NCBI GenBank assembly: GCA_964346905.1
Contig: CAYFXH010000005.1
Location: 1 to 63,556, forward strand
DNA: 63,556 bases
Reading direction: 5' to 3'
Source: an uncultured Desulfobacteraceae bacterium
GTDB lineage: Bacteria > Desulfobacterota > Syntrophobacteria > BM002
Part shown: in pieces, positions 1 through 63,556 of the stretch
Layout of the letters: every line of letters starts with the position of its first letter
How positions within the stretch are numbered: position 1 is the first letter of the stretch
The notes under the pieces: generated by a model
What the model was told of the DNA's origin: nothing
What the model saw: only the letters and a program-made list of their open reading frames with translations
Database searches by the model: none
Position numbers and translations under genes: made by a program

Positions 1-1952
1 GCCCCCATGATCATGGCCAGGTCCACGTCCCTGGTGTCTGCAACCACACCCTCCTCCATTATGAGATCCACTTCTCGGGTGAGATTGGTAAGCACCCGCT
101 CAATGATCTCTTCTTTACGGAAATCCTTCTCACTCTCTTGCTGCCAGATCTTGTTTACCTCGGGATCCACCTTGCGGTTGGGAGGTTCACCAATGTAGAT
201 CCCAGGTAGTTGTGCCTCTACCAATCGTTTCAGGTTCGCATTGATGGGAAACCGCTGGGGTCCGAAGGCGCGGTTCAGGGTCTCTTGCACATGGAGGGCC
301 ACGGCCGGCCCCACCATCCCCAGCAATTCGAAGGGTGCCATGGGCAGACCCAGGCCGAGCAGGGCCTCATCCACTTGTTTGAAGTCAGCCCCCTGGTCAA
401 CCATCTCGAGGCAGTCCACCAGCATCTTGGTCAAGAGGCGGTTGACCAGAAATCCGGCAGAGTCCTTCACGAGGATTCCGGTCTTTTTGAGCTGTTTGGC
501 AACGGCAAAGGCAGTGGCCAAGGTAATCTTGTTGGTTTGTTGGCCGGTGATGATTTCCACGAGCGGCAGAACTGCCACCGGATTGAAAAAGTGGAATCCC
601 ACCACCCGTGCGGGGTGGTTGAGCTTGGAGGCCATCTCGGTGATGGAAAGGCTGGAGGTGTTGGTGGCAAGGATGCAGGCTGAGGAGATCACCGCCTCAG
701 CCTCGGCGAATACCTGCTGCTTAACATCCATGTCCTCGAAAACAGCTTCGATGACGAAATCGCAGTCGGCAAAATCAGCCCATTCAAGAGTCCCCTTTAC
801 CAGCGTGAAAAGATAGTGGGCTCTGGGTTCAGGTACTCTGCCCTTTTCCACCAATCTGCCCAGTTCCGCCTGGATGTAGCCAAGGCCCTTGTCTACAAAC
901 TCCTGTTTGATATCCTTCATCACCACTGGCACCTCATAGCGGCGCAGGAAGAGAAGCGCTAGCTGAGAGGCCATGAGGCCTGCGCCGATGATACCCACCT
1001 TGGTAACGTTCTGAGGCTTGACTTTGGGAACTCCGGCGGGGCGCTTGGCCCTCCTCTGGACCAGATCAAACGAATAGATGCTTGCCTTGCATTGGCGGCT
1101 TTTGATGAGATCCCCCAGGGCTTTGTCTTCCTCAGCGAATCCCTGCTCCACATCCAAGCTGAAGGCAGCCTCGATCAATTCCAAAGCTCGATACGGTGCA
1201 ACGGTGGCACCATGAACCTTGCTGTCCACAAAAGTACGGGCTTTTTCCAGCAGGGGTTTTAGCTCGCTGGAATCCACCGGTGTACGTTCCACTTTTTCGC
1301 TGCCTGCAATGATCCCCTCCAGAAAACGGATGGAATCATCCAGGAACTCGGCGGTGTCGAATAAGCGATCAGCCAACCCCATCTCAAAGGCCTGGGCACC
1401 ATTAATCATGCGATTCTGGTTCAGAGGATTGAAGATGATGAGTTCCAGTGCCTTCTCCGGCCCCAGCAGACGGGGAGCTAAGGTAGAGCCGCCCCAACCG
1501 GGAACTAATCCCAGAAAGCACTCCGGGAAAGCGATGGCGGTGACACCTTTGGAAACGGTACGGTAGTCGCAATACAAGGCGATTTCGAGGCCGCCGCCAA
1601 GAGCGGCACCGTTTATAGCCGCCACGGTGGGGTGGGGAAGATCCATTATTCGCTTGAAGGTAGTATGGCCGTATTCACCGATGGCCTTTCCCTGCTCGAA
1701 GGTGTTGATAAAAGGAATCTGGGTAAGATCGGCGCCGGCGGCAAAGATATAGGGCTTTCCAGTAAGCAGAAGCCCTTTTACCTCTGGTTCCTTTTCAATC
1801 ACATCCAAGGCATGGTGCAGGGAGTTGAGCGCCTCCTCATTAAAGGTGGTGGGTTTTTTGTAATCTTCACCATTATCCATAGTCAGCAGAGCGATTTTAC
1901 CCACTCTGGACTCATAGAAGTGCGGGTAGAATGTAGTGACGGTCTTGGCCAT
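1..1952 (-). CDS. Fatty-acid oxidation multifunctional enzyme (enoyl-CoA hydratase N-domain + 3-hydroxyacyl-CoA dehydrogenase); the C-terminal end runs off the left window edge
   Basis: Absent from the ORF track because there is no stop in the window. Hand translation from ATG at 1952 (AAGGAGAA RBS just upstream) gives MAKTVTTFYPHFYESRVGKIALLTMDNGE...AINGAALGGGLEIALYCDYR (crotonase). Further on come GAGLMASQLALLF and VVGFHFFNPV (NAD-dependent HAD). The frame stays open to position 1. Confidence 0.85.
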   Translation of the reverse strand, partial: MAKTVTTFYPHFYESRVGKIALLTMDNGEDYKKPTTFNEEALNSLHHALDVIEKEPEVKGLLLTGKPYIFAAGADLTQIPFINTFEQGKAIGEYGHTTFKRIMDLPHPTVAAINGAALGGGLEIALYCDYRTVSKGVTAIAFPECFLGLVPGWGGSTLAPRLLGPEKALELIIFNPLNQNRMINGAQAFEMGLADRLFDTAEFLDDSIRFLEGIIAGSEKVERTPVDSSELKPLLEKARTFVDSKVHGATVAPYRALELIEAAFSLDVEQGFAEEDKALGDLIKSRQCKASIYSFDLVQRRAKRPAGVPKVKPQNVTKVGIIGAGLMASQLALLFLRRYEVPVVMKDIKQEFVDKGLGYIQAELGRLVEKGRVPEPRAHYLFTLVKGTLEWADFADCDFVIEAVFEDMDVKQQVFAEAEAVISSACILATNTSSLSITEMASKLNHPARVVGFHFFNPVAVLPLVEIITGQQTNKITLATAFAVAKQLKKTGILVKDSAGFLVNRLLTKMLVDCLEMVDQGADFKQVDEALLGLGLPMAPFELLGMVGPAVALHVQETLNRAFGPQRFPINANLKRLVEAQLPGIYIGEPPNRKVDPEVNKIWQQESEKDFRKEEIIERVLTNLTREVDLIMEEGVVADTRDVDLAMIMG

Positions 1953-2079
1953 GGTTTCTCCTTCATGGTTTGCCGGTTGAGCCAGTGGAGCCGGGTTACC
2001 ATTGCTTTCTTTAGAGGATGAGTGTATCGATAATTCTTAAGAAGGTAACAGGCTTAACTGGCCAGACCGACTAAACGAA

Positions 2080-3309
2080 CTATTTCTTCTTGGCTGAAGG
2101 TTTTTTCCTGGACGCTTTCCTGCCGTTACCTTGAAGATTTTCCCAGACAACCGCACCTCCCTGACCCAAGCCTACACACATGGTCGCCAAGCCGTACTTG
2201 GCTTTAGGGTTTTCGGCAAACTCGTGCATGAGATGAATCATTAAACGAGGCCCGGAGGAAGCTAGGGGGTGGCCAAAGGCAATGGCTCCTCCCCACGGGT
2301 TCAGACGAGGTTCATCAGGCCATTGGAGGTTGAACTCTTTCATGAAGGCAATGCACTGCACGGCAAAGGCCTCGTTGAGCTCAATGAGGCCAATATCGTC
2401 CATGCTGAGTTCCGAGATTTTGAGAACCTTGTGGGTGGCAGGGATGGGTCCCAACCCCATGACCTCGGGCCTGACTCCGGCATAGGTGTAAGCCACCAAA
2501 CGCATTTTCGGCTGGATGCCGAGCTTCTTGGCCCTGTCCGCCGACATGAGCAAAACCCCACAGGCGCCGTCATTAAGGCCCGAGGCATTGCCAGCGGTCA
2601 CCTTTCCCATGGGGCGGAAGGGGGTTTTCAGATCCTTAAGCCCCTCCATGGTGGTATCGGGACGGAGTTGCTGATCACGATCCGCAACCACCCAACCCTG
2701 GGGGGTGTAAACGGTCATGGGCACAATCATCTTGTGGATTTTCCCTTCTTTATATGCTCTGGCAGTTTTCTGCTGGGACAGCATGGCGTATTCATCCGCC
2801 ATCTCCTTGGATATCTCCGGGAACATATCGTGGAGATTTTCGGCTGTCTTTCCCATCACAAGGGCGTCTTCCGAGACCAGCCGTTCCACCAGAAATCTGG
2901 GATTGGGATCGGCAGTGGCGGCCATGGGGTGATGCCCCATGTGTTCCACACCACCGGCTATGGCGATATCAAAAGCGCCCAGCGCTATTTCCGAGGCGGC
3001 GGTGGTAACCGCGGTCATGCCCCCGGCGCACATGCGATCCACCGAGGCTCCAGCGCACTTCTCAGAGAGTCCGGCCAGGATTGCCGAGGTTCTCCCGAGG
3101 GTGAGGCCCTGATCTTTCTCTTGGGTGGTGGCCCCCCACAAATTCTCTTCCACCATATCGGGAGTAACCTGGGAGTTGCGACGCAGAAGCTCACGGATGA
3201 CCTTCACCACCATATCATCAGCGCGGGTGTGCCAGAAAAATCCCTGTTCGCCAGCCCTGCCGAAGGGAGTGCGAATGCCATCCACCAGGACCACTTCTCG
3301 TGCCTTCAT
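2080..3309 (-). CDS. Acetyl-CoA C-acyltransferase (thiolase)
   Basis: 409 aa ORF. Carries VDGIRTPFGRAG, DRMCAGGMTAV (active-site Cys region), GNASGLNDGA and a MCVGLGQGGA C-terminal signature. Confidence 0.9.
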   Translation of the reverse strand: MKAREVVLVDGIRTPFGRAGEQGFFWHTRADDMVVKVIRELLRRNSQVTPDMVEENLWGATTQEKDQGLTLGRTSAILAGLSEKCAGASVDRMCAGGMTAVTTAASEIALGAFDIAIAGGVEHMGHHPMAATADPNPRFLVERLVSEDALVMGKTAENLHDMFPEISKEMADEYAMLSQQKTARAYKEGKIHKMIVPMTVYTPQGWVVADRDQQLRPDTTMEGLKDLKTPFRPMGKVTAGNASGLNDGACGVLLMSADRAKKLGIQPKMRLVAYTYAGVRPEVMGLGPIPATHKVLKISELSMDDIGLIELNEAFAVQCIAFMKEFNLQWPDEPRLNPWGGAIAFGHPLASSGPRLMIHLMHEFAENPKAKYGLATMCVGLGQGGAVVWENLQGNGRKASRKKPSAKKK

Positions 3310-3348
3310 ATTTCTGCTCCTTTTCTGAGTGAAAGTAGCTAGTATTTC

Positions 3349-3414
3349 ACCACAAAGGTCACAAAGCTATACAATATCTACAATACCCTCTGTGCTCTTT
3401 GTGTTCTTCGTGGT
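3349..3414. repeat. Inverted repeat built on CACAAAG / CTTTGTG words between the acyl-CoA dehydrogenase and thiolase genes
   Basis: ACCACAAAGGTCACAAAGC (3349-3367) is mirrored by GCTCTTTGTGTTCTTCGTGGT (3394-3414). It matches the reverse complement at 16 of 19 positions, with a 2 nt insertion. Confidence 0.65.
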
Positions 3415-3431
3415 CCATAGAGTGACATGCC

Positions 3432-5291
3432 TCAGTTTAAGGCGAAAGCTTCTTCCGGGATGTCCACTGCTGCCCGCTCACCGCTCATTATGGCTCGAGC
3501 CTTACCCTGCGCGAGAGGAAGCACATTTGTGATAAAGAATTCGGCCGAGGCGACCTTTCCCCGATAGAAGGCGGCGCTCCGATTCGTTGCCACAATCTGA
3601 CGCTGTGATTCAACGTCCTTAGCTCCGGCGTCCAGGTACATTTCATGGAGACGGCGATTCGCTATGAGTGCCTGCCACAAGAGCATGAATCCCACGGCAA
3701 CATCCCCGAAAAGTTCCAGGTAGGGAGTAGCGTAAAGCAGGGTCTCCATGTAATCTTCGGTCATGCCCTTGAGACCGAAGTATTTGGTTACCTGTATGAG
3801 TTGTTCCCGTGCAGCCTCAAAGGTAGCCACGAGTTCTCGCAGTTCGAAGTCCTTGCGCGCCCACTTGAGAAATTCTTCGGTTTCCGCAATCAGTCGCTTG
3901 AAAAGCTGTCCCCTCTTTATGACCAGCTTTCGTCCCACCAAATCAAGAGCCTGAATACCATTGGTACCCTCGTAGATGGATGCGATCTTGCAATCACGCA
4001 GGTGTTGCTCAACAGGATATTCCTGACAATAGCCGTAGCCACCGTGAACCTGGATCGCGGTTTCGCAGACCCGAAAACCCATGTCGCTGCCATAGGCCTT
4101 GCAGACCGGGATGAGGATATCAATGAAGTCCTGGTATTTTTCTCTTTCCTCTTCGTCTTCGGAGGAACGCACCATATCCTCACAGAAGCCGACGTAGTAG
4201 AGAAGGGCACGGAGACCTTCACTTACAGACTTCATAAACATGAGCATCCGACGCACATTAGGATGTTTGATGATGGGCACTTTCGGCGCGGTGGGGTCCT
4301 TCATCCGGCTGGCTTCACTACCCTGAATGCGCTCTTTGGCGAAGTGAAGCGCAGCCAAATAAGAGGCGGTGCCGTGAGAAAGTCCCTGCATGCCCACAAA
4401 GAGCCTGGACTCATTCATCATCTGAAACATGATGCGCATGCCTTGATTTTTCTCACCCAGGAGATAGCCTATACAGTTGTTATTTTCGCCGAAGTTCAGC
4501 GTGCAGGTGGGGGATCCGTGGATTCCCAGTTTGTGTTCGATGCCGCCGCAGGAGACATCGTTATCCACCAGGGTACCATTTTCCGGGCGCAACTTGGGTA
4601 TGATAAAGAGGGAAATACCCTTTGTTCCCGGCGGGGCTCCCTCAATCCGGGCCAATACCATGTGGACAATGTTTTCGGTGAGATCATGCTCTCCGCAGGA
4701 GATAAAGATCTTAGTACCGGAAATGGAGTAGGTGCCATCATCGTTGCGGATCGCTTTGGTGCGCAGAGCGCCCACGTCTGTTCCAGCCTGAGGTTCGGTG
4801 AGGCACATGGTCCCGCACCATTCACCGGTGTACATCTTGTCCATGAACGTGCGTTTCTGATTCTCAGTTCCGAAAACCTCTATGAGCCTGGCAGCTCCGT
4901 GGGTGAGCCCCGGGAACATAATGAGACTCCAGTTGGCTGCTCCGAATGCCTCTATGGCTGCGAGACTCAGGGCCACCGGTAGTCCCTGACCTCCCACCTC
5001 CACATCGTCAGTGATGGCGAGCCAACCTCCCTGCCGGTACATGTGGTAGGCACGATGGTACGACTCTGGCACCATCACCTTGCCATTTTCCAAAGAGCAC
5101 CTCTCCCGATCACCTTTGCGGTTGGCAGGAGCAAGTTCTTTTTCCGCCAATTTCCAAGCCTGCTCCAGGACCATGTCATACATTTCTTTGGAATATTCGG
5201 CATACTTGGCGGTATTAGAAAGCTGCTCGATGTCTAATTGCTCGAAGAGCACGAATTTGACATCTCTCTCATCCACCAGTAGATTCGCCAT
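3432..5291 (-). CDS. Long-form acyl-CoA dehydrogenase (about 600 aa type with a C-terminal extension)
   Basis: 619 aa ORF. Has an AGGAGA RBS, the motifs CLTEPQAGTDVG and IYEGTNGIQALDLVGRK, and sits in an operon with the thiolase and fadB-like genes. Confidence 0.88.
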   Translation of the reverse strand: MANLLVDERDVKFVLFEQLDIEQLSNTAKYAEYSKEMYDMVLEQAWKLAEKELAPANRKGDRERCSLENGKVMVPESYHRAYHMYRQGGWLAITDDVEVGGQGLPVALSLAAIEAFGAANWSLIMFPGLTHGAARLIEVFGTENQKRTFMDKMYTGEWCGTMCLTEPQAGTDVGALRTKAIRNDDGTYSISGTKIFISCGEHDLTENIVHMVLARIEGAPPGTKGISLFIIPKLRPENGTLVDNDVSCGGIEHKLGIHGSPTCTLNFGENNNCIGYLLGEKNQGMRIMFQMMNESRLFVGMQGLSHGTASYLAALHFAKERIQGSEASRMKDPTAPKVPIIKHPNVRRMLMFMKSVSEGLRALLYYVGFCEDMVRSSEDEEEREKYQDFIDILIPVCKAYGSDMGFRVCETAIQVHGGYGYCQEYPVEQHLRDCKIASIYEGTNGIQALDLVGRKLVIKRGQLFKRLIAETEEFLKWARKDFELRELVATFEAAREQLIQVTKYFGLKGMTEDYMETLLYATPYLELFGDVAVGFMLLWQALIANRRLHEMYLDAGAKDVESQRQIVATNRSAAFYRGKVASAEFFITNVLPLAQGKARAIMSGERAAVDIPEEAFALN

Positions 5292-5384
5292 TTTTCTCTC
5301 CTTGAATGCTCACTACGTTGGCCGCTTGGTGCAAAGCGCAGATCGCATAGAGTCTGTTAACAATGGTCTTTGTATTTGCATATT

Positions 5385-5981
5385 TCACCTTCCCTCACGA
5401 AGCCCCCGAATAAACAAATCGGCCAAGGGATCGGCCATCTGGGTAAGATCGTAATCCTTGCCGGCCAGTAGCCATGAGGTGACCGTTTCATCTATTGCAC
5501 CGAAAAACGCCTTTTTGACAGCGCTCAAGTAAAGATCCTTGCGAAACAACCCCTGCTGTTGGCCCTCTTCGATGATTTCACCAATGAGGTCGAAATAGCC
5601 TTTAAGATCCGGTTTAGGATAGGCACTCATGAAATGACGGCTCTGGCGGAGCTCCAGTTGAAATACTGCTGCCAGGTCAGCATGGTCCTGCATCTCAAAA
5701 AGGTGGAGGTGAACCAGTTTTCTCAGTTTGACCCCTGCGTCCTCTTCCTGGCTCAGCCGGCGATGAAATTCATGGATAAACCGTTGAACCTTCTCCTCGA
5801 AGATACTCATGAGAAGATCGTCTTTGTTCTTGAAATAGAGATAAATGGTGCCGGCGGCCACTCCAGCCTTTCGTGCTACGTCAGCAATGGTTGCCTGATG
5901 ATAGCCACTTTGGGCAAAGGATGTTATGGCCGCATTCATGATCAGCTCGCGTTTGTCGTTGCTTTTTTTTCCTCGGCCCAT
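5385..5981 (-). CDS. TetR-family transcriptional regulator, FadR/YsiA-like by context
   Basis: 198 aa. N-terminal HTH is AAITSFAQSGYHQATIADVARKAGVAAGTIYLYFKNKDDLL, with a GGAGGTGA RBS. It is the first gene of the beta-oxidation operon. Confidence 0.85.
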   Translation of the reverse strand: MGRGKKSNDKRELIMNAAITSFAQSGYHQATIADVARKAGVAAGTIYLYFKNKDDLLMSIFEEKVQRFIHEFHRRLSQEEDAGVKLRKLVHLHLFEMQDHADLAAVFQLELRQSRHFMSAYPKPDLKGYFDLIGEIIEEGQQQGLFRKDLYLSAVKKAFFGAIDETVTSWLLAGKDYDLTQMADPLADLFIRGLREGR

Positions 5982-6042
5982 GGGGAATCACCTCCGCGAA
6001 CCTGCCCTCCCACGGAGACACAGGGCGACGGCTGCCAGAATA

Positions 6043-6062
6043 ATGAATGAATGTTCATTCAT
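6043..6062. promoter_or_regulatory. Perfect 9-2-9 palindrome ATGAATGAA-TG-TTCATTCAT, candidate operator of the adjacent TetR/FadR-like repressor
   Basis: Read directly from the sequence. It lies about 60 bp upstream of the TetR start at the edge of a strongly AT-rich 180 bp tract (6061-6240). Confidence 0.6.
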
Positions 6063-6203
6063 AATTACTATTATATAGAAGTGGATGTAGATGTCAATAG
6101 TTTTCTCATGTACTACTATAAATATATTAATAATATATATTTATAATCTATTTTTTTGATAGCTTTTGATGAATCAACTGAAGAAATAGCAGTTATTATG
6201 TAT

Positions 6204-6217
6204 TGAATGAATATTCA
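6204..6217. promoter_or_regulatory. Second, shorter TGAAT-GAAT-ATTCA palindrome related to the 6043 site
   Basis: Shares the TGAATGAA word with the 6043-6062 palindrome and lies in the same divergent intergenic region. Confidence 0.35.
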
Positions 6218-6343
6218 GAAAAGATGGTTTCAGCACTGAATCTCAACCCCTTTTCTCTCACTCACACCCAGCGAACCTGGGAACATCCTTGCTCAACCAG
6301 AGAAAAGGTTCTACAATTCGGCTATTTCGCATAGCGCATTTTC

Positions 6344-6431
6344 CAGTAGGCAGTAGGCACCAGGCAGTTGGACCCGTGGTTCCATATCTTTTCGTTTCTT
6401 GGCCGAGTCGTAACAGCTGCCCGCTGCTAGC
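6344..6431. repeat. Hairpin element with heptamer-tandem arms in the queF leader
   Basis: CAGTAGG CAGTAGG CACCAGG CAGTTGG occupies 6344-6371. A 39 nt spacer follows, then GCTGCCC GCTGCTA GCTGATC at 6411-6431, which is an imperfect reverse complement. Confidence 0.55.
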
Positions 6432-6450
6432 TGATCAGGGGGTAAAGGTT

Positions 6451-6861
6451 ATGACTGAGAAGTTCAACCATCTGGGCAGCGGCGATACGGAATACCAGTA
6501 CACCGTCAACCCTGACTTTTTGGAGACTTTTGCCAATCCGCATCCGGAACGTGACTACACGGTGACCTTTACCACCCAGGAGGTGACGAGTCTCTGTCCC
6601 ATGACCGGTCAACCTGACTTCTACCGGATAACTATTACCTACATTCCGGAACGTCACTGCCTGGAGTCCAAATCACTCAAGCTCTACCTTTTCAGTTTTC
6701 GGCAGAGCGGAATGTTTGCTGAGGCCATGGCGAACCGCATCCTGGACGACCTGGTGAAGGTTTGTCGTCCCCGCTGGATGCAGGTGGAAAGCGTCATGAA
6801 CCCCAGAGGTGGTATCGGCCTTACCGTTCTGGTGGAGTACCGTGTTGATGAGCGCGAATGA
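6451..6861 (+). CDS. queF: NADPH-dependent 7-cyano-7-deazaguanine (preQ0) reductase, unimodular type
   Basis: The internal ATG at 6451 follows GGGGGTAAAGG. Motifs are SLCPMTGQPDFY (catalytic Cys) and ESKSLKLYLFSFR (QueF motif). The track ORF 6289.. is an upstream extension. Confidence 0.88.
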   Translation: MTEKFNHLGSGDTEYQYTVNPDFLETFANPHPERDYTVTFTTQEVTSLCPMTGQPDFYRITITYIPERHCLESKSLKLYLFSFRQSGMFAEAMANRILDDLVKVCRPRWMQVESVMNPRGGIGLTVLVEYRVDERE

Positions 6862-7507
6862 TCTGCGGGGAGCAGAGAGCTATCTGGCGATACTGGCTTG
6901 CATGTATGGTGGCAGTTTGGTGCTGGCCGCCGTCATGGCGAGCAAGATTATTGTGGTGGGACCTCTGGTGGTTCCAGCCGGGGTACTCGCCTACTGCCTG
7001 ACGTTTCTTGTTACGGATGTCATTAGCGAAATCTGGGGCAAAGAGCGGGCCCAGACGGTGGTTATGGGCGGGTTTGTTGCCTTGGTGCTTGTATTTGTGC
7101 TCACCGGGATAAGTATTCTCTGGCCCCCCGCTCCTTTCTGGCCGCACCAGCAAGCATACGAGACTATCCTGGGGAGCAGTGCCCGGATCATGGTAGCCAG
7201 CCTTATCGCTTACATCGTCAGCCAGTACCATGACGTCTGGGCTTTCCATTTTTGGAAGCGGCTGACGGGTGACCGCTTCTTATGGTTCCGTAACAATGCC
7301 TCTACAATTGTCTCCCAACTGGTGGACAGCGTCGTGTTCATCACCATAGCTTTCTCTGGTGTTATGCCGCTGGCGCCGCTCATTTTGGGACAGTGGGTAG
7401 TGAAAGTGGGAATCGCTGTGCTGGACACGCCTTTCGTCTACCTTCTGGTGTATCTGTTGAGACGTCGGTTACCGTCGACAAAGCTGGGACCAAGCTTTGA
7501 AACCTAG
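6848..7507 (+). CDS. yhhQ: Queuosine-precursor transporter, YhhQ/DUF165 family
   Basis: Multi-TM protein with VPAGVLAYCLTFLVTDVISEIWGKERA and NNASTIVSQLVDSVVFITIAF. It overlaps the queF stop by 14 nt. The start at 6848 is chosen from context. Confidence 0.8.
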   Translation: MSANDLRGAESYLAILACMYGGSLVLAAVMASKIIVVGPLVVPAGVLAYCLTFLVTDVISEIWGKERAQTVVMGGFVALVLVFVLTGISILWPPAPFWPHQQAYETILGSSARIMVASLIAYIVSQYHDVWAFHFWKRLTGDRFLWFRNNASTIVSQLVDSVVFITIAFSGVMPLAPLILGQWVVKVGIAVLDTPFVYLLVYLLRRRLPSTKLGPSFET

Positions 7508-7546
7508 AGGGAGCCAAAGGGAAACGGGCGAGAGATCTTCATCCTT

Positions 7547-7568
7547 GGGCCCATGAGGCCATTTTTTT
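7547..7568 (+). terminator. Weak candidate intrinsic terminator after yhhQ
   Basis: GGCC-CATGA-GGCC (only a 4 bp stem) followed by A then T7. Confidence 0.3.
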
Positions 7569-7683
7569 CTTGCGCTTCAAGGGTTAGCTAGCTAGGCTAC
7601 CAGTGACTTGAAGTTGCAATGCTTGGTGGGCAGTGCCTACCATGTACCGAGGAGAAAAGACAGTTCTAGGAGGGTAACCTTTC

Positions 7684-9267
7684 ATGAAAATCCTTATTAG
7701 CGACAGCCTCGCTCAGAAAGGCGTTGATCTACTCCGAAACGTCCCTGACTTTGAGGTGGAATTCAACCCTGGGCTCTCTCCCCAAGAGCTCAAGAGCGCT
7801 ATCAACGACGCTGAGGCTCTTGTTGTTAGAAGTGCCACCAAGGTGACCGCAGATATCATCGAGGCGGCACCACGGCTACGGGTGATTGGTCGGGCCGGAA
7901 TAGGTTTGGACAACGTGGATATCCCAGCGGCCAGCAAACGGGGTATTGTAGTCATGAACACCCCTGATGGAAACATTATCACCACGGCCGAACACACCAT
8001 AGCCATGCTCATGACCCTGTCGAGGAATATTCATCAGGCCACCACCTCCATGAAAGCCGGACATTGGGAGAAGAAAAGGTTCCTTGGACACGAAGTTTAC
8101 CATAAAACCCTGGGCATTATTGGCGTGGGTCGCATCGGGCGCATTGTCGCCGAACGTGCTATGGGTTTGCGCATGCAGGTGATTGCCTACGACCCACACC
8201 TGGAGCCTGAGACTATTCAAAGGTTGGGGGTTATTCCGGTGGGGCTGGACGAGCTTTTCCGCCGTTCAGACTATATCACCATACACACTCCCCTTACCCG
8301 GGACACGAAAGGTCTGCTCAACCGTGAGGCCTTTGCCAAGATGAAAGATGGGGTGATGATCATCAACTGTGCCCGCGGCGGTATTGTCAACGAGCAAGAT
8401 CTGTACGAAGCTATCACAAGCGGCAAGGTGGTGGGCGCAGCCCTGGATGTGTTCGAACAAGAACCACCCGGCGACCATCCCTTGCTCAAGCTGGAACAAG
8501 TAATCTGTACCCCTCATCTGGGAGCCTCCACTGGCGAAGCCCAGGAGAACGTGGCTGTGGGCATTGCCGAGCAGATCAAGGAGTTTCTTCTCGCCGGCGG
8601 CATCCGCAATGCCGTGAATACGCCCCAGATAACCTGCGAACTCATGAGCGAGATTTGTCATTACCTCAGCCTGGCTGAGAGATTGGGCTCCTTTCTCGGG
8701 CAGGTTACTCACGGTGCCATGAAAGAAGTGACCATTGAGTATATGGGCGGCGTGGCCCAGTTGGACACGGCACCTATCACGCTGTCAGCACTAAAAGGTC
8801 TTTTGGAGCCCATCCTTCAGCACGAAGTTAATTATGTTAACGCCCCTATCCTCGCCAGGGAACGGGGAATTCTGGTGAAGGATTCGAGGAGTGAGGAGGC
8901 ACAGGATTATCTCAACCTCATTACCATTCGGGTGAGAAGCACGGCTGAGGATACACTGGCCGCCGGGACCCTTTTCGGGAAGAAAGAGCCCCGACTGGTT
9001 CGCTTCAACAATACCTCCCTGGAAGCAGATATACGGGGCAACCTGGTGCTGATTTATAATGAGGATGTGCCCGGGACCTTCGGCAGTATTGGAACCTGTT
9101 TTGGTAAGCACAACATCAATATCTCCATGTGGAAAGCCGGTCAGATTATCGAAACCGGCGAGAATGTGCTGCTGCTTCGGGTTGACAACCCGGTGGAGGA
9201 GGAAACCATGGAAGATCTGATGGATCTGCCCAATGTTAACTCGGTACAGCTGTTGCACATCGCATAG
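7684..9267 (+). CDS. serA: D-3-phosphoglycerate dehydrogenase (long form with C-terminal ASB/ACT domains)
   Basis: 527 aa. Has GIIGVGRIGRIVAERA (NAD site), and the catalytic region contains CARGGIV and TPHLGAST. The long C-terminal regulatory region is present. Confidence 0.9.
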   Translation: MKILISDSLAQKGVDLLRNVPDFEVEFNPGLSPQELKSAINDAEALVVRSATKVTADIIEAAPRLRVIGRAGIGLDNVDIPAASKRGIVVMNTPDGNIITTAEHTIAMLMTLSRNIHQATTSMKAGHWEKKRFLGHEVYHKTLGIIGVGRIGRIVAERAMGLRMQVIAYDPHLEPETIQRLGVIPVGLDELFRRSDYITIHTPLTRDTKGLLNREAFAKMKDGVMIINCARGGIVNEQDLYEAITSGKVVGAALDVFEQEPPGDHPLLKLEQVICTPHLGASTGEAQENVAVGIAEQIKEFLLAGGIRNAVNTPQITCELMSEICHYLSLAERLGSFLGQVTHGAMKEVTIEYMGGVAQLDTAPITLSALKGLLEPILQHEVNYVNAPILARERGILVKDSRSEEAQDYLNLITIRVRSTAEDTLAAGTLFGKKEPRLVRFNNTSLEADIRGNLVLIYNEDVPGTFGSIGTCFGKHNINISMWKAGQIIETGENVLLLRVDNPVEEETMEDLMDLPNVNSVQLLHIA

Positions 9268-9434
9268 AAGGACAGACAATTTGTGAAGGTCCACCTAGAG
9301 CACCGGCCACCCGTTGAACCACGCAGCTGCTGGAAGACACTGGTGTTTCCTTGGAACGGATATCTCCTGGACTACGTGAAACTTCCAGGGGGTATTTCAT
9401 ACCTGATCGCTACCCTTAACAAACAGGAGAGATA

Positions 9435-10208
9435 ATGGAATACAAGGATATCCAGGTCCGATTGGATGGTCCCATGGCCACCCTGTTGTTGGACCGGCCC
9501 GAGAAACGGAACGCGCTGTCGCTCAACACTCTGGAGGAGATGATCCACGCCCTTACGTATTTGGCGATGCGCCAAGAGGTGAGGGTGGTGGTTCTCCGGG
9601 GCAATGGCCCCGTCTTTTCAGCAGGGCATGACTTGAAAGAACTCAAGGCGGGCGATTTTCAGGATTACCGTCACATCTTTGCAACCTGCATGAAGATGAT
9701 GCTTTTGCTCTGCGAGATACCACAGCCAGTGATCGCGGCGGTGCATGGCATTGCCACCGCCGCCGGTTGCCAACTGGTGGCGGCCTGTGACCTGGCGATT
9801 GCGGCCGAAGATGCACGCTTTGCTACCCCCGGGGTGAAGATCGGCTTCTTTTGTACAACGCCGATGGTGCCTTTAAGTCGGGTAGTGGGCCGCAAGAAGG
9901 CGCTGGAGATGCTGCTCACCGGGGAATTTATCTCGGCTCAGGAGGCGATGCAGTTCGGACTGGTGAATAGGGTGGTTCCCGCCGAGGAGTTGGATGATGC
10001 TGTACAGAAGCTGGCTGATACCATCTCTCAGTTTAGCCGGCGTGTCCTTGGCACAGGGAAGGAAACCTTTTATCAACAAGTTGAGATGTCGGAGCGGTTG
10101 GCCTATGCTTACGCCAGTGAGGTTATTTCGGTCAACGGGGTGATGCCCGTGGCCCGGGAGGGCATGGCCGCATTTTTGGAAAAACGAGATCCGGTGTGGC
10201 CGGAATGA
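9435..10208 (+). CDS. Enoyl-CoA hydratase/isomerase (crotonase) family protein
   Basis: 257 aa. Motifs LDRPEKRNALS, FSAGHDLKE and VHGIATAAGCQLVAACD. Confidence 0.85.
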   Translation: MEYKDIQVRLDGPMATLLLDRPEKRNALSLNTLEEMIHALTYLAMRQEVRVVVLRGNGPVFSAGHDLKELKAGDFQDYRHIFATCMKMMLLLCEIPQPVIAAVHGIATAAGCQLVAACDLAIAAEDARFATPGVKIGFFCTTPMVPLSRVVGRKKALEMLLTGEFISAQEAMQFGLVNRVVPAEELDDAVQKLADTISQFSRRVLGTGKETFYQQVEMSERLAYAYASEVISVNGVMPVAREGMAAFLEKRDPVWPE

Positions 10209-10379
10209 TTTCGCAAAGCGCAAAGCGCAGAGCGCAAAGCGTTTATTCTGAATTTTTTGATTTATCCGGCTATTCGATCTGCAGTTAGTATATATTTAGA
10301 GTCCAAATTGTAAGAGCATCCTAGCCCTTATAGATTTCTTGTCACCCGCTATGCGCTATGCGCTTTGCGCTTTGCGAAA
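10209..10379. repeat. 171 bp inverted-repeat element with heptamer-tandem arms (CGCAAAG)n
   Basis: The left arm is TTTCGCAAAGCGCAAAGCGCAGAGCGCAAAGCG (10209-10241). The right arm is CGCTATGCGCTATGCGCTTTGCGCTTTGCGAAA (10347-10379). They are reverse complements at 31 of 33 positions and enclose a 105 bp AT-rich core. Confidence 0.85.
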
Positions 10380-10395
10380 AAGAAAGGAGAGAGGT

Positions 10396-10713
10396 ATGTA
10401 TTTGCCGAAACCATTCAAGGAGTTTGAGAGTCAATACCCCGAGATTGCTAAGCTCTATGAAGAACTGGGGGTTAAGTGCCAATCGGCCGGACCCTTGGAG
10501 GCAAAAACTCGGTATCTGGTTAACTTGGGGATTGCAGTGGGTGCGGTCTCGCCGGGGGCGGTAAAATCTCATGCCCGCAAAGCCCTAGAGAAAGGGGCTT
10601 CCGCCGAAGAACTCTATCATGCACTGCTGCTCGCGCTCACCACGATAGGATTCCCGGCAATGATAGCCGCCATCGGCTGGGTGGAAGAGGTCATAGCAGC
10701 TGAAGGAAAGTAA
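10396..10713 (+). CDS. Carboxymuconolactone decarboxylase / AhpD-like family protein
   Basis: The ATG at 10396 follows AAAGGAGAGAGG. The sequence reads MYLPKPFKEFESQYPEIAKLYEELG...TRYLVNLGIAVGA...ELYHALLLALTTIGFPA. The track ORF 10339.. starts inside the repeat arm. Confidence 0.65.
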   Translation: MYLPKPFKEFESQYPEIAKLYEELGVKCQSAGPLEAKTRYLVNLGIAVGAVSPGAVKSHARKALEKGASAEELYHALLLALTTIGFPAMIAAIGWVEEVIAAEGK

Positions 10714-10715
10714 CC

Positions 10716-11249
10716 GTGTTCAACCCAGAGCAAATCCAGGTGGTCTCCCAGGCGGTGGAAATTGCTGAGGACGTGACCGCCAATTATTTCAAAATCTCCA
10801 CCGCCCAGTGGAAGCACGTGCGCTACGATATTCGGACCCTTGCTGAGCTTAGAGCCGAAGAGATTACGGAGTCCGCCTTTGCTCAGATCACCCGCTACGG
10901 TGGCAAACGTGACCACACCCCAGGCGGCGAGCGGTACTATGATTACTTCAAAATCTGCCTGCAGGATCACAACATAATGGCGGCGGTGGAGCGGGATGGA
11001 CCGTTGGAGCTGTTCCCCCTCACAGTGTATGTGGTTACCCACGAACTGGTGCACGTGGTTCGCTTCTGCACATTTCTGCAGCGCTTTGATGCAGAACCGG
11101 TGAAGCGTCAGCAGGAGGAAGTGCGGGTGCACGAGATCACCCAGAAAGCGCTCGGCACCCTGGGCCTCTCTCATCTGGATTATGTACTGAGAGTTTACCA
11201 GAACTATGAATTCATGGAGAAGTTCAGAGATCACGGTGATATTGGCTAG
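10716..11249 (+). CDS. Hypothetical protein with a single HExxH motif (THELVHVVRF)
   Basis: 177 aa with a GTG start after GAAGGAAAG. It is tightly coupled to the upstream gene. I recognise no family. Confidence 0.5.
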   Translation: MFNPEQIQVVSQAVEIAEDVTANYFKISTAQWKHVRYDIRTLAELRAEEITESAFAQITRYGGKRDHTPGGERYYDYFKICLQDHNIMAAVERDGPLELFPLTVYVVTHELVHVVRFCTFLQRFDAEPVKRQQEEVRVHEITQKALGTLGLSHLDYVLRVYQNYEFMEKFRDHGDIG

Positions 11250-11319
11250 CCGGGTGGTCGGTTAATTGTTTGGTCCGTCGTAGCAGCGTTAGTATTTACC
11301 TGAATCAATCTTGTGCTCA

Positions 11320-11404
11320 TGTAGGAGCAAAGTCCCCGTTGCGATCCGCTTGGAGCTTAGCCTACTTCCACTTCTTTTATCGCGACCTGGAGGTCGCTCC
11401 TACA
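11320..11404. repeat. REP-like nested palindrome
   Basis: TGTAGGAGC (11320-11328) pairs with GCTCCTACA (11396-11404). An inner hairpin GCGACC-TGGA-GGTCGC sits at 11382-11397. Confidence 0.6.
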
Positions 11405-11471
11405 GCGAACTGGACTTCTAAAATCCATCATGACTTACGATTAATGACTAATGACGAGATTCACGAACCCC

Positions 11472-11499
11472 TTGACAAACGGCCAATGTTGATTATATA
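11472..11499 (+). promoter_or_regulatory. Candidate sigma-70 promoter for the FmdB-like gene
   Basis: TTGACA (11472-11477), a 16 nt spacer, then TATATA (11494-11499). It lies about 60 nt upstream of the GTG at 11562. Confidence 0.4.
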
Positions 11500-11561
11500 C
11501 AGACAGGCCGTGCAACCAGAGGCGGTGTGCTTATCATCATCGTTCTTGGAGGTGAGAACGC

Positions 11562-11852
11562 GTGCCCATCTATGAATACGAATGCAGCAGGTGTCATCAG
11601 ATTACTGAAGCCTTGCAGAAGTTCTCTGACCCGCCCCTGCGCACCTGTTCGCACTGCCAGGGAAGACTCAGAAAATTGATGTCCTTGAACAGTTTTCACC
11701 TCAAAGGAAGTGGCTGGTACGTTACCGATTACGCAGGCAAAAATGGTGGTAATCAAGCGAAGCCAAGCAAGAGCGAAACAAGCGATAAAGATGTAAAGGC
11801 CAGCACGTCTGAAAAAAGTGACTCTAGCAGTAAGAGTTCCTCAAAGCCGTAA
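11562..11852 (+). CDS. FmdB-family zinc-ribbon protein (CxxC...CxxC) with a Ser/Lys-rich tail
   Basis: GTG start after GGAGGTGA. The sequence is MPIYEYECSRCHQITEALQKFSDPPLRTCSHCQGRLRKLMS. Confidence 0.8.
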   Translation: MPIYEYECSRCHQITEALQKFSDPPLRTCSHCQGRLRKLMSLNSFHLKGSGWYVTDYAGKNGGNQAKPSKSETSDKDVKASTSEKSDSSSKSSSKP

Positions 11853-11905
11853 TTCCTGAATTCCTCAATTTCTCAATCCCGCAAACCCGAATCCTTCAAT
11901 CCCTT
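11851..11905. repeat. About 8 nt periodic tandem repeat (AATTCCTG AATTCCTC AATTTCTC AATCCCGC AAACCCG AATCCTTC AATCCCTT)
   Basis: Read directly. It starts inside the TAA stop of the FmdB-like gene and overlaps the 3' end of the convergent ORF. Confidence 0.7.
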
Positions 11906-12342
11906 TCGCCCACCGACAGGTAGTCCCAGGGTTGGGATGTGAATAAATGGCGGGGAAATTGGGAAATGAGGCGCCCAGGAAGGTAGAGAGCACAGCCGAT
12001 GATAACGGTATCCATTGCAATGATGACATAGCCGAAGCTTGCGGGAAATTCACCCTTGATCTCTTGCTCTTCAACCAGCTTTTTCAATTGGAAGGGTTGC
12101 AGAACAACAATGTTTTTCTCTGCGTGACTGCCAAAGAGCTGCAGAGCTACCGAGGTTGGCTTGAGGTGTGGCTTTATCCAGCGAAGCAGCGGTAAGCCGA
12201 CGGATTCCACCCTCAGTAAAGCCAGTTTCTCCAGCCGGCGGTCCTTGGTCACTAACCAAACAGTACGGCCGCGCCTGAAAAGGAGGTGGTTGGCAAAAAC
12301 TGCCTGGGGAATGCCAAAACGGGCCTGGAGAAACCCCAACAA
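11896..12342 (-). CDS. RsmF C-terminal (PUA-like) domain encoded as a separate ORF
   Basis: LLGFLQARFGIP...GLPLLRWIKPHLKPTS...GYVIIAMDTVIIGCALYLPGRLISQFPRH resembles the C-terminal domains of RsmF. There is no ATG. The likely TTG start is at 12342 or 12339, and the frame is open up to 12444. Confidence 0.5.
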   Translation of the reverse strand: MLGFLQARFGIPQAVFANHLLFRRGRTVWLVTKDRRLEKLALLRVESVGLPLLRWIKPHLKPTSVALQLFGSHAEKNIVVLQPFQLKKLVEEQEIKGEFPASFGYVIIAMDTVIIGCALYLPGRLISQFPRHLFTSQPWDYLSVGERD

Positions 12343-12352
12343 ATGATTTCTT

Positions 12353-13270
12353 TCAGAATTCTCTACGAACTTTGGCCAGGAAGAACCCCACTGTATCGAG
12401 CTGGTGGGGGTAGATGCGCCAGCACTGCTTGATGGAGGATGCATAGGTTGTCTCCTTCCACTGGTTCAGACCGGGACTGTGCGGCACCTCTAGGGTAATG
12501 GGCTGGACTTTTGCCGGCCTGTTTTCCAAAAGGAACTGAATTACGCTTTCATTTTCATCCGGGTTGTAGGTGCAGGTGGAATAAACCAGAGAACCACCCG
12601 GCTTAAGAAGATCAAAACCCCTGAGGAGGAGATCGCCCTGCAGTCCGGGCAGCTTTTTGCCAGGCTGGGCTGGCTGCCGAAGAGTACCATTTGCTCCGGT
12701 GCGTAATGTCCCCTCGGCCGAACATGGTACATCCACCAGGACTCGGTCAAATGCATATCTTTTGGGAAAATGCTGGCCGGGATAACGCACAGTGACGGTG
12801 TTGGTAACTCCTAACCTCTTCAGATTGGCGTGGAGAGGGATGAGACGCTTTGCACTCCTGTCGTTGGCCACGATTAATCCTCTATTTCTCATAAGCTGAG
12901 CGAGCAAACTCGTCTTGCTGCCCGGAGCGGCACACAGATCGAGAACCAAGTCACCGGTTCTCGGTGCAAGGACGAGACCAGCCAACACCGACGAGAGGGC
13001 CTGAGCATGGAGGTGGCCTAAGGAAAACTCAAGAAGGTAGCCAGGCTGGGCAACATTATCGGCACGAAAAACCATGGCGACGGATTCTTCTGGTACCAGA
13101 AAGACACCACTTTTCTCCAGTCTCAAGCGGACTTCGGTTGCAGAGCCTTTTAACGTATTGATGCGCAGGTGCACCGGTAGGGGGTCAGAAAGCTTCCTGC
13201 AGAAGGCAGCGAAGTCTGGAATGATTTTGGCGTAGGTGGAAAAGAGTTCTTTAGGGGTTTGGCCGGGCAT
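12353..13270 (-). CDS. NOL1/NOP2/Sun-family RNA cytosine-C5 methyltransferase (RsmF/RsmB-like catalytic domain)
   Basis: 305 aa. Motifs LDLCAAPGSKT, DVPCSAEGT and YSTCTY, ending in DTVGFFLAKVRREF. Confidence 0.85.
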   Translation of the reverse strand: MPGQTPKELFSTYAKIIPDFAAFCRKLSDPLPVHLRINTLKGSATEVRLRLEKSGVFLVPEESVAMVFRADNVAQPGYLLEFSLGHLHAQALSSVLAGLVLAPRTGDLVLDLCAAPGSKTSLLAQLMRNRGLIVANDRSAKRLIPLHANLKRLGVTNTVTVRYPGQHFPKRYAFDRVLVDVPCSAEGTLRTGANGTLRQPAQPGKKLPGLQGDLLLRGFDLLKPGGSLVYSTCTYNPDENESVIQFLLENRPAKVQPITLEVPHSPGLNQWKETTYASSIKQCWRIYPHQLDTVGFFLAKVRREF

Positions 13271-13426
13271 GGGGATCGTTGGTAACTCAGAATTTGGTAT
13301 GCAACATGTGGATTTCGGAATGCAGATTGTTCCTTGTTTTCACCTGTATTAAACGAGCACATACAGTGAACATACAAGAGATTCACCATGCAGTAGTCAA
13401 AGCCAAGGAATCATTGCTCTGCACAT

Positions 13427-13720
13427 CTATAGGTCGTTGTGATCCTCTCGATGCGAGGAGTCGGGTGCCAGTCGGGGATGGTCAACACCCGGTGGCGTCT
13501 GCGCATGACGCAGACGGGCTACGATCCGCACAACCACGCCAAGCAGGATGACAGCGCTGATCAAGATGATCAGGTTGGAGGCAAAGAAGGTAAGGATGAA
13601 CTGGTGCGGATGGCTAAGGTTATAGGAGGCTAGGCAAAGATTGATCCCCAGAATAAGGAAAAAGATGGCCAGTAAACCACTGGCAGTGCTCATGGTCCAC
13701 CAGACCACTTTCCTCACCAC
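13427..13720 (-). CDS. Small two-TM membrane protein, hypothetical
   Basis: 97 aa with two hydrophobic spans. Its start overlaps the stop of the upstream kinase-like gene by 7 nt. Confidence 0.45.
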   Translation of the reverse strand: MVRKVVWWTMSTASGLLAIFFLILGINLCLASYNLSHPHQFILTFFASNLIILISAVILLGVVVRIVARLRHAQTPPGVDHPRLAPDSSHREDHNDL

Positions 13721-15132
13721 GGTACACTCCCTCCTTCTTCTTGACCGCTGCTGACCGCCACCTGGTTTTGCCGTTGCGGCAAGATAAAGTAAAAGGTATT
13801 GCCATACTTCTGGGGCTCCACTCCCACCTCACCCCCGTGGATCTCGATTATATGTTTGACAAAGTAAAGGCCGTGACCTGTGCCGACCTTGATGTCGCTT
13901 CCTGGGCTCCGGTAACCTTCATCGAAAAGCCTATCACTCTCATCAACAGGTATGGGTTTGCCGGTGGTGAAAACGGTGAACTTGACCCCATTTATCCCCT
14001 GGCCAAAATAGTCTTTCAAGATCTTTTTGCCATATGAGACAAACTTAACACTATAGCCGAACTCGTCCTCGATCTCCTCAGTATATTTGACCGCGTTGGA
14101 AAAGAAATTATCGTAAACCTGAGCCAGGAGGCCCTTGTCAACCACCAGCTCCAGGAGTTCGTCGGAAACTTCTTCCAAGCGGTTGTCCACCTTGATATTT
14201 TTTTGTTTGAAATGCGGCAAATAGCCTGCCAAAGTGGGCTCGATAATTTCCGTTCTGAAATTACACCGCTGCTTGCGAAGCACATAGGTGCCGTGCCGGA
14301 AGTGGTCACGGCGCAGCAAGGTTTCCAGATAGAGGCTGGAGCGCTCGTAGTGCCTCTCCATCTCCTTTCTCGATTCATCTAAAGTCTCGATGTTGTTCCC
14401 CAGCGCGTTGTAGATTTCGCGCAGTTTTTGACAGGTCCGATCATCAATCTCTGGGCAGAACGATACCAGCTCGCGGACCTTTTCCTGTATCTCAACGTTG
14501 TTTTGAATGCTCCGCAGGAGCTTTTTTAGAAAGAGACGGTAGTAGAGATTAGGAGAGATTACATTGTGATCGATATCCGCGACCAGTTGGTTGATGAATT
14601 TGATATGGTGCAGATTCTGATGGATTAGCTGCTTTTGATGCAGGTTATAGCCGATTCGGTTGGTGAACTTCTCGAGGAAAAAGCGTTGCTGCTCGTTAAT
14701 TTTATCCGCTGGGAATAATTCAAACATGCCAAGTATGCCTTTTACATGTTGGAAGGGCAAAAGCTCGCCCACCGCCCTGTTTCCTCGAATGGGAATGACA
14801 TATGAGTGCTCGGTAAAGTAAGGATTTTCCTGGACGACGATCTCCGGATTGGCAGCGGAGAAATCCTTTTCAAGGCCGTTGGCGCTGGAACAGACTAGGC
14901 CTAATGTCTCGCCATCTTCAACCAACAAGTAAAGCCGGGCATCGAGATCGAAGAATTCTTTGGGCACTAAGGTGCAAACGAGATAGAGGCTATCCAGGGC
15001 GGTATATTCCTGAGCCAGATCAAAAAAAGAGGCGAAGGCCTCTTCTTGAAGACGTTCGAAGTTGTACTGGGTATAATTCTCGAGCTTCTCCCTGACCCTC
15101 TCGCGCACTCTTTCCATTTTACTTCGGCCCAT
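13714..15132 (-). CDS. Cytoplasmic sensor histidine-kinase-like protein (N-terminal GAF-like region + HATPase_c)
   Basis: 472 aa with an AGAGGAAG RBS. The C-terminal region has NFFSNAVKYT (N box) and GTGHGLYFVKHIIEIHGG (G2 box). The DHp His region is atypical (ADIDHNVISP). Confidence 0.7.
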   Translation of the reverse strand: MGRSKMERVRERVREKLENYTQYNFERLQEEAFASFFDLAQEYTALDSLYLVCTLVPKEFFDLDARLYLLVEDGETLGLVCSSANGLEKDFSAANPEIVVQENPYFTEHSYVIPIRGNRAVGELLPFQHVKGILGMFELFPADKINEQQRFFLEKFTNRIGYNLHQKQLIHQNLHHIKFINQLVADIDHNVISPNLYYRLFLKKLLRSIQNNVEIQEKVRELVSFCPEIDDRTCQKLREIYNALGNNIETLDESRKEMERHYERSSLYLETLLRRDHFRHGTYVLRKQRCNFRTEIIEPTLAGYLPHFKQKNIKVDNRLEEVSDELLELVVDKGLLAQVYDNFFSNAVKYTEEIEDEFGYSVKFVSYGKKILKDYFGQGINGVKFTVFTTGKPIPVDESDRLFDEGYRSPGSDIKVGTGHGLYFVKHIIEIHGGEVGVEPQKYGNTFYFILPQRQNQVAVSSGQEEGGSVPW

Positions 15133-15349
15133 TGCTTCCTCTGTAATCTTTTGAGCTCAGGGGTATGAGACTTGTTTTTCAACGCTACCCCGGATTGAGT
15201 TACATAAGGTGCTCACACAATACGAGCCGATATTCCATAGAAATCTCTCTAGATAGCCTTTGTTATAAAGTCACAGGGGGAGGATTTCAAGTCTTAATCG
15301 GTGTATTTACTAGGCGGAGGGATACCAGAGAGGGGTTAGCCAAAGCATT

Positions 15350-16483
15350 CTATGTTCGATGGCGAGTTCTAGGAACAGGCAGGGTTATTATCAGAGTGAC
15401 TTGCTGGTCACAGCCGTTTTTGATGACCACGTTACCGCCATGTTGGGAGATGATCTGCTGGGAGAGGGGAATTCCGACTCCGCCGTCGAGGGCGGGCTCT
15501 CGGTAGAATGGAAAGAATAGTTGGCAGTCATTGAGAGGTTTGGGATTGAGGCTGTTACCATTGATCTCAATGACCACATGTCGATGGTTGAGGGTGGTAG
15601 AAATGGTGAGTTCGCTGCCTGCCGCCATGCCTCGTATCATGGTTTCAACGATGGAACGGAGGCTCTCTTCTATCAGGTACCGATCTAGCTCTATCTCGGG
15701 TATCGTCCTGCTCATATTGGTGGTGAGCTGAATTCCCGTATGATGGAAGTGGTGGTGTAGTTGCTTGAGGACTTTGGTCAATATCTCGTTGATATCGCTC
15801 GGCACTGTCTGCAAACGGATTCGCTTGAAGCTGCTCAAAACTCGATTGAGGATCTCCTCCAGCCGGGAAACCTCCTTCACAATAACATCTAGGTGGGCGC
15901 GGTTGGGGTCGTTTGAAGCCATTCGCCGGTCGAGCAAGCGAGCAAAACCACCAATGGAGGTGAGCGGGTTGCGAATCTCATGGGCAACGCTTAGGGACAT
16001 GTCATTGAGCACTTTGATTCTTTCGGTGAGCACCAACTGATCTTCCAGGTACTTTCTATTGGTGATATCAAAAACGAAGCCGTCAATACAATACAGTCCC
16101 GTGTTGCGTTTGACCGGAATGGTATGGTTGATGATGTGACGCACCGTGCGCTCGCGGTGAATAATCCGGTACTCAAGGGTAAAACTTTTCCCCTCTTTCA
16201 AGTACCGTTCTCGGCTAATCTGCACACGTTGTCGGTCCTCAGGATGGATATGTCGGTCCCAGAAGAACTGGTCCTGCTGGATTTCCTCGTCAGTGTAACC
16301 AAAGACCTTTAGACAATAAGGGCTTATGTAGATGGTGCTGAGCTGGCAGTCTAGGCTATAGGCCACCAGTGGCGCATGTTCGAAAAGGCGGCGGTACCTT
16401 TGTTCACAATCTTCCGGCTCTGAAGTGCGATGGAGAGCATCAAAATCGCTGAGGTTGGGGCTTCCGTGCCGCGGGGATCTCAT
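15350..16483 (-). CDS. PAS-domain sensor histidine kinase
   Basis: 377 aa. PAS region, then the H box LSVAHEIRNPLTSIGGFARLL and an HATPase region. I saw no TM segment. Confidence 0.82.
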   Translation of the reverse strand: MRSPRHGSPNLSDFDALHRTSEPEDCEQRYRRLFEHAPLVAYSLDCQLSTIYISPYCLKVFGYTDEEIQQDQFFWDRHIHPEDRQRVQISRERYLKEGKSFTLEYRIIHRERTVRHIINHTIPVKRNTGLYCIDGFVFDITNRKYLEDQLVLTERIKVLNDMSLSVAHEIRNPLTSIGGFARLLDRRMASNDPNRAHLDVIVKEVSRLEEILNRVLSSFKRIRLQTVPSDINEILTKVLKQLHHHFHHTGIQLTTNMSRTIPEIELDRYLIEESLRSIVETMIRGMAAGSELTISTTLNHRHVVIEINGNSLNPKPLNDCQLFFPFYREPALDGGVGIPLSQQIISQHGGNVVIKNGCDQQVTLIITLPVPRTRHRT

Positions 16484-16646
16484 CAGACTTTCCCTGAAAC
16501 CAACTTCAGTGTGATCGACTGTAGACCATGGCGTATATATGTACTAGCGGCGGAGTGTAAAATATTTTTCATTAATTCTCAAGAAAAAAATGCAAAAAAT
16601 GTCGAAAAAACCAAATTTTATCATCCACAAAATTTTTGACATTTTA

Positions 16647-16674
16647 TTGACACTCATCGGCGCTGATGTGTCAA
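16647..16674. promoter_or_regulatory. Palindrome TTGACAC(T)CATC-GGCGCT-GATGTGTCAA upstream of fabH, next to a direct TTGACAT repeat
   Basis: Read directly. TTGACA words occur at 16636 and 16647, 11 bp apart. The site is about 240 bp upstream of fabH in an AT-rich region. Confidence 0.4.
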
Positions 16675-16912
16675 GAGTAAGTGGACGTATCTATCGCTCT
16701 GTACATCATTTCATCCTCACTAGGCAGCATCCCTATCCCATCCCTTTGCCCTGCTGGCTCATCCGGCTAGGCTGTAGTGACCACGGACACCCGACAACAA
16801 CCTAGGTATAGTTGGAGTTGTTTGACTTTAACGGACCATCTTTGTTAGAGGTTTAGTTGGGTTTTTGAGGTGATTTCGGGGTACGTGAGCCAGATTGGAA
16901 GGAGAATGAAAC

Positions 16913-17902
16913 ATGACTGTGGCAAGGATCATCGGCACCGGCTCATATCTTCCGGAGCGGGTTCTTTCTAATTTTGATCTTGAAAAGATGGTGGATACCT
17001 CTGATGAGTGGATCCGCAAGCGCACTGGTATCAGAGAGCGGCGGCTAGCTCAGTCGGATCAAAGTGCTTCTGACTTGGGCAAGGAAGCAGCTTTGCAGGC
17101 TCTGGTTCAGGCAAAAATGGAGCCAGACGATCTAGATCTCCTGGTGATGGCTACCATCACCCCTGATACCTGCTGTCCCTCTGGCGCGAATTGGCTGGAG
17201 AAGAAGATCGGTGCCAGACGTGCCGTTTCGTTTGATGTCACAGCTGCCTGCTGCGGCTTTATTTTTGGCCTTTCCGTGGCAGAGCAGTATCTCAAGAACG
17301 GCACCTATGCCAATGCAATGGTGGTGGCCGCCGAAGTAATGAGCCGGACGGTAAACTGGCAGGATCGTAGTTCCTGTATTCTTTGGGGTGATGGGGCAGG
17401 GGCTGCAGTGCTAGATACTCGGAGGGTAGATGGCGGTGAGATCTTGTCTACCATCCTCCACACTGACGGCTCTCAAGGGGAAAACCTTCTCATGCCAGGC
17501 GGCGGCTCAAGAACTACCCCCATCAGTCATGAAAGCGTGGAACGGGGGCTCCACTATTTGCAACTCATTGAAGCACCAACCACCTTTCGGGTGGCTGTGG
17601 AGCATTTTACCATGGCCTGCGAAAAAGCCCTGGAAGCAAACGGATTAGCCGCTGATCAAATTGCTTTGTATATACCCCATCAGGCCAATATTCGAATCAT
17701 GCGGGCCATGGCCAGAAAACTCAAGGTTTCCATGGATCGCATCTTTGTAAACATCGACCGTTACGGCAACATCTCCTCGGCGAGTATGGCAATCGCCCTT
17801 GATGAGGCCAGACGGCAGGACCGCATTAAGAGGGGAGATCTCGTGCTTCTCTGCGGTTTTGGGGGTGGTCTAACCTGGGGCAGCAGCCTAATTCGTTGGT
17901 GA
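16913..17902 (+). CDS. fabH: Beta-ketoacyl-ACP synthase III
   Basis: 329 aa. The active-site Cys context reads FDVTAACCGFIFGL. Also present are IPHQANIRIM and GFGGGLTWGS. Confidence 0.9.
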   Translation: MTVARIIGTGSYLPERVLSNFDLEKMVDTSDEWIRKRTGIRERRLAQSDQSASDLGKEAALQALVQAKMEPDDLDLLVMATITPDTCCPSGANWLEKKIGARRAVSFDVTAACCGFIFGLSVAEQYLKNGTYANAMVVAAEVMSRTVNWQDRSSCILWGDGAGAAVLDTRRVDGGEILSTILHTDGSQGENLLMPGGGSRTTPISHESVERGLHYLQLIEAPTTFRVAVEHFTMACEKALEANGLAADQIALYIPHQANIRIMRAMARKLKVSMDRIFVNIDRYGNISSASMAIALDEARRQDRIKRGDLVLLCGFGGGLTWGSSLIRW

Positions 17903-18019
17903 GGCCCGCACCCGGATCAAGGTACCGTTCATTGTTGGACAGTTAGCGCTGCGGGGCCAACATAATCTCGGTGTCCTCTGTGATTACACTCCCTACCCTT
18001 TTCCTCGAGGAGGTGTACC

Positions 18020-19138
18020 ATGGCTGCTTTTACCTATCTTTTTTCAACCCTGAAAATTGGAGAGCTCACAGTAAAAAACCGTCTAACGATGGCGCCCCTC
18101 TACCTCGGTTATGCCGGCGAGGGTGGGACGGTGAGCAACCTGTTACTGGATTACTACACCGCGATGGCGCAAAGCGGTGTAGCGTTAGTGGTGGTGGAAA
18201 ATGCCACTGTCGACCACCCCACTGGTAGTGGTTCCAACCGAACAATACGAGCCGACACTGACGACAACTTGGATGGGCTCGCTGAACTCGCTGCCACCGT
18301 AAAGAAGGGAGGTGCCAAGGTCTGTTTGCAGATTAATCATGCTGGACGTTTTGCCGGTGTACCAGAGTCGGTGGCGCCTTCTGCTGTGGAAACATTTGGT
18401 CGTATACCCATGGCCCTGAGCAAAAAGGAAATGGGAGAGATAGCAGACAAGTTTGCCAGCGCCGCTCTCAGAGCGAAGAAAGCCGGATTCGACATGGTGG
18501 AACTGCATGGCGGCACCGGCTATCTGCTGGCCCAGTTCGTCTCGCCGAGGACCAACAAGAGAGGGGATGAATACGGCGGTTCTCTAGAAAATCGCCAACG
18601 GTTCCCCTTGGAGGTGGTGGCCACTGTAAAGGAATTGGTTGGAGATTATCCGGTGGGCTATCGATTCTTGGCGGACGAATGGTTGCCTGATGGTCTGAAA
18701 CTGAGAGAGTCATCTCCGTTTGCCAAAGCTCTGGCTGCTGCCGGGATTGCATATCTTTCAGTTATGGGTGGGACGTATGAGTCCTTTTTCTTACCGGAAA
18801 TTGTAGAAAAATCGAAAGAAAAAGGTTACATGGTTGACCTCGCTGCAGCAATCAAAAAGCACGTTAACGTTCCAGTTATAACCGCTGGCAGGATTGACAG
18901 CGGCGAGCTTGCTGAACACGTCATAGGCAGCGGCCAGGCAGATTTGATTGGTCTGGCGCGGGTTCTGTGGACGGACCCGAAATGGCCTGAAAAGGTGAAG
19001 CAGGGAAAAGAGAGTGAGATACTGCACTGCGACCCGGAGTGCGACACCTGTATACAGTTGGTGATGAAGGGCAAGCCTGCCTTCTGCGTCCGCTGGCCGC
19101 ACGAAAAAATGCGAGCATGGAAGGAGAAGTTCGTGTAG
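18020..19138 (+). CDS. Old-yellow-enzyme family NADH:flavin oxidoreductase (2,4-dienoyl-CoA reductase N-domain-like)
   Basis: 372 aa. Motifs NRLTMAPL, LQINHAGR, GFDMVELHGGTGYLLAQFVSPRTNKRGDEYGGSLENR and DLIGLAR. Confidence 0.85.
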   Translation: MAAFTYLFSTLKIGELTVKNRLTMAPLYLGYAGEGGTVSNLLLDYYTAMAQSGVALVVVENATVDHPTGSGSNRTIRADTDDNLDGLAELAATVKKGGAKVCLQINHAGRFAGVPESVAPSAVETFGRIPMALSKKEMGEIADKFASAALRAKKAGFDMVELHGGTGYLLAQFVSPRTNKRGDEYGGSLENRQRFPLEVVATVKELVGDYPVGYRFLADEWLPDGLKLRESSPFAKALAAAGIAYLSVMGGTYESFFLPEIVEKSKEKGYMVDLAAAIKKHVNVPVITAGRIDSGELAEHVIGSGQADLIGLARVLWTDPKWPEKVKQGKESEILHCDPECDTCIQLVMKGKPAFCVRWPHEKMRAWKEKFV

Positions 19139-19287
19139 GTAGTCAGATCCAATATAGCTGGCGAAGGCTGTCAATATCCGGTGCTTCGGGAATTTCCCAG
19201 CCCTCAAGCTCCAACCATGTAAAGTTCAATGCACAACCGGTCTTCGGATTTACCGTTTCGTTAGATTCGATATGAGGATTTTTTGCT

Positions 19288-20022
19288 ATGACCACTGATC
19301 TTTTAGCTCATCGCATCTGTTTAGTCACCGGGTCAAGCCGTGGGATCGGATTAGGAATTGCCCGGTCCCTTGCTGCGAATGGGGCCACAGTCGTGCTGCA
19401 TGGCAGGGATGAGGACGCACTGCGTACATCCCTGGCTAGTTTACCCGAAACGACGAAGCACAGCTTCATTGTCGCTGATCTAAGTTCGGCTAAAGGTACG
19501 CGAAACCTGGTTGACGGCTTCCTCCAGTTGGAAGAAAAACTGGATGTGCTCATTCACAGTGCAGGAATTCTGGGCCCTAAGACTCCTTTGGCTACCTATC
19601 CGGAGGGAGATTGGGATGAAGTCCTTTGGATCAACCTCACCGCTCCATTTCTCATCACCCAGGCGCTGCTGCCAGCTCTGAGAAAGGGTGACCAGCCATC
19701 GGTGATCTTTATATCCAGCGGGGTCGGCAAAAAGGGTCGTGCTGAATGGGGCGGTTACGCAGTGAGCAAATTCGGGGTGGAGGGAATCACTCAGGTGTGG
19801 GCCGCTGAGTTGCAGCAAGAGGGCATCAGGGTGAACGCGGTAAATCCGGGAGGAACTCGTACCCAGATGCGGGCCGCCGCCTATCCCCAAGAAGACCCAC
19901 TAACCCTACCAACTCCGGAGGAAATCGCCCCAGTCTTTGTCTGGCTGGCCAGAGTCGATACCCAGATTACCGGACAAAGTCTGGAGGCCAGAGACTGGAT
20001 AGCGCGGGATCCGGCCGTCTAG
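19288..20022 (+). CDS. Short-chain dehydrogenase/reductase (YciK-like)
   Basis: 244 aa. Contains VTGSSRGIGLGIA, and the catalytic region reads SSGVG...YAVSKFGVEG. Confidence 0.85.
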   Translation: MTTDLLAHRICLVTGSSRGIGLGIARSLAANGATVVLHGRDEDALRTSLASLPETTKHSFIVADLSSAKGTRNLVDGFLQLEEKLDVLIHSAGILGPKTPLATYPEGDWDEVLWINLTAPFLITQALLPALRKGDQPSVIFISSGVGKKGRAEWGGYAVSKFGVEGITQVWAAELQQEGIRVNAVNPGGTRTQMRAAAYPQEDPLTLPTPEEIAPVFVWLARVDTQITGQSLEARDWIARDPAV

Positions 20023-20095
20023 CGAGAGCTGTTCTCTCCATGTTGTGCTACTGTGTTGAGATTACACTATATTTTCCTCTTGGAATCAAAGGCTT

Positions 20096-20293
20096 ATGGC
20101 GAAAATTCCCGTAGTTGACCTGAGTGAATGCATCGAGTGTGAATGCTGCGTGGAGATTTGTCCCGAGGTTTTCAGAACCAGTGAAGCCATGGGCTACATC
20201 GAGGTGGTTGAACTTGAAAAATACCCCGTGGGAGCGGTACAGGATGTCATTAACTTTTGCCCAACCGATTGCATTAGCTGGGAAGAGGAATAG
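20096..20293 (+). CDS. Small single-cluster ferredoxin
   Basis: 65 aa with CIECECCVEICP plus a distal CP (FCPTDC). Confidence 0.75.
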   Translation: MAKIPVVDLSECIECECCVEICPEVFRTSEAMGYIEVVELEKYPVGAVQDVINFCPTDCISWEEE

Positions 20294-20365
20294 TGCGGTG
20301 TCCAAGCGCTAGCAGCCATGAGAAGATGTATGCTGGTTTGAGATAGATGAAATGAGGGTAATCAG

Positions 20366-20914
20366 TTATGGGCTCTGGATGATTTCTGCTAAATCAGCGG
20401 GCCTGAAGTCGAGTTTTTTGAATAGCTTCCTTTCAACCCCCTTGGCTATACTGAAATTTTCCCGGATGAGCAGGGAGAGTCTCTGATTATCCCTGCTGTA
20501 CCTTTGTAGAATGTCATCCATCCGCTCTTGTAGGCTGACCACGGAGGTGTGTAGGACTCTTTTGTCGGCATAGTAAACAATTTCCTTCTCTGGATACACT
20601 CCATCGGGAGAGTTACCTCTCAACCACACGTGCTCGCCAACAATATCGGCGATTTCATCAAACTGGTGCTGCAGGCATATCTCCCTTCCCAGAGCGGCGT
20701 GGTCGCCACCGGTCTCTATACATTGAGTCTTGCCGATGTCATGCAGCAGCGCTCCTGCTATTGCCTTTTCCAGGGAAATGTGGACACCGGATCTAACAAG
20801 CCCCTGGGAGATAACTCTGACAATCTCGGCGACCACAACGCTGTGTTCTCTGATGTTGAGCAACATCTGGTACTGGTCCATCAGAACATAGCACTCTTTT
20901 TCTGTTGGTATCAT
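20366..20914 (-). CDS. HD/HDIG-domain metal-dependent phosphohydrolase
   Basis: 182 aa with HSVVVAEI...ALLHDIGK...DH. It has a 4 nt ATGA overlap with the upstream MFS gene. Confidence 0.75.
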   Translation of the reverse strand: MIPTEKECYVLMDQYQMLLNIREHSVVVAEIVRVISQGLVRSGVHISLEKAIAGALLHDIGKTQCIETGGDHAALGREICLQHQFDEIADIVGEHVWLRGNSPDGVYPEKEIVYYADKRVLHTSVVSLQERMDDILQRYSRDNQRLSLLIRENFSIAKGVERKLFKKLDFRPADLAEIIQSP

Positions 20915-22524
20915 GAGGTAGTTTTCCTTCCCGGCATCATGTTACACATAATAATGCTGATAAAGGATACCAGCAATGCGATCCAGAAAACAGCCTCAAC
21001 CCCCTTGCCGATGGACTGGCGGACCACATTTAGAGATGTGCTGGAAAGCGACGCCACCATTTCCGGCCGGAGGAATTCCTGAAGATTCTGGGAGAGCTGG
21101 ACTGCCAGGTCTGGCGGAATCTCTGAGTGCAAAGGAGAATTCATGAGGGTCTTAATGGCTTTATCGATGTAATGAGACACCAGGGCGCCAGAGATCCCTA
21201 TGCCTACGGTGCCGCCCAGGGTTCTGGCAAATTGTTGCGATGACGTGGCAACCCCCAGATCACTCTCAGAGAGACTGTTCTGCACTTTCAACAAGGTAGC
21301 AACGGATACGAAGCCCATGCCTATGCCAATTGGACAAACCACTGCACTAAAATAGATGAGACCTGTGGTCGGCTTGAAGGTTAGGGTGAGAGCAATACTG
21401 ATACACATGAGGAGCGCTCCGGCCACGCATGATAGTTTTTCTCCAAGTCGGTTTACGACCTGGCCGCAAACAAGGGCGCCAGCTGACCACCCCAAACTTA
21501 GGGGGACCATTACGAGACCCAACTCCGCGGCGGTTCTTCCCAGGGTGCCTTGAACGAAGAGGGGCAGGAATGCCAGAAGGGAAAAAATCGCAAAACTGCT
21601 GAAAAAAACGGCCCCGTTCGGCAGGGTAAAACCAGGTGTCCGGAAAAAATGGAGGGGCAGGATTGGTTCTGCGGCCCGCCGTTCGACATGCCAGAAAACA
21701 AGGCCGGCGAGGAGTGCAAGCATAAATAGGCCGATGGGCTGCGGAGAAAGCCAAGTGTGAGCTTCACCCAAAATGAGAAAACCGGACAACAGCGCTAGAA
21801 TGCAAGTGCTCAAGGCTATAGCGCCGAGGTAGTCGACAGCTGCATCCCTTTTCTTTTGCCGTGATTCCTGGAAATACCTCACAATAAAGAAAACTGCCAG
21901 GCTGCCAACGGGTACATTAATGTAAAAGACCCACGGCCAGGTCAAATAGGTGACAATAAGGCCTCCCAGCAACGGGCCCATAACACTTGAAACTCCCCAG
22001 ACAAAGCTGATAAGGCCCATCATCCTGCCGCGTTGTTCCGGAGCAGATACCTCGGACACCACGATATAGGCGAGAGCAAAATTGCCGCCCGCCCCAATTC
22101 CCTGCAGGGCTCGCAAGAGCACGAGCTGGGGCATGCTGTTCACCAGACCGGCAAGCAAGGAGCCAATGAGAAAAGCTCCTACAGCCAGGACAAAGAGCTT
22201 TTTGCTGCTGTAAAGGTCGGCCAGTTTGCCGAACAGAGGCAAAGCAATGGTCCTGGTTAGCATGTAGGCTGAAAATACCCAGCTATAGAGTTCCAGTCCA
22301 CCCAGGTCGGCAACGATGGTGGGCATTGCCGCCCCGATGATGAGAGCATCCAGCGCGCCCAAAAAAACCGCCAGCATGGCAGCGACGAGCACGAGAACTC
22401 GAGATGTATGTACCGTTTCTCCTGACACAAGTCTGGTATGTATCTTGGAAGTTGTTCGGCTCCAGTTGATCTGGCTAGATGGAAGCCCTGCCATGAGGGT
22501 TTTGTTTCTGAAAAGCCTTTGCAA
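20911..22524 (-). CDS. MFS transporter, 14-TM DHA2 (EmrB/QacA-like) type; the true start is probably downstream of 22524
   Basis: 537 aa maximal ORF. Contains FLGALDALIIGAAMPTIVADLGG, and the hydropathy reads as many TM helices. Confidence 0.8.
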   Translation of the reverse strand: MQRLFRNKTLMAGLPSSQINWSRTTSKIHTRLVSGETVHTSRVLVLVAAMLAVFLGALDALIIGAAMPTIVADLGGLELYSWVFSAYMLTRTIALPLFGKLADLYSSKKLFVLAVGAFLIGSLLAGLVNSMPQLVLLRALQGIGAGGNFALAYIVVSEVSAPEQRGRMMGLISFVWGVSSVMGPLLGGLIVTYLTWPWVFYINVPVGSLAVFFIVRYFQESRQKKRDAAVDYLGAIALSTCILALLSGFLILGEAHTWLSPQPIGLFMLALLAGLVFWHVERRAAEPILPLHFFRTPGFTLPNGAVFFSSFAIFSLLAFLPLFVQGTLGRTAAELGLVMVPLSLGWSAGALVCGQVVNRLGEKLSCVAGALLMCISIALTLTFKPTTGLIYFSAVVCPIGIGMGFVSVATLLKVQNSLSESDLGVATSSQQFARTLGGTVGIGISGALVSHYIDKAIKTLMNSPLHSEIPPDLAVQLSQNLQEFLRPEMVASLSSTSLNVVRQSIGKGVEAVFWIALLVSFISIIMCNMMPGRKTTS

Positions 22525-22762
22525 AAAAGACCGGAGGGCCTAATATACCAGGTAAGAGCTCTGGGGTCAGCTATGAGTTTCACGCTTTGGGTATAACGAT
22601 AAAACCCATACAGGCTGAGTGCTGGTGGCCGAGTGCGTTACGCCAGAAAGAGGAAGGCACCGTTGGTTAGCGCAGCAAGCTCTAACTGGCAAACTGGCGC
22701 AACCGGCTCAAGGGGCAAGCAAGCCAGGTACATAATGTTCCAAGGAATCTCTGGGCAACGGC

Positions 22763-23944
22763 ATGGAAGCTGAGAAATGGAATAAGGCGATCATCCACCT
22801 AGATATGGATGCCTTCTATGCTGCTGTTGAAGTTCTGGACAATCCATCATTGAAAGGAAAACCGGTTGTTGTCGGCGGCGGCAAAAAGAGAGGTGTGGTT
22901 TCATCGGCCTCTTACGAGGCCCGGAAGTTCGGCGTCCATTCGGCTCAGCCAGTTGCCACGGCAATGCGGCTGTGTCCCCCTGGGATTTTCCTGCCGGTGA
23001 GGATGCAGAGGTACAGAGAGGTCTCTCAGCAGGTCTTTGAAATATTTCACCGATTCAGCCCGCTGGTTGAACCCCTCTCCCTGGATGAAGCCTTTCTGGA
23101 TCTAACGGGCTCCACCCGCCTTTTCGGCTCCGTTGTGGAGGTTGCCAGAAAGATCAAGCAGCAGGTAGCTGCAGAGACGGGGCTCACGGTCTCTGCAGGC
23201 GTTGCTCCTTCCAAGTTTGTGGCGAAGATCGCCTCTGACATTCAGAAGCCCGATGGCCTTACCATTGTGCCGCAGAAGAAAGTAAGGGAGTTTCTCAATC
23301 CTCTCCCCATAGAGAAGCTGTGGGGAGTGGGGAAGACAACCCGCAAAACCCTCTCTCAGCTTGGGGTCAAGACCATAGGTGACCTGAGCCGTCTTCCTTC
23401 TGAGCTTCTGGTCAAGAGGTTGGGAAAACAGGGACTGCACCTACACCTCCTTGCTACAGGGGTGGACGAGCGGGAGGTCCAATCAGAGCGCCAGGTGAAA
23501 TCCATCGGCCACGAGGAAACCTACCCCGAAGATATCCGGGACATGACCTCGGTGAAAAAAGAACTCCTTTCCCTTGCCACTCGGGTGGCCCGGCGGCTTC
23601 GTCGCAATAATTTTATTGGCAGGACCATCACCCTGAAGGTGAAATACCAAGATTTTGTTCAGATTACCCGCTCAATTACTCTTCCGGAACCGAGTGATGA
23701 CGGCAGGGAGATTTTCCAGAATTGCTGCGACCTGTTGAGAAAGACCGAGGTGGGGAAAAGGCCGGTGAGGCTCCTTGGCATATCTGTGTCTCAACTCAGT
23801 ATGTTTGATGAAGAGGAGCAACTTGCCCTGTTCAACCAGATTGAGGTGGGAGAGAAGAGGAAGAAGTTAAACCGAGCTCTGGACACCATTTCCGATAAAT
23901 TCGGCGAGGAGGCCATAGTGCCGGGGACCCTTCTCGAGTCGTAG
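22763..23944 (+). CDS. dinB: DNA polymerase IV (Y-family)
   Basis: 393 aa. Motifs IIHLDMDAFYAAVE, SASYEARKFGV and SLDEAFLD. Confidence 0.9.
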   Translation: MEAEKWNKAIIHLDMDAFYAAVEVLDNPSLKGKPVVVGGGKKRGVVSSASYEARKFGVHSAQPVATAMRLCPPGIFLPVRMQRYREVSQQVFEIFHRFSPLVEPLSLDEAFLDLTGSTRLFGSVVEVARKIKQQVAAETGLTVSAGVAPSKFVAKIASDIQKPDGLTIVPQKKVREFLNPLPIEKLWGVGKTTRKTLSQLGVKTIGDLSRLPSELLVKRLGKQGLHLHLLATGVDEREVQSERQVKSIGHEETYPEDIRDMTSVKKELLSLATRVARRLRRNNFIGRTITLKVKYQDFVQITRSITLPEPSDDGREIFQNCCDLLRKTEVGKRPVRLLGISVSQLSMFDEEEQLALFNQIEVGEKRKKLNRALDTISDKFGEEAIVPGTLLES

Positions 23945-24003
23945 AGCATTGGTTCACCGGCTTAAAAAGCTCATACCACAGACAAATGGAGAGCAAATAA
24001 GGA

Positions 24004-24284
24004 GTAGGCAGCGGGCAGCAGGCAGGAAAGAGTGGACGGTAAATGGTAGACGGTTAATGTTAGTGTCCGTAGTCCGCCTGCCCCGTGGAATACGAACTCT
24101 ATTCCATTGGGGTGGCTAGTCGCCTCTAGTCAAATTCGTCATTCCGGAATCCAGAAGACAAGATGCAATTGGATACCTGATCTCGGCTTCGGTTCGTCCG
24201 GTATGACGATTGTTACCATCTTTGGTTTTTCAAGCGCTATTGACGACTAATCTTGCAACGGACAACGGACAACAAACAACGGAC
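24004..24284. repeat. Composite intergenic element: several heptamer-tandem tracts plus two internal hairpins
   Basis: GTAGGCA GCGGGCA GCAGGCA lies at 24004-24024. A T(A/G)NA(C/T)GG-type 7 nt periodic run follows from 24033. GTCCGTA GTCCGCC (24065-24078) is complementary to AACGGAC AACGGAC AACAAAC AACGGAC (24257-24284). The internal hairpins are at 24081-24112 and at 24137-24148/24197-24208. Confidence 0.7.
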
Positions 24285-24382
24285 GCCGCCAGAGTTGAGC
24301 GGGCAGAGAGCGAATTAAGAGAAAACGTCCAAATGACCAACGATACATGAGAAATGAGCCCTGACTGGCTGGTGCTGTTAAG

Positions 24383-25414
24383 ATGGAAGACCTGCTTGAA
24401 ACTCTCAGGATAAATGAGGAAATTGCTCAGAAGTTCTTTGAGATCGAGGTAAGTATTTTATCAATCCTCAATTTCAGGGATCTTTTTGAAAGACTGCTGA
24501 CAGAAATTAGGCAAAAGTTTGGCGTACCCTATGTGTGGATATCAATGATCGAAAAGAGTGAGGTCTCCGACCTGATGCAAACCCTGGAGTCCTCGAAGAT
24601 CCTCAAGGAGCGCTTGAATGTAATCGACCGGAATACGTTTTTGAACCTTATTGAAAACAGGGCAAAACCGATCCTCATTAGCGGTGATCTCAAACCCTAT
24701 CATCAACTCCTTCCTCAAGGACAGATGTACTTTATTCGCTCCATTGCCATCGCCCCGATAACCCTCGATGGCGAAATTATTGGCAGTTTGAACCAGGCAG
24801 ATATTTCCAGACTCCGTTACCGACCCGGAATGGACACGCGTCTGCTTGAACAGCTCGCCGTCAAGGTGTCAATCTGCCTGTCCAACGTTACCGCGCATGA
24901 AAAACTGAGATGGCTCGCTGGGAGCGATCCGCTTACAGGTTTGCTCAATCGCAGGGTGATGGAAACGGTGCTGCGACGAGAATACAAGCGAGCCGCACGA
25001 TACAAGTCCTCTCTGACGCTGGCGTTTCTGGACCTGGATGATTTCAAGGCGGTGAACGATCAATATGGACACGACCGCGGCGACGAATTATTACGCTATG
25101 TTGCCGCAACGCTCAAGGAGATGACCCGGGACAGCGATGTTGTTTCCAGGTACGCTGGGGATGAATTCGTAATAATCCTTCCGGGTACCAGCACACGCGA
25201 GACTCACCTTCTGATCCAACGGTTGCAGGATTACTTTCGAAAAAATCCCATGGATGCAGATGGTGAGACAATACCAGTTGCTATCAGTTTTGGACTTTCC
25301 TCAATAGGAGATGCTGGAGTCAATGACCCTACTTCTCTACTGAGAAAGGCAGATGAGATGCTCTACAGCGCCAAAAAGCGCAAGCAGGAAGATGGTCTTG
25401 AGACCGCTGACTGA
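24383..25414 (+). CDS. Diguanylate cyclase (GAF-like/DUF484-like N-domain + GGDEF domain with an AGDEF active-site variant)
   Basis: 343 aa. Motifs DPLTGLLNRR, FLDLDDFKAVNDQYGHDRGD and RDSDVVSRYAGDEFVIILPG. The RxxD I-site sits 5 residues before AGDEF. Confidence 0.85.
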   Translation: MEDLLETLRINEEIAQKFFEIEVSILSILNFRDLFERLLTEIRQKFGVPYVWISMIEKSEVSDLMQTLESSKILKERLNVIDRNTFLNLIENRAKPILISGDLKPYHQLLPQGQMYFIRSIAIAPITLDGEIIGSLNQADISRLRYRPGMDTRLLEQLAVKVSICLSNVTAHEKLRWLAGSDPLTGLLNRRVMETVLRREYKRAARYKSSLTLAFLDLDDFKAVNDQYGHDRGDELLRYVAATLKEMTRDSDVVSRYAGDEFVIILPGTSTRETHLLIQRLQDYFRKNPMDADGETIPVAISFGLSSIGDAGVNDPTSLLRKADEMLYSAKKRKQEDGLETAD

Positions 25415-25691
25415 CGTCTCCGCTTGCTTACCTTTTTCCCCTGCGGATTTGCCCGCCACTCAACAACCAACCCAGCATGATCCCAGGAAGAGTATGGATT
25501 TTTTTAAACCTCGTTTTTTTCAGCCGATAGGCCACCACAGTTGAGGGCTGGCCCGTTCGCCGCCCGGTCGTCAGTTCCAGGCTATGGCAAACCGGTCCTC
25601 TTCGCCTTCAACCGCTTGCCGGGCGGCTCGCATGGCGGGCAGGCACGCCCATCTTCACGGTCTCACCGCGGAGTTACGTGACTGATGCTGG

Positions 25692-26135
25692 CTAGGTGAT
25701 CTGGTGGACCTCGAGAATTCGTATCCGATATTTCAGAGTTCTTCCGGCGAGGGGATGGTTGAAATCAAGGACAAAATGATCTTTCTGGATGTCTCCTACG
25801 AAACAAAGACCTTTTTGGCCAGGTTTTATTTCCACCTTCAGGAGCGTTCCTTTCCTGAGTTGCTTGCCCTTGGGAAATTCTTCCAGTGGCACCCGGAGGA
25901 CTCGGGACTGATCAAACTCACCGAAGGCTTCCCCAGGCTGAAGCTTAAATTCCCTTTCGGCTCCAGGATTAAGCCCAACAATTTCCTCCTCAATTTTGGT
26001 AAAGACCTCACCCGAGCCAAACTTAAAAACCAGGGGATCCTTTCTGTTGGTGCCGAGCACTCTTGTGCCTGACTCCAGGAAGGCGTCATATTCCATGGTT
26101 ACATACGTTCCGGGACCAACCTGCGGCATGGGCAC
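25692..26135 (-). CDS. FKBP-type peptidyl-prolyl cis-trans isomerase, SlyD-like
   Basis: 147 aa. Motifs YVTMEYDAFLESG, FKFGSGEVFTKIEEEIVGL and DFNHPLAGRTLKYRIRILEV. Confidence 0.8.
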   Translation of the reverse strand: MPMPQVGPGTYVTMEYDAFLESGTRVLGTNRKDPLVFKFGSGEVFTKIEEEIVGLNPGAEREFKLQPGEAFGEFDQSRVLRVPLEEFPKGKQLRKGTLLKVEIKPGQKGLCFVGDIQKDHFVLDFNHPLAGRTLKYRIRILEVHQIT

Positions 26136-26454
26136 ATCCTTGTAAGCTGTTTTCAGATGATCCTTGATGAAATCTCTGCCAAAAAGATAATCCCTAATTA
26201 TAACGAATTAGTCCGGCCATGTGAACTACGAATGTATTGCCAAACTGGGGCTCGCAGGAATTTCGAAATGTGGAATGTGGATCTCAGAATGCAAACAGCG
26301 AAGTCATGGCACAGAGAATCCAAACCTCCTGAATTCCTGGATCTATGCTGGAGTCTCCTTTGGCTGCGGTTGACTCCATGGCTGTGAAAAGAGATAATGC
26401 CTAGAATTCGACACATTCAGTGAGATGGTCTCCTACTCCTGCTGGAGGTGGGTT

Positions 26455-27594
26455 ATGCGAAGGATATTGGCAACATGGTTGGCGGCAATGATGATTTTTA
26501 TGGTGACAATGGCGCTCGGTCAACAGGATGAATTTGAAGACGAGATGAGGAGCCAACAAGAGCAATGGGAATCACTCACCAAGGAAGGGGAGGACGTATT
26601 TCTTGAGACTGAGCAGAGTTGGAATCAAATGCTCAGGGAACAGCAAGCAGCTTGGGAGCGCATGGTGGCCGAGATCAACCGCATTTGGTTGGATAGCCTC
26701 ACCACCACCAAAAAAGAGTGGGTGGATTACAGTGATCAGTACTCCACTCGGTCCTATGTCAACTTTGAAAAAGGGGATATGGTTCTGGCCACCATGCTCA
26801 AAGCCAGTGAAACTCGTACCGCTGCATTGGGCAAAGAGAGGATCAGGAGGCAGTTGGCGAAAGTCCTCTCCTCCAACAACCCCTCGGGACGTTCCATTCT
26901 GGCTGGGCAGATTGTCGATAGCCAGGGACGGCCGGTAACACCAGAGACCCTGGACCGCTATCTCGAAAGAGATGTGTTTCCTCAACTCCGGCGGGATTCA
27001 AAACCTATTACGGGCAGAGATGGGGTGCCGCGCTACAAGGTCTCTGTTCCCCTCAAGTTGATTCCCAATCATACCATGGTACGAGCCCGACCCTACATTC
27101 CCGAGGTGAGCCGCCAGGCCCAGAGATTTCGGCTGCGGCCGGAGTTGGTAATGGCAGTAATTCACACTGAGTCCTATTTCGATCCCATGGCGCGCTCCCA
27201 TGTTCCAGCCTATGGACTCATGCAATTGGTACCCATCTATGGGGGAAGGGAAGCGTATAGATATGTCTACGGAAGAGATCGCGTCCTTCCTGCAAGCTAC
27301 CTCTATCAACCGACAAATAATATCGAGCTAGGAGCGGCCTACCTCAATCTCCTTATCTACAAACATTTTGCCACTGAACGCAATCCGCTGAAAAATCTCT
27401 ATCTGTCAGTATGTGGGTACAACTGGGGACCCACCTCCATTCACCGCAAGATCATCCGCCGCTATCCCACCTCCACCATGAGTCCAGAGCAGCTCTACCA
27501 GGTGCTCCGGCAGCGGACTCCGCAAGAAACCCGTGACTATCTACAACGGGTAACACAACGGATGGGGATGTATCAGCCACTCTTCAAAGGATGA
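26455..27594 (+). CDS. Membrane-bound lytic murein transglycosylase (MltC-like: N-terminal DUF3393-like + SLT domain)
   Basis: The ATG at 26455 follows GGAGGTG and is followed by a signal peptide. The SLT catalytic region is VMAVIHTESYFDPMARSHVPAYGLMQLVP. Confidence 0.8.
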   Translation: MRRILATWLAAMMIFMVTMALGQQDEFEDEMRSQQEQWESLTKEGEDVFLETEQSWNQMLREQQAAWERMVAEINRIWLDSLTTTKKEWVDYSDQYSTRSYVNFEKGDMVLATMLKASETRTAALGKERIRRQLAKVLSSNNPSGRSILAGQIVDSQGRPVTPETLDRYLERDVFPQLRRDSKPITGRDGVPRYKVSVPLKLIPNHTMVRARPYIPEVSRQAQRFRLRPELVMAVIHTESYFDPMARSHVPAYGLMQLVPIYGGREAYRYVYGRDRVLPASYLYQPTNNIELGAAYLNLLIYKHFATERNPLKNLYLSVCGYNWGPTSIHRKIIRRYPTSTMSPEQLYQVLRQRTPQETRDYLQRVTQRMGMYQPLFKG

Positions 27595-27666
27595 TCATAG
27601 CTGGATGAGTCGGAGCTTTCAGAGGGTTCCTCATGGGTCACGGCCTATCAAGCGATCCGTGTATGT

Positions 27667-28338
27667 TTACCTTTCTCCGGCGGCCGCTTTGGGGTACTCC
27701 GACTTTGCCACAAGGGCGCCCGTGGGACAAATGGCAGCGCAGGCACCGCAGTGGTGACAGGGAAAATCGGCGGGATCTCCGCTACCGATAAAGGCGATCA
27801 CGGTGTCGATGCCCCGCTTGGCAAAGGTCAAAAGATTGTGGTCATTTTTTTTCCGGCAAACGTCAACGCACTTGCCGCAAAGCACGCAGCGGAATGGATA
27901 GTAGGTGAAGAACGTAAGGTCGACTTCTTCTTCGACGTCCCGGGCAAGGAGCTCCAGGGGCCGCGGGTTCAAACCGACCTTGAGGTGCTTAGCGGTGCGG
28001 ATTAATTGGCAACTGCCCTTGACCGGACAGACCTTTGCGTCGCAGTGGTGTACGGACATGAGCAGCTTGAAGGATGCGCGTTGAAGGCGTCTCACCGGTT
28101 GAGTGTCGGTCCGTACCACCAAACCCTCGCGGACTTTCTCAGCACATGAGGCCACCGGCCGGTCAATGTCGTCAATCTCTACAAAGCACAATCTGCACGA
28201 GGCGTGGGGGTGCGTCCTCGTCTTCATGAAACACAAATTGGGGATGAAAATCCCGTTTTCGAGACATGCCTGGAGAACGGACTTTCCTTGTTCAGCCTGA
28301 ATCTCTTTTTCGTCGACAATGAGTTTGACCATAATCAC
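27667..28338 (-). CDS. Iron-sulfur protein equivalent to the N-terminal FeS module of NuoG/HydA ([2Fe-2S] + three [4Fe-4S]-type motifs), with no catalytic domain
   Basis: 223 aa. Motifs LCFMKTRTHPHASCRLCFVEI...SC, HHCDAKVCPVKGSC, CVLCGKCVDVC and CHHCGACAAICP. The start is GTG 28338 or ATG 28332. Confidence 0.8.
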   Translation of the reverse strand: MIMVKLIVDEKEIQAEQGKSVLQACLENGIFIPNLCFMKTRTHPHASCRLCFVEIDDIDRPVASCAEKVREGLVVRTDTQPVRRLQRASFKLLMSVHHCDAKVCPVKGSCQLIRTAKHLKVGLNPRPLELLARDVEEEVDLTFFTYYPFRCVLCGKCVDVCRKKNDHNLLTFAKRGIDTVIAFIGSGDPADFPCHHCGACAAICPTGALVAKSEYPKAAAGER

Positions 28339-28566
28339 TGTCTCTGCACGATGCGGAGAACTAATCCAGCACTGGCAAAAGGAAGGTTAAGCCAGCTCCA
28401 CTTCCCCCCTCAGCCGGAATATTGGCATGGTGGCATGAGGGCTCAGAAGAGTATGCAACATACGATATGAACACTTTATCTATCCATCATGCCAAAAACG
28501 GCGCAAAAGCAAGGGTGCCACAGAGTTTATGACCTCAGGTGGTTACGAGGGCTGCGCAACGGTGGA

Positions 28567-30654
28567 CTACTCTCCTGCCGGTTTTTTCTCGGGGGTGCGC
28601 TCAATGATGGGGGCCAGCTCCGGCGGCGAAACCTTTAGCACCGCATCGTATTCCGGGGGACAGACCACCATACATTCCCCGCATTTCACACAAAGCTCCT
28701 GGTCGATGGCCTTCTTCCTCCCTCTGGTTGTAAAAATGGCTTCCACCGGGCAACAGCCTACACAGACTTCGCATCCCCGGGCGCACTTTTCGAGGACGAT
28801 GTAGAAGGCGGTAAGGGTCCGACACTTCAGGGCCGGACACCGCTTTTCCCTGACGTGCGCCTCGTATTCATCAAGGAAATATCTGAGCGAAGTGAGTACC
28901 GGATTGGGGGCGGTTTTCCCCAGCCCACAAAGGGACCCATTCTTGATGTCCTGGCTTAGCGTTTCCAGAAGCTTCAAATCCTGCTCCCTCCCCTCGCCCT
29001 TGGTGATACGGTCCAAAATATCGAGAAGATGGCGGGTTCCGATTCGGCAAAAGGTACATTTGCCGCAGGATTCCTTCTGGGTGAAGTCGAGGAAATACCG
29101 AGCCACGTCCACCATGCAGCTGTCTTCGTCCATCACCACCATGCCGCCGGAGCCCATCATCGCCCCTGCTTCAGTAAGGGAATCGAAGTCGATGGGGGTG
29201 TCGAGAAAATCTTCCGGTAAACAGCCTCCGGAGGGTCCGCCGATCTGTACCGCCTTGAACCCTTTTTTGTTGGGGATTCCGCCGCAGACGTCGAATATGA
29301 GCGTCCGCAGGCTTGTTCCCATGGCAATTTCCACGAGCCCTGGGTGCTTGACGTTGCCGACCACGGAGAAAATGGCGGTGCCAGGGCTGCTTTCGGTACC
29401 AATGGTTCGAAACCACTCCACGCCTTTCTTGATGATTGATGGTACCGAGGAGAGGGTCTTTACGTTATTGACTACGGTGGGTTTTCCCCAAAGGCCTTTT
29501 TCCACCGGGTAGGGCGGGCGGTACTGTGGCATTCCACGGTTTCCTTCAATCGACTGGATAAGCGCAGTTTCCTCGCCACAAACAAAGGCCCCAGAACCCT
29601 GGAACACGGAGACCTCAAGATTGAACGGTGTCCCCACAATGGAAGACCCCAAAAGAGAGAGCTCCTCAGCGTTCTGGATGGCTCGTTTTATGGCCTTTAC
29701 CGCGAGGGGGTATTCCGCCCTGATATAGACAATGGCCTGGTTTGCTCCAACGGCGTAAGCGCAAATTGCAAGGCCTTCCAGCAACTGATGGGGATTGCTT
29801 TCGAGAATGGTGCGATCCATGTAGGCGCCGGGGTCCCCTTCGTCACCGTTGCAAATGACAATTTTCCCGTCGGTTTCGGCGGTTCTTGCAAGTCTCCACT
29901 TGCGCCCGGTGGGGAAGCCGGCGCCGCCCCTGCCGCGCAGACCCGAGGCCTCGATTATTTCAACGATCTTGTCGGGCTCAGCACCCAGCGCCTGAACCAA
30001 CCCGGAATACCCACCCTCACCGATGTATTGATAAATGTCGTCAGGATCGATGAGACCACAGTGTTCCATCACCAGTCTTTGTTCCAGATTGAACCGCGCA
30101 AAGTCCATCACCGCAGGAATCAGGTCGTTTTGCTCCATGGCGCCCAGGACGTATTTGAGAACGGGATCGTTCTCTCCCAGGTAAGCTCTCACCAGTACCC
30201 GCGCCCTGTCAGCGTTGATTCGGAAATAACAGATGGGCGGAAACCCGGTGGCTGGATGATCAATTACCACCAACGGCTCCGCGTAGCAGTGGCCGATACA
30301 GCCAACGGGAACGATCCGGGCCTCAATGGATTTACGGGAGAGTTCTTCTTCGAAGGCCTGCTTGGTTTCGGCCGCCCCAGAGGCGAGTCCGCACGTGGAC
30401 ATGACGATATAAATGGTGGGAATGGACCCGTGCTTTTTCTCCTCGGCGCGCTGTTTGGCCTCCCGCTGGATGAGGGCAAAACGATCCTTAGCATCCACCT
30501 TCGTCACCGGTTTCCCCCTCCGCTTTTTCCCGTTCTTCCCGCTCTCGCTGAATCTGGAATTGAACGAATATCCCCTCAACTTTACTGGGCTGCATGTGTC
30601 CTTTAACGGTCTCGTTAACCAAGGCGACGGGTGCCAGGGCACAGCATCCGACAC
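28567..30654 (-). CDS. NuoF/HydB-type NAD(H)-binding FMN flavoprotein with an N-terminal thioredoxin-like [2Fe-2S] domain and a C-terminal 2x[4Fe-4S] ferredoxin domain
   Basis: This is the maximal ORF. The likely true start is a GTG near 30513 (VTKVDAK), because the upstream part overlaps the nuoE-like gene. Motifs GLRGRGGAGFPTGRKW, CNGDEGDPGAYMDR and ESCGKCTFCRIGT, plus two CxxCxxCxxxCP clusters. Confidence 0.88.
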   Translation of the reverse strand: MSDAVPWHPSPWLTRPLKDTCSPVKLRGYSFNSRFSESGKNGKKRRGKPVTKVDAKDRFALIQREAKQRAEEKKHGSIPTIYIVMSTCGLASGAAETKQAFEEELSRKSIEARIVPVGCIGHCYAEPLVVIDHPATGFPPICYFRINADRARVLVRAYLGENDPVLKYVLGAMEQNDLIPAVMDFARFNLEQRLVMEHCGLIDPDDIYQYIGEGGYSGLVQALGAEPDKIVEIIEASGLRGRGGAGFPTGRKWRLARTAETDGKIVICNGDEGDPGAYMDRTILESNPHQLLEGLAICAYAVGANQAIVYIRAEYPLAVKAIKRAIQNAEELSLLGSSIVGTPFNLEVSVFQGSGAFVCGEETALIQSIEGNRGMPQYRPPYPVEKGLWGKPTVVNNVKTLSSVPSIIKKGVEWFRTIGTESSPGTAIFSVVGNVKHPGLVEIAMGTSLRTLIFDVCGGIPNKKGFKAVQIGGPSGGCLPEDFLDTPIDFDSLTEAGAMMGSGGMVVMDEDSCMVDVARYFLDFTQKESCGKCTFCRIGTRHLLDILDRITKGEGREQDLKLLETLSQDIKNGSLCGLGKTAPNPVLTSLRYFLDEYEAHVREKRCPALKCRTLTAFYIVLEKCARGCEVCVGCCPVEAIFTTRGRKKAIDQELCVKCGECMVVCPPEYDAVLKVSPPELAPIIERTPEKKPAGE

Positions 30655-31060
30655 AGGCTACCCGTTCGACGCTGTATTCACGGTCAGGAGTGGTTTCCCC
30701 ATCCTTTATGCCCAGCTTGCGTTCAAAGTTTTCCAAAATGATATCTCCCCCGGCTACGTGGCAGGCGGTACCCAGGCAAACCTTGATCTGGTGTCTGCCA
30801 GGCGGTTGGAAGCGAAACTGGTTATAGAAGGTGGCAACCCCGTATACTTCGCTGGGAGAGATGGAGAGGTGTTTTGCAACCAGCTCCATGGCGGCGGTGG
30901 CAAGGTAAGCATGCTTCTCCTGGATAAACTGGAGAATGGGAATGAGGTTTCCCCTATGCTTTTCGAACTCGGGAAGCTTGGCCGCCAAATCTTCGACCAT
31001 TGCTCTTTCTTCGGGATCCAATTGGGGAGCTGGCATGCACACTGCGTCCTCAGAAATCAC
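30488..31060 (-). CDS. NuoE/HydC-type thioredoxin-like [2Fe-2S] subunit
   Basis: 190 aa. Motifs LIPILQFIQEKHAYL, VATFYNQFRF, KVCLGTACHVAG and VACVGCCALAP. Confidence 0.85.
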   Translation of the reverse strand: MISEDAVCMPAPQLDPEERAMVEDLAAKLPEFEKHRGNLIPILQFIQEKHAYLATAAMELVAKHLSISPSEVYGVATFYNQFRFQPPGRHQIKVCLGTACHVAGGDIILENFERKLGIKDGETTPDREYSVERVACVGCCALAPVALVNETVKGHMQPSKVEGIFVQFQIQREREEREKAEGETGDEGGC

Positions 31061-31537
31061 TAGCCGTTGTTTCCGTGTTGCAATCTGCGTTTATCATTTT
31101 GAAGCTTATATTTCAAGTCACGCTGTCCCACTGCTCACGGCTTGGTGAGAAGTCCATCTGCCCGACGAAATCGAAATTCAACGGGGAGAGCCCTGTTCCA
31201 TTCTCGTTACCCGAGAGGGCGAAGCCGCTGGAACAGGGGAAATCATTGCGCTCAGGTTCAACCGAATTTACTGTGCCGTTCATGCAATGGCTGTTTACGA
31301 GAGCATCACGGTTGATGCCAGGGACGGTCTATCTCGGTGAAACGAAACCAACCACAGGGAGAAAGAGGTGTATCGCCTGAGAGCCGAAAGATATGTCCAA
31401 TTTCATGCACGGTCTCTGAGCACTTGAACGTGGTTGCAATCACCGTGGAAGGTTGCACGTATTCCCTACTGGTGGGGGCAATGGCAGGAGGGGAGAGTTG
31501 CTCTGCATGCTGCAATCAGGTATAGCGCCTGAATGAT

Positions 31538-32356
31538 CTAATCCTTACCCTCCCCTTTTTTCAGCTTGAGGACGACTTCGTTTGCTACCAGTTGGCCTTT
31601 TATGGGATCTCTTCTGTATTCCTCAACCACAATCCTGTCTTCGAATATCTTTTTGACGATGCCATCATTTTGGCCAACGTAGGTTCCCTCTTGGACCACG
31701 TACCCTTTACCGGTGGCATCTTCCACCAAAGCCTTGTTGCCCAGCTGACCCCAAATAATCGCCTTGAGGCCGGATTGGATTTCACTTAAAGGCATCCTCT
31801 GGAGAGGCGTAAGTGGTACGCGAGGCTTTTGCTCCGTTTGCTCTTCAGCGCGGGCAGCGAGGATAAACGGCTTGAAGGGATCAGGCTTGCCGGTGGGATC
31901 GTATTTCCAGCCTGTTTCGGTGGTGACAGCGGGCGCTATGCTGCTGGATGCTTTTGCAGCCGCGGGGGTGGCCTCTGGGGGCGGTTTTTTTTCTCCTGGC
32001 TTCTTGGCGGCCAGTCTCACCGGAGAAGACGCTGCCGAGATACTAATTCGGTAACTCTGGGGACCGGTACGGGCGTATCTCACATTTTTCGCAAGCGCCA
32101 GCTTGTGGGTCGCATTATCCAGATATTTCCCCTTGAGAACATCCAGACTTTGGGGCGCGTCCCCTTTATCCTGCATATATTTCCTGACAGCTTTGTTGAC
32201 TTTTGCTCTCAGTACATGGTTAGGATCTACCTTGGCTATGTCTACCTTCTTGCCTGTGGGTTGGTTTTCTTTCTCGATTTTTTGTGCATACCAGACGTAG
32301 ACGCCCACCAATGCTAAAAGAATTACAGCGAGAATAATGGTCTTTTTCTCTTTCAT
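31538..32356 (-). CDS. PilP-like pilus-assembly protein with an N-terminal TM helix and a pseudopilin-like middle segment
   Basis: The ATG at 32356 follows GGGGGAG. The C-terminal region reads DPFKPF...LKAIIWGQLGNKALVEDATGKGYVVQEGTYVGQNDGIVKKIFEDRIVV (PilP fold signature). The track ORF extends 13 codons further upstream. Confidence 0.6.
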   Translation of the reverse strand: MKEKKTIILAVILLALVGVYVWYAQKIEKENQPTGKKVDIAKVDPNHVLRAKVNKAVRKYMQDKGDAPQSLDVLKGKYLDNATHKLALAKNVRYARTGPQSYRISISAASSPVRLAAKKPGEKKPPPEATPAAAKASSSIAPAVTTETGWKYDPTGKPDPFKPFILAARAEEQTEQKPRVPLTPLQRMPLSEIQSGLKAIIWGQLGNKALVEDATGKGYVVQEGTYVGQNDGIVKKIFEDRIVVEEYRRDPIKGQLVANEVVLKLKKGEGKD

Positions 32357-32609
32357 CCCGCTCCCCCTGGCTACGGACCGGTTGAGGTATGGCAAGAATG
32401 GGTTAGATATATCTTAGATGCAAGAATTATGCAAGTCACGAAGGCTGGTTATAAAGAAAGTTGCAGGGACGCGGGGTGGTGGACGCTAACTGGACGTGAG
32501 AACAGGGAATTGCAGAAAAGTATGTTGATCCGTAAACTGCGAGCTGGGAGAGTCTCCTCCGGCCAAAAACGTACAGTTTTGTGTCATATGGGACAGATTA
32601 TACTGCTGG

Positions 32610-33146
32610 CTAGAGCCCTGCTAAATCCCAATAGGAGCCAGCTGATTTGTCAGGATCCCAGAAAATGCGGTCAGATGGATTACCGGAGGTATCGGCGTCC
32701 ACAATGCATGAGCTTCCAGGAATCCAGAAATAGTAGCCGTTATTTCCTCCTGGGTGGCCAAAGAAGAACTGCCACTTGTCGGTGTTACTATTGCCATCGT
32801 TCACAATCGTCCAGGATATCTTATTGGGGATGTTAATCATGGCAAACTCGTCGCCAAAGTCAGCAAGGTTTCCTCCAATTCCGGAGATGGTAACTGGATT
32901 CACCGGGTCATCAGTGGGCTCCCCGGTAACCGCAGGATCGGGCTTCGGCTCGTCAATGGCGGCGACGGTGAGGAGGGATCTCATGATGGAGATCACTTGC
33001 GAATCAAAGGACTTCTGGCGGTTGACTGACAGCGCCATCATACCGATGCTGGCGAGCACGCCAAGAATGCCAACCACCATAAGTAACTCGACGAGGGTGA
33101 AACCGCTCTGGGTAGAGACGACTGGAGTAAACCTTTTGACACTCAT
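32610..33146 (-). CDS. Type IV pilin / pseudopilin-like protein with a prepilin N-terminal cleavage/methylation motif
   Basis: The ATG at 33146 follows AGGAGGAG. MSVKRFTPVVSTQSG/FTLVELLMVVGILGVLASIG is a class-III signal with Glu at +5. Confidence 0.8.
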   Translation of the reverse strand: MSVKRFTPVVSTQSGFTLVELLMVVGILGVLASIGMMALSVNRQKSFDSQVISIMRSLLTVAAIDEPKPDPAVTGEPTDDPVNPVTISGIGGNLADFGDEFAMINIPNKISWTIVNDGNSNTDKWQFFFGHPGGNNGYYFWIPGSSCIVDADTSGNPSDRIFWDPDKSAGSYWDLAGL

Positions 33147-33269
33147 GTTCTTTCTCCTCCTGGCTTGCAAAATTCTCGCCCTGAGGTGCCCCGTTTTTCC
33201 AAAATGCTCCCCAGACCTGGTAAATCACCGTCCAGGGATAAGGTGCCAATCTTTGGCGCCATACTAGGA

Positions 33270-33285
33270 GCAATTTTGATGCCAA
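33270..33285 (-). promoter_or_regulatory. Sigma-54 (-24/-12) promoter for the pilin gene
   Basis: The minus strand reads TGGCATCAAAATTGCT, matching TGGCAC-N5-TTGCW in spacing and at all but one core position. It lies about 125 nt upstream of the pilin ATG. Confidence 0.7.
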
Positions 33286-33649
33286 GCGCTGAGCACGAAC
33301 CGATTTCAGTCTACGCGGTTTGGGGAATTTTGTAAATGTACAAGCATAATGCTTGAAACGACGCACAGTTATGAATCTTTGTCTTTTTCTCCTCCATGGG
33401 CTGGAGTGTGCGTACGCCCGGATTTCCAGTTGCTGATTTCTGACAGTAAGTGTCAGGTCGTGCCCGTACTTGTCATTTGGCCACAATACTCCTCATCATT
33501 TGGCCAGGATACGGTCGGTTGCACGAGAGCAGGTAATTCATGACTAGACGCACTTCTGCACTGGGCGAACAAGAGTGTGGAGATTGCTTCTAAGATGGCG
33601 AGATAGACCATGCCCCGCCCAAACTTCAGCCGGGGGGAGGGACGCAAGG

Positions 33650-33844
33650 CTAACGCGACTTGGTGGCCCCTTGCATTTTCTTGTATTCTTTGAATTCCGG
33701 GCAATTGCGGCATGAGAAACTTACCCAGTACTTTTTGACCGCCTCTTCTAGGCACTTCTGGTAGTGGGGGCAGTCAAAATAGCGATGGGCATTCACATTG
33801 CCGTATCGTAACTCCTTGTGCAACTCCTTTGCGGGCGTAGGCAT
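33650..33844 (-). CDS. Small Cys-rich hypothetical protein (C-x5-C...C-x2-C)
   Basis: 64 aa from the ATG at 33844, with a strong AAGGAGG RBS 12 nt upstream. Contains FDCPHYQKC and FSCRNCPEF. Confidence 0.5.
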   Translation of the reverse strand: MPTPAKELHKELRYGNVNAHRYFDCPHYQKCLEEAVKKYWVSFSCRNCPEFKEYKKMQGATKSR

Positions 33845-34257
33845 CAATTCCCTCTGCCTCCTTGTAACTTGGATCTGGTTACCATTCAGTTCAGACTCAT
33901 TCTTGCAATGAATCCTTTCAGGGTATCTCTAGGCTTATCTGTTCAGCTGTTAAAAAAAGTGATGACACCATTTATAACATTTTTGTCTAAATCTGAAAAG
34001 TACTATATCCATGGAACGTTCGGGTAAGCTGTTCGGTCGCCCTGCTGCGGGGCGAACCGGCAAATCTGCTGGTGATTTCATACAACAGTACATCAGAAGG
34101 TTACCCGTTGGGTTGAGCGAATACTCATATCTCTTTGGACAGGTATCCTGGTAAAAGGTTCCCCGGTTGGAAAACGGCCGTAACCGCTGTGGGGATGGAG
34201 GATTGCCGCGTGGAAGTTTTAGACCATGAACCGCCCAGATGGAGCTCATCAGCATGG

Positions 34258-35124
34258 TTAAGGACCCGTGGCGCTGTACCACGTACTGTTGGGATATTTG
34301 GCTAGTCGGGCGGCCCTGGCATCCTCAATGAGTTGGATGGTTGCTGCGGCATTGGCATTTCCCATGCTTGCTGCCTCACGTAACAGGGGCAGGGCCGGAT
34401 CCTCAATCAGCGCCAAGCAGGCAGGGGCACCACCCATTACCTTCTTGCGGGCAAATGCTGGAATCTTCGCCATGAAACCGGTAACTGGACTGGCAGCCTC
34501 ACCTGTCTTTTTAACCAGAAGCCGCATCAACCGGGTATCGCTCATCCAGGCACGGTCAACGTTGCTCAAGGTTCCGCCGTTTAGAACGATGTTACGTTTT
34601 TGTTGCAACATTCCTCGCAGACCTACCAAGGCCCCCTTGGCCACTTGCGGATTTGGGCTTTCAAGATAAAAGAGGATGGCACCGAGGTACTCCTCATTGG
34701 TCGCTTTTTCGAAGGCGGCAGTCAGAAACTGCTTGTTGATTTTTTTATTCCAGGATGTCTGGGGCATACCAACCAATCGGGTAAGCACCGCCAGATTTGC
34801 CCCTGAAATCCGATTGAGGGTGATGTGGTATTGCTGTTTGTAGTAAACGGCGGAAGCCTGGTTTCGCTCCAGATAATACTTCTGGGCATGGCCGTAGTAG
34901 ATGAACAAGGGTGCGTTTCCGTTGGGATCGTTTTCCTGGTTCTGGGCCAGATCGATGACTTTGTCATAATTATTCCTGTCAAAGGTGTTCAGAGTGTCTC
35001 TTTCCCAGTCGAGTAAGGGGCGTTCTGCCCACATTAGGGACTGGGCCGAAAGACTTGATATCCCTCCGCTTACGAGAAATACCAAGATAACGGCGAAACC
35101 AGATAACCCTGTCCTCTTGCCCAT
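34258..35124 (-). CDS. Secreted hypothetical protein
   Basis: The ATG at 35124 follows AGGAGA. The signal peptide is MGKRTGLSGFAVILVFLVSGGISSLSAQS. I recognise no family. Confidence 0.55.
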   Translation of the reverse strand: MGKRTGLSGFAVILVFLVSGGISSLSAQSLMWAERPLLDWERDTLNTFDRNNYDKVIDLAQNQENDPNGNAPLFIYYGHAQKYYLERNQASAVYYKQQYHITLNRISGANLAVLTRLVGMPQTSWNKKINKQFLTAAFEKATNEEYLGAILFYLESPNPQVAKGALVGLRGMLQQKRNIVLNGGTLSNVDRAWMSDTRLMRLLVKKTGEAASPVTGFMAKIPAFARKKVMGGAPACLALIEDPALPLLREAASMGNANAAATIQLIEDARAARLAKYPNSTWYSATGP

Positions 35125-35411
35125 GGATTGGTCTCCTTTTTTCAGCAATAGCCGGTAAGAGATTGGCTGCAGATTATAGAAACGGTACACCGGTATGTCA
35201 AACTAACAATGGTGTGTATCTCGTCAGTGGTGCGTCGCACCAAAAAGCAGAGCGCATGGAGCATAGAGTTTCCCTTTTCGGACCGTGCTCCATGCTCAGT
35301 GCCCTCCGAAACGGCCGAAGAATCCACTGAAGTCGCAGAGGTTTGACACCTGACAGCAAACCTGCCGAGCTCTGGTGAAGATTTGGCCGTGCACCCGGAG
35401 CAGCGGGTCAT

Positions 35412-37133
35412 TTATTGGTCGGTATTGGTCTGCACGTTTGCCAGTGGATTAGATCCATCGAGCCCTTCGGGTACGGGTATTCCCAACAGCTGGGTCACCA
35501 TGGGAACCAGATCGAGGGTTGAACCGGTACGTTTAAGGGAGTGGCGGGCGGGGATAATTCTAGACAAACCGGGCCCGGCCACCCAGAGAGATACGATTAG
35601 ATCCTCCGGATAGAAACTGCCGTGGTGTCCATACTTGTCGAAGTCGCGTTCAAAATAATATCCTTTCTTGTTAATTAACTTGATATCCGGGGCTGTCTCT
35701 CTGGTATATTGTCTTCTCAGTCCTTGAACTATATGTTCTCCCAATTCGAAGTGTTCTGCCAGCTCATCAAGAGGCCGCAGGGCACTGAGGAAGGCAGCAT
35801 CCTCGCCCGCACTGGCCCGATAGGAGCGGTAATCAAAGACCCACCACTGATCGCTCTCCGTCACACCATCATGTCGCTCTTTCGGATACTGACGGATCAC
35901 CATGGAATAAATGGATGTCTGCACATCCGGATTGGCCAGGATGAGATCCACCGCCGGCTTGACATCGGCTAACAACCGGGGTGGATCCAGCCAATTTCCT
36001 GTTTGTCGGTTCTTCAGGTAAATTTCCTTTGTGCAGGCCCCTGGCATAATAACTGCATCGGCCCGACGGTTGCTCCTTGTCCAGCCGGGCAGTTTGAAAT
36101 GGCCGTCCAGGCTGGGATGCAGGGTGTTGTCAGGTATGTGTTTTCGGATACGGATGAAGCCGTGCTCAGAGACCAGAATAACGATGGTGTCCTGGTAGCT
36201 CCCAACCTTCTTGAGACCACTGATCAACCTACCCATCAATGGATCCAACACCGTCTGGGTGTACTGTTTTTGAATTTCGTCCATGGACGCTTGACGTTTT
36301 TTGAAATCACCAACGGGATAGTGGGAGAACAGGTCTGTGCCCAACAGTTGCACCACCATTACATCGGGAACCAGGTGCTTATACCTGGAAATCCCTGCCA
36401 GACTCTTCCCATAAGACAGTATGCGGCCGGTCAGAAAACCATCCAGGGTCTTGTGGTCCACATAACGGCTATCCGGAATCCATTTGCCATTGCGGAACGC
36501 TCCCAGAACTGAACCGTTACCCCAGAAAAACATGCCGGATTTCACTGACCAATCCGCCCCTTTGGTTAGCATGAGCATGGTGGTCATGGAACGTTTGCCT
36601 GCCTCACCCACATAATCAAACAGAGTCTTGACTCCCCGCGCCTTCAGAATACGGTTAATTCGCGTTTGTGAGTAAGAGATGAGTGTGCGAATCTGGGTTG
36701 TGGTCCGGTCAAACCAGATGGTGGAAACAACCCCGGTGGCCTGAGGATACAGCCCGGTGTACATGGAGGTTATAGCTGGTTGAGAGGCGGCCGGAATGGT
36801 GGTGAAAACCCGGGGAAGATATACATAGGCCTGATCGTTGTTGGGTCCTTTAATGAGTTCCTGAAAATTGGGTAGTCCTTCCAGGTCTTCATCGAGAATG
36901 TTTCGTTTCATTCCGTGGAATTCGAGTATCAGCACCTTGGGGCTTGTCCTGCCAGCCTTTGCGCTTCCCCCCACGAGCACCAATACGAGAAGTGCCGTGG
37001 TCACCAGTGAAACTGCCGGAATTGTATGGTGGCGTAGTTTCTGGAAATACCGAGGTTCCATGCGCTTCATCTTCTCAAGGGGGCGAGCAGTGGAGTCGTT
37101 ATGTATATATCCAGGCATCATAAACAAAAGCAA
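35412..37133 (-). CDS. Alkaline-phosphatase-superfamily protein (nucleotide pyrophosphatase/phosphodiesterase-like), membrane anchored
   Basis: 573 aa maximal ORF with an N-terminal TM helix. Motifs VLILEFHGM, FTTIPAASQPAITSMYTG and TIVILVSEHGF. Confidence 0.65.
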   Translation of the reverse strand: MLLFMMPGYIHNDSTARPLEKMKRMEPRYFQKLRHHTIPAVSLVTTALLVLVLVGGSAKAGRTSPKVLILEFHGMKRNILDEDLEGLPNFQELIKGPNNDQAYVYLPRVFTTIPAASQPAITSMYTGLYPQATGVVSTIWFDRTTTQIRTLISYSQTRINRILKARGVKTLFDYVGEAGKRSMTTMLMLTKGADWSVKSGMFFWGNGSVLGAFRNGKWIPDSRYVDHKTLDGFLTGRILSYGKSLAGISRYKHLVPDVMVVQLLGTDLFSHYPVGDFKKRQASMDEIQKQYTQTVLDPLMGRLISGLKKVGSYQDTIVILVSEHGFIRIRKHIPDNTLHPSLDGHFKLPGWTRSNRRADAVIMPGACTKEIYLKNRQTGNWLDPPRLLADVKPAVDLILANPDVQTSIYSMVIRQYPKERHDGVTESDQWWVFDYRSYRASAGEDAAFLSALRPLDELAEHFELGEHIVQGLRRQYTRETAPDIKLINKKGYYFERDFDKYGHHGSFYPEDLIVSLWVAGPGLSRIIPARHSLKRTGSTLDLVPMVTQLLGIPVPEGLDGSNPLANVQTNTDQ

Positions 37134-37189
37134 TAGTCTCTTTGCTTTTCTACCGTTGGACTACCCTTGGACGGTTTGATGGTCTCGCG

Positions 37190-38353
37190 TTAGAATCCCA
37201 GCCTCAGGACCAGGTATACTTTGGGATCGCGCTCGGTATCGGTCACGCTCTGGGCCACATCGAAGCCTACCACAAAGGGGATTTTGCCAAATACGAACAT
37301 CTGCAGCCTCAGACCAGCACCAACGCCCACGTCCACCCCAGAGATGGAGTCACTGTCATCATATTCTCGCCAGATTTGGCCGGTGTCCACAAAAGCCACC
37401 GTCTGCAATTGTTGAAAGTGAAAGAGGTCCCAAGCGGTGGTTGTGCGGTTGATGACGAGAACCGGATAGCGAAATTCTAAACTAGCGGCCCACATCTTTT
37501 CGCCGGAGAAATCGTTAAAGTCGTAGCCTCGCAGACTGTCTTGGCCACCCAGGACAAACAGCCTTGGGTCGTCCTTCTTGACGCCGCCATGGAACCGCAA
37601 GGCCGTCACCAACCGGTGCCCAGACTTGAAATAGCGGCGTAAATTGAGATTGGCATAGAGCCGCAGATCTCCAGAATAACTCTGAAAGTCACGCTGGCTA
37701 CCCAGGGTCTTATCGCCATATTTTGCGGTGAGATTCACCTGGGTGCCGGAAATAATATCCATAATGTAATACTCGGCGGTATCGCGCACCAAACTCAGCA
37801 AGACGCTGTTGAGTCGCTCGGTTTCGTCCGGCAAATCCACCCATGACATCTCATAGCCGGGTGCTATACGATGGTATAGATTGATGGGCCAGCTGACAAT
37901 GGCATTGCCGCCCAGTTCTCTGAGCCAGTCGTCCTCATCATTGCCCGTGTCCTTGAGGTCTCCGAAAAAGGTATTCTTGTCGAAGAGGTTCAATCCGAGG
38001 GCGGGGTACCAGCCCAGATAGCTATAACCTGCCTGCAGTTGTTCCTTACCACTTTCTGTACCCACACCACCACGAAAGCTCAACCTATGCTCTCCCGTGT
38101 AACTGCTGCCTTCCCAATGCATACCGGGGATGACTCCGTCTTTTTCATTGTAGTCCAGATAAGGGAAGAAAAAATCAGTGGAAAAACCACCACGGAACTC
38201 TTGCTGTTCATATGATTCAGCCAAGCCTGAAAATGCAAAGAAAAGAGGCAGGATTGGTACGAATCCAAGCAAAAACAACCTGCTCAGCCCACGTGTCCTC
38301 TGGGGTGACGTTTTGGCGGCTTCCCTCCAGCAACCGTCAAGGCCCGCCGACAT
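37190..38353 (-). CDS. Omp85/BamA-family (bacterial surface antigen) outer-membrane beta-barrel without an obvious POTRA array
   Basis: 387 aa. The C-terminal region reads LGGQDSLRGYDFNDFSGEKMWAASLEFRYPV...GVGAGLRLQMFVFGKIPFVVGFDVAQ and ends in aromatic ...LRLGF. Confidence 0.7.
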   Translation of the reverse strand: MSAGLDGCWREAAKTSPQRTRGLSRLFLLGFVPILPLFFAFSGLAESYEQQEFRGGFSTDFFFPYLDYNEKDGVIPGMHWEGSSYTGEHRLSFRGGVGTESGKEQLQAGYSYLGWYPALGLNLFDKNTFFGDLKDTGNDEDDWLRELGGNAIVSWPINLYHRIAPGYEMSWVDLPDETERLNSVLLSLVRDTAEYYIMDIISGTQVNLTAKYGDKTLGSQRDFQSYSGDLRLYANLNLRRYFKSGHRLVTALRFHGGVKKDDPRLFVLGGQDSLRGYDFNDFSGEKMWAASLEFRYPVLVINRTTTAWDLFHFQQLQTVAFVDTGQIWREYDDSDSISGVDVGVGAGLRLQMFVFGKIPFVVGFDVAQSVTDTERDPKVYLVLRLGF

Positions 38354-40079
38354 CCCCGACTCCTAGCCTCCACGCCAGCATGGGGCTTTCAAAGAGCCTG
38401 TACTGGCCGTGACGAAAGTAGCTGAAGAGCAACCGCTGCCCATCTGGACTGACTTGAGGCGAGAAAATACCGCCAATCACCTGAGACAGAGGCCAGGTGG
38501 CGCCGGTTTGCAGGTCCAGTCGGTGGAGATTAAAAATACCATTCTGATCGGAGACATACAGGAGGGCTTTGTTTTCAGGGAGGAACAGGGACCACAGTTC
38601 ATCGTATGGTGTTTCAGTGAGACGGGTCTCGGTGTCGCTCTTGAGGTCTTTGAGGATCAGATCGTATTGGTGTTGATACTCTCTGGAGAAAACAAGGAAA
38701 CTTCCATCTGACGACCAGCGGGGGTAGGCCTCGTCGTTGCTGGTCTGGGTCAGGGGGGTAACTTCGCCGTCGTCGAGTCGGATCTTGTAGATGTCAGCAA
38801 AACCGTTTACTGTGGCCACAAAGCCCACCTCCCTGTCTCCAGAGAGAAAGGAAGGATATCGATTGATGCGGAGTTTCTGTTTTATTTGTTTCACCTTCTT
38901 CTGCTTCAGATCGTAAACAAAGAGATCGCTGCGATTGTCATCATCGCTCACGATAACGAGACGGCTGCCATCATGGGACCACCCGAGAGGAGAGAGTTCT
39001 AAACCCCGCCTCTTGAGTCTGGTCAACCGGCCGGTGGCAACTTCCATGAGATAGAGCGAAAAATTCAGAGCCTCATTCTCCCAGTCAGACAGGAAGGCAA
39101 TATGGCTGCCGTCGGGACTATAGACCGGGAAGAGATTCCAGCCCTTGTTGGCAGTTAATAGCTCCACTTGGCGGAGCGGGTCCTGCCACCCCGGTCCTCC
39201 CACACGAAGCCGCCCATCGGCATACTGCTGCCAGGCCCGCTCAAGAGTCCTGAAATTTTTGCCGGTGACCTGCTGGAGGGCCTCGTGGATATTCAGCCTG
39301 TTTTTTATCAGTCTGAGGAGACGGGGAACGGATTCCTGGCCATGGGTATCCACCAGAAACTGAATGAAAAGATCACTTTGGTAGTAGGCCAACCGAATTT
39401 GGTGGGGGGGCAAGTGGCTAAAGCCACGCAACTGGTTGAGGGGAATAAGATTGTGGTCCATAACCGCATCTCGTACAAACATGGAAGCCATGGAGCCCCA
39501 AGAGCGGGATTCGTATTGCGCAACCCCTTCCATGAACCAGAGAGGCGACAGCACACCGGTTAGGACAATCTGCAAAGAGCGATAGGGCCCCTCAAGAAGG
39601 TACTTTAGTTGGACGGCGTGGGTGATCTCGTGTAGCGCCAATTGTTTGAGGCGTCTGTCGTTGCTCTGGACCGGGAATACCACTCTCTCTTTGAAGAATT
39701 CGGTAAAGCCACCACTACCCTCAACCAATCCAGTAATAATCTGCGTGGTCTCGTACTCCTCTTGGGATGGATAAATGAATACGGGAATGGTGCGGTCAAA
39801 GTGTATCTCAAGATTCCGAGCGATACGCTCCAGATGAGTCCTATAGATTTCAGCCACGTCCAGGGCTCGCTCTCGGAGGGTATCGGGATAGATGATGCGA
39901 AATTGATCGGTTTGGATCTCCTTCCAGTCATAGCTGGTGTCGTTTACCTTGTTCTTGCCGAACAACCTCTCGGCACCCGTTACGGTCATTTGATCTTGAG
40001 CGCAGGAAAGCATGGCCAGTAGACACAAGCCGGACAAGAGACTGACCAAGGTCTCTTTTCTGTTAGCACTCTTGGACAT
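38337..40079 (-). CDS. Lipoprotein fusion: MA-clan HExxH peptidase-like domain + TolB-like PD40 beta-propeller
   Basis: The probable start is MSKSANRKETLVSLLSGLCLLAMLSC at 40079. Contains LALHEITHAVQ and then repeated PD40-like blades (YSPDGSHIAFLSD, WSHDGSRLVIVSD, PRWSSDGSFLVFS, SPQVSPDGQRLLFS). Confidence 0.7.
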   Translation of the reverse strand: MSKSANRKETLVSLLSGLCLLAMLSCAQDQMTVTGAERLFGKNKVNDTSYDWKEIQTDQFRIIYPDTLRERALDVAEIYRTHLERIARNLEIHFDRTIPVFIYPSQEEYETTQIITGLVEGSGGFTEFFKERVVFPVQSNDRRLKQLALHEITHAVQLKYLLEGPYRSLQIVLTGVLSPLWFMEGVAQYESRSWGSMASMFVRDAVMDHNLIPLNQLRGFSHLPPHQIRLAYYQSDLFIQFLVDTHGQESVPRLLRLIKNRLNIHEALQQVTGKNFRTLERAWQQYADGRLRVGGPGWQDPLRQVELLTANKGWNLFPVYSPDGSHIAFLSDWENEALNFSLYLMEVATGRLTRLKRRGLELSPLGWSHDGSRLVIVSDDDNRSDLFVYDLKQKKVKQIKQKLRINRYPSFLSGDREVGFVATVNGFADIYKIRLDDGEVTPLTQTSNDEAYPRWSSDGSFLVFSREYQHQYDLILKDLKSDTETRLTETPYDELWSLFLPENKALLYVSDQNGIFNLHRLDLQTGATWPLSQVIGGIFSPQVSPDGQRLLFSYFRHGQYRLFESPMLAWRLGVGDVGGP

Positions 40080-40154
40080 ACGTTCACAGAAAATGATGGG
40101 TTGCACCTGCACCCTATCAGCATGAGCGCAGGGAGGATTCACTATAACAACGGT

Positions 40155-41084
40155 TCACTTGGAATCACTGAGACCCTTGGCGGCATCCTCAAGAGTGACC
40201 GCAGTTTCGGTATATAGTACCTGAGCCTGGCGGTGAATCCACCGGACCGAGCGACCAAGCATCTGGCCCGGACCTATTTCAACCATGGGCCCCAGATTCT
40301 GGCTAATCAACTGCTCCACCACCCCCAGCCAACGTACCTGACTGTGGAGCTGAATTGAGAGCAGCTCTGCCACCTGAGCCGCCTTCTCCAAAAACTGGTA
40401 GTCGATGTAGGAGATGATGGGGGTGTGGGGCTCATTGATAGCGGTCTGGGCAATCCTTTCGGCCAAGCATTGATAGGCACCGTTGAGGAGGCTACAGTGA
40501 TAGGGTGCCGCCGCAGGTAGCCAATCGGTCTTTAGAGCTTGGGAATCGAGCGCTCGTTTCAGAAGCTGGTCCACTGCCGGACGCTCACCGGAGACGATGA
40601 TCTGGTGCCTGGTGTTGACGATGCTCACCTCCACCACACCCTTTACCCGTTCGCACAGTTCCTCAATCTCCGGGAGCGAAAGACCCAGGACAACACCCAT
40701 ACCACCCTGGGTGTTGGCCTGCTGGATACAGCGATCGGCTGCCAACATGAGGGTGAGACCGCTTTCAAAGTTCAGAACTCCGGCGGCATAGGCGGCCGCA
40801 TATATTCCTGAACTGTAGGGCGCCAGGGCGGCAGCCCTGATGCCCCTGGCTGCCAGCAAGTCTGCCACCATACAGCTCACGGTGTAGACTGCCACTTGGG
40901 AGATGAGATCCTCATGGAGCCTCTCTTCAGGTCCGGAGAACATGATGTCCCCCAGGGGTAGACCCAAGTGGGCCTCGGCCCGTTTCAGCATATCCATACT
41001 TTCGCTGAAACGTTCAACTAGATCACGCCCCATGCCCAGGTGTTGGGCGCCTTGGCCTGGAAACAGAAAGCTACAACTACTCAT
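40155..41084 (-). CDS. FabD-like acyl-carrier-protein S-malonyltransferase with a non-canonical nucleophile elbow (PYSSG instead of GHSLG)
   Basis: 309 aa. Begins FLFPGQGAQHLGMG. The elbow region is AALAPYSSGIYAAAYAAGV, and the overall length and layout match FabD. Confidence 0.7.
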   Translation of the reverse strand: MSSCSFLFPGQGAQHLGMGRDLVERFSESMDMLKRAEAHLGLPLGDIMFSGPEERLHEDLISQVAVYTVSCMVADLLAARGIRAAALAPYSSGIYAAAYAAGVLNFESGLTLMLAADRCIQQANTQGGMGVVLGLSLPEIEELCERVKGVVEVSIVNTRHQIIVSGERPAVDQLLKRALDSQALKTDWLPAAAPYHCSLLNGAYQCLAERIAQTAINEPHTPIISYIDYQFLEKAAQVAELLSIQLHSQVRWLGVVEQLISQNLGPMVEIGPGQMLGRSVRWIHRQAQVLYTETAVTLEDAAKGLSDSK

Positions 41085-41794
41085 GGCCGGCCCCTACCCT
41101 GAAACTTCTCCACCTGGAAACCTTCTGGAGGCTCAACCCTAAACAAACCGTCCGGGAGTTTGGTGTTTTCGCGTAGGTTTGATAGGTAAATCACGGTCCA
41201 GTCTTTGTTGGACTCTAAGATAGCGATCTCCTGAGGCAGCCAGGTGCTAGGATCGATCTTCACCTCCAACCGTTTAAAATAACGAGCCCTCCTGCGAGAT
41301 TTTGGTTCCATGGTCATCTGCACCCATATTTCACCACCCGGTCGGGGGAGGGGTGCAACCTGTACCCGGTATTGACGCTGAAACGCTTCTGGATCACCAG
41401 TTGCACCGGTGATCCGCTCCAACAGTCCGCCGCCGAGCGGTTTCCGGTACAGATTTGCCTTCTTCAGGTCAGGATAGAGAACAAGAATCATATCATCCTG
41501 GACCACCAGGGTAAGAGGGGCGGGCCCAACCACCTCCCAGTGCAGTCGAGCCGGTGGTTGCCAATAGAGGTTACCCTCCGACTCTAGGGGCGTTACTAGC
41601 AGCCGCGAGTATTTGAGTTGTTGGAAACGAGCGCTGAGGCTTTTGAGTTCCTGGGCCTTGGTCTGGAGGTGGGCAAGCACCTCGGTCGTGGTGAAGGGAC
41701 CGGCTGCTGTCGCCTGCAGCCAGCTAAAGGAAGCAGTTCCGCCCAGAATGAGGCTGAAACTTAGCACAATGGCCAACCGTGCCGGAGTCTTCAT
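41081..41794 (-). CDS. LolA-like outer-membrane lipoprotein-carrier family protein
   Basis: The ATG at 41794 follows AAGGAG and precedes a signal peptide. Contains LKSLSARFQQLKYSRLLVTPLESEGNLYWQPPARLHWEV. It has a 4 nt overlap with the fabD-like gene. Confidence 0.65.
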   Translation of the reverse strand: MKTPARLAIVLSFSLILGGTASFSWLQATAAGPFTTTEVLAHLQTKAQELKSLSARFQQLKYSRLLVTPLESEGNLYWQPPARLHWEVVGPAPLTLVVQDDMILVLYPDLKKANLYRKPLGGGLLERITGATGDPEAFQRQYRVQVAPLPRPGGEIWVQMTMEPKSRRRARYFKRLEVKIDPSTWLPQEIAILESNKDWTVIYLSNLRENTKLPDGLFRVEPPEGFQVEKFQGRGRP

Positions 41795-41924
41795 CTGCTC
41801 CTTTCCATAATGCTGAACCTCTCCAACCGAGCACGCCGAAACCCGGGACTCTAGGTCCTGAACAACGTCACATTCATACGCCAATCACACGTCTACATCG
41901 CTAACTCTCTTCACGCTAATACGA

Positions 41925-41993
41925 ATGTAGGGTGGACACAACCCACCACTGATGTTGATCATTCCGATGGGTGGATCAATGCGCACCCTACAT
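41925..41993. repeat. REP-like palindromic element
   Basis: ATGTAGGGTG (41925-41934) pairs with CACCCTACAT (41984-41993), a perfect 10 bp inverted repeat. It encloses further GGTGG/CCACC pairings. Confidence 0.65.
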
Positions 41994-42117
41994 TGACTTT
42001 CCGGAGTCACCACAGTCGTAGCGGGTAACCCGCGACCTGTATCATCTATGCAGACTCCCCATTACTTTAAACCTTTGAGAAACCGCACCACGAAGCCTTG
42101 CTCAAGGTCGGTCAATG

Positions 42118-43104
42118 CTACCTGCGGTACGATTGGATTTTCTGCTCTTCTATGGGCTCCACTAGGTACCACTGGTCCGGATAGCGGCGGATGTATCGTT
42201 CAAATACCGCCGCCACCTGTTCTAGGTTGTGCTGCAGCGCTTTTCTGCGATCAGGGCCATACCGTAAGTTTAGCGGCTGCTCGATGATGCCTCGGTACTG
42301 TCCCGGAGCCTCCATCACTGAAAAGGCAGGAACAACAGGCGCCTGAGCAGCCATGGCCAGAAGTAGCGGTCCCACCGGCAGGTGCACCTGGCGATGGAAC
42401 AATGTCGTTACTTCTGATCGATCAGAAAAAACCCGATCACCCAATACGGCCACCACCTCATTTCGCTTTAGAGCCTTCATTAGCTCAATGGCGCCGTAGG
42501 CTGACTCCTCCACTTCAATGATCTGGATACCGTGACGCTGGCGCATTACATTTATGAGGCCATCGGTGAATGTGGTGTTGTGCCTGATGGCGGCCACGTT
42601 AACCGGATAGCCCATGGCCCGTAACCCCAAACCCCCAATTTCCCAGTGGCCCAGATGCGCGGTCAGCAAAACCGCGCCTCGCCCCTTCAGCAAGGCCTCG
42701 TCCAGATGGTGACGTCCTTCATAGCAGTGAGCAAAAGCTTGGCTTTCCTCCAGTGTCATGCTGAGCAGGCGGAAGAAATCGACAATGTAGATGCCATAGT
42801 TCTGAAAGAATTTCCAGAGTAACAGCCGTCGACCTGCTGGCGGTTGACAGTCATGGAAGATGACGTCCAGATTGTGTAAGACGTGACGCCGGTCGCGTCG
42901 CGAGAATGCAAAGGCCAGTGCAGCAACGATTCGCGCTAACCCATAGGAGACGGATGCTGGCAGAGACTGAACCGTCTTCAGGGCCTGTCGATACAAGAAC
43001 GGTTTATCCAAAACATGTACACGCATGGTCAACCATAGCCCGCAAGAACTGGCAGCAATGAAGTCAGCAACCCTCTTTTGATGTATAATGCAAGGTGCCG
43101 TCAC
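42118..43104 (-). CDS. LpxL/HtrB-family (lysophospholipid/lipid A) acyltransferase
   Basis: 328 aa. The N-terminal TM region is followed by LLTAHLGHWEIGG (HX4E/D-type motif) and VAVLGDR. Confidence 0.75.
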   Translation of the reverse strand: MTAPCIIHQKRVADFIAASSCGLWLTMRVHVLDKPFLYRQALKTVQSLPASVSYGLARIVAALAFAFSRRDRRHVLHNLDVIFHDCQPPAGRRLLLWKFFQNYGIYIVDFFRLLSMTLEESQAFAHCYEGRHHLDEALLKGRGAVLLTAHLGHWEIGGLGLRAMGYPVNVAAIRHNTTFTDGLINVMRQRHGIQIIEVEESAYGAIELMKALKRNEVVAVLGDRVFSDRSEVTTLFHRQVHLPVGPLLLAMAAQAPVVPAFSVMEAPGQYRGIIEQPLNLRYGPDRRKALQHNLEQVAAVFERYIRRYPDQWYLVEPIEEQKIQSYRR

Positions 43105-43264
43105 TCTGCATATCTATACATCAATAGACTCTTACCATCCCTTTGATAGTGTAAATAATGTTCCCTGTCAACACGACCCTGTACCGGGAGATCCCCCAAA
43201 AAGCCGAGGTACTCAATAAAGCGAACTGTCCTTTTGTGGTGTTTCTTCTGAGTGACTGCGGCAG

Positions 43265-43379
43265 GTCTGAGCCACTTCCCCGTCTGTGGTTGGGGGAGCC
43301 CCTGGTCCCGTTCCCCAGGAACGGGAAACAGGGAGGGGGTGCCTTCCCCCGGCCACAGTCGGGCTAGAAGTGGCCAGAC
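43265..43379. other. Long imperfect hairpin (about 115 nt) in the divergent LpxL-like / radical SAM intergenic region
   Basis: GTCTGAGCCACTTC..TGTGG..GGGGG is mirrored by CCCCC..CCACA..GAAGTGGCCAGAC. The apical perfect stem is CCCGTTCC (43307-43314) / GGAACGGG (43318-43325). Confidence 0.55.
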
Positions 43380-43625
43380 CGTGAGCCTTGGAACGACAGA
43401 AGAGACACCAGAAAAGCATCTTCATTTGCACATCAGCATAAACCGATACGAGACCTGGGTTCACAAACATTAACCATCCATTTGAGGGGGACTCCTGGAC
43501 CCTGTACCCCTAGCACCAACCAGCCAGATGAGGATGAGCACACGCTTTTTTACATTTTCCATTTACATTATAATACCCAGGCTCTACATTTTAGAAGAAA
43601 GCAACATTTCGCCAGGATTATGTAA

Positions 43626-44936
43626 ATGTCACTCCGTATACTGTTGATTTCCCCCATTGGTCTCAAGAAAGTTCTCGGAGCAGATTTTTTCTTTAAGCTG
43701 CCCTTTTTGGGCTTGCCTACCATCGCTGCGTACACTCCGCCGGGTTGTGAAGTCAAGATGGTGGATGAGCGAATAAGTCCAGTGGATTTCGATGATGATG
43801 CAGATCTGATCGGGATTAGCGTGATGACTCCACTGGCTACCCGGGCCTATGAGATTGCGGATGAGTTCAAGCGACGGGGCAAGACGGTTGTTATGGGTGG
43901 CATGCACGTGTCCGCACTTCCGGATGAAGCCCTGGAGCATTGCGATGCGGTCGCGATTGGCGAAGGGGAACAAGTATGGCCCCAGATGGTGGAGGACTTC
44001 AAAAGAGGGGAACTGAAAAAGATCTACAAGGCCGAAAAGTTGTTTGACTTATCGGCAGCGCAACCGCCCAGATGGGATATCATTGACAAGGGATTGTATA
44101 GTCCGGTGGACTTCATCGAGACCACCCGAGGATGCCCGATCAACTGCAATTTCTGCGCTGTTACCCAGTACTACGGGGCTAAATACCGAACCAAACCCGT
44201 CGGTCTCGTTGAGGAAATGGTGGCACAAGTAAAGCCGGTGGATAAAATCCTCGCTCTCAAGAATCTCATATTCTTCGTTGATGACAACATTATTGCTAAC
44301 CGGAAACACGTCATAGAGCTGTTGAGAATGTTAAAATCTTACAATATCCAGTGGCTAGGGCAGGCCTCCATATCGGTTGCGAAGGATGACGAACTCCTGA
44401 AGCTCATGTCCGAAACCCGGTGTCTCGGGCTCCTGATAGGGATGGAAAGCCTTTCCAATGACACCTTGGCGGAATGTGGCAAACGTATCAATAAACCGGC
44501 TGAATACGAGGAGGCCGTGGCCAGGTTGCACCGTTATGGCATTGGCGTGAAGGCTGCGTTTATGGTTGGCTTCGACAACGATGACATCTCCGTATTTCCT
44601 ACAATGGAAAGATTCATCCGAAGATCCAGCTTTGACAGCGTCTATTTCAGTATTCTCACACCCTATCCGGGCACACGGCTTTATCAGCAGATGGAGAGCG
44701 AGGGCAGGTTGATCCACAAGGATTGGGCAAGGTACGACACTGCTCATGTTGTTTTTCGTCCGAAAAAAATGACCGTGCAACAGCTGGAACAGGGATTTAT
44801 CTGGCTCAATAAGAAGGCCCTTTCGCTCAGATCCATAGTTTTGCGACTTGCTTGGGCGAGAACAGTACCTCAGTTTTTCATTCCTGACAATTTAGCCTTC
44901 AGATCCTGCCTTTTGAAAATGCTGCGAGGGGCATAA
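43626..44936 (+). CDS. B12-binding-domain radical SAM protein
   Basis: 436 aa. The N-terminal Rossmann-like cobalamin domain reads DLIGISVMTPLATRAY...VVMGGMHVS. It is followed by TRGCPINCNFCAV (CX3CX2C). Confidence 0.85.
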   Translation: MSLRILLISPIGLKKVLGADFFFKLPFLGLPTIAAYTPPGCEVKMVDERISPVDFDDDADLIGISVMTPLATRAYEIADEFKRRGKTVVMGGMHVSALPDEALEHCDAVAIGEGEQVWPQMVEDFKRGELKKIYKAEKLFDLSAAQPPRWDIIDKGLYSPVDFIETTRGCPINCNFCAVTQYYGAKYRTKPVGLVEEMVAQVKPVDKILALKNLIFFVDDNIIANRKHVIELLRMLKSYNIQWLGQASISVAKDDELLKLMSETRCLGLLIGMESLSNDTLAECGKRINKPAEYEEAVARLHRYGIGVKAAFMVGFDNDDISVFPTMERFIRRSSFDSVYFSILTPYPGTRLYQQMESEGRLIHKDWARYDTAHVVFRPKKMTVQQLEQGFIWLNKKALSLRSIVLRLAWARTVPQFFIPDNLAFRSCLLKMLRGA

Positions 44937-44950
44937 TTGTTGCACCTCAT

Positions 44951-45042
44951 GTGATTGCAGATTTTTGCTTTCAGATTTGAGATTGAGGTGAGTCGAAACT
45001 ACGGCAATCCACAATCTACAATCTGCAATCTCAAATCTGAAA
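44951..45042. repeat. 5x7 / spacer / 5x7 heptamer-arm hairpin element (copy 1)
   Basis: GTGATTG CAGATTT TTGCTTT CAGATTT GAGATTG occupies 44951-44985. After a 21 nt spacer comes ATCCACA ATCTACA ATCTGCA ATCTCAA ATCTGAA (45007-45041). There is a perfect 16 bp pairing between 44969-44984 and 45027-45042. ACAGTGGGAG follows the element. Confidence 0.85.
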
Positions 45043-45178
45043 CAGTGGGAGCGATTTTCAGCCGCACTTGATCAAGTTCGGGATAACAATCACACCTCGA
45101 AGAACACGCAAGTCACCAAACTATTATTGAATTTTTCTTTGTATACTGTGTGATTATTGTAGTTAAGTAAGACAGCTT

Positions 45179-45814
45179 GTGAGCAGCGGTTTTCAGATGC
45201 ATTCAAAGAGAGGTTTTCTCTTGCGCTTGATACGGTTGGTTGCAGCTCTAACGGTTCTAACCTTGTTGGGCTGCGCCACTCCTCCACCTGTTCCCGAGAG
45301 GCTTGCATTTCTGGACTATCAAGGGCACGTCAATGAACACCACATTTTCATCCAGGCGCCTCCTTCCCGTATCTTTGCCGTCCTCACTGACTTTGACCGG
45401 TATGTCACTTTAGTTCCCTCTGACCGTGTCCAGCTGAGCAAGGTGAATCCCGGGCCGTATGAGGTTGGTACCATCATTCGGGCCGAAACGCTTTACAGAA
45501 TCAAGGTTCGGTGGGACTCACAGGTTGTGGCAATACAAAAAGATCGTCTTCTTGTGCTCCAGTTCTTGAGCGGCATCTTTCAGGGGGGCTACGAGGTGTG
45601 GCAACTTATACCTCAAGGAAATTCCACCAGGGTGAGTCATAGCCTTATGTACAATATTTCCAGTTTTCTTTACAGAGTGTTATGGGTGCTCAAGCGGGGA
45701 GAGCACAAGCACAACACGTTGACGGAAGCAACCATTCAGAATCTGAAACGTGCATGCGAGACCGAGCTGCCTCATCCTCAAGGGGAAGCGAGCCAGGAGG
45801 GAGAGCGGTTGTGA
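45179..45814 (+). CDS. SRPBCC (START/polyketide-cyclase-like) lipid-binding-fold lipoprotein
   Basis: 211 aa. The lipobox is LTLLGC. Contains HIFIQAPPSRIFAVLTDFDRY. The start is uncertain, either GTG 45179 or ATG 45197. Confidence 0.65.
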   Translation: MSSGFQMHSKRGFLLRLIRLVAALTVLTLLGCATPPPVPERLAFLDYQGHVNEHHIFIQAPPSRIFAVLTDFDRYVTLVPSDRVQLSKVNPGPYEVGTIIRAETLYRIKVRWDSQVVAIQKDRLLVLQFLSGIFQGGYEVWQLIPQGNSTRVSHSLMYNISSFLYRVLWVLKRGEHKHNTLTEATIQNLKRACETELPHPQGEASQEGERL

Positions 45815-46638
45815 ACTCCTGTATTCTCTGCCAGACGCGCCAGTTTCGACCCTTCACTCGCGAGGGCGAATGGCAGTACCTTCGCTGTCTTACCTGCGGT
45901 CTCATTTTTCTCGAGCAGCAACCCTCAAGCAGTTTTTTGCAGGATCATTATCAGGATTATCTCCCTGGTGATCCCCAAGGGATAGAGAGTTGGCGCCAAC
46001 TGATGGCCCAGGTATTTGCCAAGAGCGCCAGTCTCATTCAGGAAGAAATCACCGTGCCGGGACGGTTACTGGACGTCGGCTGCGGTTATGGTTTTTTTTT
46101 GAAAGAGATGGCTCGCCGGGGCTGGCAGGTGGAGGGAATTGAAATCTCAGCTACGGGCTTAGGCTACGCCCGAGACAATTTGGGACTTCAGGTCTCAGAC
46201 AAACCCCTGCCGCGACCCGAGTGGCAAGATAATTGCTACGACGTTATCACGTTATTTTATGTGATAGAGCACCTGCAGGATCCGAAGGGTGTGCTCAGGG
46301 AAGCTTATCGGCTTCTTCGCTCCGGTGGGTTGCTGCTCCTAAGATGGCCACACACCGCTCCCATCGTGAGGATGTTAAAACCCTGGGCGGACCGGCTGAA
46401 ACTCTATCAGGCCCCCTCTCATTTGTTTGACTTTTCGCCAATGACTCTATATAAAATTTTACATCAGTCGGGTTTTCATGAGATCCGGACAACTGTCTGT
46501 GGTTGGACCAGGCCAGCCGGAAAACGAGCGCGTCTAGCGGCGTGGTTCTTTGGCAGTTTAGGCGAGAAGCTGGCACGGATAAGCCGTAATCGTATGTTGT
46601 TGCCGGGTGTGAGCAAAACCACTTTGGCCCGGCGATGA
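45811..46638 (+). CDS. Class I SAM-dependent methyltransferase with an N-terminal Cys4 zinc-ribbon
   Basis: The GTG at 45811 overlaps the upstream TGA (GTGA). Contains CILCQ...CLTCG and then LLDVGCGYGFFLKEM and a YRLLRSGGLLLL motif. Confidence 0.8.
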   Translation: MNSCILCQTRQFRPFTREGEWQYLRCLTCGLIFLEQQPSSSFLQDHYQDYLPGDPQGIESWRQLMAQVFAKSASLIQEEITVPGRLLDVGCGYGFFLKEMARRGWQVEGIEISATGLGYARDNLGLQVSDKPLPRPEWQDNCYDVITLFYVIEHLQDPKGVLREAYRLLRSGGLLLLRWPHTAPIVRMLKPWADRLKLYQAPSHLFDFSPMTLYKILHQSGFHEIRTTVCGWTRPAGKRARLAAWFFGSLGEKLARISRNRMLLPGVSKTTLARR

Positions 46639-46669
46639 ACCTTTCAATACACATCATATGAGGTAAGTC

Positions 46670-47047
46670 ATGTCCAGAATGCCCCTGATGACGGTGCTCG
46701 GTCTCGTTTCTTTTCTGATACTTTCTGGGTGTACTGCTAAGCAAGGTGTCGTTCGGCTCAACACCGAACCGCGTGGGGCGAAATACTTTGTGGATGGGAT
46801 TGAGAAAGGGACAACCCCGGCAGAATTTGAATGGGACGTCTCGCGTCCCATTTTGCTTGAGATCAGGAAAGAAGGCTACCATTCTGAACAGGAACTGCTC
46901 AATAAAGGTTGGCTCCAGTTCCAAATCAGTCAAGGGAACTATGGTGAGATTCGGATCGGCAAAGTTACTTACAAATGGACGGTAACCATTAATCGGAAGT
47001 TGAAATCCGCACCTCCGGGAGTTGCTTCCGGTATTGGAGGGCAGTAA
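46670..47047 (+). CDS. PEGA-domain lipoprotein
   Basis: 125 aa with a GAGGT RBS. The lipobox is ILSGC. Contains VRLNTEPRGAKYFVDGIEKGTTPAEF. Confidence 0.7.
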   Translation: MSRMPLMTVLGLVSFLILSGCTAKQGVVRLNTEPRGAKYFVDGIEKGTTPAEFEWDVSRPILLEIRKEGYHSEQELLNKGWLQFQISQGNYGEIRIGKVTYKWTVTINRKLKSAPPGVASGIGGQ

Positions 47048-47062
47048 AGTGGTCCAACCCTC

Positions 47063-49378
47063 ATGGAGCACTCGAGGACTGGAGGCCTGGATTCCGGAAT
47101 AGACGCGATCGCGAAAAGAGATATGGAGCGACAGCAGGTGGCGACCTACTTTTCAGCTAATTCCCAAACTGGATACCATGGTACAGGACATGCAGGTTCA
47201 CGGTTTCACTCTGCAGTTAATGCGCCGGTAGTGGGCATTCCGCGTGGTCTTCTCTATTTCAGATACCAACCCTTATGGGCCACGTTTTTCTTTGATTTGG
47301 GGGTCGAGGTACGGGTGTCTCAACCCACCGAACGGTCTCGCTTCGAGACCGCTCAAAGCCTTACCCGCAGCGATCTCTGCCTGCCTGTCAAGGTTTTCTT
47401 GGACCACGTGGCCAGATTAAAAGACCAGGTGGACTATATCCTGCTACCTCGGGTGATCAGTGTCAGCCCCGACGCGTATATGTGTCCCAAGATCCTGGGG
47501 TTGACCGACATGGCTCGGAATGTGTTCTCCGATTTACCCACCCTGTTGACGCCCAGGATTAATGCCAAACTTCCCAAGCCCGAGGGATTTGCAGAAGCGT
47601 GTTTGGAGGTGGGACGGTACTTCAGCCGCAGCAGTTCACAGATACATAAAGCGTGGAAGGCTGCCCAGGGAGCTCAGGCCGAGTTCGAACAGCGGCTGCT
47701 GCGCTACCCCTTGGACGAGTCCCTGAGACCATGGGATGCGACTTTTAGTCAACGACACAGTGAACCTGGAACCGAACAGCGGTACCGGGTAGCAGTCATC
47801 GGCCGCCCTTACATCGCCTTTGATAGCGCTCTCAGTCACGATCTCCTCAATCTACTTAAGCGGGACAGCGTACAGGTCGTCACCCCAGAATCCCTGCCTT
47901 TCGAGGTGAAGGAAAAGGAGAGTCAGAGGCTGTCGAAGCAGGTGTACTGGCAGTTGGGTAAAGAACTGGTAGCAGCGGCCATGCACTACATGAAATGTCC
48001 TGATGTGGATGGCATCGTTAATGTCTCCAGTTTTGGCTGTGGGCAGGATTCGTTCACCAACGCGCTGGTGGAGTATTACGTCACCAAACACTCAGAGAAA
48101 GCATATCTCAATCTGGTCCTGGATGAGCACACAGCCGACGCCGGGTTGAATACCCGAGTGGAGGCGTTCCTGGACATGGTGGACCAGAGGAAAAAAAACG
48201 GAGTTTCAGGGTCAAGAGAGCTTAAGGAGGATGCAGAGCCACTTAGATCCAAGAAGCTTGTAAAGCAACCCAAACCCCATGACATGCACCTGACCATTCC
48301 CCATATGGGTCATCTCCACCTGGGCTTCGAGCAGGTGTTCAAGAATCTCGGCGTGCACATAACCATGCCGCCCCGCCCCAACAAAGAAGCTTTGCTGTTG
48401 GGTACGCGCTATTCCCCTGAGTGTGCCTGCCTGCCGTTTAAATTCAATCTGGGCAACATGATCCAGGCGATGAATCAAGGCGCCACCGACATCATGATGC
48501 CCGGCGGCTTCGGTCCCTGCCGTTTTGGTTACTACAGCGTGATCCAGGAACAGATCCTGCGGGATCTCGGCTACGAGTTCAGAATGGGTCGTGCAGATGA
48601 CCCGGACAGTCTCCGTGACATGCTCGATATGGTCAAGAGAATCGCGGGACTGAATACTAAGTGGGACTCCTACAAGGTCTTTTTCTTTATTCTCCATCGT
48701 CTCGCCCTGGTGGACTGGTCCCTACGGCGGGCCCACTGGTTGCGGCCCAGAGAAATTGACAGACGTTCCACTGACCGGGCTCTTCGTCGTTGCCTGAAGA
48801 TAATTGACCAGACAAGTAGATTCCGCGACTTGTGGCGAGCAAAGCAGGAGGTGCGTCGGGTATTGGCCTCGGTTGCTTACGACCGCAGCCGCCCCGTTCT
48901 CCGGGTAGGCATTGTCGGCGAGATATTCATGGTGCTGGAAAATTACGCCAACATGAATGTGGAAGAACGGCTGGGGGAGATGGGAGTTGAGGTCCATCGT
49001 GGCGTTTGGCTGAGTGACTGGCTCAATGACCGCTATCGTTTTAAACTCTTCAGGCGGAATCAATTCAAGTGGTCCCTCAGTCAGGCAGCACCATACTTGT
49101 GCGAACCCAGTGGGGGTGAAAGCGTGAAATCCATAGGCAAATCTGTCTGCTTTGCCAAAAAGGGATTTGACGGAATCGTCCATCTGATGCCCTTCACGTG
49201 CATGCCGGAGCTGGTGGCCCAGACGATTCTGACCAAAGTGTCAAGCGATTATAATATCCCGGTGCTTACCCTAATCTTCGATGAGCATACTTCGCCTGGT
49301 GGGGTGCAAACCCGGCTGGAGGCCTTTGTAGATCTGATACACCGTAAAAGAGGTTTAAAGGGAAAAAATGGCGATTAA
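47063..49378 (+). CDS. 2-hydroxyacyl-CoA dehydratase / benzoyl-CoA reductase-superfamily protein (DUF2229-type N-half + HgdB/D-component-like C-half)
   Basis: 771 aa. VGIPRGLLYFRYQPLWATFFFDLGVEVRVSQPT...DLCLPVKVFLDHV is typical of the CoA-enzyme-activase-associated domain. The second half has RVGIVGEIFMVLENYANMNVEERLGEMGVEV and MPFTCMPE. Confidence 0.7.
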   Translation: MEHSRTGGLDSGIDAIAKRDMERQQVATYFSANSQTGYHGTGHAGSRFHSAVNAPVVGIPRGLLYFRYQPLWATFFFDLGVEVRVSQPTERSRFETAQSLTRSDLCLPVKVFLDHVARLKDQVDYILLPRVISVSPDAYMCPKILGLTDMARNVFSDLPTLLTPRINAKLPKPEGFAEACLEVGRYFSRSSSQIHKAWKAAQGAQAEFEQRLLRYPLDESLRPWDATFSQRHSEPGTEQRYRVAVIGRPYIAFDSALSHDLLNLLKRDSVQVVTPESLPFEVKEKESQRLSKQVYWQLGKELVAAAMHYMKCPDVDGIVNVSSFGCGQDSFTNALVEYYVTKHSEKAYLNLVLDEHTADAGLNTRVEAFLDMVDQRKKNGVSGSRELKEDAEPLRSKKLVKQPKPHDMHLTIPHMGHLHLGFEQVFKNLGVHITMPPRPNKEALLLGTRYSPECACLPFKFNLGNMIQAMNQGATDIMMPGGFGPCRFGYYSVIQEQILRDLGYEFRMGRADDPDSLRDMLDMVKRIAGLNTKWDSYKVFFFILHRLALVDWSLRRAHWLRPREIDRRSTDRALRRCLKIIDQTSRFRDLWRAKQEVRRVLASVAYDRSRPVLRVGIVGEIFMVLENYANMNVEERLGEMGVEVHRGVWLSDWLNDRYRFKLFRRNQFKWSLSQAAPYLCEPSGGESVKSIGKSVCFAKKGFDGIVHLMPFTCMPELVAQTILTKVSSDYNIPVLTLIFDEHTSPGGVQTRLEAFVDLIHRKRGLKGKNGD

Positions 49379-49895
49379 CTCTTGCTTGGAAAATCCTCCC
49401 ATGACACGGTTCGCCACTTTGCTCGCCTTCATTTTCTGTCTCACTTCATTGAATTCTGTCTTGGCTGATAACGAAATTACTCATGAGGACAAATGCCGGG
49501 TGTGGAAAACGTACGTAGACCGCAGGGTAGCACGGTACCGCGAAGAAATAGAGGTGATGAGTACAAAACAGGCCTCCCTAGAGGAGAGGCTCGCCCGCCC
49601 CGAGTCCTTGAAAAACGAGAGGGAGAGGTCGATGTATCAGGAAAAAGCGGCGTCGGCTCAGGAAAAGATCCGTTTAAACCAACTAAAAATCGACCGATTC
49701 CAGCAGCGAAGAAATTGTGCATATGCTGCCGGACTTTCCCCAATCAAATACCGCTACTGCAAGTGGGTGCTTGAGGCCTCCAGGCAGGGAAAATCCACTG
49801 GTGCTAAACTCATGGCCTTCGTGAGCGAGATGGGTAACGCCACCAAGGAGGAACTCTACCAGCTGCGAGAGTGGTTGCATGATCTGGGCGAGTAA
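49368..49895 (+). CDS. Secreted coiled-coil hypothetical protein
   Basis: 175 aa with a signal-like segment TRFATLLAFIFCLTSLNSVLA. It overlaps the upstream stop. I recognise no family. Confidence 0.45.
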   Translation: MAINSCLENPPMTRFATLLAFIFCLTSLNSVLADNEITHEDKCRVWKTYVDRRVARYREEIEVMSTKQASLEERLARPESLKNERERSMYQEKAASAQEKIRLNQLKIDRFQQRRNCAYAAGLSPIKYRYCKWVLEASRQGKSTGAKLMAFVSEMGNATKEELYQLREWLHDLGE

Positions 49896-49962
49896 CGCCC
49901 TGGATTCAGCATATACTGAGGCTATAGGAACTGCTTTTTCCCCAGGCCGGAGGCCAGCCACT

Positions 49963-50937
49963 CTAGAGGTCACCGGTTTCCCATTTACCGCAACGATCCC
50001 CCCACCGTACCAAGCGCTCCTGGCCTGCGGCCACCGGTACTCTGACCTCCATGACCTCGCAGCCGTTGGAGCAACCCTCACATTCAAAACCGTTGAGCTC
50101 GTAAGGTATCTCTCCAACCTCAAAACCGAGGAAGCGAGTTTGTTTGCTTGAGTCCACCACTTCCTTGGCCAAGAGCGCGGCACCAATGGCTCCCATTACC
50201 TCAAAATCAGGGGGAACAACCAATCCTTTTCCCAGAACTCGCTCAAACGCAGTTCGCATGCCCACATTTGCAGCTACACCACCCTGAAACAGAATAGGTT
50301 GGCGTAGCTCCTGGCTCTTGACCAGATTGTTCATATAATTGCGCACGAGGGCCTCACATAGACCGGCGATGATATCTTCCACACTGTGGCCCATCTGCTG
50401 TTTGTGGATCATGTCCGACTCTGCAAACACGGTGCAACGACTGGCAATTTTTACCGGTTTTCTGGCTCTGAGGGCGTATTCACCAAAGGATTCAATGGGG
50501 ATTCCCAAGCGGTACGCCTGTTGGTCAAGAAAGGAACCGGTACCGGCGGCACACACCGTGTTCATGGCAAAGTCGATTACGGTGCTGTTGCGCAAGATAA
50601 TACTCTTGGAATCCTGTCCGCCAATTTCGATGATTGACTGGATGTCTGGTTCATAATGGAGGGCTGCCACAGCGTGGGTGGTGATCTCGTTCTTGATCAC
50701 ATCGGCACCTATGAGAATGCCGGCCAGGTAACGTCCACTGCCAGTGGTGCCTGCACCGGCTATGGTCAACTCTCCGTCCATTTTCTGAGCCATTTCCAGG
50801 AGACCATTTTGCATCGCCTTCATGGGTTGGCCGTGGGTGCGCAAGTACTGCTTGTGAAGCACTCGACCAGCATCATCCATGAGCACCAGGTTGGTGCTGA
50901 TGGAACCAACATCGATTCCGAGGTAAGCGGCTTTCAT
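49963..50937 (-). CDS. BadF/BadG/BcrA/BcrD-type ATPase (HgdC-like activase) with a Cys-rich C-terminal tail
   Basis: The ATG at 50937 follows AAAGGA. Contains MKAAYLGIDVGSISTNLVLMD, EIGGQDSK and CAAGTGSFLD. The tail is FECEGCSNGCEV...CGKW. Confidence 0.8.
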   Translation of the reverse strand: MKAAYLGIDVGSISTNLVLMDDAGRVLHKQYLRTHGQPMKAMQNGLLEMAQKMDGELTIAGAGTTGSGRYLAGILIGADVIKNEITTHAVAALHYEPDIQSIIEIGGQDSKSIILRNSTVIDFAMNTVCAAGTGSFLDQQAYRLGIPIESFGEYALRARKPVKIASRCTVFAESDMIHKQQMGHSVEDIIAGLCEALVRNYMNNLVKSQELRQPILFQGGVAANVGMRTAFERVLGKGLVVPPDFEVMGAIGAALLAKEVVDSSKQTRFLGFEVGEIPYELNGFECEGCSNGCEVMEVRVPVAAGQERLVRWGDRCGKWETGDL

Positions 50938-51072
50938 GGACACATCCTTTTGCAATGTCAGTTGTCCGTGGTTCGTAGTCAGTTGCATGGAAGTGTGAAA
51001 AGTCAATCCATTGAGATCATACCTTAAATGGGCACATTTGGCGACGATTCTCTTGTGGAAAATGGAGCTTTA

Positions 51073-51177
51073 CAGATTGCTGATTTCGGATCGCAGATTT
51101 CAGATTTGCCTACCTTGAAAAGGGTAATCGAAGGATTCAGCAATCTGAGATCTACAATCTGCAATCTACAATCTAAG
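51073..51177. repeat. 5x7 / spacer / 5x7 heptamer-arm hairpin element (copy 2)
   Basis: CAGATTG CTGATTT CGGATCG CAGATTT CAGATTT occupies 51073-51107. After a 35 nt spacer comes ATCTGAG ATCTACA ATCTGCA ATCTACA ATCTAAG (51143-51177). CAGATTGCTG pairs with CAGCAATCTG as a perfect 10 bp match. ACTGTGGGAG follows the element. Confidence 0.85.
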
Positions 51178-51206
51178 ACTGTGGGAGAGGCCTCGAAGCC
51201 CCGACT

Positions 51207-53792
51207 TCATCCTAATCTCCCCGTCTCCCTTTGCCCGTGTCCCCGTGGCAATCTTTGCTCACACCATGACAGCACTGCCGGCAGCAGAATGAGAGCGGCA
51301 AGAAGGCAGCTGAGGATGCCCAGGCCGGTAACCCAGCCGATGCTGCGCAGACCGGGATAATGGGAGCTCACCAAGGAACCGAACCCTATGGTGGTGGTCA
51401 AGGAGGTAAGTACAATGGCGCGACCTATTTGCCTGAGAACCACCGTTAGGCTCTGTGTCGACTCCTCTCGCCAGTGGTGGACAATGTGAATGCCATCATC
51501 AATCCCGATCCCCACGATCAGAGGCAATACAATGAAGTTGGCGTAATTAAATGGCAGTGACGCCAAGGCCATAACCCCCAACATGGCAATGATTCCGGCA
51601 ACCAGGGGAATGATAGCGAGAGCTGCAGTCAAAGGGTGTCGCAGAGCCAAAAGCAGTGCCACCGTGATAGCCACACCGGCCAGAACGAGGGAGTCGCCCA
51701 AATCTTGCCAGACCAGGCCTTTGAGATGATCTGTCAAAACCGGCCATCCGGCCAGCCGCCACTGGCTCTGACTCAGGCCACTTTCGGCCACGGCCCTTTG
51801 AAGATCCAGGGTTAAACGCTTCAGATCGCTCTTACGCCACAACCCTTCCCGGGGATAGATAAAGGTGAACAGCTTTTTGTTTTGCCCGTGACCCACCAGA
51901 AAAAGATCCAGCAAGCCCTGGAGATTGGCTTGCTGGAACGTTCCTGAATCAACCTCTCCGCTGGGCTGCACCAGTGTTCTCAACCAGCGCAGATATGCGT
52001 CGTACTCAGGGAGAAAGTGGAAACCGTTCTCCTGAAGGGCCTGTTTGAAGGAGGCTTCGATACGATCAGGATTGAGCTCCGCACCGTGGCGATGGAAGAA
52101 CTCCAGTGCCTTCCGCTGGCCCTCCGGTGCCGGCCAGTAGGAAAGAATGCTGCGATAGTGCGACAATCTCCCCGCACTCTGCAGTCGGTTCAAAGCCTTC
52201 TCAATACGCCAGGCGCGATTCAGCAGTACCGCATCGCTATCACCCTCCAAGACCAGGAGCAGATATCCGCTGGCGCCACCCAGGATGGACTCAAGTTGTT
52301 TCTCCACGGCCATGTGGTCTGCTTGTTGGGGCCGCAAAGCCCGGAGCTCTTCTTCAAAGGAGACGTCAAAGGCTGACACCCCAAGGATTGTCAACAAGAC
52401 CAGGCTGGTTGCCACAACTAGGCGTGGACGGGCTACCACGGAGCTGATCAGGGACTCGAGACCAAAGTTGGGAATAGGTCGGGCCGAGCCCAGGATTCCA
52501 CCACGGTTCTGCTGGTAAACAAGGAGAGCAGGAAGCACCACCAGCATGGCGGTGAGGCAGGCAATCATGCCCACACCGGTAATGATACCCAGTTCTTGAA
52601 ATCCCCTGAAAGAAGATGCTCCCAGAGCAAAAAAGGCTGCCGCAGTAGTCAGTCCTCCCATGAGAATTGCACGACCGCTTTTCGTCAATGCCAGGTGCAG
52701 CGCGGTTGGCTGGTTCTGACTCTGAGAGGCCTCCACATATAGGTTGAGCAAGTGTATGGCGAAGTCAATACCGAGTCCCAAGAGAACGGCGGCGAAGGCA
52801 CCGGTGAGGATGTTGACGTGGCCGAAAATAAGCTGCAAAGCCCCGAAGGTCCAGATAAGGGCCATGCCCAGTGGTAGGAGCATGAGAAAAAGGATGCGCA
52901 GCTGTCGAAAGACGAGATAAAAGAGAAGGGTAACACCGAGGAACGAGATGATGAAGCTGCTTTGCAAATCTCTACGGGTAAGAGCCTCGTCCTCCAGGGC
53001 AATGGGATATCCGCCGGCGAAAGAGACAGTGGGAGCGATAGGGTCGCCGGGGTGAGATTGCTGCCAGTTGCGAACGGCGTTTTCGGCTGCCGCCGAAACA
53101 GCAGCCATGAGACGTTTGGTGTATTCGATGTTTCGCGCCGATTGCTCGGGCCGTATGAATATCAGAAGATGACGGCGGCTCTTATCCACCAGGTAGCCAT
53201 CCTCCAGATCAAGGCCGGCAAAAGAACGCTGGGCAAACCAGCGGGAAAGCCAGAGGTGGCGCAGTCCCAGAGGGTCTCTTACGATGAGTTCCCTGACTCC
53301 ACCCTGCATTGGCATCAACAGGAGACGTTTGTTTTCTCGCACCTGATTGTGAATGGAAGCATCACTCAGCCGGTGGAGCAGATCAAGCCTTTCCTTTTCG
53401 GAGAGAAACAAGGCAGCATGAGGCATAAGAACCTCAGTGAAGAAGCGTTTCTGTTGGCTGCTAACCCTGGCCTCCAGATACCCTATGTGCGGGAAAGATG
53501 TTATTTCTTCAACAAATGCATCGACTACTTGCTTGCCGCTTTCCAGGTCTCCAGGTTCAGGGAGACTGACCAGCACGACAAGCACGTCCTGAGGGCCCGC
53601 TTCCTGCAGATCGGCCAATAGTTTTCTGGCCTGGCTGTCTCTGGACGGCATGAGAGAGTCGAGGCTGGAGTCCATTCGGAGCTGGGTGATGAGTACAATG
53701 GACAGTCCGGTGAGAAGGGCAGCGCTCAGCAGAATCAGCCGATGGCCTCGGACAATGCGGTCAGCAAGAGCTGCAAAGAGAGTCTGGGCCAT
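51207..53792 (-). CDS. MMPL/RND-superfamily (sterol-sensing-domain-type) lipid exporter
   Basis: 861 aa. It has two blocks of about 6 TM helices, each preceded by a large soluble loop. Sample motifs are GIDFAIHLLNLY and GIGIDDGIHIVHHW. Confidence 0.8.
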   Translation of the reverse strand: MAQTLFAALADRIVRGHRLILLSAALLTGLSIVLITQLRMDSSLDSLMPSRDSQARKLLADLQEAGPQDVLVVLVSLPEPGDLESGKQVVDAFVEEITSFPHIGYLEARVSSQQKRFFTEVLMPHAALFLSEKERLDLLHRLSDASIHNQVRENKRLLLMPMQGGVRELIVRDPLGLRHLWLSRWFAQRSFAGLDLEDGYLVDKSRRHLLIFIRPEQSARNIEYTKRLMAAVSAAAENAVRNWQQSHPGDPIAPTVSFAGGYPIALEDEALTRRDLQSSFIISFLGVTLLFYLVFRQLRILFLMLLPLGMALIWTFGALQLIFGHVNILTGAFAAVLLGLGIDFAIHLLNLYVEASQSQNQPTALHLALTKSGRAILMGGLTTAAAFFALGASSFRGFQELGIITGVGMIACLTAMLVVLPALLVYQQNRGGILGSARPIPNFGLESLISSVVARPRLVVATSLVLLTILGVSAFDVSFEEELRALRPQQADHMAVEKQLESILGGASGYLLLVLEGDSDAVLLNRAWRIEKALNRLQSAGRLSHYRSILSYWPAPEGQRKALEFFHRHGAELNPDRIEASFKQALQENGFHFLPEYDAYLRWLRTLVQPSGEVDSGTFQQANLQGLLDLFLVGHGQNKKLFTFIYPREGLWRKSDLKRLTLDLQRAVAESGLSQSQWRLAGWPVLTDHLKGLVWQDLGDSLVLAGVAITVALLLALRHPLTAALAIIPLVAGIIAMLGVMALASLPFNYANFIVLPLIVGIGIDDGIHIVHHWREESTQSLTVVLRQIGRAIVLTSLTTTIGFGSLVSSHYPGLRSIGWVTGLGILSCLLAALILLPAVLSWCEQRLPRGHGQRETGRLG

Positions 53793-54031
53793 AAATAAAT
53801 CTCGCCCCTCTATCCGGTGGTTTTACCTAGGTCAAGCCGTCTCATCTGGACGTGGTTAGGGAGAGATCATAACTCCCTGGAAGTATTGGAGTAGTATGAT
53901 CGTTACATGTTTCATGCCACCTGTTGTGTCCTGAAAGCTGGCACAACACACCACTACTTCATCAATCCAGTATACAACCAGATACTCCGGACGTTGCTTC
54001 TTTTCTCTTGTTAGTGTATCTGGCCTTTGCC

Positions 54032-54066
54032 AAAAAAAAAGGAGCAGGCGTTCACGTGCCTGCTCT
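54032..54066 (-). terminator. Rho-independent terminator of the ATP-grasp/radical-SAM/NHL operon
   Basis: The minus strand reads GAGCAGGC-ACGTGAAC-GCCTGCTC (8 bp stem, 8 nt loop), then C and T9. It lies 63 nt after the stop of the NHL gene. Confidence 0.8.
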
Positions 54067-54128
54067 CTACAAGGATTGCCCACTATGTACTGAGAAGGAA
54101 CCAGGTTATGGTACCCTATTCGCATCAG

Positions 54129-55796
54129 TTAACGGGAAAACTTCTGCACCCGTGAGTTGGCCGTGTCGGCCACGTACACATTTCCGGCTCCATCCGCACT
54201 GAGTCCATACGGCTTGATGAACTGCCCGGAGCTCGTGCCTGGTCCACCGTAGGATCTGAGACTCTGTCCGGTTGGACTCATTTCCCAGATCAAGGCGGTG
54301 GCAGCATCCAGTACCAACAGGTTCCCCGAGGTCCGGTCCAAGGCTACATCAGCAGGATATTTCAGTCGGTCGGTGAAGGCGGCAAGAAACCGACCTTGGA
54401 AGTCGAACTTTTGCACCCTCCGCATCTTGCTGTCTGCAACGTAGACATTACCGTTTTCATCCACTGTCAGCCCCATGGGTTCGACAAAATCGCCGCTGCC
54501 CTTGCCTTTGCGGCCCCAGGCGCGTAAGAATCTCCCCTGATTGTCGAACACCTGGACCCGGTTCAGTTTGGCATCCACCGTGTAAATGGACCCCTCCGGT
54601 CCCACTGCAATCCCGCTCAAAAAAGCAAAATCGCCGTTTCCGTTGCCTTTCCGGCCCCACTGGCCGAGATAAACGCCGTTGGCATCAAATTTTTCTACCC
54701 GAAAATTGTAGGTGTCGGCAACGTACACATTGCCTTCACCGTCCACGGCCACATCGTAGGGGCGAGCCAAACTACCAGAACCAGTCCCCTCCTGTCCCCA
54801 GCTCTTTAAGAAGGTACCGCCGGTATCAAATACTTGGATCCGGTTGTTGTACGTGTCCGCCACATAAATGTTGCCAAAACCATCTGCCGCTAGCCCAAAT
54901 GGTTTGAGAAAATCTCCGGAGCCTGTACCTGGCACGCCCCAGGCTTGAGCAAAACGGAGGGTGGTGCTCGGGCCCACCGAAGATGGAAGACCGAGCAAGG
55001 GCCTATCCACCCTGGCAGCTGCAGCTCCCATGGAAATCACATTTTGGCCCACCGATACGGTCTCATTGGTTTTCTGCTCAACCACCCTGGTAAAGGCTAG
55101 CTTCTCCTGAGCCTCGGTGACCTGAAGCTTACCCGTGTGGATTTTTTCGACTCCCAGAATCTCCCCTGAGACCGGGTGCTTGATGATCTCGCCTTCCCGG
55201 TAGACTTCAAATTGCATACCTGGTTTTGCCCCAGCAGACTTTCCCAGATCAATGATGAAAGTCTCTTCTTTCTGGTGGATGATGAATCCCCGCAGGGGAA
55301 ACTTGCTCACCAATTGGGCCACAAAAGGGTTTATCTTTCGGGACATGGCGCCAACGCTGGTGGCTGCCAAGCGATCGGCCACTTTAATGGTAGCACTTTC
55401 CGTCTCAATAATTTTCACGTTCAAATCAAGACCTTGTCGGTGACTGATAACCGCGCCAGTGGCTATGTAGGTGGCTCCCAGGACCCGCCCCAATTGGGCC
55501 GCAGTATCGACATCGATAACCCCGGTTATGCCCAATTGTTGCTCTTCCATGACCTTTTGCAACGCTTGGCGTTCGATAACATCAAAACGGCCTTGTTTTA
55601 CGAAAGCGGTAGTGAGCCACTGGGCTGCAATCTTACCCAGATCCTGAGACTTGGCTTTCTCTCCTTGCGCTTCCAGATCCACCACGGCGATCCTGGTACG
55701 AGTCGTAGCATGCACGTGTGTCTGGGAGGTAACCCAGAAAAAGAGGGCAACGGTCAAAATCACGCAGCTTACACCCACCCGCTGGTTTGGCTTCAT
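54129..55796 (-). CDS. Secreted CsgG/LpoB-like N-domain fused to a six-bladed NHL-repeat beta-propeller
   Basis: 555 aa with a signal peptide. Contains RIAVVDLEAQG...GRFDVIERQALQKVMEEQQLG...GATYIATGAV, then six repeats of the type G.F..P.G.A.D..GN.YVADT.N.R.Q.F. Confidence 0.75.
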   Translation of the reverse strand: MKPNQRVGVSCVILTVALFFWVTSQTHVHATTRTRIAVVDLEAQGEKAKSQDLGKIAAQWLTTAFVKQGRFDVIERQALQKVMEEQQLGITGVIDVDTAAQLGRVLGATYIATGAVISHRQGLDLNVKIIETESATIKVADRLAATSVGAMSRKINPFVAQLVSKFPLRGFIIHQKEETFIIDLGKSAGAKPGMQFEVYREGEIIKHPVSGEILGVEKIHTGKLQVTEAQEKLAFTRVVEQKTNETVSVGQNVISMGAAAARVDRPLLGLPSSVGPSTTLRFAQAWGVPGTGSGDFLKPFGLAADGFGNIYVADTYNNRIQVFDTGGTFLKSWGQEGTGSGSLARPYDVAVDGEGNVYVADTYNFRVEKFDANGVYLGQWGRKGNGNGDFAFLSGIAVGPEGSIYTVDAKLNRVQVFDNQGRFLRAWGRKGKGSGDFVEPMGLTVDENGNVYVADSKMRRVQKFDFQGRFLAAFTDRLKYPADVALDRTSGNLLVLDAATALIWEMSPTGQSLRSYGGPGTSSGQFIKPYGLSADGAGNVYVADTANSRVQKFSR

Positions 55797-57175
55797 TTCT
55801 GGTCTCCTTGCAACCGCCTGGACTGGGAATACGCCTGCCAGGCCGGATCGGCGAACGACTTGTACGAGTCAGCAAACTCATCCATGGAATCAGCCAGTTG
55901 GGTGAAGATCAAATCCGCCCCCTCATGGGTGAAGTAGGCCCCGTGGTTCAGCGCCATCTCACGGCCCACCTCAGGGTGATCCACAAGCATGCAGGGGCGA
56001 TACAAGTTGTCGTCGTATGGTATCTTTGCTTTTATTGCCTGAAACAAGGGAGAGTTGAGGGCTTCTTTCAATGAGGTGTTATGGATGTTGTGGGTGGCAA
56101 AGTGGCAAAACACACAGGGCTCCACATCACCCTTGGCATTGATGTGCGCATACTTGCGAGCGCCGGACATGCAGCCATTCACCACCGGACCATCATTCCA
56201 AAAATCTATGAACAGCATTGCCTTGCTATTGCGCCAGCGGCCCAGGCACGCCCTCAGATAATCTCTTTGAGCGGGAGTAGGCATGAGTTCGGTTTTAGGA
56301 TCCCTTCCCACCGGGACATACATGAAGTAGCAGCCGAGAAGGCACCCTTTTTCACTCATGAAATCTATGAATTCGTCGCTGGTGATGATGTCGTGATTCT
56401 CTTTGGTTTGCGTGGCGGAGTAGCCAAAGAGCACCCCCCCATCACGAAGCATGTCCATGGCCTGCATAACCCGGTCGAAGTGACCTTTTCCTCGCCTCTG
56501 ATCTGTGTATTCCCTGTAGCCCTCAATGCTGATAGAGGGTAGGACATTGCCCACCGAGACGATCTTTTCCACTATTTTTTCGTCAACAAGGCCCCCGTGG
56601 GTATACACCAGGAAGGACATATCATTGTGCTTCCGGAAAATATCAAAAATGTCCTTCCGGAAGAAAGGCTCACCCCCAGAAATGGTGATGAAATAGATGC
56701 CCATTTCCTTGGCCTCATCGAGGATCCGGTCTATGGTCTCAAAACTCAATTCGTCATTCTGCGTGTAGCTGCCCGCATAGCAGCCAAAACAGTTGAGGTT
56801 GCAGCGCATGGTGGGGCTGATTACCAGGAATCCCGGGGGGTAGTAGCCTCCGGGATCTTGAGCGAAGGCTTTACGTTTGTTGGTGCCTACCAGGAGTTGG
56901 TTGATAACGTAGCTTTGGATGATGGTCTTGCGGTGGTGGGGGTTGAGAGACCGAAGTATTTTCTTGGTAATTTCCAGGCTGGGATGTCCCTGGTCAAAAA
57001 GATCTCGAATCCACCGAATCCGGTGAACATAGTAGTCCCTCTTCGCGAGCTTTTCGGCAAGCTTGGCCACCGTCAGGTAGATGAGCTTGAACAGTTTGTC
57101 GTTGCTTACATGGGCCAGGGAAGCCATCAACAGATTAATGGCGTGAACTTCCAACCGATGGTTATTGGTCTTCAA
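55793..57175 (-). CDS. Radical SAM enzyme with a long helical N-extension and a C-terminal auxiliary-cluster-like Cys motif
   Basis: 460 aa. Contains ISPTMRCNLNCFGCYAGSY (CX3CX2C) and ITISGGEPF. The C-terminal region has GCMSGARKYAHINAKGDVEPCVFC...YRPCM. It has a 4 nt overlap with the NHL gene. Confidence 0.85.
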   Translation of the reverse strand: MKTNNHRLEVHAINLLMASLAHVSNDKLFKLIYLTVAKLAEKLAKRDYYVHRIRWIRDLFDQGHPSLEITKKILRSLNPHHRKTIIQSYVINQLLVGTNKRKAFAQDPGGYYPPGFLVISPTMRCNLNCFGCYAGSYTQNDELSFETIDRILDEAKEMGIYFITISGGEPFFRKDIFDIFRKHNDMSFLVYTHGGLVDEKIVEKIVSVGNVLPSISIEGYREYTDQRRGKGHFDRVMQAMDMLRDGGVLFGYSATQTKENHDIITSDEFIDFMSEKGCLLGCYFMYVPVGRDPKTELMPTPAQRDYLRACLGRWRNSKAMLFIDFWNDGPVVNGCMSGARKYAHINAKGDVEPCVFCHFATHNIHNTSLKEALNSPLFQAIKAKIPYDDNLYRPCMLVDHPEVGREMALNHGAYFTHEGADLIFTQLADSMDEFADSYKSFADPAWQAYSQSRRLQGDQK

Positions 57176-57243
57176 TGTTCTCCTCCAAAGCTCAGGAGTT
57201 TACTCAATTTTAAAGCCACGTCCTTTGCGCTTGGTTTCTCTAC

Positions 57244-57744
57244 TCACACTATTAGATGCCAGAGGCGAATGAGGCCATCACCGATGCCCACGAACATTAG
57301 ACTGCCTAAAATACTTCCGCTAATCAAGAGGGAAAAACTTGTTTTTTTGGGGAGACCAATGATATGAGCCAGAAAAACCCCGCTCCACATGCCACCTCCC
57401 TTCACTGGCAGCATGGTGAGAAGTACTACTCCCGCATGCCCTAGAGTTTTAAATCTCTGGAAAAAGTGTCTTTCCTTAGTGGCATCGCCTTTTCGCTGAA
57501 AATGTTTCCTGAGCCGTTGTAGCCGTTCACTGGTGAATGTATGTTCATAAAGGTAATAAAAACAAGGAATCTGCAAAGTATCCATAAAAACAACGAGGGG
57601 GAAAAACAAGAGGAGATTGAGCCTGAATAGACTGGCGGTTAAAACCGCTGCGGGTCTTCCCCCTAAGATATAGAGAGCGATGAAGTACAGGAGGCTGTGC
57701 TCATGAATGTGCTGCTGCAGCCATGCGATCAGATCGCCCATCAA
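57244..57744 (-). CDS. Small polytopic membrane protein, putative small-multidrug-export (COG2426-like) family
   Basis: 166 aa with 4-5 hydrophobic spans and an LPVKGGGMWSGVFLAHIIGL motif. Confidence 0.5.
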   Translation of the reverse strand: MMGDLIAWLQQHIHEHSLLYFIALYILGGRPAAVLTASLFRLNLLLFFPLVVFMDTLQIPCFYYLYEHTFTSERLQRLRKHFQRKGDATKERHFFQRFKTLGHAGVVLLTMLPVKGGGMWSGVFLAHIIGLPKKTSFSLLISGSILGSLMFVGIGDGLIRLWHLIV

Positions 57745-57839
57745 TTCAACACCAAGGGTCCAGCCTCCAGTGAAGAGGTCGGAAGTCTTAATTATTTAGC
57801 GTAACTGTAGGTATTTTTCAATTACTTTTTGCCTCGTGT

Positions 57840-59126
57840 TCAGATTCTCCTTCTCATACGGACATGGATAAAGTCTTTACTCCCGTAAAAGGGCAGCAAG
57901 GCCAGCAAACTCCCAAAGATTGGCAGAGGATCGTCCAGGTCAATGATGTCATAGCGCAAATTCGGTTGGTGGAATTCAAAAAAGCTCGGTTTCAGTTGCC
58001 AGCGATTGGGGTTTTGCAGGAAGTGGAGAATATCTCCCGGAAGGAGCCAGCGGCAACGCTGTCCCACCTTGTAGTGGTGCACAGTAGGAACATCCAAACC
58101 CAGGGCCATTAAGGCCAGCAGGTAGGGGAAATTCACCCCAGCATGGATTGCTAGGGCCAATGATCCCCAAAAGCGAGGATTTACCTCTAGCAGCTTGGCT
58201 TTGCCATCGCGAGTATCGATTTTGAATTCAGCCATGGCCACGCCCACCAAATGGAGGCTCTCCAAGAGTCTCGCCCCGTCACGTCTCGCCTGGTCATGGA
58301 TAAAGCTTTCGCGCAGAGTACTGGGCCCACCATCTACTGGGTACTCTCGAAGGCGGCGATGGATAAAGCTGGCTCGCACCTGATGATCTTGATCCAGCAG
58401 GAAACTGGCGCCAATCCCTGCACCCTGAGGTGGCAATCTTTCCTGCAGCAATGGCAGTTGTCCAGAATGAAACACTCGCTCCAGGGCAGCGACTAACTGC
58501 TCTGGCCCCGCCACGTATTGGACCCCAGCGCTTCCTGACCCCACTCTCGGCTTGACCACCACCGGATACTCCAGCTTTCTGCTCAGTGGTTTGGCTTCTT
58601 CTATAGTGGTAATCTCGAAGGTTCTCGGAATGGGGATACCCAGTGCTTCTGCTCGCCTGAGCACCTTCAGTTTGTCACGAGCGAAGAGCAAACTCTGGTA
58701 CGCGGCAAAAGGGAGACGAGTTTTATCTTGAAATCGCTCCCTGTTTTGGGCAAGCAGCAGCAGGGTGTCCTCCTCCATTGGCATAAGCACGTGGTGGGGT
58801 TGTCGATCCAGATAGTTTTCGAGAAAGACAAGGTATTGGGACGGCTGCAGAACAGGGGATGGGGTGCGGACCCGGCGGTGACAGTAGCGGGAGAAGAGCG
58901 CGGGCGCCAGATAGGTGCTCTCACCGACGGTAACTCGCATCCCCATGCGGCCAAGGGCTCGAACCGCGGCAAGCGTCTTGCGCCAGTAACCATCGGTGAT
59001 GAAGATACGAGTCTTTTTCAGGTCCGTGGGGACTTGTCCTGGGAGTGAGTTGGGAAGGTGGGTACGGCAACTCTTGTGCAGGTCGGCCTTGCTGCTGAGG
59101 GCGAAATTCCATATCGTACTGTTCAT
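57840..59126 (-). CDS. ATP-grasp-fold carboxylate-amine/thiol ligase-like protein
   Basis: 428 aa. Contains IFITDGYWRKTLAAVRALGRMGMRV, YPVVVKPRVGSGSAGV and MAEFKIDTRDGKAKLLEVNPRFWGS. Confidence 0.75.
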   Translation of the reverse strand: MNSTIWNFALSSKADLHKSCRTHLPNSLPGQVPTDLKKTRIFITDGYWRKTLAAVRALGRMGMRVTVGESTYLAPALFSRYCHRRVRTPSPVLQPSQYLVFLENYLDRQPHHVLMPMEEDTLLLLAQNRERFQDKTRLPFAAYQSLLFARDKLKVLRRAEALGIPIPRTFEITTIEEAKPLSRKLEYPVVVKPRVGSGSAGVQYVAGPEQLVAALERVFHSGQLPLLQERLPPQGAGIGASFLLDQDHQVRASFIHRRLREYPVDGGPSTLRESFIHDQARRDGARLLESLHLVGVAMAEFKIDTRDGKAKLLEVNPRFWGSLALAIHAGVNFPYLLALMALGLDVPTVHHYKVGQRCRWLLPGDILHFLQNPNRWQLKPSFFEFHQPNLRYDIIDLDDPLPIFGSLLALLPFYGSKDFIHVRMRRRI

Positions 59127-59493
59127 GAGTTTGTCAGGATTAGACGTTTAGCTGGACCGTGGTATAGTACTATAGCAAATGGGCGAGGGATTCAATGCCA
59201 TATTCTCCTGTCTACACCGGGATGCAACCTGAGTCAACCTTGACGCGAAAGGCATAATCTGATAAACAACACTACCTCTCCCCAGCCAATTTTTCTTCCT
59301 TCGCTACGAGAAAATTGTGTTCGTTCTCAAGAGGCCCACCAGAACTAACTGGTGCCAAGAGAAATAGAAGCTCGTCGGCCTGGTAAGAGATTGGGATTTT
59401 GACGGCACAGTAAATCCGCCTGAACCGGACCAGATGCAATCCCGCCGAGGGCGGGACACCTGGACTTTTTGCGAAGCCGTCAAGCTTGGTTCT

Positions 59494-60234
59494 ATGAGAT
59501 TCAAGGGTAAAATCGCTCTTATAACTGGTGGAATCCGAGGCATTGGTGCGGCCATTAGCAAGAGTTTCCTTCTCGAGGGTGCCCATGTTGTGGTAACCTA
59601 TTCCCAGGATCAAGATCAGGCGCGAACATTTCAAGAGGAACTCGGGACCAGTGCTCCACAAGCGATTGTTCACCGTGCAGACGCGTCTGACTTTGATGGT
59701 ATGAAAATTCTGGTCGAGCAAACCCTTGAGCAATTTGGCCGTCTGGATATCCTGGTAAACAACGCCGGAATTCGGCGTGACAACCTGGTAATGTTCATGT
59801 CTGAAGCAGAGTGGCATGATGTGCTGCGGGTGAATCTCCAGGGTACTTTCGTCTGCTCCAAGCTGGCACTGAAACCCATGATTGCCCAGCGGTGGGGACG
59901 GATGATCAACATCGTCTCACCGAGTGCATTAATGGGTCGTCAAGGCCAGGCCAACTATGCCGCAGCCAAAGGGGGTGTAGCAAGCTTCACCAAGTCTCTG
60001 GCAAGAGAGGTGGGTAAGCTCGGTATCACTGTCAATGCCGTGTCTCCTGGGGTCATTGAGACCGATATGACTCGTTCCTTGCCTGAAAAAACCCTGGCTG
60101 AACTGAAGCAGTCCATCCCCATGGGCCAATTCGGCCGACCGGAAGATGTGTGCGGAACAGTTTTGTTCCTGGCCTCAGAGGGAGCCTCTTATATTACCGG
60201 ACAAGTTATCAGGGTGGATGGAGGTTTGACCTGA
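59494..60234 (+). CDS. fabG: 3-oxoacyl-ACP reductase (SDR)
   Basis: The internal ATG at 59494 gives MRFKGKIALITGGIRGIGAAIS. Also present are NNAGI, GQANYAAAKGG and GQVIRVDGGL. Confidence 0.85.
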   Translation: MRFKGKIALITGGIRGIGAAISKSFLLEGAHVVVTYSQDQDQARTFQEELGTSAPQAIVHRADASDFDGMKILVEQTLEQFGRLDILVNNAGIRRDNLVMFMSEAEWHDVLRVNLQGTFVCSKLALKPMIAQRWGRMINIVSPSALMGRQGQANYAAAKGGVASFTKSLAREVGKLGITVNAVSPGVIETDMTRSLPEKTLAELKQSIPMGQFGRPEDVCGTVLFLASEGASYITGQVIRVDGGLT

Positions 60235-60286
60235 GCCAATTTATTGGACCAAATTTTGCATATACGGGCTTGAACAGAAGCTTCTC

Positions 60287-60607
60287 ATGAAGGAGGAACT
60301 GGCATTGCAAATGTCCTTGTTAGAGCGGGAAGATCTCGTCGAACATCTGAAGGCGCTCCTTGTCCGCACTCTCCGTTTAGAAGACATTGGCCCGGAGGAC
60401 ATCGTTGACTCAGAGCCCCTGTTTGGCGATGGGCTAGGCCTCGATTCCATCGATGCCCTGGAATTGGTGGTTGCCATCGAGAGGGAGTACGCTGTTGAGA
60501 TCCCAGACGCGGAGGTGGGACGGCGTGCTTTTGCTTCAGTCGATGCGCTGGCGGATTTCATACGTGAGAAGGGGGCGGTGCAAAAGGCTTCCGATGCGGT
60601 GGGTTGA
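60287..60607 (+). CDS. Acyl carrier protein (long form)
   Basis: 106 aa. Contains LFGDGLGLDSIDALELVVAIE, with the phosphopantetheine Ser in DSID. Confidence 0.8.
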   Translation: MKEELALQMSLLEREDLVEHLKALLVRTLRLEDIGPEDIVDSEPLFGDGLGLDSIDALELVVAIEREYAVEIPDAEVGRRAFASVDALADFIREKGAVQKASDAVG

Positions 60608-61019
60608 AACCACGACGAAGGTCAGGTTCAATGAGGTGGATCAATGGGGCATAACCTGGTACGGTCACTATTTTGCCTGGTTTGAACTGGCTCGGATGAA
60701 AGTTCTGGAGAAGTTCTCCCTCCTTCCCGAAGACTTCACCGCTTTGGGGTTTGTGGCACCGGTGGTGAATGCCCATTGCGAATTCAAGAAACCAGCCCGC
60801 ACCAATGACCTCATACAGATACGAGCACACCTTCTGAAGCCACAGACGGCATCTCTGACCTTTCAATTCGAAATTCTGTTGCAGAATGACGAATCTTTGC
60901 TCGCCAGGGGTGAAACGGTTCAGGTCTTACAGCGGTTGGATGGAACCATGATATACAAACTAACCGGCACCCTCAAAGAGCGGGTGGAGTCGATGGTCCA
61001 ATATTTTTGGCCCGAATAA
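60594..61019 (+). CDS. 4HBT/YbgC-type hotdog thioesterase
   Basis: The ATG at 60594 overlaps the ACP stop by 14 nt. Contains TKVRFNEVDQWGITWYGHYFAWFELARMKVLEK. Confidence 0.7.
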   Translation: MRWVETTTKVRFNEVDQWGITWYGHYFAWFELARMKVLEKFSLLPEDFTALGFVAPVVNAHCEFKKPARTNDLIQIRAHLLKPQTASLTFQFEILLQNDESLLARGETVQVLQRLDGTMIYKLTGTLKERVESMVQYFWPE

Positions 61020-61090
61020 ACGAGTGGGGTCACATTCTTGGTGGTTGTTGCCTGAAACCAATCTCAATCAGTTTCGCAATCAGTTCGGTA

Positions 61091-61168
61091 AACCACAAAG
61101 ACCACAACGTGCACAAAGAGGACACTACCATTGAGGCGAAATTCTTTGTGATCTTATCCTTTGAGGTG
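61091..61168. repeat. Imperfect inverted repeat built on CACAAAG / CTTTGTG words
   Basis: ACCACAAAGACCACAACGTGCACAAAGAGG is mirrored by TTCTTTGTGATCTTATCCTTTGAGGTG. It uses the same word set as the element at 3349-3414. Confidence 0.5.
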
Positions 61169-61230
61169 ATACAGCAGTCTGTTGCTTCTGGGCAACATCC
61201 AGTGCAGACTCGATCCCTATGGACTGAAAT

Positions 61231-61668
61231 ATGTCACTCTCCCATGAACAGGTTCAGAACTTGCTGCCTCACAGATATCCCTTTCTCTTCGTCGACAAAG
61301 TCACTTCCCTGGAACCTGGTCATAGAGTGGAAGGTACATTCCAGGTAAAAGGTGACCACCCCTTCATTAACAAGGTCGGCGAGATTCCAGTTTTTCCAGC
61401 CTTTCTGGTGGTTGAAGCCCTGGGGCAAGTGGCGGCGCTCTGTATCCGTTATCCCCAGCAAAAATCTTCACCTGTACCTGGTGGCCAAGGTTTTCTGGTT
61501 CGCATTGACCAATGTTCATTGGAAAAACCAGCCCGGCCGGAGGACGAGTTACTTTTGACAGCCAATCTGGTGAGAGGATTTACCACCCTTTATAAATTCG
61601 AGGCAAAAGGTTTCGTTGATGGCCAAGTAGTGGTGAAGGCGTCCTTGACCCTTTACCTGGAGTTCTAG
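61231..61668 (+). CDS. FabZ/FabA-like hotdog beta-hydroxyacyl-ACP dehydratase
   Basis: 145 aa. Contains LLPHRYPFLFVDKV and DHPF...FPAFLVVEALGQ (His/Glu pair). Confidence 0.8.
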   Translation: MSLSHEQVQNLLPHRYPFLFVDKVTSLEPGHRVEGTFQVKGDHPFINKVGEIPVFPAFLVVEALGQVAALCIRYPQQKSSPVPGGQGFLVRIDQCSLEKPARPEDELLLTANLVRGFTTLYKFEAKGFVDGQVVVKASLTLYLEF

Positions 61669-61671
61669 CAT

Positions 61672-62403
61672 ATGGCAGTCCCCAAAGATGCAGCATCTTT
61701 CAGATTGTGTGGACTGGTTCCTGCTTTCAATCTTTCTCGTACTATTTCTCAGGTTGTCCGGCAAACCCGGCAGTACCTACCCGAGGTTCTGGTAGTGGAT
61801 GATGGTTCCCAGGATGATACGGCCCAACTGGCCAAGAAAAGTGGCGCCAAAGTTCTCAAAATTCCCAGAAACCAAGGGAAAGGGTGGGCCTTGCGATGTG
61901 GTATCAGGTATTTGCTGCAGGATCCATGGGAGGGGATAATCACTCTTGACGGCGACTTGCAGCACGATCCAACCGAGATCCCCAAACTCGTCCAGGAGTA
62001 TGAACGCACAGGTGCACACATTGTCGTTGGCTCTAGAATGGAGGAGGCGAAAAAGATTCCCTGGATTCGCTATTGGACCAATAGAGTTGGAGTCTACTGC
62101 ATCTCGTGGGCGGCCGGGCAGCCGTTGGCGGACACCCAAAGCGGCTTCCGTGTTTACCGCAGAGAGGTTTTTGAATTGATTCCGCTCTGGACCACTCGTT
62201 ACGATACCGAGACGGAAATCTTGATCAAAGCCGGCATGCGGGGAATGAGGATCACATCTGTTCCCATACAAACGATTTATCATAAGGATGATGCAAACAG
62301 CTCTTCTTTCCGACCTTTTCCGGATACTTTCCTCATTTGCATGGTGTTCTTGAAAAGCCTCTTCTGGCGAAAGGGGTTGTATTTACGTGATTTTGAGATA
62401 TGA
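61672..62403 (+). CDS. Family 2 glycosyltransferase
   Basis: 243 aa. Contains VPAFNLSRTISQVV, VVDDGSQDDT, RNQGKGWAL and DGDLQHDP. It starts 4 nt after the dehydratase stop. Confidence 0.8.
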   Translation: MAVPKDAASFRLCGLVPAFNLSRTISQVVRQTRQYLPEVLVVDDGSQDDTAQLAKKSGAKVLKIPRNQGKGWALRCGIRYLLQDPWEGIITLDGDLQHDPTEIPKLVQEYERTGAHIVVGSRMEEAKKIPWIRYWTNRVGVYCISWAAGQPLADTQSGFRVYRREVFELIPLWTTRYDTETEILIKAGMRGMRITSVPIQTIYHKDDANSSSFRPFPDTFLICMVFLKSLFWRKGLYLRDFEI

Positions 62404-62494
62404 GATAACCGATATCGTTGGAGTGGAGGAGTACTCCGTAGACTTTGACTGCTCTCACGTCTGTGGAGCCTTTAAAACATTGGGGTGGGGTTAG

Positions 62495-63556
62495 ATGAGT
62501 AGGTCGGATGTAATTGTCACCGGAATAGGTGTTGTCTGCGCTCTCGGGGAGAATAAGGACTTATTTTGGAATGCTCTACGTCAGGGCACATGCGGAATCG
62601 GCTCCATAGATCTCTTTAATGTTTCGGGGTACCGCAGCCGTATCGGTGGTCAGGTAAGAGATATTGATTTCTTCTCCCGACTCTCCCCGCACCATTGTCG
62701 TCGGTTGGGACGTTGCGATCTTTTAGGGCTTTGGGCTGCCCATGAAGCTTTAGAGGAAGCGAAAATCATGGAACGCGCCCTTCCTCCCGAGCGCATTGCC
62801 GTCGTCCTAGGTGCAGGTGCCGGCGGTGTACTGGAGGCAGAGCAATACCGCCGCCAGCTCTACGAGGGTCTGGTGCGACCGCGTCCATCTCTGCTTATGC
62901 CGTTTCCGGCCTGCAACCTCACCGACGCCATCGGCAACCTTTACGGTTTTCACGGACCTCGATCTACCATTGCCACCGCTTGCTCTTCCAGTGCTACCGC
63001 CATAGGCTATGGCGCAGATCTCATTCAGTCTGGCCAAGCTGAGGTGGTTATTGTCGGAGGTGCTGAGTCCCTCTCGGAACTTACCTTTTCCGGCTTCAAC
63101 GCGCTCCGCTCAGTGGATCGCTCCACCTGCCGACCTTTTGATCGGAATCGGGAAGGGTTGGTGCTCGGCGAGAGCGGAAGTATTCTGGTGCTCGAGTCAC
63201 GGCGGTTCGCCGAGGCCCACGGGATATCTGGTTATGCTCGCGTGCTTGGATATGGCATTTGTGCCGACGCCTACCACATGACTTCTCCCGATCCTCAGGG
63301 GGAGGGAGCAGAAAGAAGTATGGCCAATGCACTTAACAATGCAGCGGTACCTGCAGATGCAGTGGACTATGTCAACGCCCACGGCACCGGCACGGTACTC
63401 AATGACAGAGTGGAGACTATGGCGATCAAGCGGCTTTTCGGCAAAAGGGCCCAATCGATGCCGGTCAGTTCCGTCAAATCCGCCATTGGACACTGTCTCG
63501 GTGCCGCCGGAGGGGTGGAGGCTGCCGCCACCATCTTGGCCCTCCATCACGGGGTA
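62495..63556 (+). CDS. Beta-ketoacyl-ACP synthase I/II-type condensing enzyme; the 3' end runs off the right window edge
   Basis: Not in the ORF track because there is no stop in the window. Hand translation gives MSRSDVIVTGIGVVCALG... It contains IATACSSSATAIG (Cys), ADAYHMTSP (His) and VNAHGTGT (His). The frame is open to 63556. Confidence 0.85.
   Translation, partial: MSRSDVIVTGIGVVCALGENKDLFWNALRQGTCGIGSIDLFNVSGYRSRIGGQVRDIDFFSRLSPHHCRRLGRCDLLGLWAAHEALEEAKIMERALPPERIAVVLGAGAGGVLEAEQYRRQLYEGLVRPRPSLLMPFPACNLTDAIGNLYGFHGPRSTIATACSSSATAIGYGADLIQSGQAEVVIVGGAESLSELTFSGFNALRSVDRSTCRPFDRNREGLVLGESGSILVLESRRFAEAHGISGYARVLGYGICADAYHMTSPDPQGEGAERSMANALNNAAVPADAVDYVNAHGTGTVLNDRVETMAIKRLFGKRAQSMPVSSVKSAIGHCLGAAGGVEAAATILALHHGV

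Follow-up and report, generated by a model that had tools for sequence, protein, structure and literature searches.

A conserved gene cluster of anaerobic bacteria with a probable role in making, modifying and exporting an unusual outer-membrane lipid

Introduction

Comparative genomics in 2009 described a gene core in Kuenenia, Desulfotalea and Geobacter that comprises an active and a dead ketosynthase (KS), an acyl carrier protein (ACP), FabZ, B12-radical-SAM and further radical-SAM enzymes, a methyltransferase, a glycosyltransferase and a deacetylase (PMC2649909). NCBIfam has a dedicated model for this core, TIGR04072, and antiSMASH labels such clusters in Desulfobacterota 'ladderane' (PMC9902471). 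A second type of envelope-lipid locus is the aryl-polyene cluster of E. coli (PMC8253772). The ether-lipid enzyme Ger has a fused domain layout written BBDHDDH (PMC13159169), the same fused layout is described for PlsA/PlsR (PMC12838417), and confirmed alkyl-ether producers keep a pair of fused activase domains together with a reductase domain (PMC13159169). Here we compare with these systems a gene cluster in contig CAYFXH010000005.1 of a Desulfobacteraceae bacterium; the window, the whole stretch of DNA analysed, has 63,556 nt.

Results

Families were assigned by Pfam and NCBIfam profile searches, with NCBIfam scores judged against the model cut-offs (Table 1). The 23 genes named in the initial annotation were all found at their coordinates and had significant matches, except for the weakly matching PEGA-like lipoprotein and the unmatched open reading frame (ORF) beside the activase. 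The tight packing it reported was confirmed by ORF overlaps of 17, 4 and 4 nt, the longest between the peptidase-TolB and Omp85 genes, as was a strong terminator directly after the CsgG/NHL gene. The methyltransferase probably starts downstream of 45682.

The extent first given, 37190-63556, contains real cluster genes, but both ends had to be moved outwards. On the left we counted in the phosphodiesterase-family gene and set the boundary at 35412; this gene adjoins the cluster in L008, L009 and L011 (75-79% identity) and lies within it, between FabD and SRPBCC, in L166 (58%). On the right the cluster continues past the window: in a near-identical contig (L081, KS1 100% identical) and an 83% relative (L082), KS1 is followed by a second ketosynthase (KS2), a B12-radical-SAM enzyme and a DUF3473 deacetylase. 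We give a probability of roughly 0.6 to the reading that the DNA from 35412 to beyond 63556, about 33 kb in total, is a single gene cluster for the biosynthesis of a specialised cell-envelope lipid. GC content was even and no tRNA or Rfam features were found; the locus is a gene cluster and not a mobile island.

Table 1. Features of the cluster, with the profile matches and motifs that identify them
Feature	Position	Strand	Evidence
Periplasmic phosphodiesterase/alkaline-phosphatase-superfamily protein	35412-37133	-	Phosphodiest 8e-23
Small Omp85-family outer-membrane barrel	37190-38353	-	Omp85 1.9e-15
Lipoprotein, metallopeptidase (MA clan) fused to TolB-like beta-propeller	38337-40142	-	Peptidase_MA_2 + PD40; lipobox MLSC
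FabD-like malonyl-CoA:ACP transacylase	40155-41084	-	Acyl_transf_1 2e-25; fabD 178 bits < 260.9
LolA-like periplasmic lipid/lipoprotein carrier	41081-41884	-	LolA 1.6e-13; top NCBIfam flexirubin LolA2, 68 bits < 125
LpxL-family (lipid A-type) acyltransferase	42118-43104	-	Lip_A_acyltrans 3e-34; no NCBIfam model at cut-off
B12-binding radical SAM enzyme no. 1	43626-44936	+	B12-binding + Radical_SAM
SRPBCC (lipid-binding fold) lipoprotein	45179-45814	+	Polyketide_cyc 1e-6; lipobox LLGC
SAM-dependent methyltransferase, N-terminal Zn-ribbon	45682-46638	+	Methyltransf_23 2.5e-23; CxxC...CxxC
Small PEGA-like lipoprotein	46670-47047	+	PEGA 0.002 (weak); lipobox LSGC
HAD/BCR-superfamily catalytic protein, 771 aa	47063-49378	+	DUF2229 8.6e-53; HGD-D 4e-10
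Orphan ORF with signal peptide	49368-49895	+	No Pfam or NCBIfam match
ATP-dependent activase (electron-delivering ATPase) for HAD/BCR protein	49963-51006	-	BcrAD_BadFG; TIGR00241 203.6 > 125.4
MMPL/RND-type lipid exporter	51207-53792	-	MMPL 3e-32; top NCBIfam HpnN, 275 bits < 751
Intrinsic terminator closing the ATP-grasp to CsgG/NHL operon	54042-54065	-	8-bp stem, 6 G-C pairs, T9 tail
Envelope protein, CsgG/LpoB-like N-terminal domain + NHL beta-propeller	54129-55796	-	NHL 4e-39; CsgG 1e-13
Radical SAM/SPASM enzyme, ~110-residue helical N-terminal extension	55793-57175	-	Radical_SAM + SPASM; predicted model pLDDT 90.9
Small integral membrane protein (PF06695)	57244-57744	-	Sm_multidrug_ex 9e-14
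ATP-grasp ligase	57840-59126	-	ATPgrasp_Ter, CPSase_L_D2, ATP-grasp_3; top PDB sequence match 2pn1
FabG-like ketoreductase	59434-60234	+	TIGR01830 294.6, just < 297.75; NF009466 245.6 > 222
Dedicated acyl carrier protein	60287-60607	+	PP-binding 9e-11; DSI serine motif; housekeeping TIGR00517 42.6 < 70.45
Hot-dog (4HBT/YbgC-like) thioesterase	60594-61019	+	4HBT_2 8.7e-11
FabZ-like dehydratase	61231-61668	+	FabA 8.5e-13; TIGR01750 85 < 155
GT2 glycosyltransferase, polyprenyl-phosphate-sugar-synthase type	61672-62403	+	Glycos_transf_2 1.3e-24; top NCBIfam PpgS, AglJ, ArnC-like, all under cut-off
FabF-like ketosynthase KS1, truncated at window end	62495-63556	+	ketoacyl-synt N- and C-terminal domains

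About 20 Syntrophobacteria-like genomes carry the same gene set with its order rearranged. One stretch of L013 carries the radical-SAM/SPASM enzyme, small membrane protein, deacetylase, ATP-grasp ligase, HAD/BCR protein, activase, ketoreductase (KR), ACP, thioesterase, GT2, KS1, KS2, B12-radical-SAM, peptidase-TolB and Omp85 genes, and in L014, L016, L017, L019 and L166 these genes recur, arranged differently, with 40-75% identity. A core of active KS, dead partner, B12-radical-SAM, ACP, KR, dehydratase (DH), FabD, LolA and HAD/BCR with activase extends to Nitrospirota and NC10. B12-radical-SAM genes are found no more than 10 kb away from the HAD/BCR gene in 13 of 20 Syntrophobacteria-like loci, all 7 loci of a second deltaproteobacterial group, 8 of 16 in Nitrospirota and both NC10-type loci, but in only 1 of 36 loci in other phyla, where the HAD/BCR-activase pair occurs in unrelated contexts, for example beside tatABC. 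In 63 of 80 loci the activase gene adjoins the HAD/BCR gene, with the gene ends about 16 nt apart in relatives; the methyltransferase gene lies beside the HAD/BCR gene in 22 loci. Among the other genes, ATP-grasp is kept in 14 loci, SRPBCC in 13, PEGA in 11 and CsgG/NHL in 9, and the small membrane protein keeps its position in L162 and L166. Radical-SAM/SPASM orthologues (54-58% identical) occur in Nitrospirota, Geomonas and Desulfuromonadaceae, and the Omp85 and peptidase-TolB pairing recurs in L003, L008-L010 and L013, with more distant copies (25-27% identity) in L042 and L046. Because the gene set recurs despite rearrangement, the adjacency of the operons is not due to chance, and neighbourhoods that are conserved yet shuffled indicate functional linkage; the proposal that the operons form one conserved unit thus holds. 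None of the related loci has a homologue of the ORF at 49368-49895, initially counted in as a secreted protein; this ORF is lineage-specific, not a conserved component, and probably lies outside the system.

The homologues of FabD, ACP and FabZ and a full-length FabF orthologue all score under the housekeeping equivalog cut-offs, and a bona fide FabH is encoded elsewhere in the window (16913-17902). Hence, judged within the window, the fatty-acid-synthesis-like genes appear to be a dedicated set and not the housekeeping fab genes. KS1 retains the catalytic Cys, His, Lys and His, as expected of an active-type ketosynthase, and its orthologue has 9s5h_B as top PDB sequence match. KS2, found on extending the locus rightwards as the initial annotation had advised, has lost Cys and both His residues and is by this pattern a catalytically dead partner. 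The pair matches amxFabF2/amxFabFmut of anammox bacteria (bioRxiv 10.64898/2026.05.19.726425). The B12-radical-SAM enzyme beyond the edge in L081/L082 passes TIGR04072 (383.5 > 360); the one in the window scores 74.6 with this model, and its top NCBIfam matches, HpnJ, BchE and HpnR, are all far under cut-off.

The gene list parallels that of the E. coli aryl-polyene cluster (PMC8253772, Table 1), as first noted: both have KS, KR, DH, ACP, thioesterase, GT2, acyltransferase, methyltransferase, LolA-like and RND/MMPL proteins, and the export logic resembles that of ApeD, J, K, L and M (PMC8253772). The FabZ-like orthologue in L166 matches Pfam ApeP-like. The flexirubin/APE-type NCBIfam models match only under their cut-offs, and neither an adenylating enzyme nor an ammonia-lyase is encoded in the window or in about 10 kb beyond in L082, in line with the starter enzymes initially reported missing. 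The 2009 core, TIGR04072 and the antiSMASH 'ladderane' reports make the anammox "ladderane" Cluster I type the nearest relative, closer than true aryl-polyene clusters. The initial view that no cluster with such a combination had been described does not fully hold, as the core was published in 2009 (PMC2649909); the family is known so far from comparative genomics alone, and the combination found here appears to be a variant of it.

The HAD/BCR protein has two tandem reductase/dehydratase modules, Red1-Red2 (DUF2229+HGD-D), with two sets of three invariant cysteines (Cys106/141/326 and Cys456/486/713). All 17 significant Foldseek matches of its predicted structure are BzdNO, HadBC, DCCP or MbdON. 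It aligns end to end, at 28% identity, with residues 617-1339 of P0102, a fused protein (PF01869+PF09989) whose second activase domain shares 46% identity with the activase; the fused proteins matched are uncharacterised and distinct from the tested Ger/PlsA sequences, and have the domain layout described for Ger and PlsA/PlsR. The 771-aa protein corresponds to the C-terminal half of enzymes with this layout and, together with the activase, is the activase-DUF2229 arrangement of the PlsA/Ger ether-lipid synthases in split form. This is consistent with an ether-linked lipid. Confirmed alkyl-ether producers differ in having two fused activase domains with the reductase domain, whereas here there is one separate activase. 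Cultured Geomonas (L161) and a Desulfobacteraceae MAG (L162) have the core cluster without HAD/BCR, so the ether step, if real, is an add-on.

Discussion

The gene content suggests a pathway in which a dedicated type II fatty-acid/polyketide-like set (ACP, FabD-like loader, KS1, FabG-like reductase, FabZ-like dehydratase and thioesterase) would make an unusual acyl chain on its own ACP. The cluster encodes no enoyl reductase and the chain is probably unsaturated, though not securely so, since enoyl reduction might be supplied in trans. A putative tailoring set, the B12-radical-SAM enzymes (the second past the edge), the radical-SAM/SPASM enzyme and the SAM methyltransferase, would methylate or otherwise rework the chain. 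The LpxL-type acyltransferase, GT2, ATP-grasp ligase, periplasmic phosphodiesterase-family protein and, past the edge, a sugar deacetylase would link it to a sugar-containing or lipid anchor.

The Red1-Red2 protein with its separate activase would carry out an ATP-driven low-potential radical reduction or dehydration, the likeliest reaction being that of PlsA and Ger, the conversion of a lipid ester bond to an alkyl or alkenyl ether. From these genes we infer a chain-modified, possibly ether-linked product. The MMPL pump would move it out and the LolA-like carrier across the periplasm, and the SRPBCC, PEGA and CsgG/NHL lipoproteins, the Omp85 barrel and the peptidase-TolB lipoprotein would handle it at the outer membrane; the roles suggested for Omp85, peptidase-TolB, CsgG/NHL and ATP-grasp follow their family names only. 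Overall, this conserved cluster most likely allows anaerobic bacteria to build, modify and export an unusual outer-membrane lipid.

Gene content and boundaries of the cluster

The initial annotation of this DNA had described a 26-kb, aryl-polyene-like island of several operons at 37190-63556. An ORF listing combined with Pfam and NCBIfam scans returned all the genes that it had named at the same coordinates. The finer features were there too: overlaps of 4 and 17 nt, lipoboxes, a Zn-ribbon and a terminator at 54065-54042. The interval was confirmed as well, but the cluster is slightly larger. On the left, a phosphodiesterase-family gene lies inside the cluster in L166 (L-numbers denote related loci in other genomes), and hence the cluster in the window starts at least at this gene; on the right, it continues past the edge.

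Genes of the cluster within the window
Gene or product	Coordinates	Strand	Basis or remark
Phosphodiesterase / alkaline-phosphatase family	35412-37133	-	conserved with the cluster
Omp85	37190-38353	-	Pfam/NCBIfam
Metallopeptidase-TolB lipoprotein	38337-40142	-	Pfam/NCBIfam
FabD-like	40155-41084	-	Pfam/NCBIfam
LolA-like	41081-41884	-	Pfam/NCBIfam
LpxL-like	42118-43104	-	Pfam/NCBIfam
B12-binding radical SAM	43626-44936	+	Pfam/NCBIfam
SRPBCC lipoprotein	45179-45814	+	Pfam/NCBIfam
Zn-ribbon methyltransferase	ends 46638	+	Pfam/NCBIfam
PEGA-like lipoprotein	46670-47047	+	Pfam/NCBIfam
771-aa DUF2229+HGD-D protein (HAD/BCR)	47063-49378	+	Pfam/NCBIfam
175-aa ORF with signal peptide	49368-49895	+	without Pfam or NCBIfam match
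Activase	49963-51006	-	Pfam/NCBIfam
MMPL	51207-53792	-	Pfam/NCBIfam
CsgG/NHL	54129-55796	-	Pfam/NCBIfam
Radical SAM/SPASM	55793-57175	-	Pfam/NCBIfam
PF06695 membrane protein	57244-57744	-	Pfam/NCBIfam
ATP-grasp	57840-59126	-	Pfam/NCBIfam
KR, ACP, thioesterase, FabZ-like DH, GT2, edge-cut KS	59434-63556	+	Pfam/NCBIfam

The GC content is even across the window (0.48-0.55), which contains no tRNA and no Rfam match at gathering score. The "island" is therefore a gene cluster and not a mobile element; the latter was ruled out by the even GC content and the absence of integration hallmarks. A divergent intergenic gap of 521 nt (43105-43625) separates the LpxL-like gene from the first operon with a B12-binding radical-SAM enzyme (B12-rSAM). 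It is presumably a regulatory region, and an Rfam scan found no cobalamin riboswitch in it.

The genes for the HAD/BCR protein and the activase converge, and their ends are ~16 nt apart in relatives; in the window the 175-aa ORF lies between them. This ORF has a counterpart in none of ~165 related loci. We rejected it as a conserved part of the cluster, since it is homologue-free in all relatives, and it appears to be a lineage-specific insertion or an orphan gene.

Two observations concern genes to the left of the cluster. The neighbour of the phosphodiesterase-family gene encodes a 310-aa protein (34258-35190, minus strand) that has no family match and is kept only in L011 (76%). Further left, at 27667-30654 (minus strand), a 695-aa protein with Nuo51 FMN-binding, NADH 4Fe-4S and ferredoxin domains is encoded beside a 2Fe-2S/4Fe-4S protein; this pair resembles an NADH-linked, possibly electron-bifurcating module and is unrelated to the cluster.

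The gene neighbourhood is conserved through rearrangement

We searched with the 771-aa HAD/BCR protein against one genome per species, which yielded 80 loci, and compared these by tblastn with all island proteins and by clustering of their ORFs. The same set of genes recurs in about 20 Syntrophobacteria-like MAGs, with HAD/BCR identities to the window protein from 84% down to 59% and often with a different order of genes. L013 has nearly the whole set in a single run of genes, for the SPASM enzyme, small membrane protein, deacetylase, ATP-grasp, HAD/BCR, activase, KR, ACP, thioesterase, GT2, the active ketosynthase KS1, its dead partner KS2, B12-rSAM, peptidase-TolB and Omp85, and the blocks are reshuffled again in L014, L016, L017, L019 and L166. 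That the genes stay together through rearrangement at 40-75% identity indicates that they are functionally linked. The proposal that the operons form one unit thus holds up, as the neighbourhood is conserved across genomes and is not a chance adjacency in this one.

The system extends beyond these relatives. In Nitrospirota (L036, L040, L044, L045, L048 and L065) the genes run in the order HAD/BCR (encoded by two genes), activase, LolA, KS1 and KS2, followed by up to three B12-rSAM genes. The NC10-type loci L049 and L042 contain three B12-rSAM genes, LpxL, KS1, KS2, a phytoene-desaturase-like flavoenzyme, HAD/BCR, FabD, KR, ACP and DH, and L042 has peptidase-TolB and Omp85 in addition. The flavoenzyme gene (L049, 7922-9463; L042, 7942-9462) is flanked by the dead KS on one side and the HAD/BCR genes on the other. 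A cluster in the cultured Geomonas sp. Red276 (L161) comprises methyltransferase, deacetylase, GT2, SPASM, LpxL, ACP, B12-rSAM, FabD, thioesterase, B12-rSAM, KR, KS, dead KS, LolA and LolB genes, with an Aas-like AMP-binding/ACP/acyltransferase fusion nearby and no HAD/BCR gene within 10 kb. A Desulfobacteraceae MAG (L162) likewise lacks HAD/BCR and has the two divergent core operons together with MMPL. One Nitrospirota MAG has the system spread over two contigs, with HAD/BCR, activase, LolA and KS on JBFMDL010000012.1 (L037) and LpxL, B12-rSAM, SPASM and B12-rSAM beside cellulose-synthase genes on JBFMDL010000043.1 (L163).

Orthologues of the SPASM enzyme, 54-58% identical, occur across Desulfobacterota and Nitrospirota. 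Its structural model (pLDDT 90.9) matched the generic SPASM/twitch enzymes SkfB, SuiB, anSME, BlsE and PqqE in Foldseek with TM scores of about 0.5, and the lipid enzyme GDGT-MAS appeared at rank 37; with matches this generic, the search is uninformative on the substrate. We also considered that the ATP-grasp and SPASM genes might mature a ribosomal peptide (RiPP). There was no convincing small ORF for a precursor peptide near these genes, where the intergenic gaps are 68 and 95 nt, and the idea was dropped.

These comparisons bear on whether the five operons are independent modules that happen to stand side by side: a FAS-like set, a RiPP-like pair of ATP-grasp and SPASM genes, an enzyme resembling the ether-lipid enzymes PlsA and Ger that acts on bulk phospholipids, and envelope proteins. 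Such a mosaic would agree with the occurrence of the HAD/BCR-activase pair on its own in Bacillota, Chloroflexota and Actinomycetota, with the core clusters lacking HAD/BCR in L161 and L162, and with the association of SPASM and ATP-grasp enzymes with peptide maturation, the nearest structures being the peptide maturases SkfB and SuiB. However, the genes remain together through several rearrangements down to ~40-60% identity, the Geomonas SPASM gene lies between GT2 and LpxL within the FAS-like operon, and the NC10-type HAD/BCR genes are placed between the KS2/desaturase-like genes and the FabD-KR-ACP-DH genes. Together with the lack of a plausible precursor-peptide ORF by the ATP-grasp and SPASM genes, this makes independent modules quite unlikely.

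The cluster continues with a dead ketosynthase and a second B12-rSAM enzyme

An exact-sequence look-up with the GT2 protein returned no record that could extend the contig. A metagenome scan using the partial KS at the edge of the window found L081 (JABAOD010000030.1), with a 100% identical KS, and L082 (83%). Past KS1 these loci encode, in order, a second KS, a second B12-rSAM, a DUF3473 polysaccharide deacetylase and a TPR/DUF2271 protein; no adenylating enzyme or ammonia-lyase is present in this extension. The second B12-rSAM (L082, 5146-6525) passes the NCBIfam model TIGR04072, "lipid biosynthesis B12-binding/radical SAM protein" (383.5; cut-off 360), whereas the B12-rSAM of the window scores only 74.6. 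L081 runs 1.4 kb further than window positions 57665-63556, contains N bases, and is ~22 nt out of register in an end-to-end comparison; it could represent a variant assembly of the same genome or of one nearly identical to it.

In alignments KS1 retains the Cys-His-Lys-His residues of an active ketosynthase, and KS2 lacks the Cys and both His in every lineage examined (L081, L082, L013, L162 and Geomonas). Among PDB sequences, KS1 is best matched by chain B of 9s5h, slightly above ordinary FabF. This entry holds two different KS chains, and we take it to be the anammox KS heterodimer, although its entry name is generic.

The closer relative is the ladderane-type cluster family

A family of ladderane-type clusters was first noted when anammox gene clusters were compared with those of Desulfotalea, Geobacter and Pelobacter (PMC2649909). 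In anammox bacteria, Cluster I is made up of amxACP and amxFabZ together with an active and a dead FabF, a B12-rSAM and a phytoene-dehydrogenase-like enzyme (bioRxiv 10.64898/2026.05.19.726425; PMC13459092), and clusters called "ladderane" by antiSMASH in Desulfobacterota are reportedly expressed, with no known function (PMC9902471). The cluster described here shares with Cluster I and with the Kuenenia, Desulfotalea and Geobacter clusters a dedicated ACP with a FabZ-like dehydratase, an active FabF-like KS followed by one without the Cys and both His (KS2, just outside the window), a B12-rSAM that passes TIGR04072 (in the extension), further radical-SAM enzymes, an unusual SAM methyltransferase, a glycosyltransferase, a polysaccharide-deacetylase-like gene and the absence of an enoyl reductase; the 9s5h match of KS1 points the same way. 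This family, rather than the aryl-polyene clusters, is the closer relative.

The window cluster differs from ladderane-type clusters by the addition of HAD/BCR and activase, ATP-grasp, MMPL, LolA, an LpxL-type acyltransferase, Omp85, peptidase-TolB, CsgG/NHL and the phosphodiesterase-family protein. No phytoene-dehydrogenase/desaturase-like flavoenzyme is encoded in the window or in the L082 extension, and among the relatives it is found only in the NC10-type loci L049 and L042. We found no papers with HAD/BCR or DUF2229 genes in ladderane- or aryl-polyene-type clusters, none that tie ATP-grasp ligases or an Omp85/peptidase-TolB pair to the ladderane-type family, and no literature on the Geobacter locus tags GSU0456-0462. 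The link of HAD/BCR-DUF2229, ATP-grasp and Omp85/peptidase-TolB to this family seems to be new. The cluster itself is a new, extended variant of an already known but uncharacterised family.

An antiSMASH-style label would suggest that the cluster makes ladderane lipids. The ACP, the FabZ-like DH, the active and dead KS and the TIGR04072 B12-rSAM are indeed common to the cluster and to Cluster I, and the NC10-type relatives even bear the phytoene-desaturase-like gene, which is absent from the window and from L082. Yet ladderanes have been reported from anammox Planctomycetota only, and Desulfotalea lacked them despite its syntenic cluster (PMC2649909, PMC9902471). They are not expected in the host of this DNA, which is a Syntrophobacteria-like deltaproteobacterium. 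The structural match of the DH is also closer to ordinary FabZ than to the chains 7qv0 and 8ayi, which we take to be anammox FabZ. We consider ladderanes an extremely improbable product. A specific relation of the DH and of KS2 to their anammox counterparts was likewise unsupported, as ordinary FabZ and FabF structures score higher.

The cluster shares gene roles with aryl-polyene clusters and lacks their starter enzymes

The parallel with aryl-polyene clusters drawn in the initial annotation stood as far as the gene roles are concerned, which match those of the ape and flexirubin clusters (PMC8253772, Table 1). The present cluster and these clusters have in common a type II PKS/FAS-like core with a KS and chain-length-factor pair and without enoyl reductase; KR, DH, ACP and thioesterase, along with a SAM methyltransferase; a glycosyltransferase and an acyltransferase that would link the chain to a lipid anchor; and a LolA-like carrier and an RND/MMPL exporter for placement in the outer membrane. 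The parallel failed for the aryl-starter enzymes, ApeG and ApeN, which are missing, and for the flexirubin/APE-type NCBIfam models, which stayed below their cut-offs. The absence of starter enzymes noted at the outset was borne out, with no AMP-binding or lyase gene at 35-63.5 kb or in the ~10 kb beyond in L082. The acyltransferase here is of the LpxL type, and there is one DH where E. coli has two (ApeI/ApeP). Within the attachment and export set, GT2, the LpxL-type acyltransferase, LolA-like protein and MMPL are present, and a LolB-like DUF3261 protein and ApeG are absent.

A true aryl-polyene or flexirubin-type pigment cluster would need its aryl-starter genes elsewhere in the genome. The overlap with the E. 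coli ape list is broad (KS and CLF-like partner, KR, DH, ACP, thioesterase, methyltransferase, glycosyltransferase, acyltransferase, LolA-like protein and RND exporter; PMC8253772), flexirubin LolA2 is the NCBIfam model that the LolA-like protein fits best, the KR matches FlxB, and the DH orthologue in L166 matches Pfam ApeP-like. Nevertheless, the two flexirubin models fall well short (LolA2, 68 with a cut-off of 125; FlxB, 246 with a cut-off of 340), and the acyl-ACP synthetase ApeH, the ammonia-lyase, the second DH, ApeG and DUF3261/LolB-like proteins are absent from the window and the extension. Two to three B12-rSAM enzymes, a SPASM enzyme and HAD/BCR do not belong to the repertoire of such clusters, and the second B12-rSAM belongs to the ladderane-type lipid family TIGR04072. 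A pigment cluster of this kind is thus very unlikely.

Housekeeping fatty-acid synthesis and lipid A acylation as less likely alternatives

Several proteins miss the NCBIfam cut-offs for housekeeping equivalogs: FabD (178; cut-off 260.9), ACP (42.6; 70.45), FabZ (85; 155) and a full-length KS1 orthologue with the FabF model (431.9; 493.75), with FabG borderline (294.6; 297.75). The cluster contains no enoyl reductase or FabI, KS2 is catalytically dead, and a bona fide FabH encoded in another part of the window (16913-17902) passes the NCBIfam cut-offs. As far as the genes of the window and the extension tell, the cluster is probably not ordinary housekeeping fatty-acid synthesis. The surroundings of FabH (16913-20022, plus strand) are unusual in that the next genes encode an Old-Yellow-Enzyme-type oxidoreductase and a YciK-like SDR in place of the usual fabD-fabG-acpP-fabF.

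The LpxL-type enzyme could also transfer a special fatty acid directly from its own ACP onto lipid A, as in the rhizobial AcpXL/LpxXL system, which handles a very-long-chain fatty acid. That locus is similar in having a dedicated ACP, a FabZ-like DH, two FabF-like KS and an LpxL-family acyltransferase, with housekeeping enzymes supplying the missing steps. It differs in that it is not known to include radical-SAM, HAD/BCR, GT2, MMPL or LolA genes, and what it makes is an acyl chain of lipid A that follows the normal LPS route. LpxL-family enzymes use acyl-ACP donors, and the GT2, deacetylase and phosphodiesterase-family proteins of the window cluster and its extension resemble types of lipid A-modifying enzymes. 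However, lipid A, exported by MsbA/Lpt, could do without an MMPL pump and a LolA-like carrier of its own, the LpxL-like protein stays below all lipid A acyltransferase cut-offs with a PIM acyltransferase model as best match, and the thioesterase and ATP-grasp ligase suggest that the chain is released and then re-ligated. Acylation of lipid A is therefore unlikely to be the purpose of the cluster.

The HAD/BCR enzyme as a possible, differently split relative of Ger and PlsA

The 771-aa protein has the HAD/BCR superfamily fold (Pfam HGD-D, 4.4e-10; DUF2229, 8.6e-53). A PDB sequence search gave no match, and it was placed by fold search only. All 17 Foldseek matches of its AlphaFold model (pLDDT 85.4) at E ≤ 1e-3 were BzdNO, HadBC, DCCP or MbdON, that is, the benzoyl-CoA reductases BzdNO/MbdON, 2-hydroxyisocaproyl-CoA dehydratase and the double-cubane cluster protein. 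Every one of these matches spans about half of the query, which indicates two tandem catalytic modules. C106/C141/C326 and C456/C486/C713 are invariant in 47 homologues and would be the Fe-S cluster ligands, one set for each module. The activase, of the BcrAD_BadFG family, exceeds the TIGR00241 cut-off (203.6; 125.4) and is encoded next to the catalytic gene in 63 of the 80 loci.

Over 91% of its length, the 771-aa protein aligns with the C-terminal part of uncharacterised fused proteins of 1000-1340 aa (PF01869 plus PF09989), to which it is only 22-28% identical. In the fused relative P0102, residues 617-1339 are 28% identical to the 771-aa protein (E 2e-74) and the second activase domain is 46% identical to the activase. 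This fused layout corresponds to that described for Ger (BBDHDDH) and PlsA/PlsR (Act1-Act2-Red1 plus Red2) (PMC13159169, PMC12838417), and in-depth treatment of DUF2229/PF09989 was found only in the Ger and PlsA papers, one unrelated paper merely containing the term. The window pair shares with PlsA/PlsR and Ger the BcrAD_BadFG activase with DUF2229/HGD-D reductase-dehydratase modules, two sets of three conserved Cys and the class of oxygen-sensitive Fe-S enzymes of anaerobes. All confirmed alkyl-ether producers keep the "BBD" arrangement of two activase domains and a DUF2229 reductase domain in one chain (PMC13159169). Here the catalytic protein has no PF01869 domain and a single-domain activase is encoded separately. 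This stand-alone activase with a Red1-Red2 fusion corresponds neither to Ger (Act-Act-Red1-Red2 in one chain) nor to the C. perfringens proteins (Act-Act-Red1 plus a separate Red2), and the gene is embedded in a biosynthetic cluster whereas theirs stand alone. The pair thus looks like a differently split version of the Ger/PlsA layout, and a Ger/PlsA-like activity is probably the best lead for its function.

In L036, L040, L049, L042 and other Nitrospirota and NC10 loci the catalytic protein is made from two genes of ~335 and ~365-420 aa (Red1, Red2). Compared with the 771-aa fusion in the window, this shows that the enzyme has been split and fused in several ways. The core clusters without HAD/BCR (Geomonas and the Desulfobacteraceae MAG) mark the HAD/BCR-activase pair as an accessory module, which has joined the cluster in several phyla. 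In another lineage the pair lies beside tatABC. In the Peptococcaceae/Bacillota loci L052, L054, L056, L062 and L063 it is found a few genes from an apparent plsX-fabH-fabD-fabG set, with rsmD-coaD, recG and riboflavin genes also in the surroundings (named by homology clustering and by eye). This setting would fit a lipid-related role of HAD/BCR even without a specialised cluster.

A proposed pathway for an envelope lipid

We favour the view that the genes encode a dedicated envelope-lipid pathway, with a probability of roughly 0.6. The family assignments and the gene linkage are established; from here on we infer the mechanistic steps. The KS1/KS2 pair would prime and extend a chain on the dedicated ACP, together with KR and DH, and the lack of an encoded reductase leads us to expect unsaturated intermediates. 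Next, the chain may be reworked by the methyltransferase, the SPASM enzyme and the B12-rSAM enzymes. Its attachment to an anchor, either an amino sugar or a lipid, could involve the thioesterase, the ATP-grasp ligase, the LpxL-type acyltransferase, GT2 and the deacetylase. At the outer membrane, which the product would reach through MMPL and LolA, it would meet the lipoproteins, Omp85 and peptidase-TolB. HAD/BCR could convert an ester to an ether, or else act on a thioester intermediate by radical dehydration or reduction; we regard the ether step as tentative.

It is conceivable, if still doubtful, that the product represents an undescribed class of outer-membrane lipids in anaerobic Desulfobacterota, Nitrospirota and NC10, with a polyketide-like chain that is reworked by B12-rSAM and SPASM enzymes, carried on an amino-sugar or lipid anchor and, where HAD/BCR is present, ether-linked by a split PlsA/Ger relative. 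The cluster family is a widespread orphan pathway of environmentally dominant anaerobes, including syntrophs, sulfate reducers, Nitrospirota and NC10. For Desulfobacterota, "ladderane" or "arylpolyene" calls from genome mining should not be taken to predict the product. If a PlsA/Ger-like enzyme does serve a dedicated lipid pathway, the anaerobic formation of ether bonds would reach beyond bulk phospholipids, and the ether reading bears on the use of bacterial ether lipids as sediment biomarkers. The core of active KS, dead KS, ACP, FabZ and TIGR04072 B12-rSAM is the same as the likely, prime-candidate machinery for ladderanes in anammox bacteria, whose biosynthesis is a long-standing unsolved problem. 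This core is found in conserved form well beyond anammox bacteria, and cultured Geomonas has a simpler version, which makes the question of its product experimentally approachable: the product of the shared core could be found first, and then what anammox bacteria add to it.

Follow-up and report, generated by a model that had tools for sequence, protein, structure and literature searches.

FabD uses Arg117 to salt-bridge the malonyl carboxylate; loss of this carboxylate-binding arginine shifts use away from malonyl, and acyl hydrolases that refuse malonyl have Gln or another residue at the position (PMC11775670). The acyl hydrolases of trans-AT PKS systems (PksD, 8AVZ; PedC) resemble the acyltransferase (AT) described here in having a FabD-like fold and a Ser-His pair and in having lost that arginine. 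The avermectin AT 4RL1, which we take to be a loading acyltransferase for monocarboxylic starters, has the same three features. Both types belong to modular or trans-AT PKS and keep GHSxG, and the hydrolases usually carry Gln at the arginine position, whereas our AT stands alone in a type II FAS-like island and has Ala at this position and a Pro/Gly-Tyr-Ser-Ser-Gly elbow.

At the level of gene clusters, the nearest described systems are those for aryl polyenes, which contain a LolA-like protein, an RND pump, a lysophospholipid acyltransferase, GT, TE and KS/KR/DH genes and lack their own acyltransferase (PMC8253772). In the aryl-polyene/flexirubin clusters (ApeD, ApeJ, ApeK, ApeL, ApeM, KS/KR/DH/ACP), an acyl-ACP synthetase loads the starter. 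A third comparison is with WD40-Omp85, a subfamily of the Omp85/TpsB superfamily catalogued in 2014 (Heinz & Lithgow, PMC4104836), whose fused proteins of 1000 to 1050 aa have a 16-strand barrel in which a TolB-like propeller and an HExxH peptidase domain replace the POTRA domains. We analyzed a 63,556-nucleotide stretch of DNA (the window) with genes that resemble parts of all three systems.

An acyltransferase without the malonate-binding arginine

The AT gene (40155..41084, − strand) encodes a 309-aa cytoplasmic protein that matches Pfam Acyl_transf_1 with 90 bits. Its AlphaFold model (pLDDT 96.3) has the two-subdomain fold of solved FabDs (E. coli 1MLA/2G2Z, Coxiella 3TQE) with TM scores of 0.93 to 0.94, at 27 to 31% identity and similar length. 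We read the motifs FLFPGQGAQ and APYSSG in the protein, which bears out the FPGQGAQ start, PYSSG elbow and retained serine reported in an earlier, sequence-only reading, and PYSSG aligned with the GHSLG of the solved FabDs. Like FabD, the AT has a GQG oxyanion loop, a Ser-His pair (Ser91 in the elbow and His196) and basic C-terminal residues; Ser91, His196 and Gln11 were invariant in the aligned relatives. It differs from FabD around both catalytic residues, since the FabD motifs GHSxG(E) and xFHS are replaced by PYSSGI and PYHC, so that Tyr flanks the Ser as well as the His, taking the place of the Phe/Ser before His. It had been suggested that equivalents of Arg117 and His201 be sought by alignment; the histidine is kept, but in the alignment with three solved FabDs Ala116 occupies the position of Arg117. 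The nearby Arg118 lies two positions off the Arg117 column and is not conserved.

Family models place the AT near FabD and outside its limits. Its best NCBIfam matches were still fabD (TIGR00128; 178.4 bits, cut-off 260.9) and mdcH (161 bits), each below its cut-off. Because a canonical fabD on another contig (C39) scores 298.4 bits, above the 260.9 cut-off, and the window gene scores below it, the AT is an extra copy distinct from the housekeeping FabD. It is thus not the only fabD of its genome, which had been named as a finding that would speak against a dedicated role, and it lies in an accessory island instead of with fabH/fabG/acpP.

The loss of the arginine is a property of a larger group. 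Among 97 relatives of the AT, the Arg117 column held Ala in 96 and Val in one, as opposed to Arg in all 16 ordinary FabDs aligned alongside. In clade A the residue was Ala in 68 of 69 members (Val in the other), and in clade B it was Ala in 28 of 28, with Ser and His kept in both clades and in the ordinary FabDs. In a third clade, from family f43, the elbow reads GFSLG and the residue at this position is again Ala. The arginine-less type thus comprised three clades from four families within the one phylum searched, where "subfamily" denotes the common lack of Arg117, a quick tree leaving open whether the three clades have a single origin. A 35% match in genome G022 was considered as a distant member and rejected as an ordinary FabD with GHSLG and Arg. 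Two positions downstream of the Arg117 column, in a column of no relevance in ordinary FabDs, Arg is found in the AT, in 49 of the 69 clade A members and in none of the 28 of clade B; this residue might partly replace Arg117. Because the malonate-binding arginine is replaced by an invariant small residue, the AT is probably not a malonyl transferase, contrary to what the sequence-only reading had assumed. Automated annotation calls it "ACP S-malonyltransferase", and since the arginine is missing, pipelines probably mislabel the whole three-clade subfamily, whose members probably use another substrate.

A lipid island around the acyltransferase

The sequence-only reading had described four coupled genes: a LolA-like carrier, the PYSSG acyltransferase, an HExxH/PD40 lipoprotein and an Omp85 barrel. 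All four are present, on the − strand. The LolA-like gene (41081..41794) encodes a 237-aa periplasmic protein that starts at Met31 (41794, the end given in that reading) with a Sec-type signal. It scored 51.2 bits on Pfam LolA (PF03548, cut-off 23.6) and fell short of the LolA equivalog TIGR00547 (62 bits against 112); its best NCBIfam match was LolA2_flexi (68 bits against 125), and a better LolA match is encoded on contig C98. Two of the reported junctions held up: the LolA-like stop and AT start overlap in an ATGA at 41081/41084, and the lipoprotein stop (38337) overlaps the barrel ATG (38353) by 17 nt. The reported 12 nt gap between the AT and the lipoprotein applies only if the latter starts at the GTG at 40142; from the signal-peptide Met22 (40079) the gap is ∼75 nt.

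These four genes form one arm of an island of ∼28 kb that reaches the contig end. On one side of them lies a type I phosphodiesterase/alkaline-phosphatase-like gene (35412..37133, −), which is found beside the AT module both in genus g1 and in two genomes of f6. On the other lie an LpxL-like (lipid A biosynthesis/lysophospholipid-type) acyltransferase (42118..43104, −), a conserved neighbor of the AT, and a B12-binding radical SAM (B12-rSAM) enzyme (43626..44936, +), the most constant neighbor of the AT type, whose assignment to the ladderane family was rejected (75 bits on rSAM_ladder_B12, cut-off 360). The interval 47063..51006 holds genes for a DUF2229/HGD-D (Ger/PlsA-like) enzyme (+) and a BcrAD/BadFG-type activase (−), which enclose a 175-aa ORF (49368-49895) that belongs to no known family. 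An MMPL/HpnN-like RND lipid exporter (51207..53792, −) follows. The island ends in an accessory type II FAS/PKS module (59434..63556, +) of KR (59434-60234), ACP (60287-60607), a 4HBT thioesterase (TE; 60453-61019), DH (61231-61668), GT2 (61672-62403) and KS (62495-63556, cut by the contig end). A methyltransferase and an rSAM-SPASM enzyme are also present. From its gene content, the island appears to be a large uncharacterized lipid-making and lipid-exporting gene set of anaerobic Desulfobacterota, in which the AT is a fixed component.

The island shares with aryl-polyene/flexirubin clusters a type II FAS-like core, a thioesterase, a GT2 and an LpxL-type acyltransferase and, for delivery to the outer membrane, a LolA-like carrier and an RND/MMPL pump. 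Flexirubin models pointed the same way at scores below their cut-offs, LolA2_flexi being the best for the LolA-like protein and FlxB strong for the KR. Unlike those clusters, the island showed no aryl-starter activation genes (acyl-ACP synthetase ApeH, ammonia lyase), and it adds the B12-rSAM, rSAM-SPASM, Ger/PlsA-like reductase with activase, and the AT. No AMP-ligase or lyase was found among the ORFs of the window, whose contig stops within the KS gene, nor did the window reveal an enzyme that would produce the acyl-CoA for a starter unit.

We compared gene order in related loci. Around the AT it was LpxL-LolA-AT in genus g1; LpxL-B12rSAM-LolA-AT in family f6, within the same island and without the peptidase or barrel gene; rSAM-BcrAD-DUF2229-HGD-LpxL-B12rSAM-AT-DH in f76; and B12rSAM-AT-KR-TE..DH in f43. 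Across the four families, the AT type thus sits beside B12-rSAM, LpxL-like, Ger/PlsA-like reductase and activase, or KR-TE-DH genes, and its constant partners are biosynthetic. The LolA-like gene adjoins the AT in families f1 and f6, and this coupling therefore spans two families. The four-gene order, whose conservation the sequence-only reading had marked for checking, was not a conserved unit: f6 and one g1 genome, G011, lack the peptidase-barrel pair, and distant relatives have biosynthetic neighbors only. The AT, LolA-like and Ger-like genes occurred in the same ∼20 of 122 genomes of the class and nowhere else, with mismatches confined to fragmented assemblies, although these counts include related genomes and are not independent samples; the Ger/PlsA-like enzyme and activase track the AT across the class. 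One genome, G002, was rejected as a complete genome; its "single contig" consists of pieces joined by 100-N runs beside the module, and because of these joins the absence of the rest of the island near the G002 module carries no weight.

Candidate roles of the acyltransferase

We consider it somewhat better than an even chance that the AT moves a non-carboxylated acyl group onto the island ACP, after which the LpxL-like enzyme would anchor the product and the MMPL pump and LolA-like carrier would export it; the substrate and the direction of transfer are read from one missing residue and the gene context. The housekeeping FabD would supply malonyl-ACP, and the AT would take the non-carboxylated group, either a starter or a complete fatty chain, from CoA or AcpP and load or move it onto the island ACP. 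The tailored chain would then pass to a lipid anchor via the LpxL-like enzyme and GT2, the MMPL pump would expel the product, and the LolA-like carrier, co-translated with the AT, would take it to the outer membrane. Two proposals of the sequence-only reading survive in this scheme: a dedicated acyltransferase, given the canonical fabD elsewhere, and a link to an outer-membrane export route, given a lipid pathway with a LolA-like carrier, HpnN-like MMPL pump and LpxL-like anchoring enzyme.

The AT could instead be a dedicated malonyl-CoA:ACP transacylase for an island ACP that the housekeeping FabD does not recognize, which we judge fairly unlikely. The conserved FabD fold, GQG loop and Ser-His pair, the fabD and mdcH models as top NCBIfam matches, the proximity of Arg118, and the need of a KS/KR/DH/ACP module for malonyl-ACP are consistent with such an enzyme, but the fabD score is below its cut-off, all 97 relatives have Ala or Val in place of Arg117, and the nearby Arg that might compensate is absent from 20 of 69 clade A members and from the whole of clade B. 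Enzymes without Arg117 reject malonyl (PMC11775670), and aryl-polyene-type clusters manage without their own acyltransferase.

We think it quite unlikely that the AT is an acyl hydrolase like PksD/PedC, which would free the island ACP of short acyl groups that are stalled or incorrect, or would release the product. It has the fold of these enzymes, with PksD at ranks 36 and 45 among its structural matches, and a kept Ser-His pair with an uncharged residue for Arg117 is their described signature (PMC11775670). The residue here is Ala where Gln is usual, however, and the elbow is PYSSG/GYSSG instead of GHSxG; by sequence as by fold, its nearest matches are FabDs rather than acyl hydrolases; and the island already has a 4HBT thioesterase. 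The context also differs from a trans-AT PKS cluster: neither the window nor the related loci that were read contained a modular PKS, and the setting there is type II FAS-like. It is very unlikely, we believe, that the AT is a new kind of stand-alone shuttle, diverting completed fatty acyl chains of the housekeeping pathway to a dedicated ACP. In that case the B12-rSAM, Mss-like rSAM and Ger/PlsA-like reductase would methylate the chains, join them at their tails and form ether links, the island would make branched membrane-spanning ether lipids (brGDGT-like) in uncultured Desulfobacterota, and the MMPL pump and LolA-like carrier would bring these to the outer membrane.

For biochemical work, the AT is an entry point to an island with candidate ether-bond and tail-modifying chemistry, since it is small, soluble and confidently modeled, with a known partner ACP.

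A split WD40-Omp85 pair

Downstream of the AT, the peptidase-propeller gene (38337..40079, −, its ORF open up to 40142) encodes a lipoprotein with Pfam matches to Peptidase_MA_2 (HExxH) and PD40, in which we found the HEITHAVQ reported in the sequence-only reading and a lipobox-like LLAMLSC. The overlapping barrel gene (37190..38353, −) matches Pfam Omp85 with 58 bits and has its own signal-like N terminus. Its AlphaFold model (pLDDT 83.9) has 16 strands over residues 57-385 and no POTRA domain, as the sequence-only reading had suspected, and its best Foldseek matches were BamA/TamA barrels. The propeller protein aligned to residues 6-575 of a fused 1031-aa protein from candidate division KSB1, and propeller and barrel are both collinear with this one protein. 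Judged by these alignments, the pair represents the N- and C-terminal halves of one WD40-Omp85 protein and not, as had been proposed, separate parts of an insertion/transport set. Whereas the fused proteins carry propeller and barrel on one chain, the family takes a split form here, with two overlapping genes that both have an export signal and lie inside a lipid island. The halves probably work as one outer-membrane complex.

We rejected a programmed frameshift or pseudogene as the source of the split because the barrel has its own ATG and signal-like N terminus, the split form is kept at 64 to 73% identity across the genus and in L036 (another metagenome bin), and Nitrospiria also have a split pair.

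Among the 122 genomes of the class, the pair is confined to one genus, one genome of which lacks it. In g1, the AT and the phosphodiesterase gene flank it in six loci, those in which both genes were seen, and in G011 the phosphodiesterase gene follows the AT directly. We did not find the pair in the island-bearing f6 genomes or in the f76 and f43 loci read. A related island in L036 has an operon KR-ACP-TE-GT2-KS-KS-B12rSAM with this split pair at its end. This distribution points to a pair that joined the island in one genus or lineage.

The six g1 loci and the second arrangement in L036 could also mean that the four genes really function together, with the pair as the outer-membrane end of export of the AT product. 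We regard this as distinctly improbable, given the island-bearing f6 genomes, the f76 and f43 loci and G011, all without the pair, and given that no island genes occurred within 8 kb of 75 WD40-Omp85 loci of other phyla or of the split Nitrospiria copies; the family at large is widespread without a lipid context.

To our knowledge, the WD40-Omp85 family has never been studied by experiment, and the two different placements of the split pair in lipid islands offer a first, if weak, hint at a function for it.

An acyltransferase without the malonyl-binding arginine

Four genes lie in the same direction, all on the minus strand, in window positions 37190-41884. They encode a LolA-like protein (41081-41794; Pfam LolA, 51 bits) whose true start is Met31 with a Sec-type signal after it, a 309-aa FabD-like acyltransferase lacking a signal peptide (termed AT; 40155-41084), a lipoprotein that combines an HExxH domain (Peptidase_MA_2) with PD40 blades (38337-40079), and an Omp85 domain protein (37190-38353). 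We verified the ATGA overlap at the LolA/AT junction and the 17-nt overlap between the peptidase-propeller and Omp85 genes, and the motifs FPGQGAQ, PYSSG, and HEITHAVQ were all found in the encoded proteins; the genes, motifs, and overlaps described in a sequence-only reading of this DNA are thereby confirmed.

That reading took AT for a malonyl transferase and allowed, as an objection to a dedicated role, that it might be the sole fabD of its genome. It is not; in the organism's own assembly (4.74 Mb in 286 contigs, 95% complete), a canonical fabD on contig C39 scores 298 bits against the family cut-off of 260.9, and the window AT, at 178 bits, falls under it. In HMMER alignments to three solved FabDs, PYSSG aligns to GHSLG/GLSLG and the His of the catalytic pair is retained, but the Arg of the conserved "RG" (Escherichia coli Arg117) aligns with Ala116, and Arg118 of AT aligns two residues past the Arg117 position. 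Thus, of the Arg117 and His201 equivalents singled out for checking, only the His is kept.

We then aligned AT with 113 relatives and the genome's two other copies. The relatives comprised clade A (at least 56% identity, n = 69), clade B (33-40% identity, n = 28), and ordinary FabDs (n = 16). The Arg117 column holds Ala (68) or Val (1) in clade A and Ala in all 28 members of clade B, versus Arg in 16/16 ordinary FabDs. The first elbow residue is Pro in 68 and Gly in one of clade A, and Gly throughout clade B and the ordinary FabDs. Tyr precedes both the Ser and the His in every member of clades A (69) and B (28); in ordinary FabDs these residues are His (10) or Leu (6) before the Ser and Phe (15) or Trp (1) before the His. 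The column of AT Arg118, which is not relevant to ordinary FabDs, holds Arg in 49 clade A sequences and in none of clade B. The Ser, the His, and the GQG glutamine are retained in all three groups. In a third arginine-less group, clade C (family f43 of the phylum), the elbow is GFSLG and the Arg117 position is likewise Ala. A quick tree united clades A and B (support 96) apart from ordinary FabDs (support 99), with clade C on a long branch. In the AlphaFold model of AT (pLDDT 96.3), the strand-Ser-helix elbow is intact, and the model matches FabD structures with TM 0.93-0.94.

Arg117 forms a salt bridge with the malonyl carboxylate in FabD, and this position is Gln or another residue in FabD-like acyl hydrolases, which do not accept malonyl (PMC11775670). 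From the retained Ser-His pair and GQG loop and the replaced Arg117, we infer that AT is catalytically alive without malonyl specificity; it is probably not a malonyl transferase. FabD-like enzymes without the Arg are already known in polyketide systems. We found no description in the searchable literature of a stand-alone arginine-less subfamily that has a Pro/Gly-Tyr-Ser-Ser-Gly elbow and is a constant part of a type II lipid island.

The genome also holds a third acyltransferase-like gene (contig C34:13564-14415; locus L003:1282-2229), whose product has GYSMG as its elbow and Val in place of Arg117 and lacks the GQG loop. This gene is flanked by a ketosynthase gene on one side and enoyl-CoA hydratase and type III PKS/HMG-synthase-like genes on the other, and the locus resembles a cassette of its own for beta-branching or polyketide synthesis.

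The lipid island and its export arm

The lipid island fills 35.4-63.6 kb of the window; we confirmed its ACP (60287-60607) and its KS, which is cut by the contig end. Within the genus (g1), AT orthologs of 70-77% identity occur in 10/17 other genomes, and 5/6 loci read retain the order LpxL-like, LolA, AT, peptidase-propeller, Omp85, phosphodiesterase, orf310. Conservation of the four-gene order nevertheless fails. In one g1 genome (G011), the phosphodiesterase gene directly follows AT, with the pair absent between them. In family f6, where AT (56-63% identity) occurs in 7/81 genomes of four genera, the order is LpxL-like, B12-rSAM, LolA, AT, with LolA and AT abutting (loci of four genomes, three genera), and no peptidase-propeller or Omp85 genes were found in the island loci. 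Two of these loci (genomes G436 and G437) also carry methyltransferase, Ger-like reductase, activase, rSAM-SPASM, ATP-grasp, KR, TE, DH, and GT2 genes; of the two, only G436 matched the MMPL pump. Family f76 has a compact cluster (rSAM, BcrAD activase, DUF2229, DUF2229/HGD-D, LpxL-like, B12-rSAM, AT, DH), and family f43 has B12-rSAM, AT, KR, TE, and DH further along. Among 122 genomes surveyed in the class, the AT, LolA-like, and Ger-like genes share the same roughly 20 genomes and no others, with mismatches confined to fragmented assemblies. These shared orders and this co-occurrence make AT part of a large lipid island; rather than the four-gene set, the conserved unit within these ~28 kb is LpxL-like, B12-rSAM, LolA, AT.

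Contig C98 carries a better LolA match, which makes the window LolA-like gene an extra copy; its product's top curated match is the flexirubin LolA2 model, under cut-off. The island MMPL pump resembles HpnN. As in aryl-polyene clusters (ApeD, ApeJ, ApeK, ApeL, ApeM), the LolA-like, MMPL, LpxL-like, GT2, and TE genes form an anchoring/export arm. In those clusters, an acyl-ACP synthetase loads the starter and an acyltransferase of their own is absent (PMC8253772); the island, in contrast, has an acyltransferase, and no acyl-ACP synthetase was found in the window. This difference favors a role in which AT would load the starter or the chain. The sequence-only reading rightly sensed a specialized acyl transfer coupled to export to the outer membrane, in that a spare AT sits in an island with a LolA-like and MMPL arm.

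Several further observations concern the island genes. A phosphodiesterase/alkaline-phosphatase-like gene (35412-37133) adjoins the AT module in two families, and its product may act on the lipid head group. A 310-aa ORF without family match (34258-35190) follows the phosphodiesterase gene in g1; none of the f6 loci read gave a match to it. For the Ger-like gene (47063-49378), matches in seven genomes (six g1 and G436) cross one stop near the query N terminus, and f6 matches start at residues 44-53, so the real start of the window ORF probably lies downstream of its ATG at 47063. The "single-contig" genome G002 consists of pieces joined by 100-N runs (L005:19115-19214, L006:7735-7834), so long-range gene order there is untrustworthy.

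A split WD40-Omp85 protein

The peptidase fusion and the barrel had been taken as separate components. In KSB1, Zixibacteria, Calditrichota, Nitrospirota, and other phyla, the homologs of the pair (25-32% identity) are single 1000-1050-aa proteins with Peptidase_MA_2, PD40, and Omp85 domains; the window's two proteins are collinear with residues 6-575 and 662-969 of one fused homolog, and the barrel matches mostly the C termini of ~950-aa proteins. Judged by this collinearity, the pair is one known protein type in split form, namely the WD40-Omp85 subfamily, which entered the catalogue in 2014 (PMC4104836); it differs from the catalogued type in its division over two genes. In its structural model, the barrel comprises 16 strands, and a POTRA domain is absent, bearing out the earlier suspicion. 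Of the genome's canonical BamA, the assembly contains just the POTRA part, where the contig ends (C99:16335-17183); the window barrel is therefore the sole hit when the assembly is searched with Pfam Omp85.

Within the class, the pair is restricted to g1, always adjacent. Among 80 fetched loci of the family, no island genes were found within 8 kb of copies from other phyla. A "Desulfobacterales" bin (CR_Bin_129; L036:1448-10890) carries KR, ACP, TE, GT2, KS, KS, B12-rSAM, peptidase-propeller, and Omp85 genes in one direction, so that the split pair occurs a second time inside an island, here a related one; its KR, TE, and GT2 are only ~50% identical to the window counterparts, so this may be a paralogous island type. 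We read the pair as a lineage-specific add-on, with a possible link to the island. Its closest relatives outside Desulfobacterota (35-40% identity), in Nitrospiria (L037:7950-10993 and L065:979-3766), are also two genes, and their neighbors are DNA ligase, metallo-beta-lactamase, and GH57 genes; the split may therefore be older than the pair's arrival in the lipid island.

Follow-up and report, generated by a model that had tools for sequence, protein, structure and literature searches.

A split DUF2229-type reductase and a convergently encoded activase in a lipid cluster of an uncultured Desulfobacteraceae bacterium: a candidate system for ether-lipid synthesis

A convergent gene pair in an uncultured Desulfobacteraceae bacterium encodes a two-module reductase and a single-domain activase, and the reductase is best explained as belonging, in unfused form, to the PlsA/Ger (DUF2229) branch of the BCR/HAD superfamily. 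The window analysed here (the whole stretch of 63,556 nucleotides of contig CAYFXH010000005.1) contains a single copy of each gene. In Desulfobacterota, Nitrospirota and NC10, both genes form part of a single lipid cluster of "ladderane-type"/aryl-polyene-like character that recurs in these phyla. Its most likely function, proposed with moderate confidence on the basis of context and analogy, is the ester-to-ether reduction of the island lipid. The homologues of reductase and activase number in the hundreds at 30%–84% identity, which supports both as real genes.

The reductase gene (47063..49378, + strand) encodes 771 aa. The sequence-only reading had described a DUF2229-type N-half and an HgdB/D-like C-half, and both domains were matched by Pfam: PF09989 (DUF2229) covers residues 57–277 (E 8.6e-53), and PF06050 (HGD-D, E 4.4e-10) matches just ca. 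60 residues at the C-terminal end of each half. The strings quoted in that reading, VGIPRGLLYFRYQPLWATFFFDLG and CLPVKV, are located at residues 57–110. The protein is internally duplicated (half vs. half BLASTP, E 2e-9), and the motifs CLP[VF]K and DGIV..F.C...DEHT..G..TR.EAF.D are present in each half. The two modules, Red1 (47228..48190, + strand; residues ca. 56–376) and Red2 (48284..49372, + strand; residues ca. 408–770), are separated in the AF2 model (pLDDT 85.8, pTM 0.86) by a disordered linker at residues 382–403. Given that the homologues are 710–750 aa long and that the N-terminal ca. 50 residues are unconserved, and also predicted to be disordered, translation may actually begin at M21 or further downstream. 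C106, C141 and C326 of Red1 and C456, C486 (GPCRFG) and C713 (PFTCMPE) of Red2 are candidate [4Fe-4S] ligands; each set of three was kept in all 88 aligned split and fused relatives, so that the six cysteines are invariant between both forms. D354-x-H356 and T364-R365-x-E367-A-F-x-D371 of Red1 are likewise invariant across split and fused forms. In contrast, the second DEHT motif, at residues 740–743 of Red2, was lost from the fused-type proteins examined, a hint of a functional difference.

The activase gene (49963..50937, − strand) lies on the opposite strand and converges on the reductase gene. The longest ORF spans 49963..51006 (−), although the start is likely the ATG at 50937 (MKAAYLGIDVGS), giving 324 aa, matching homologues. 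The separate single-domain ATPase of HgdC/BcrA type recognised from the sequence was corroborated by matches to PF01869 (BcrAD_BadFG, E 1.2e-47) and to the acyl-CoA dehydratase activase model TIGR00241 (E 3.4e-60, above cut-off), and by PDB matches to HgdC, HadI and MbdQ (E 1e-32 to 1e-40), of which MbdQ was the best (1.4e-40; HgdC 1.8e-36). The DCCP activase chain 7yyl_E matched with an E-value of 1.7e-26. C129 and C168, counted from the ATG at 50937, were conserved in 65 of 65 related activases and are candidate ligands of a dimer-bridging [4Fe-4S] cluster. The Cys-rich tail (CEGCSNGC...CGKW) also proved genuine: it occupies 49990..50082 (−) with the pattern C286-x2-C289-x3-C293 ... C316 (FECEGCSNGCEV...GDRCGKW), and its four cysteines recur in 64 of the 65 split activases compared. 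The fused proteins P0102, P0103 and P0105 carry the same Cys motif in the stretch that joins Act2 to Red1. The PDB activase chains matched comprise merely 243–276 residues and thus have no room for the four-Cys tail.

The two genes are separated by 585 bp, compared with 1–34 bp in six and 235–271 bp in two of the eight closest relatives that carry both genes in the locus (78%–84% identity). The gap holds a 175-aa ORF (49368..49895, + strand) that had no match to Pfam or NCBIfam or, by tblastn, to 87 related loci. This ORF is probably a lineage-specific insertion outside the reductase system.

Residues 57–756 of the reductase aligned to residues 680–1403 of P0253, a 1419-aa Act-Act-DUF2229-HGD-D protein, with 29% identity (E 8e-70). 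A dozen other fused proteins aligned as well, and the identity to any fused-type protein found was 22%–33%. This Act-Act-DUF2229-HGD-D fusion is the published layout of Ger and PlsA (PMC13159169, PMC12838417), consistent with the statement in the sequence-only reading that these enzymes usually carry two fused activase domains. Furthermore, the reduction domain of Ger was defined by its authors through Pfam DUF2229 (PMC13159169). The characterised Ger and PlsA proteins entered the comparison through their published architecture, so the membership of the window reductase is an assignment by architecture. According to the authors of the Ger work, sequence does not distinguish Ger from PlsA.

Ger, exemplified by Tmari_0479/AGL49404 of T. 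maritima and SHJ90043 of D. alkenivorans (Sahonero-Canavesi et al. 2022), resembles the window system in its DUF2229 reduction domain followed by HGD-D-like segments, its HgdC-type activase, its anaerobic hosts and its lipid context. Its D-H-D-H part corresponds to the window reductase, and one of its B domains with the Cys linker corresponds to the window activase. However, Ger is one polypeptide of ca. 1400 aa with two activase domains (BBD...), whereas the window has one activase in a separate convergent gene; two fused activase domains with DUF2229 were reported in all confirmed alkyl-ether producers (PMC13159169), and this feature is missing at the window locus. Ger has also not been reported within a biosynthetic cluster. 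The PlsA/PlsR system (Q8XL48/Q8XL47 of C. perfringens; in E. faecalis a single-gene PlsA, Q835P9) is a further member of this BCR/HAD-derived family and has the module order Act1-Act2-Red1-Red2 (PMC12838417). In C. perfringens, the reductase is divided between PlsA (Act1-Act2-Red1) and PlsR (Red2), with two activase domains. The split point therefore differs from that of the window, where the activase is separate from Red1-Red2, and from that of sister clades, where Red1, Red2 and the activase are three genes.

The relationship to CoA-ester enzymes is more distant. The reductase had no PDB sequence match at E ≤ 1, and so none to solved dehydratases, benzoyl-CoA reductases or double-cubane proteins, reached no BCR or HAD equivalog model of NCBIfam, and showed 11%–14% identity at the fold level to dehydratase, BCR and DCCP structures alike (Foldseek), with Red1 giving a half-sized match to HadBC, DCCP and BzdNO chains. 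Together with DUF2229, these results support a place in the PlsA/Ger-type branch of the superfamily and not among the characterised dehydratases or benzoyl-CoA reductases.

The sequence-only reading took a split system with a single ATPase domain to be unusual. This layout is instead the norm for a large activase-less family, which has members in no fewer than 181 species genomes and comprises 3640 cluster representatives; Red1 and Red2 are often separate genes, and separate Red2 genes of ca. 360 aa made up the majority of the exhaustive search results. Convergence is the special part of the arrangement and is confined to one Desulfobacterota clade. The reductase adjoins one single-domain activase in nearly every locus examined; several cluster-embedded loci (L029–L039, L049, L056) had no activase within 10 kb. 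Activase-less PlsA homologues have been noted in Bacillota, with their role called unclear (PMC13274423, 2026); they are of the same class without the PF01869 domain, and our Firmicutes relatives (Geosporobacter, Desulforudis, Desulfovirgula and Ammonifex) fit them. The available parts of that report mention neither an adjacent single-domain activase nor a biosynthetic-cluster context, both of which are seen here. In Firmicutes and Chloroflexi, the pair forms a stand-alone operon, and the family occurs in operons without FAS/PKS genes in these two groups and in Actinomycetota. A pair standing alone, like the two-gene plsA-plsR operon of C. perfringens, is in keeping with a widely available substrate, for instance a membrane lipid. 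In Desulforudis, plsX-fabH is 8 kb away from the pair. In a neighbour-joining tree, the cluster-embedded forms from Desulfobacterota, Nitrospirota, NC10 and L049 formed one clade.

The lipid genes that the sequence-only reading placed on both sides of the pair were assigned by Pfam, and their synteny is conserved across phyla. Upstream, phosphodiesterase, Omp85-family and PD40/peptidase-MA proteins (35412..40142, −; syntenic and 68%–79% identical in L010 and L015–L017) probably form the island's envelope/export end. They are followed by a FabD-like acyltransferase and a LolA-like carrier (40155..41884, −; PF00698, PF03548), a conserved part of the island, and by an LpxL/PIM-type lipid acyltransferase (42118..43104, −; PF03279, E 3.3e-34) that co-occurs with the reductase in Desulfobacterota and NC10 loci. 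A B12-binding radical SAM enzyme (43626..44936, +; PF02310, PF04055) is the most constant partner of the reductase in cluster-embedded loci, with homologues beside it in Desulfobacterota, Nitrospirota, NC10 and L049. Directly upstream of the reductase and in the same direction are Pfam-assigned genes for an SRPBCC protein, a SAM methyltransferase and a PEGA lipoprotein (45179..47047, +); the order methyltransferase-(PEGA)-reductase is kept in L001 and L007–L018. The activase is followed downstream, on its own strand and in conserved order, by an MMPL/HpnN-like RND lipid exporter (51207..53792, −; PF03176, E 3e-32; TIGR03480, 9e-82, below cut-off). Pfam further assigned a CsgG/NHL protein, a radical SAM/SPASM enzyme, a small export protein and an ATP-grasp enzyme (54129..59126, −), which are syntenic and 75%–86% identical in L009, L015, L016, L018 and L019; the radical SAM/SPASM protein matched GDGT-MAS (Tes) in the radical-SAM core alone (E 3e-5). 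Type II FAS/PKS genes for KR, ACP, thioesterase, ApeP-like dehydratase, GT2 and KS (59434..63556, +) were identified by blastx against Pfam-labelled L001 and L047 proteins, and by Pfam for thioesterase and GT2; the KS gene is cut by the window end.

Across the phyla, the recurring cluster contains KS/CLF, KR, DH, ACP, the B12-radical SAM enzyme, LpxL/PlsC-type acyltransferases, LolA and MMPL. Its FabF-like KS/CLF pairs, B12-radical SAM enzyme, ACP, KR and DH resemble the "ladderane-type" FASII clusters of Kuenenia (kuste33xx) and Desulfotalea (DP185x), as does the phytoene-desaturase-like oxidase in NC10 and L049, whereas the ApeP-like DH, LolA, MMPL, GT2, thioesterase and LpxL-type acyltransferase resemble aryl-polyene clusters. 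A text search of the ladderane study revealed no BCR/HAD-type reductase or activase described for such clusters (Rattray 2009, PMC2649909), and our literature search found no report of this association. Outside anammox bacteria, the cluster product was reported as unknown (PMC9902471).

For the cluster types, dimerisation, electron path, substrate and product, we infer the following scheme. A homodimer of the 324-aa activase would hold one [4Fe-4S] cluster between two C129/C168 pairs, standing in for the pseudo-dimer that Act1 and Act2 form in fused enzymes. Once reduced by ferredoxin or flavodoxin, it would dock on the reductase, probably via the four-Cys tail, and ATP hydrolysis would drive an electron of very low potential to the [4Fe-4S] sites of Red1 and Red2, each formed by three cysteines. 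If the reaction resembles those of PlsA/PlsR and Ger, its substrate would be the ester carbonyl of an acyl-glycerolipid, the special lipid of the island. The ester would be converted through a ketyl radical and dehydration to an alk-1-enyl ether and, perhaps, by a further reduction to an alkyl ether, and the ether lipid would then be exported by the LolA/MMPL machinery. Relatives of the host lineage, Desulforhabdus amnigenus and Desulfatibacillum, make alkyl glycerol ethers, which are 10-methyl-branched in Desulfatibacillum (PMC5552659).

The main alternative, possible but clearly less probable, is a tailoring enzyme of the fatty-acid/polyketide pathway using ketyl-radical chemistry on an intermediate bound as a thioester (acyl-ACP or acyl-CoA). 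It could carry out an ATP-driven Birch-like reduction of a conjugated polyenoyl thioester, comparable to that of benzoyl-CoA reductase, or could dehydrate an unactivated hydroxyacyl intermediate in the manner of 2-hydroxyacyl-CoA dehydratases. Profile annotation and blastx revealed no enoyl reductase in the island; reducing the chain as it grows, in place of this enzyme, is therefore a chemically plausible job. The fold is shared with HadBC, BzdNO and MbdON, all of which act through a thioester carbonyl, the operons of the cluster-embedded clade include KS/CLF, KR, DH, ACP and the phytoene-desaturase-like oxidase, and the DEHT motif is retained in Red2, unlike in the fused PlsA/Ger-type proteins. 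Kuenenia/Desulfotalea-type clusters have also been linked to polyunsaturated products (PMC2649909). However, DUF2229 and the Cys tail of the activase link the family with PlsA/Ger-type proteins rather than with HAD or BCR, and the reductase has no sequence-level similarity to any CoA-ester enzyme. The operons without FAS/PKS genes in three other phyla also argue against tailoring, as does the L034 operon (PlsC-type acyltransferase, LpxL-type acyltransferase, B12-radical SAM enzyme, Red1, Red2), whose partners include two acyltransferases and no chain-building enzymes.

An unlikely reading is that of a DCCP-like reductase for general low-potential reactions, or of an enzyme for some other unrelated substrate, whose location in the lipid island is incidental. 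DCCP:DCCP-R complexes gave the best Foldseek matches (7yyl, 6eno), and DCCP too works with a single-domain activase that has its own gene. The ca. 420-aa DCCP subunit forms a homodimer and binds one [8Fe-9S] cluster through six cysteines, whereas the window reductase consists of two diverged halves with three cysteines each, and its NCBIfam match to the double-cubane model reached only 24 bits against a cut-off of 350. Lipid-cluster synteny in three phyla, together with monophyly, makes an incidental location hard to uphold.

Some homologues are named "2-hydroxyacyl-CoA dehydratase" or "CoA activase" in databases. HgdCAB and HadIBC share a homodimeric ATPase activator and two homologous [4Fe-4S] subunits with the window system, their three-gene layout recurs in sister clades, and the reductase fold matches 3o3m; these enzymes nevertheless have neither DUF2229 nor the Cys tail. 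The benzoyl-CoA reductases (BcrABCD, BzdNOPQ, MbdONPQ) share ATP-coupled low-potential electron transfer, the folds 8s02 and 9g87 and, through MbdQ, a similar activase, but they have two different ATPase subunits and aromatic-pathway neighbours, whereas the window has one activase. A classical dehydratase or class I benzoyl-CoA reductase of fermentation or aromatic degradation is disfavoured as very improbable, since the PF06050 match is restricted to the module ends, no equivalog or PDB sequence match was obtained for the reductase, the adjacent genes include none for a CoA-transferase, dienoyl-CoA hydratase, second ATPase subunit or ferredoxin, annotation of the neighbours (Pfam/NCBIfam) agreed with the earlier observation that aromatic and amino-acid fermentation genes are lacking near the pair, and the beta-oxidation genes (at 2–10 kb) are 37 kb distant.

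Ester-to-ether reduction thus remains the preferred reading, and this two-gene, putatively ATP-driven Fe-S reductase is a specific candidate for the synthesis of ether lipids by uncultured anaerobes.

The 771-aa reductase Red (47063-49378, + strand) carries a DUF2229 domain (PF09989) at residues 57-277 (E 8.6e-53; 179.6 bits vs. a cut-off of 29.4) and a second, weaker stretch of the same family. Each half ends in a match to HGD-D (PF06050; E 4.4e-10), which covers just profile positions 282-341 of 342 (ca. 60 positions). When the protein was cut at residue 395, its halves matched each other (E 2e-9), and they share the motifs CLP[VF]K and DGIV..F.C...DEHT..G..TR.EAF.D; Red was therefore regarded as a tandem of two homologous modules, Red1 (residues ca. 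56-376) and Red2 (ca. 408-770), names borrowed from the modules of PlsA (PMC12838417). Five cysteines (C141, C326, C456, C486 and C713) were invariant in an alignment of 40 relatives, with C106 conserved in > 90%, and all six were fully conserved in a larger set of split and fused sequences (88/88). The three cysteines of each module resemble the [4Fe-4S] sites of the benzoyl-CoA reductase/2-hydroxyacyl-CoA dehydratase (BCR/HAD) superfamily, and by analogy with HadBC and HgdAB they may hold such clusters. Split and fused proteins do not differ in the catalytic-looking Red1 residues D354, H356, T364, R365, E367 and D371. Red2 mirrors the Red1 motif with D-E-H-T at residues 740-743 (49280-49291). 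In the family without fused activase domains, these residues were retained at D 57/76, E 58/76, H 50/76 and T 57/76; they were lost in all 12 fused Act-Act-Red proteins examined, mostly to G/S. The Red2 DEHT may represent a diagnostic, perhaps functional, difference between the activase-less and fused branches. An AlphaFold2 model of Red built from the 40-relative alignment reached a pLDDT of 85.8 and a pTM of 0.86, with residues 1-49 and the inter-module linker (382-403) disordered. Given that homologues are mostly 710-750 aa long, the true start of Red may lie downstream of 47063.

The separate 324-aa activase (49963-50937, - strand), whose ORF could be extended to a TTG at 51006, is the only PF01869 copy in the window. 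It matched BcrAD_BadFG (PF01869) at 1.2e-47 and the solved activases MbdQ, HgdC and HadI at 1e-40 to 1e-32 (HgdC: 1.8e-36), and scored above the cut-off of TIGR00241, the acyl-CoA dehydratase activase model (203.6 vs. 125.4 bits). The TIGR00241 score, the HgdC match and two invariant cysteines per monomer (C129 and C168 in ATG numbering; 65/65 relatives) place it among the HgdC-type activases, ASKHA-fold ATPases in which two cysteines of each monomer serve a bridging [4Fe-4S] cluster. Its C-terminal tail, C286-x2-C289-x3-C293...C316, is kept in 64 of 65 split activases; the PDB activases matched, at 243-276 residues, are too short for such a tail. The same cysteine motif lies directly behind the second activase domain (Act2) in the fused Act-Act-DUF2229 proteins P0102, P0103 and P0105 (FECQSCSNRCE...GSRCGQW in P0103), indicating that the window activase corresponds to Act2 together with its linker. 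The use of a Cys-rich segment before Red1 to recognise PlsA/Ger-type proteins is our own criterion, derived from these fused-type proteins. The domain matches and the conservation of the tail bear out the gene pair described in the sequence-only reading, namely a DUF2229/HGD-D protein with a convergently encoded, Cys-tailed single-domain activase. The 585-bp gap between the two genes is filled by a 175-aa ORF (49368-49895, + strand) with no family match, which has a signal-peptide-like N-terminus followed by a charged coiled-coil-like body and had no counterpart in 87 related loci. In six of the eight closest relatives the gap is just 1-34 bp, and the ORF therefore looks like a lineage-specific insertion.

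Under anoxic conditions, enzymes of the PlsA/Ger family turn the acyl esters at sn-1 (or sn-2) of glycerolipids into alkenyl or alkyl ethers. The only long-range sequence relatives of Red were proteins of 1000-1500 aa combining PF01869 and PF09989. Residues 57-756 of Red aligned to residues 680-1403 of one of them, the 1419-aa P0253 (29% identity, E 8e-70), and the closest fused-type proteins were 29%-33% identical to Red. This is borderline with respect to an operational definition of homology to Thermotoga maritima Ger (E ≤ 1e-50 with ≥ 30% coverage, or E ≤ 1e-30 with > 30% identity). PlsA has been drawn as Act1-Act2-Red1-Red2, with the Clostridium perfringens version divided into plsA and plsR (PMC8788747, PMC12838417). 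In a letter code in which B, D and H denote PF01869, PF09989 and PF06050, T. maritima Ger is BBDHDDH and D. alkenivorans Ger is BBDHDHDH; both yielded 1-O-alkyl glycerols in anaerobic Escherichia coli, and BBD, with two N-terminal PF01869 domains, is common to all confirmed alkyl-ether producers (PMC13159169). Red resembles these proteins in its PF09989 domain, tandem Red1/Red2 modules, HGD-D-like ends and conserved cysteines, but differs in lacking PF01869, a single one-domain activase being encoded apart on the opposite strand. The PF09989 match, the P0253 alignment and the correspondence to the Act-Act-Red1-Red2 architecture uphold the earlier assignment to a PlsA/Ger-type family, a link that for Red rests on architecture and motifs and not on measured similarity to a proven enzyme. 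A database search with P0253 returned 120 uncharacterised proteins of ca. 1400 aa, mostly from Nitrospinota, and no named characterised protein was among the matches; the clusters of the fused-type matches carried only MAG names. NCBIfam contained no PlsA/Ger-specific model, and the fused-type proteins matched only its activase models. According to a 2026 study, Ger and PlsA are not assignable from primary structure (PMC13274423).

The split layout with a single ATPase, which the sequence-only reading had considered unusual, proved to be common. A one-genome-per-species scan identified 181 relatives of Red: at 56%-84% identity in Syntrophobacteria and other Desulfobacterota MAGs, 48%-57% in Nitrospirota (Thermodesulfovibrionia), 49% in one NC10 MAG, 46% in Desulfovirgula thermocuniculi, and 31%-37% in Firmicutes (Geosporobacter, Desulforudis, Desulfothermobacter and Ammonifex), Chloroflexota and Actinomycetota. 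An exhaustive HMMER search over 1.84 billion cluster representatives gave 3640 matches at E ≤ 1e-3 (853 at E ≤ 1e-30), and the top 150 were mostly separate Red1 (ca. 330 aa) or Red2 (ca. 360 aa) proteins. Among the fetched loci, Red was fused in 46 and encoded by adjacent Red1 and Red2 genes in 35. In Nitrospirota, Firmicutes and Chloroflexi, essentially all loci carry a single-domain activase on the same strand, a few to ca. 280 bp downstream; a convergent activase was found only in the Desulfobacterota clade with fused Red (gaps of 1-2589 bp). One locus (L090, 113-4221) encodes a separate 262-aa Act1 followed by a 1088-aa Act2-Red1-Red2 protein, so that the family includes the fusion states Red1|Red2|Act, Red1Red2|Act, Act|ActRed1Red2 and ActActRed1Red2. 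Far from being unusual, a split layout with one ATPase is the standard form of a large, barely studied branch. The 2026 study describes additional PlsA homologues without an activation domain in all Bacillota screened and calls their role 'unclear' (PMC13274423). Within 6 kb of the Act/Red genes of L090 are a B12-radical-SAM gene, a GT2 gene and plsY (G3P acyltransferase). Another locus (L080, 7878-13223) contains, downstream of an ATP-grasp gene, a Red2-like gene, an activase, Red1, Red2 and a Red1-like gene, the extra copies suggesting local duplication of the module.

The right half of the window (35412-63556) forms one conserved island for lipid synthesis and export, which many MAG contigs carry at 60%-88% protein identity. 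Red ends a co-directional run of genes for a B12-radical-SAM enzyme, an SRPBCC protein, a SAM methyltransferase and a PEGA lipoprotein; divergent from this run are genes for an LpxL/PIM-type acyltransferase, LolA, a FabD-like acyltransferase, a PD40/peptidase protein, an Omp85 protein and a phosphodiesterase. Behind the activase on the same strand follow an MMPL/HpnN-like exporter, a CsgG/NHL protein, a radical-SAM/SPASM enzyme, a small export protein and an ATP-grasp enzyme, and then on the + strand KR, ACP, thioesterase, an ApeP-like dehydratase (label from Pfam), GT2 and KS, the last truncated where the window ends. In its genes the island agrees with the 'ladderane-type' FASII clusters, known first from Kuenenia and Desulfotalea and characterised by FabF paralogues, radical-SAM enzymes and proteins resembling phytoene desaturase (PMC2649909, PMC13459092). 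To this set the window island adds genes for export and acylation of the kind typical of aryl-polyene clusters. Genome-mining tools detect such clusters in many non-anammox phyla, with product unknown (PMC9902471). The literature searched, including Rattray 2009 (PMC2649909) and a 2026 review of radical-SAM lipid enzymes, made no mention of a BCR/HAD-type reductase in these clusters. The 460-aa radical-SAM/SPASM enzyme (55793-57175, - strand) always adjoins the island ATP-grasp gene and best matched generic SPASM maturases. Its match to the tetraether synthase GDGT-MAS (7tol; E 3e-5) covered only the radical-SAM core; the protein is therefore not a clear homologue of tetraether synthase (Tes/GDGT-MAS), and the match was discarded as evidence.

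The operons of more distant relatives are more informative. Nitrospirota have Red1, Red2, Act, LolA, KS, CLF, B12-rSAM, DUF2062 and two further B12-rSAM genes (rSAM, radical SAM), and the NC10 locus and L049 have three B12-rSAM genes, (deacetylase), KS, CLF, a phytoene-desaturase-like amine oxidase, Red1, Red2, FabD, KR and ApeP-DH. A second Desulfobacterota clade has, in this order, genes for a PlsC-type acyltransferase, an LpxL-type acyltransferase and a B12-rSAM enzyme, then Red1 and Red2. The Firmicutes Red/Act operon stands alone among unrelated genes, with plsX-fabH 8 kb away in Desulforudis. In a neighbour-joining tree, a rough method used here with midpoint rooting, the cluster-embedded forms made up one clade apart from the stand-alone Firmicutes/Chloroflexi forms, with fused PlsA/Ger-type proteins as the outgroup. 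Outside the island, the left part of the window (2080-10208 and 16913-19138) contains ordinary beta-oxidation genes (thiolase, acyl-CoA dehydrogenase, TetR and enoyl-CoA hydratase), as well as genes for phosphoglycerate dehydrogenase, FabH and an old-yellow-enzyme-type reductase. A 695-aa NuoF-like FMN/[4Fe-4S] protein is encoded beside a [2Fe-2S]/[4Fe-4S] ferredoxin-like protein at 27667-30654 (- strand), ca. 17 kb from the activase, and the pair is a possible low-potential electron-handling unit.

We hold with about even confidence that the substrate of Red/Act is an acyl-glycerolipid ester and its product an alk-1-enyl or alkyl ether. This reading is suggested because only the PlsA/Ger branch has DUF2229 and the Cys tail, split and fused forms agree in the catalytic-looking residues of Red1, glycerolipid-type acyltransferases are among the operon partners, and the family also occurs in stand-alone operons like the two-gene plsA-plsR operon of C. 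perfringens. It also draws on relatives of the host lineage that are known to produce ether lipids (PMC5552659). By homology and analogy with HgdC-type enzymes, the activase would form a homodimer around one [4Fe-4S] cluster liganded by C129 and C168 of each chain, be reduced by ferredoxin or flavodoxin, bind ATP and associate with Red. The obvious candidate for a docking or metal-binding element is the four-Cys tail, through which fused enzymes join the activase part covalently to Red1. From the activase the electron would move on to the clusters held by three cysteines each in Red1 and in Red2, and would turn a carbonyl into a ketyl radical.

The main alternative, less probable though serious, is that Red/Act works within the chain-building pathway of the cluster itself, on an intermediate bound as a thioester. 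The reaction could be an ATP-driven reduction of a conjugated polyenoyl thioester, proposed because no enoyl reductase was seen among the island genes (35412-63556), or a radical dehydration. Such a role is favoured by the Red2 DEHT that fused enzymes have lost, by the absence from Red of the BBD arrangement of all proven ether producers, and by several cluster-embedded Red1/Red2 loci (L029, L031, L034-L036, L039, L049 and L056) in which the 10 kb on each side hold no activase. That the enzyme is DCCP-like, or its place in the island incidental, is poorly supported and quite improbable. In a fold search (Foldseek), the double-cubane cluster protein (DCCP; 7yyl, 6eno) scored similarly to 2-hydroxyisocaproyl-CoA dehydratase (3o3m) and the catalytic subunits of BCRs (8s02, 9g87), each match showing 11%-14% identity and covering one half of the Red model. 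The DCCP equivalog NF040772 gave only 24.1 bits over 63 residues of Red (cut-off 350), and DCCP holds its six-Cys [8Fe-9S] cluster in one subunit of ca. 420 aa, whereas Red has 3 + 3 cysteines over two diverged halves. A classical dehydratase or BCR role is the least probable of all and was rejected: characterised subunits of these enzymes, whose appearance as best homologues would have counted against the sequence-only reading, did not emerge from a sequence search of PDB chains (no match at E ≤ 1) and resembled Red only at the fold level (11%-14% identity), BCR models did not match Red, the activase scored 73-104 bits against BCR equivalogs (cut-offs 313-578), PF06050 runs across the full-length HgdA/HgdB-type subunits of HAD but matched Red only with the end of its profile, no CoA-transferase was found among the window neighbours, and BCR has two distinct ATPase subunits whereas the window has one ATPase gene.

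Three aspects appear to be new: that Red is obligately paired with a single-domain activase bearing a Cys tail, that the fusion states form a full series and, most importantly, that the family was recruited, in a conserved and monophyletic manner, into a ladderane-type/aryl-polyene-like lipid cluster found in three anaerobic phyla. The large, separately evolving activase-less branch is accompanied by its own single-domain activase and is therefore probably functional; one of its clades is the one taken into this conserved cluster for lipid biosynthesis and export. To our knowledge, surveys at present count 'Ger homologues' by similarity alone. The natural fusion variants are useful for working out the modules required for ether formation. 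As biomarkers of environment and palaeoclimate, non-isoprenoid ether lipids and branched tetraethers are in wide use; as far as we know, their anaerobic producers and pathways are known only in part. We offer as speculation, with low confidence, that Red/Act and its constant B12-radical-SAM and acyltransferase partners perform the ether-forming step of a dedicated pathway by which anaerobic Desulfobacterota, Nitrospirota and NC10 would make and export envelope lipids with methyl branches and ether linkages. If true, this would provide a genetic handle on unidentified anaerobic sources of branched alkyl glycerol ethers, possibly brGDGT-like lipids, in sediments. If Red/Act were instead a polyenoyl-thioester reductase, it would explain how chains are finished in 'ladderane-type' clusters without an enoyl reductase. 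Red/Act is a candidate, open to direct test, for the enzyme that forms ether bonds on a specialised envelope lipid, and confirmation of its function would link the orphan 'ladderane-type' cluster class to a chemical product.
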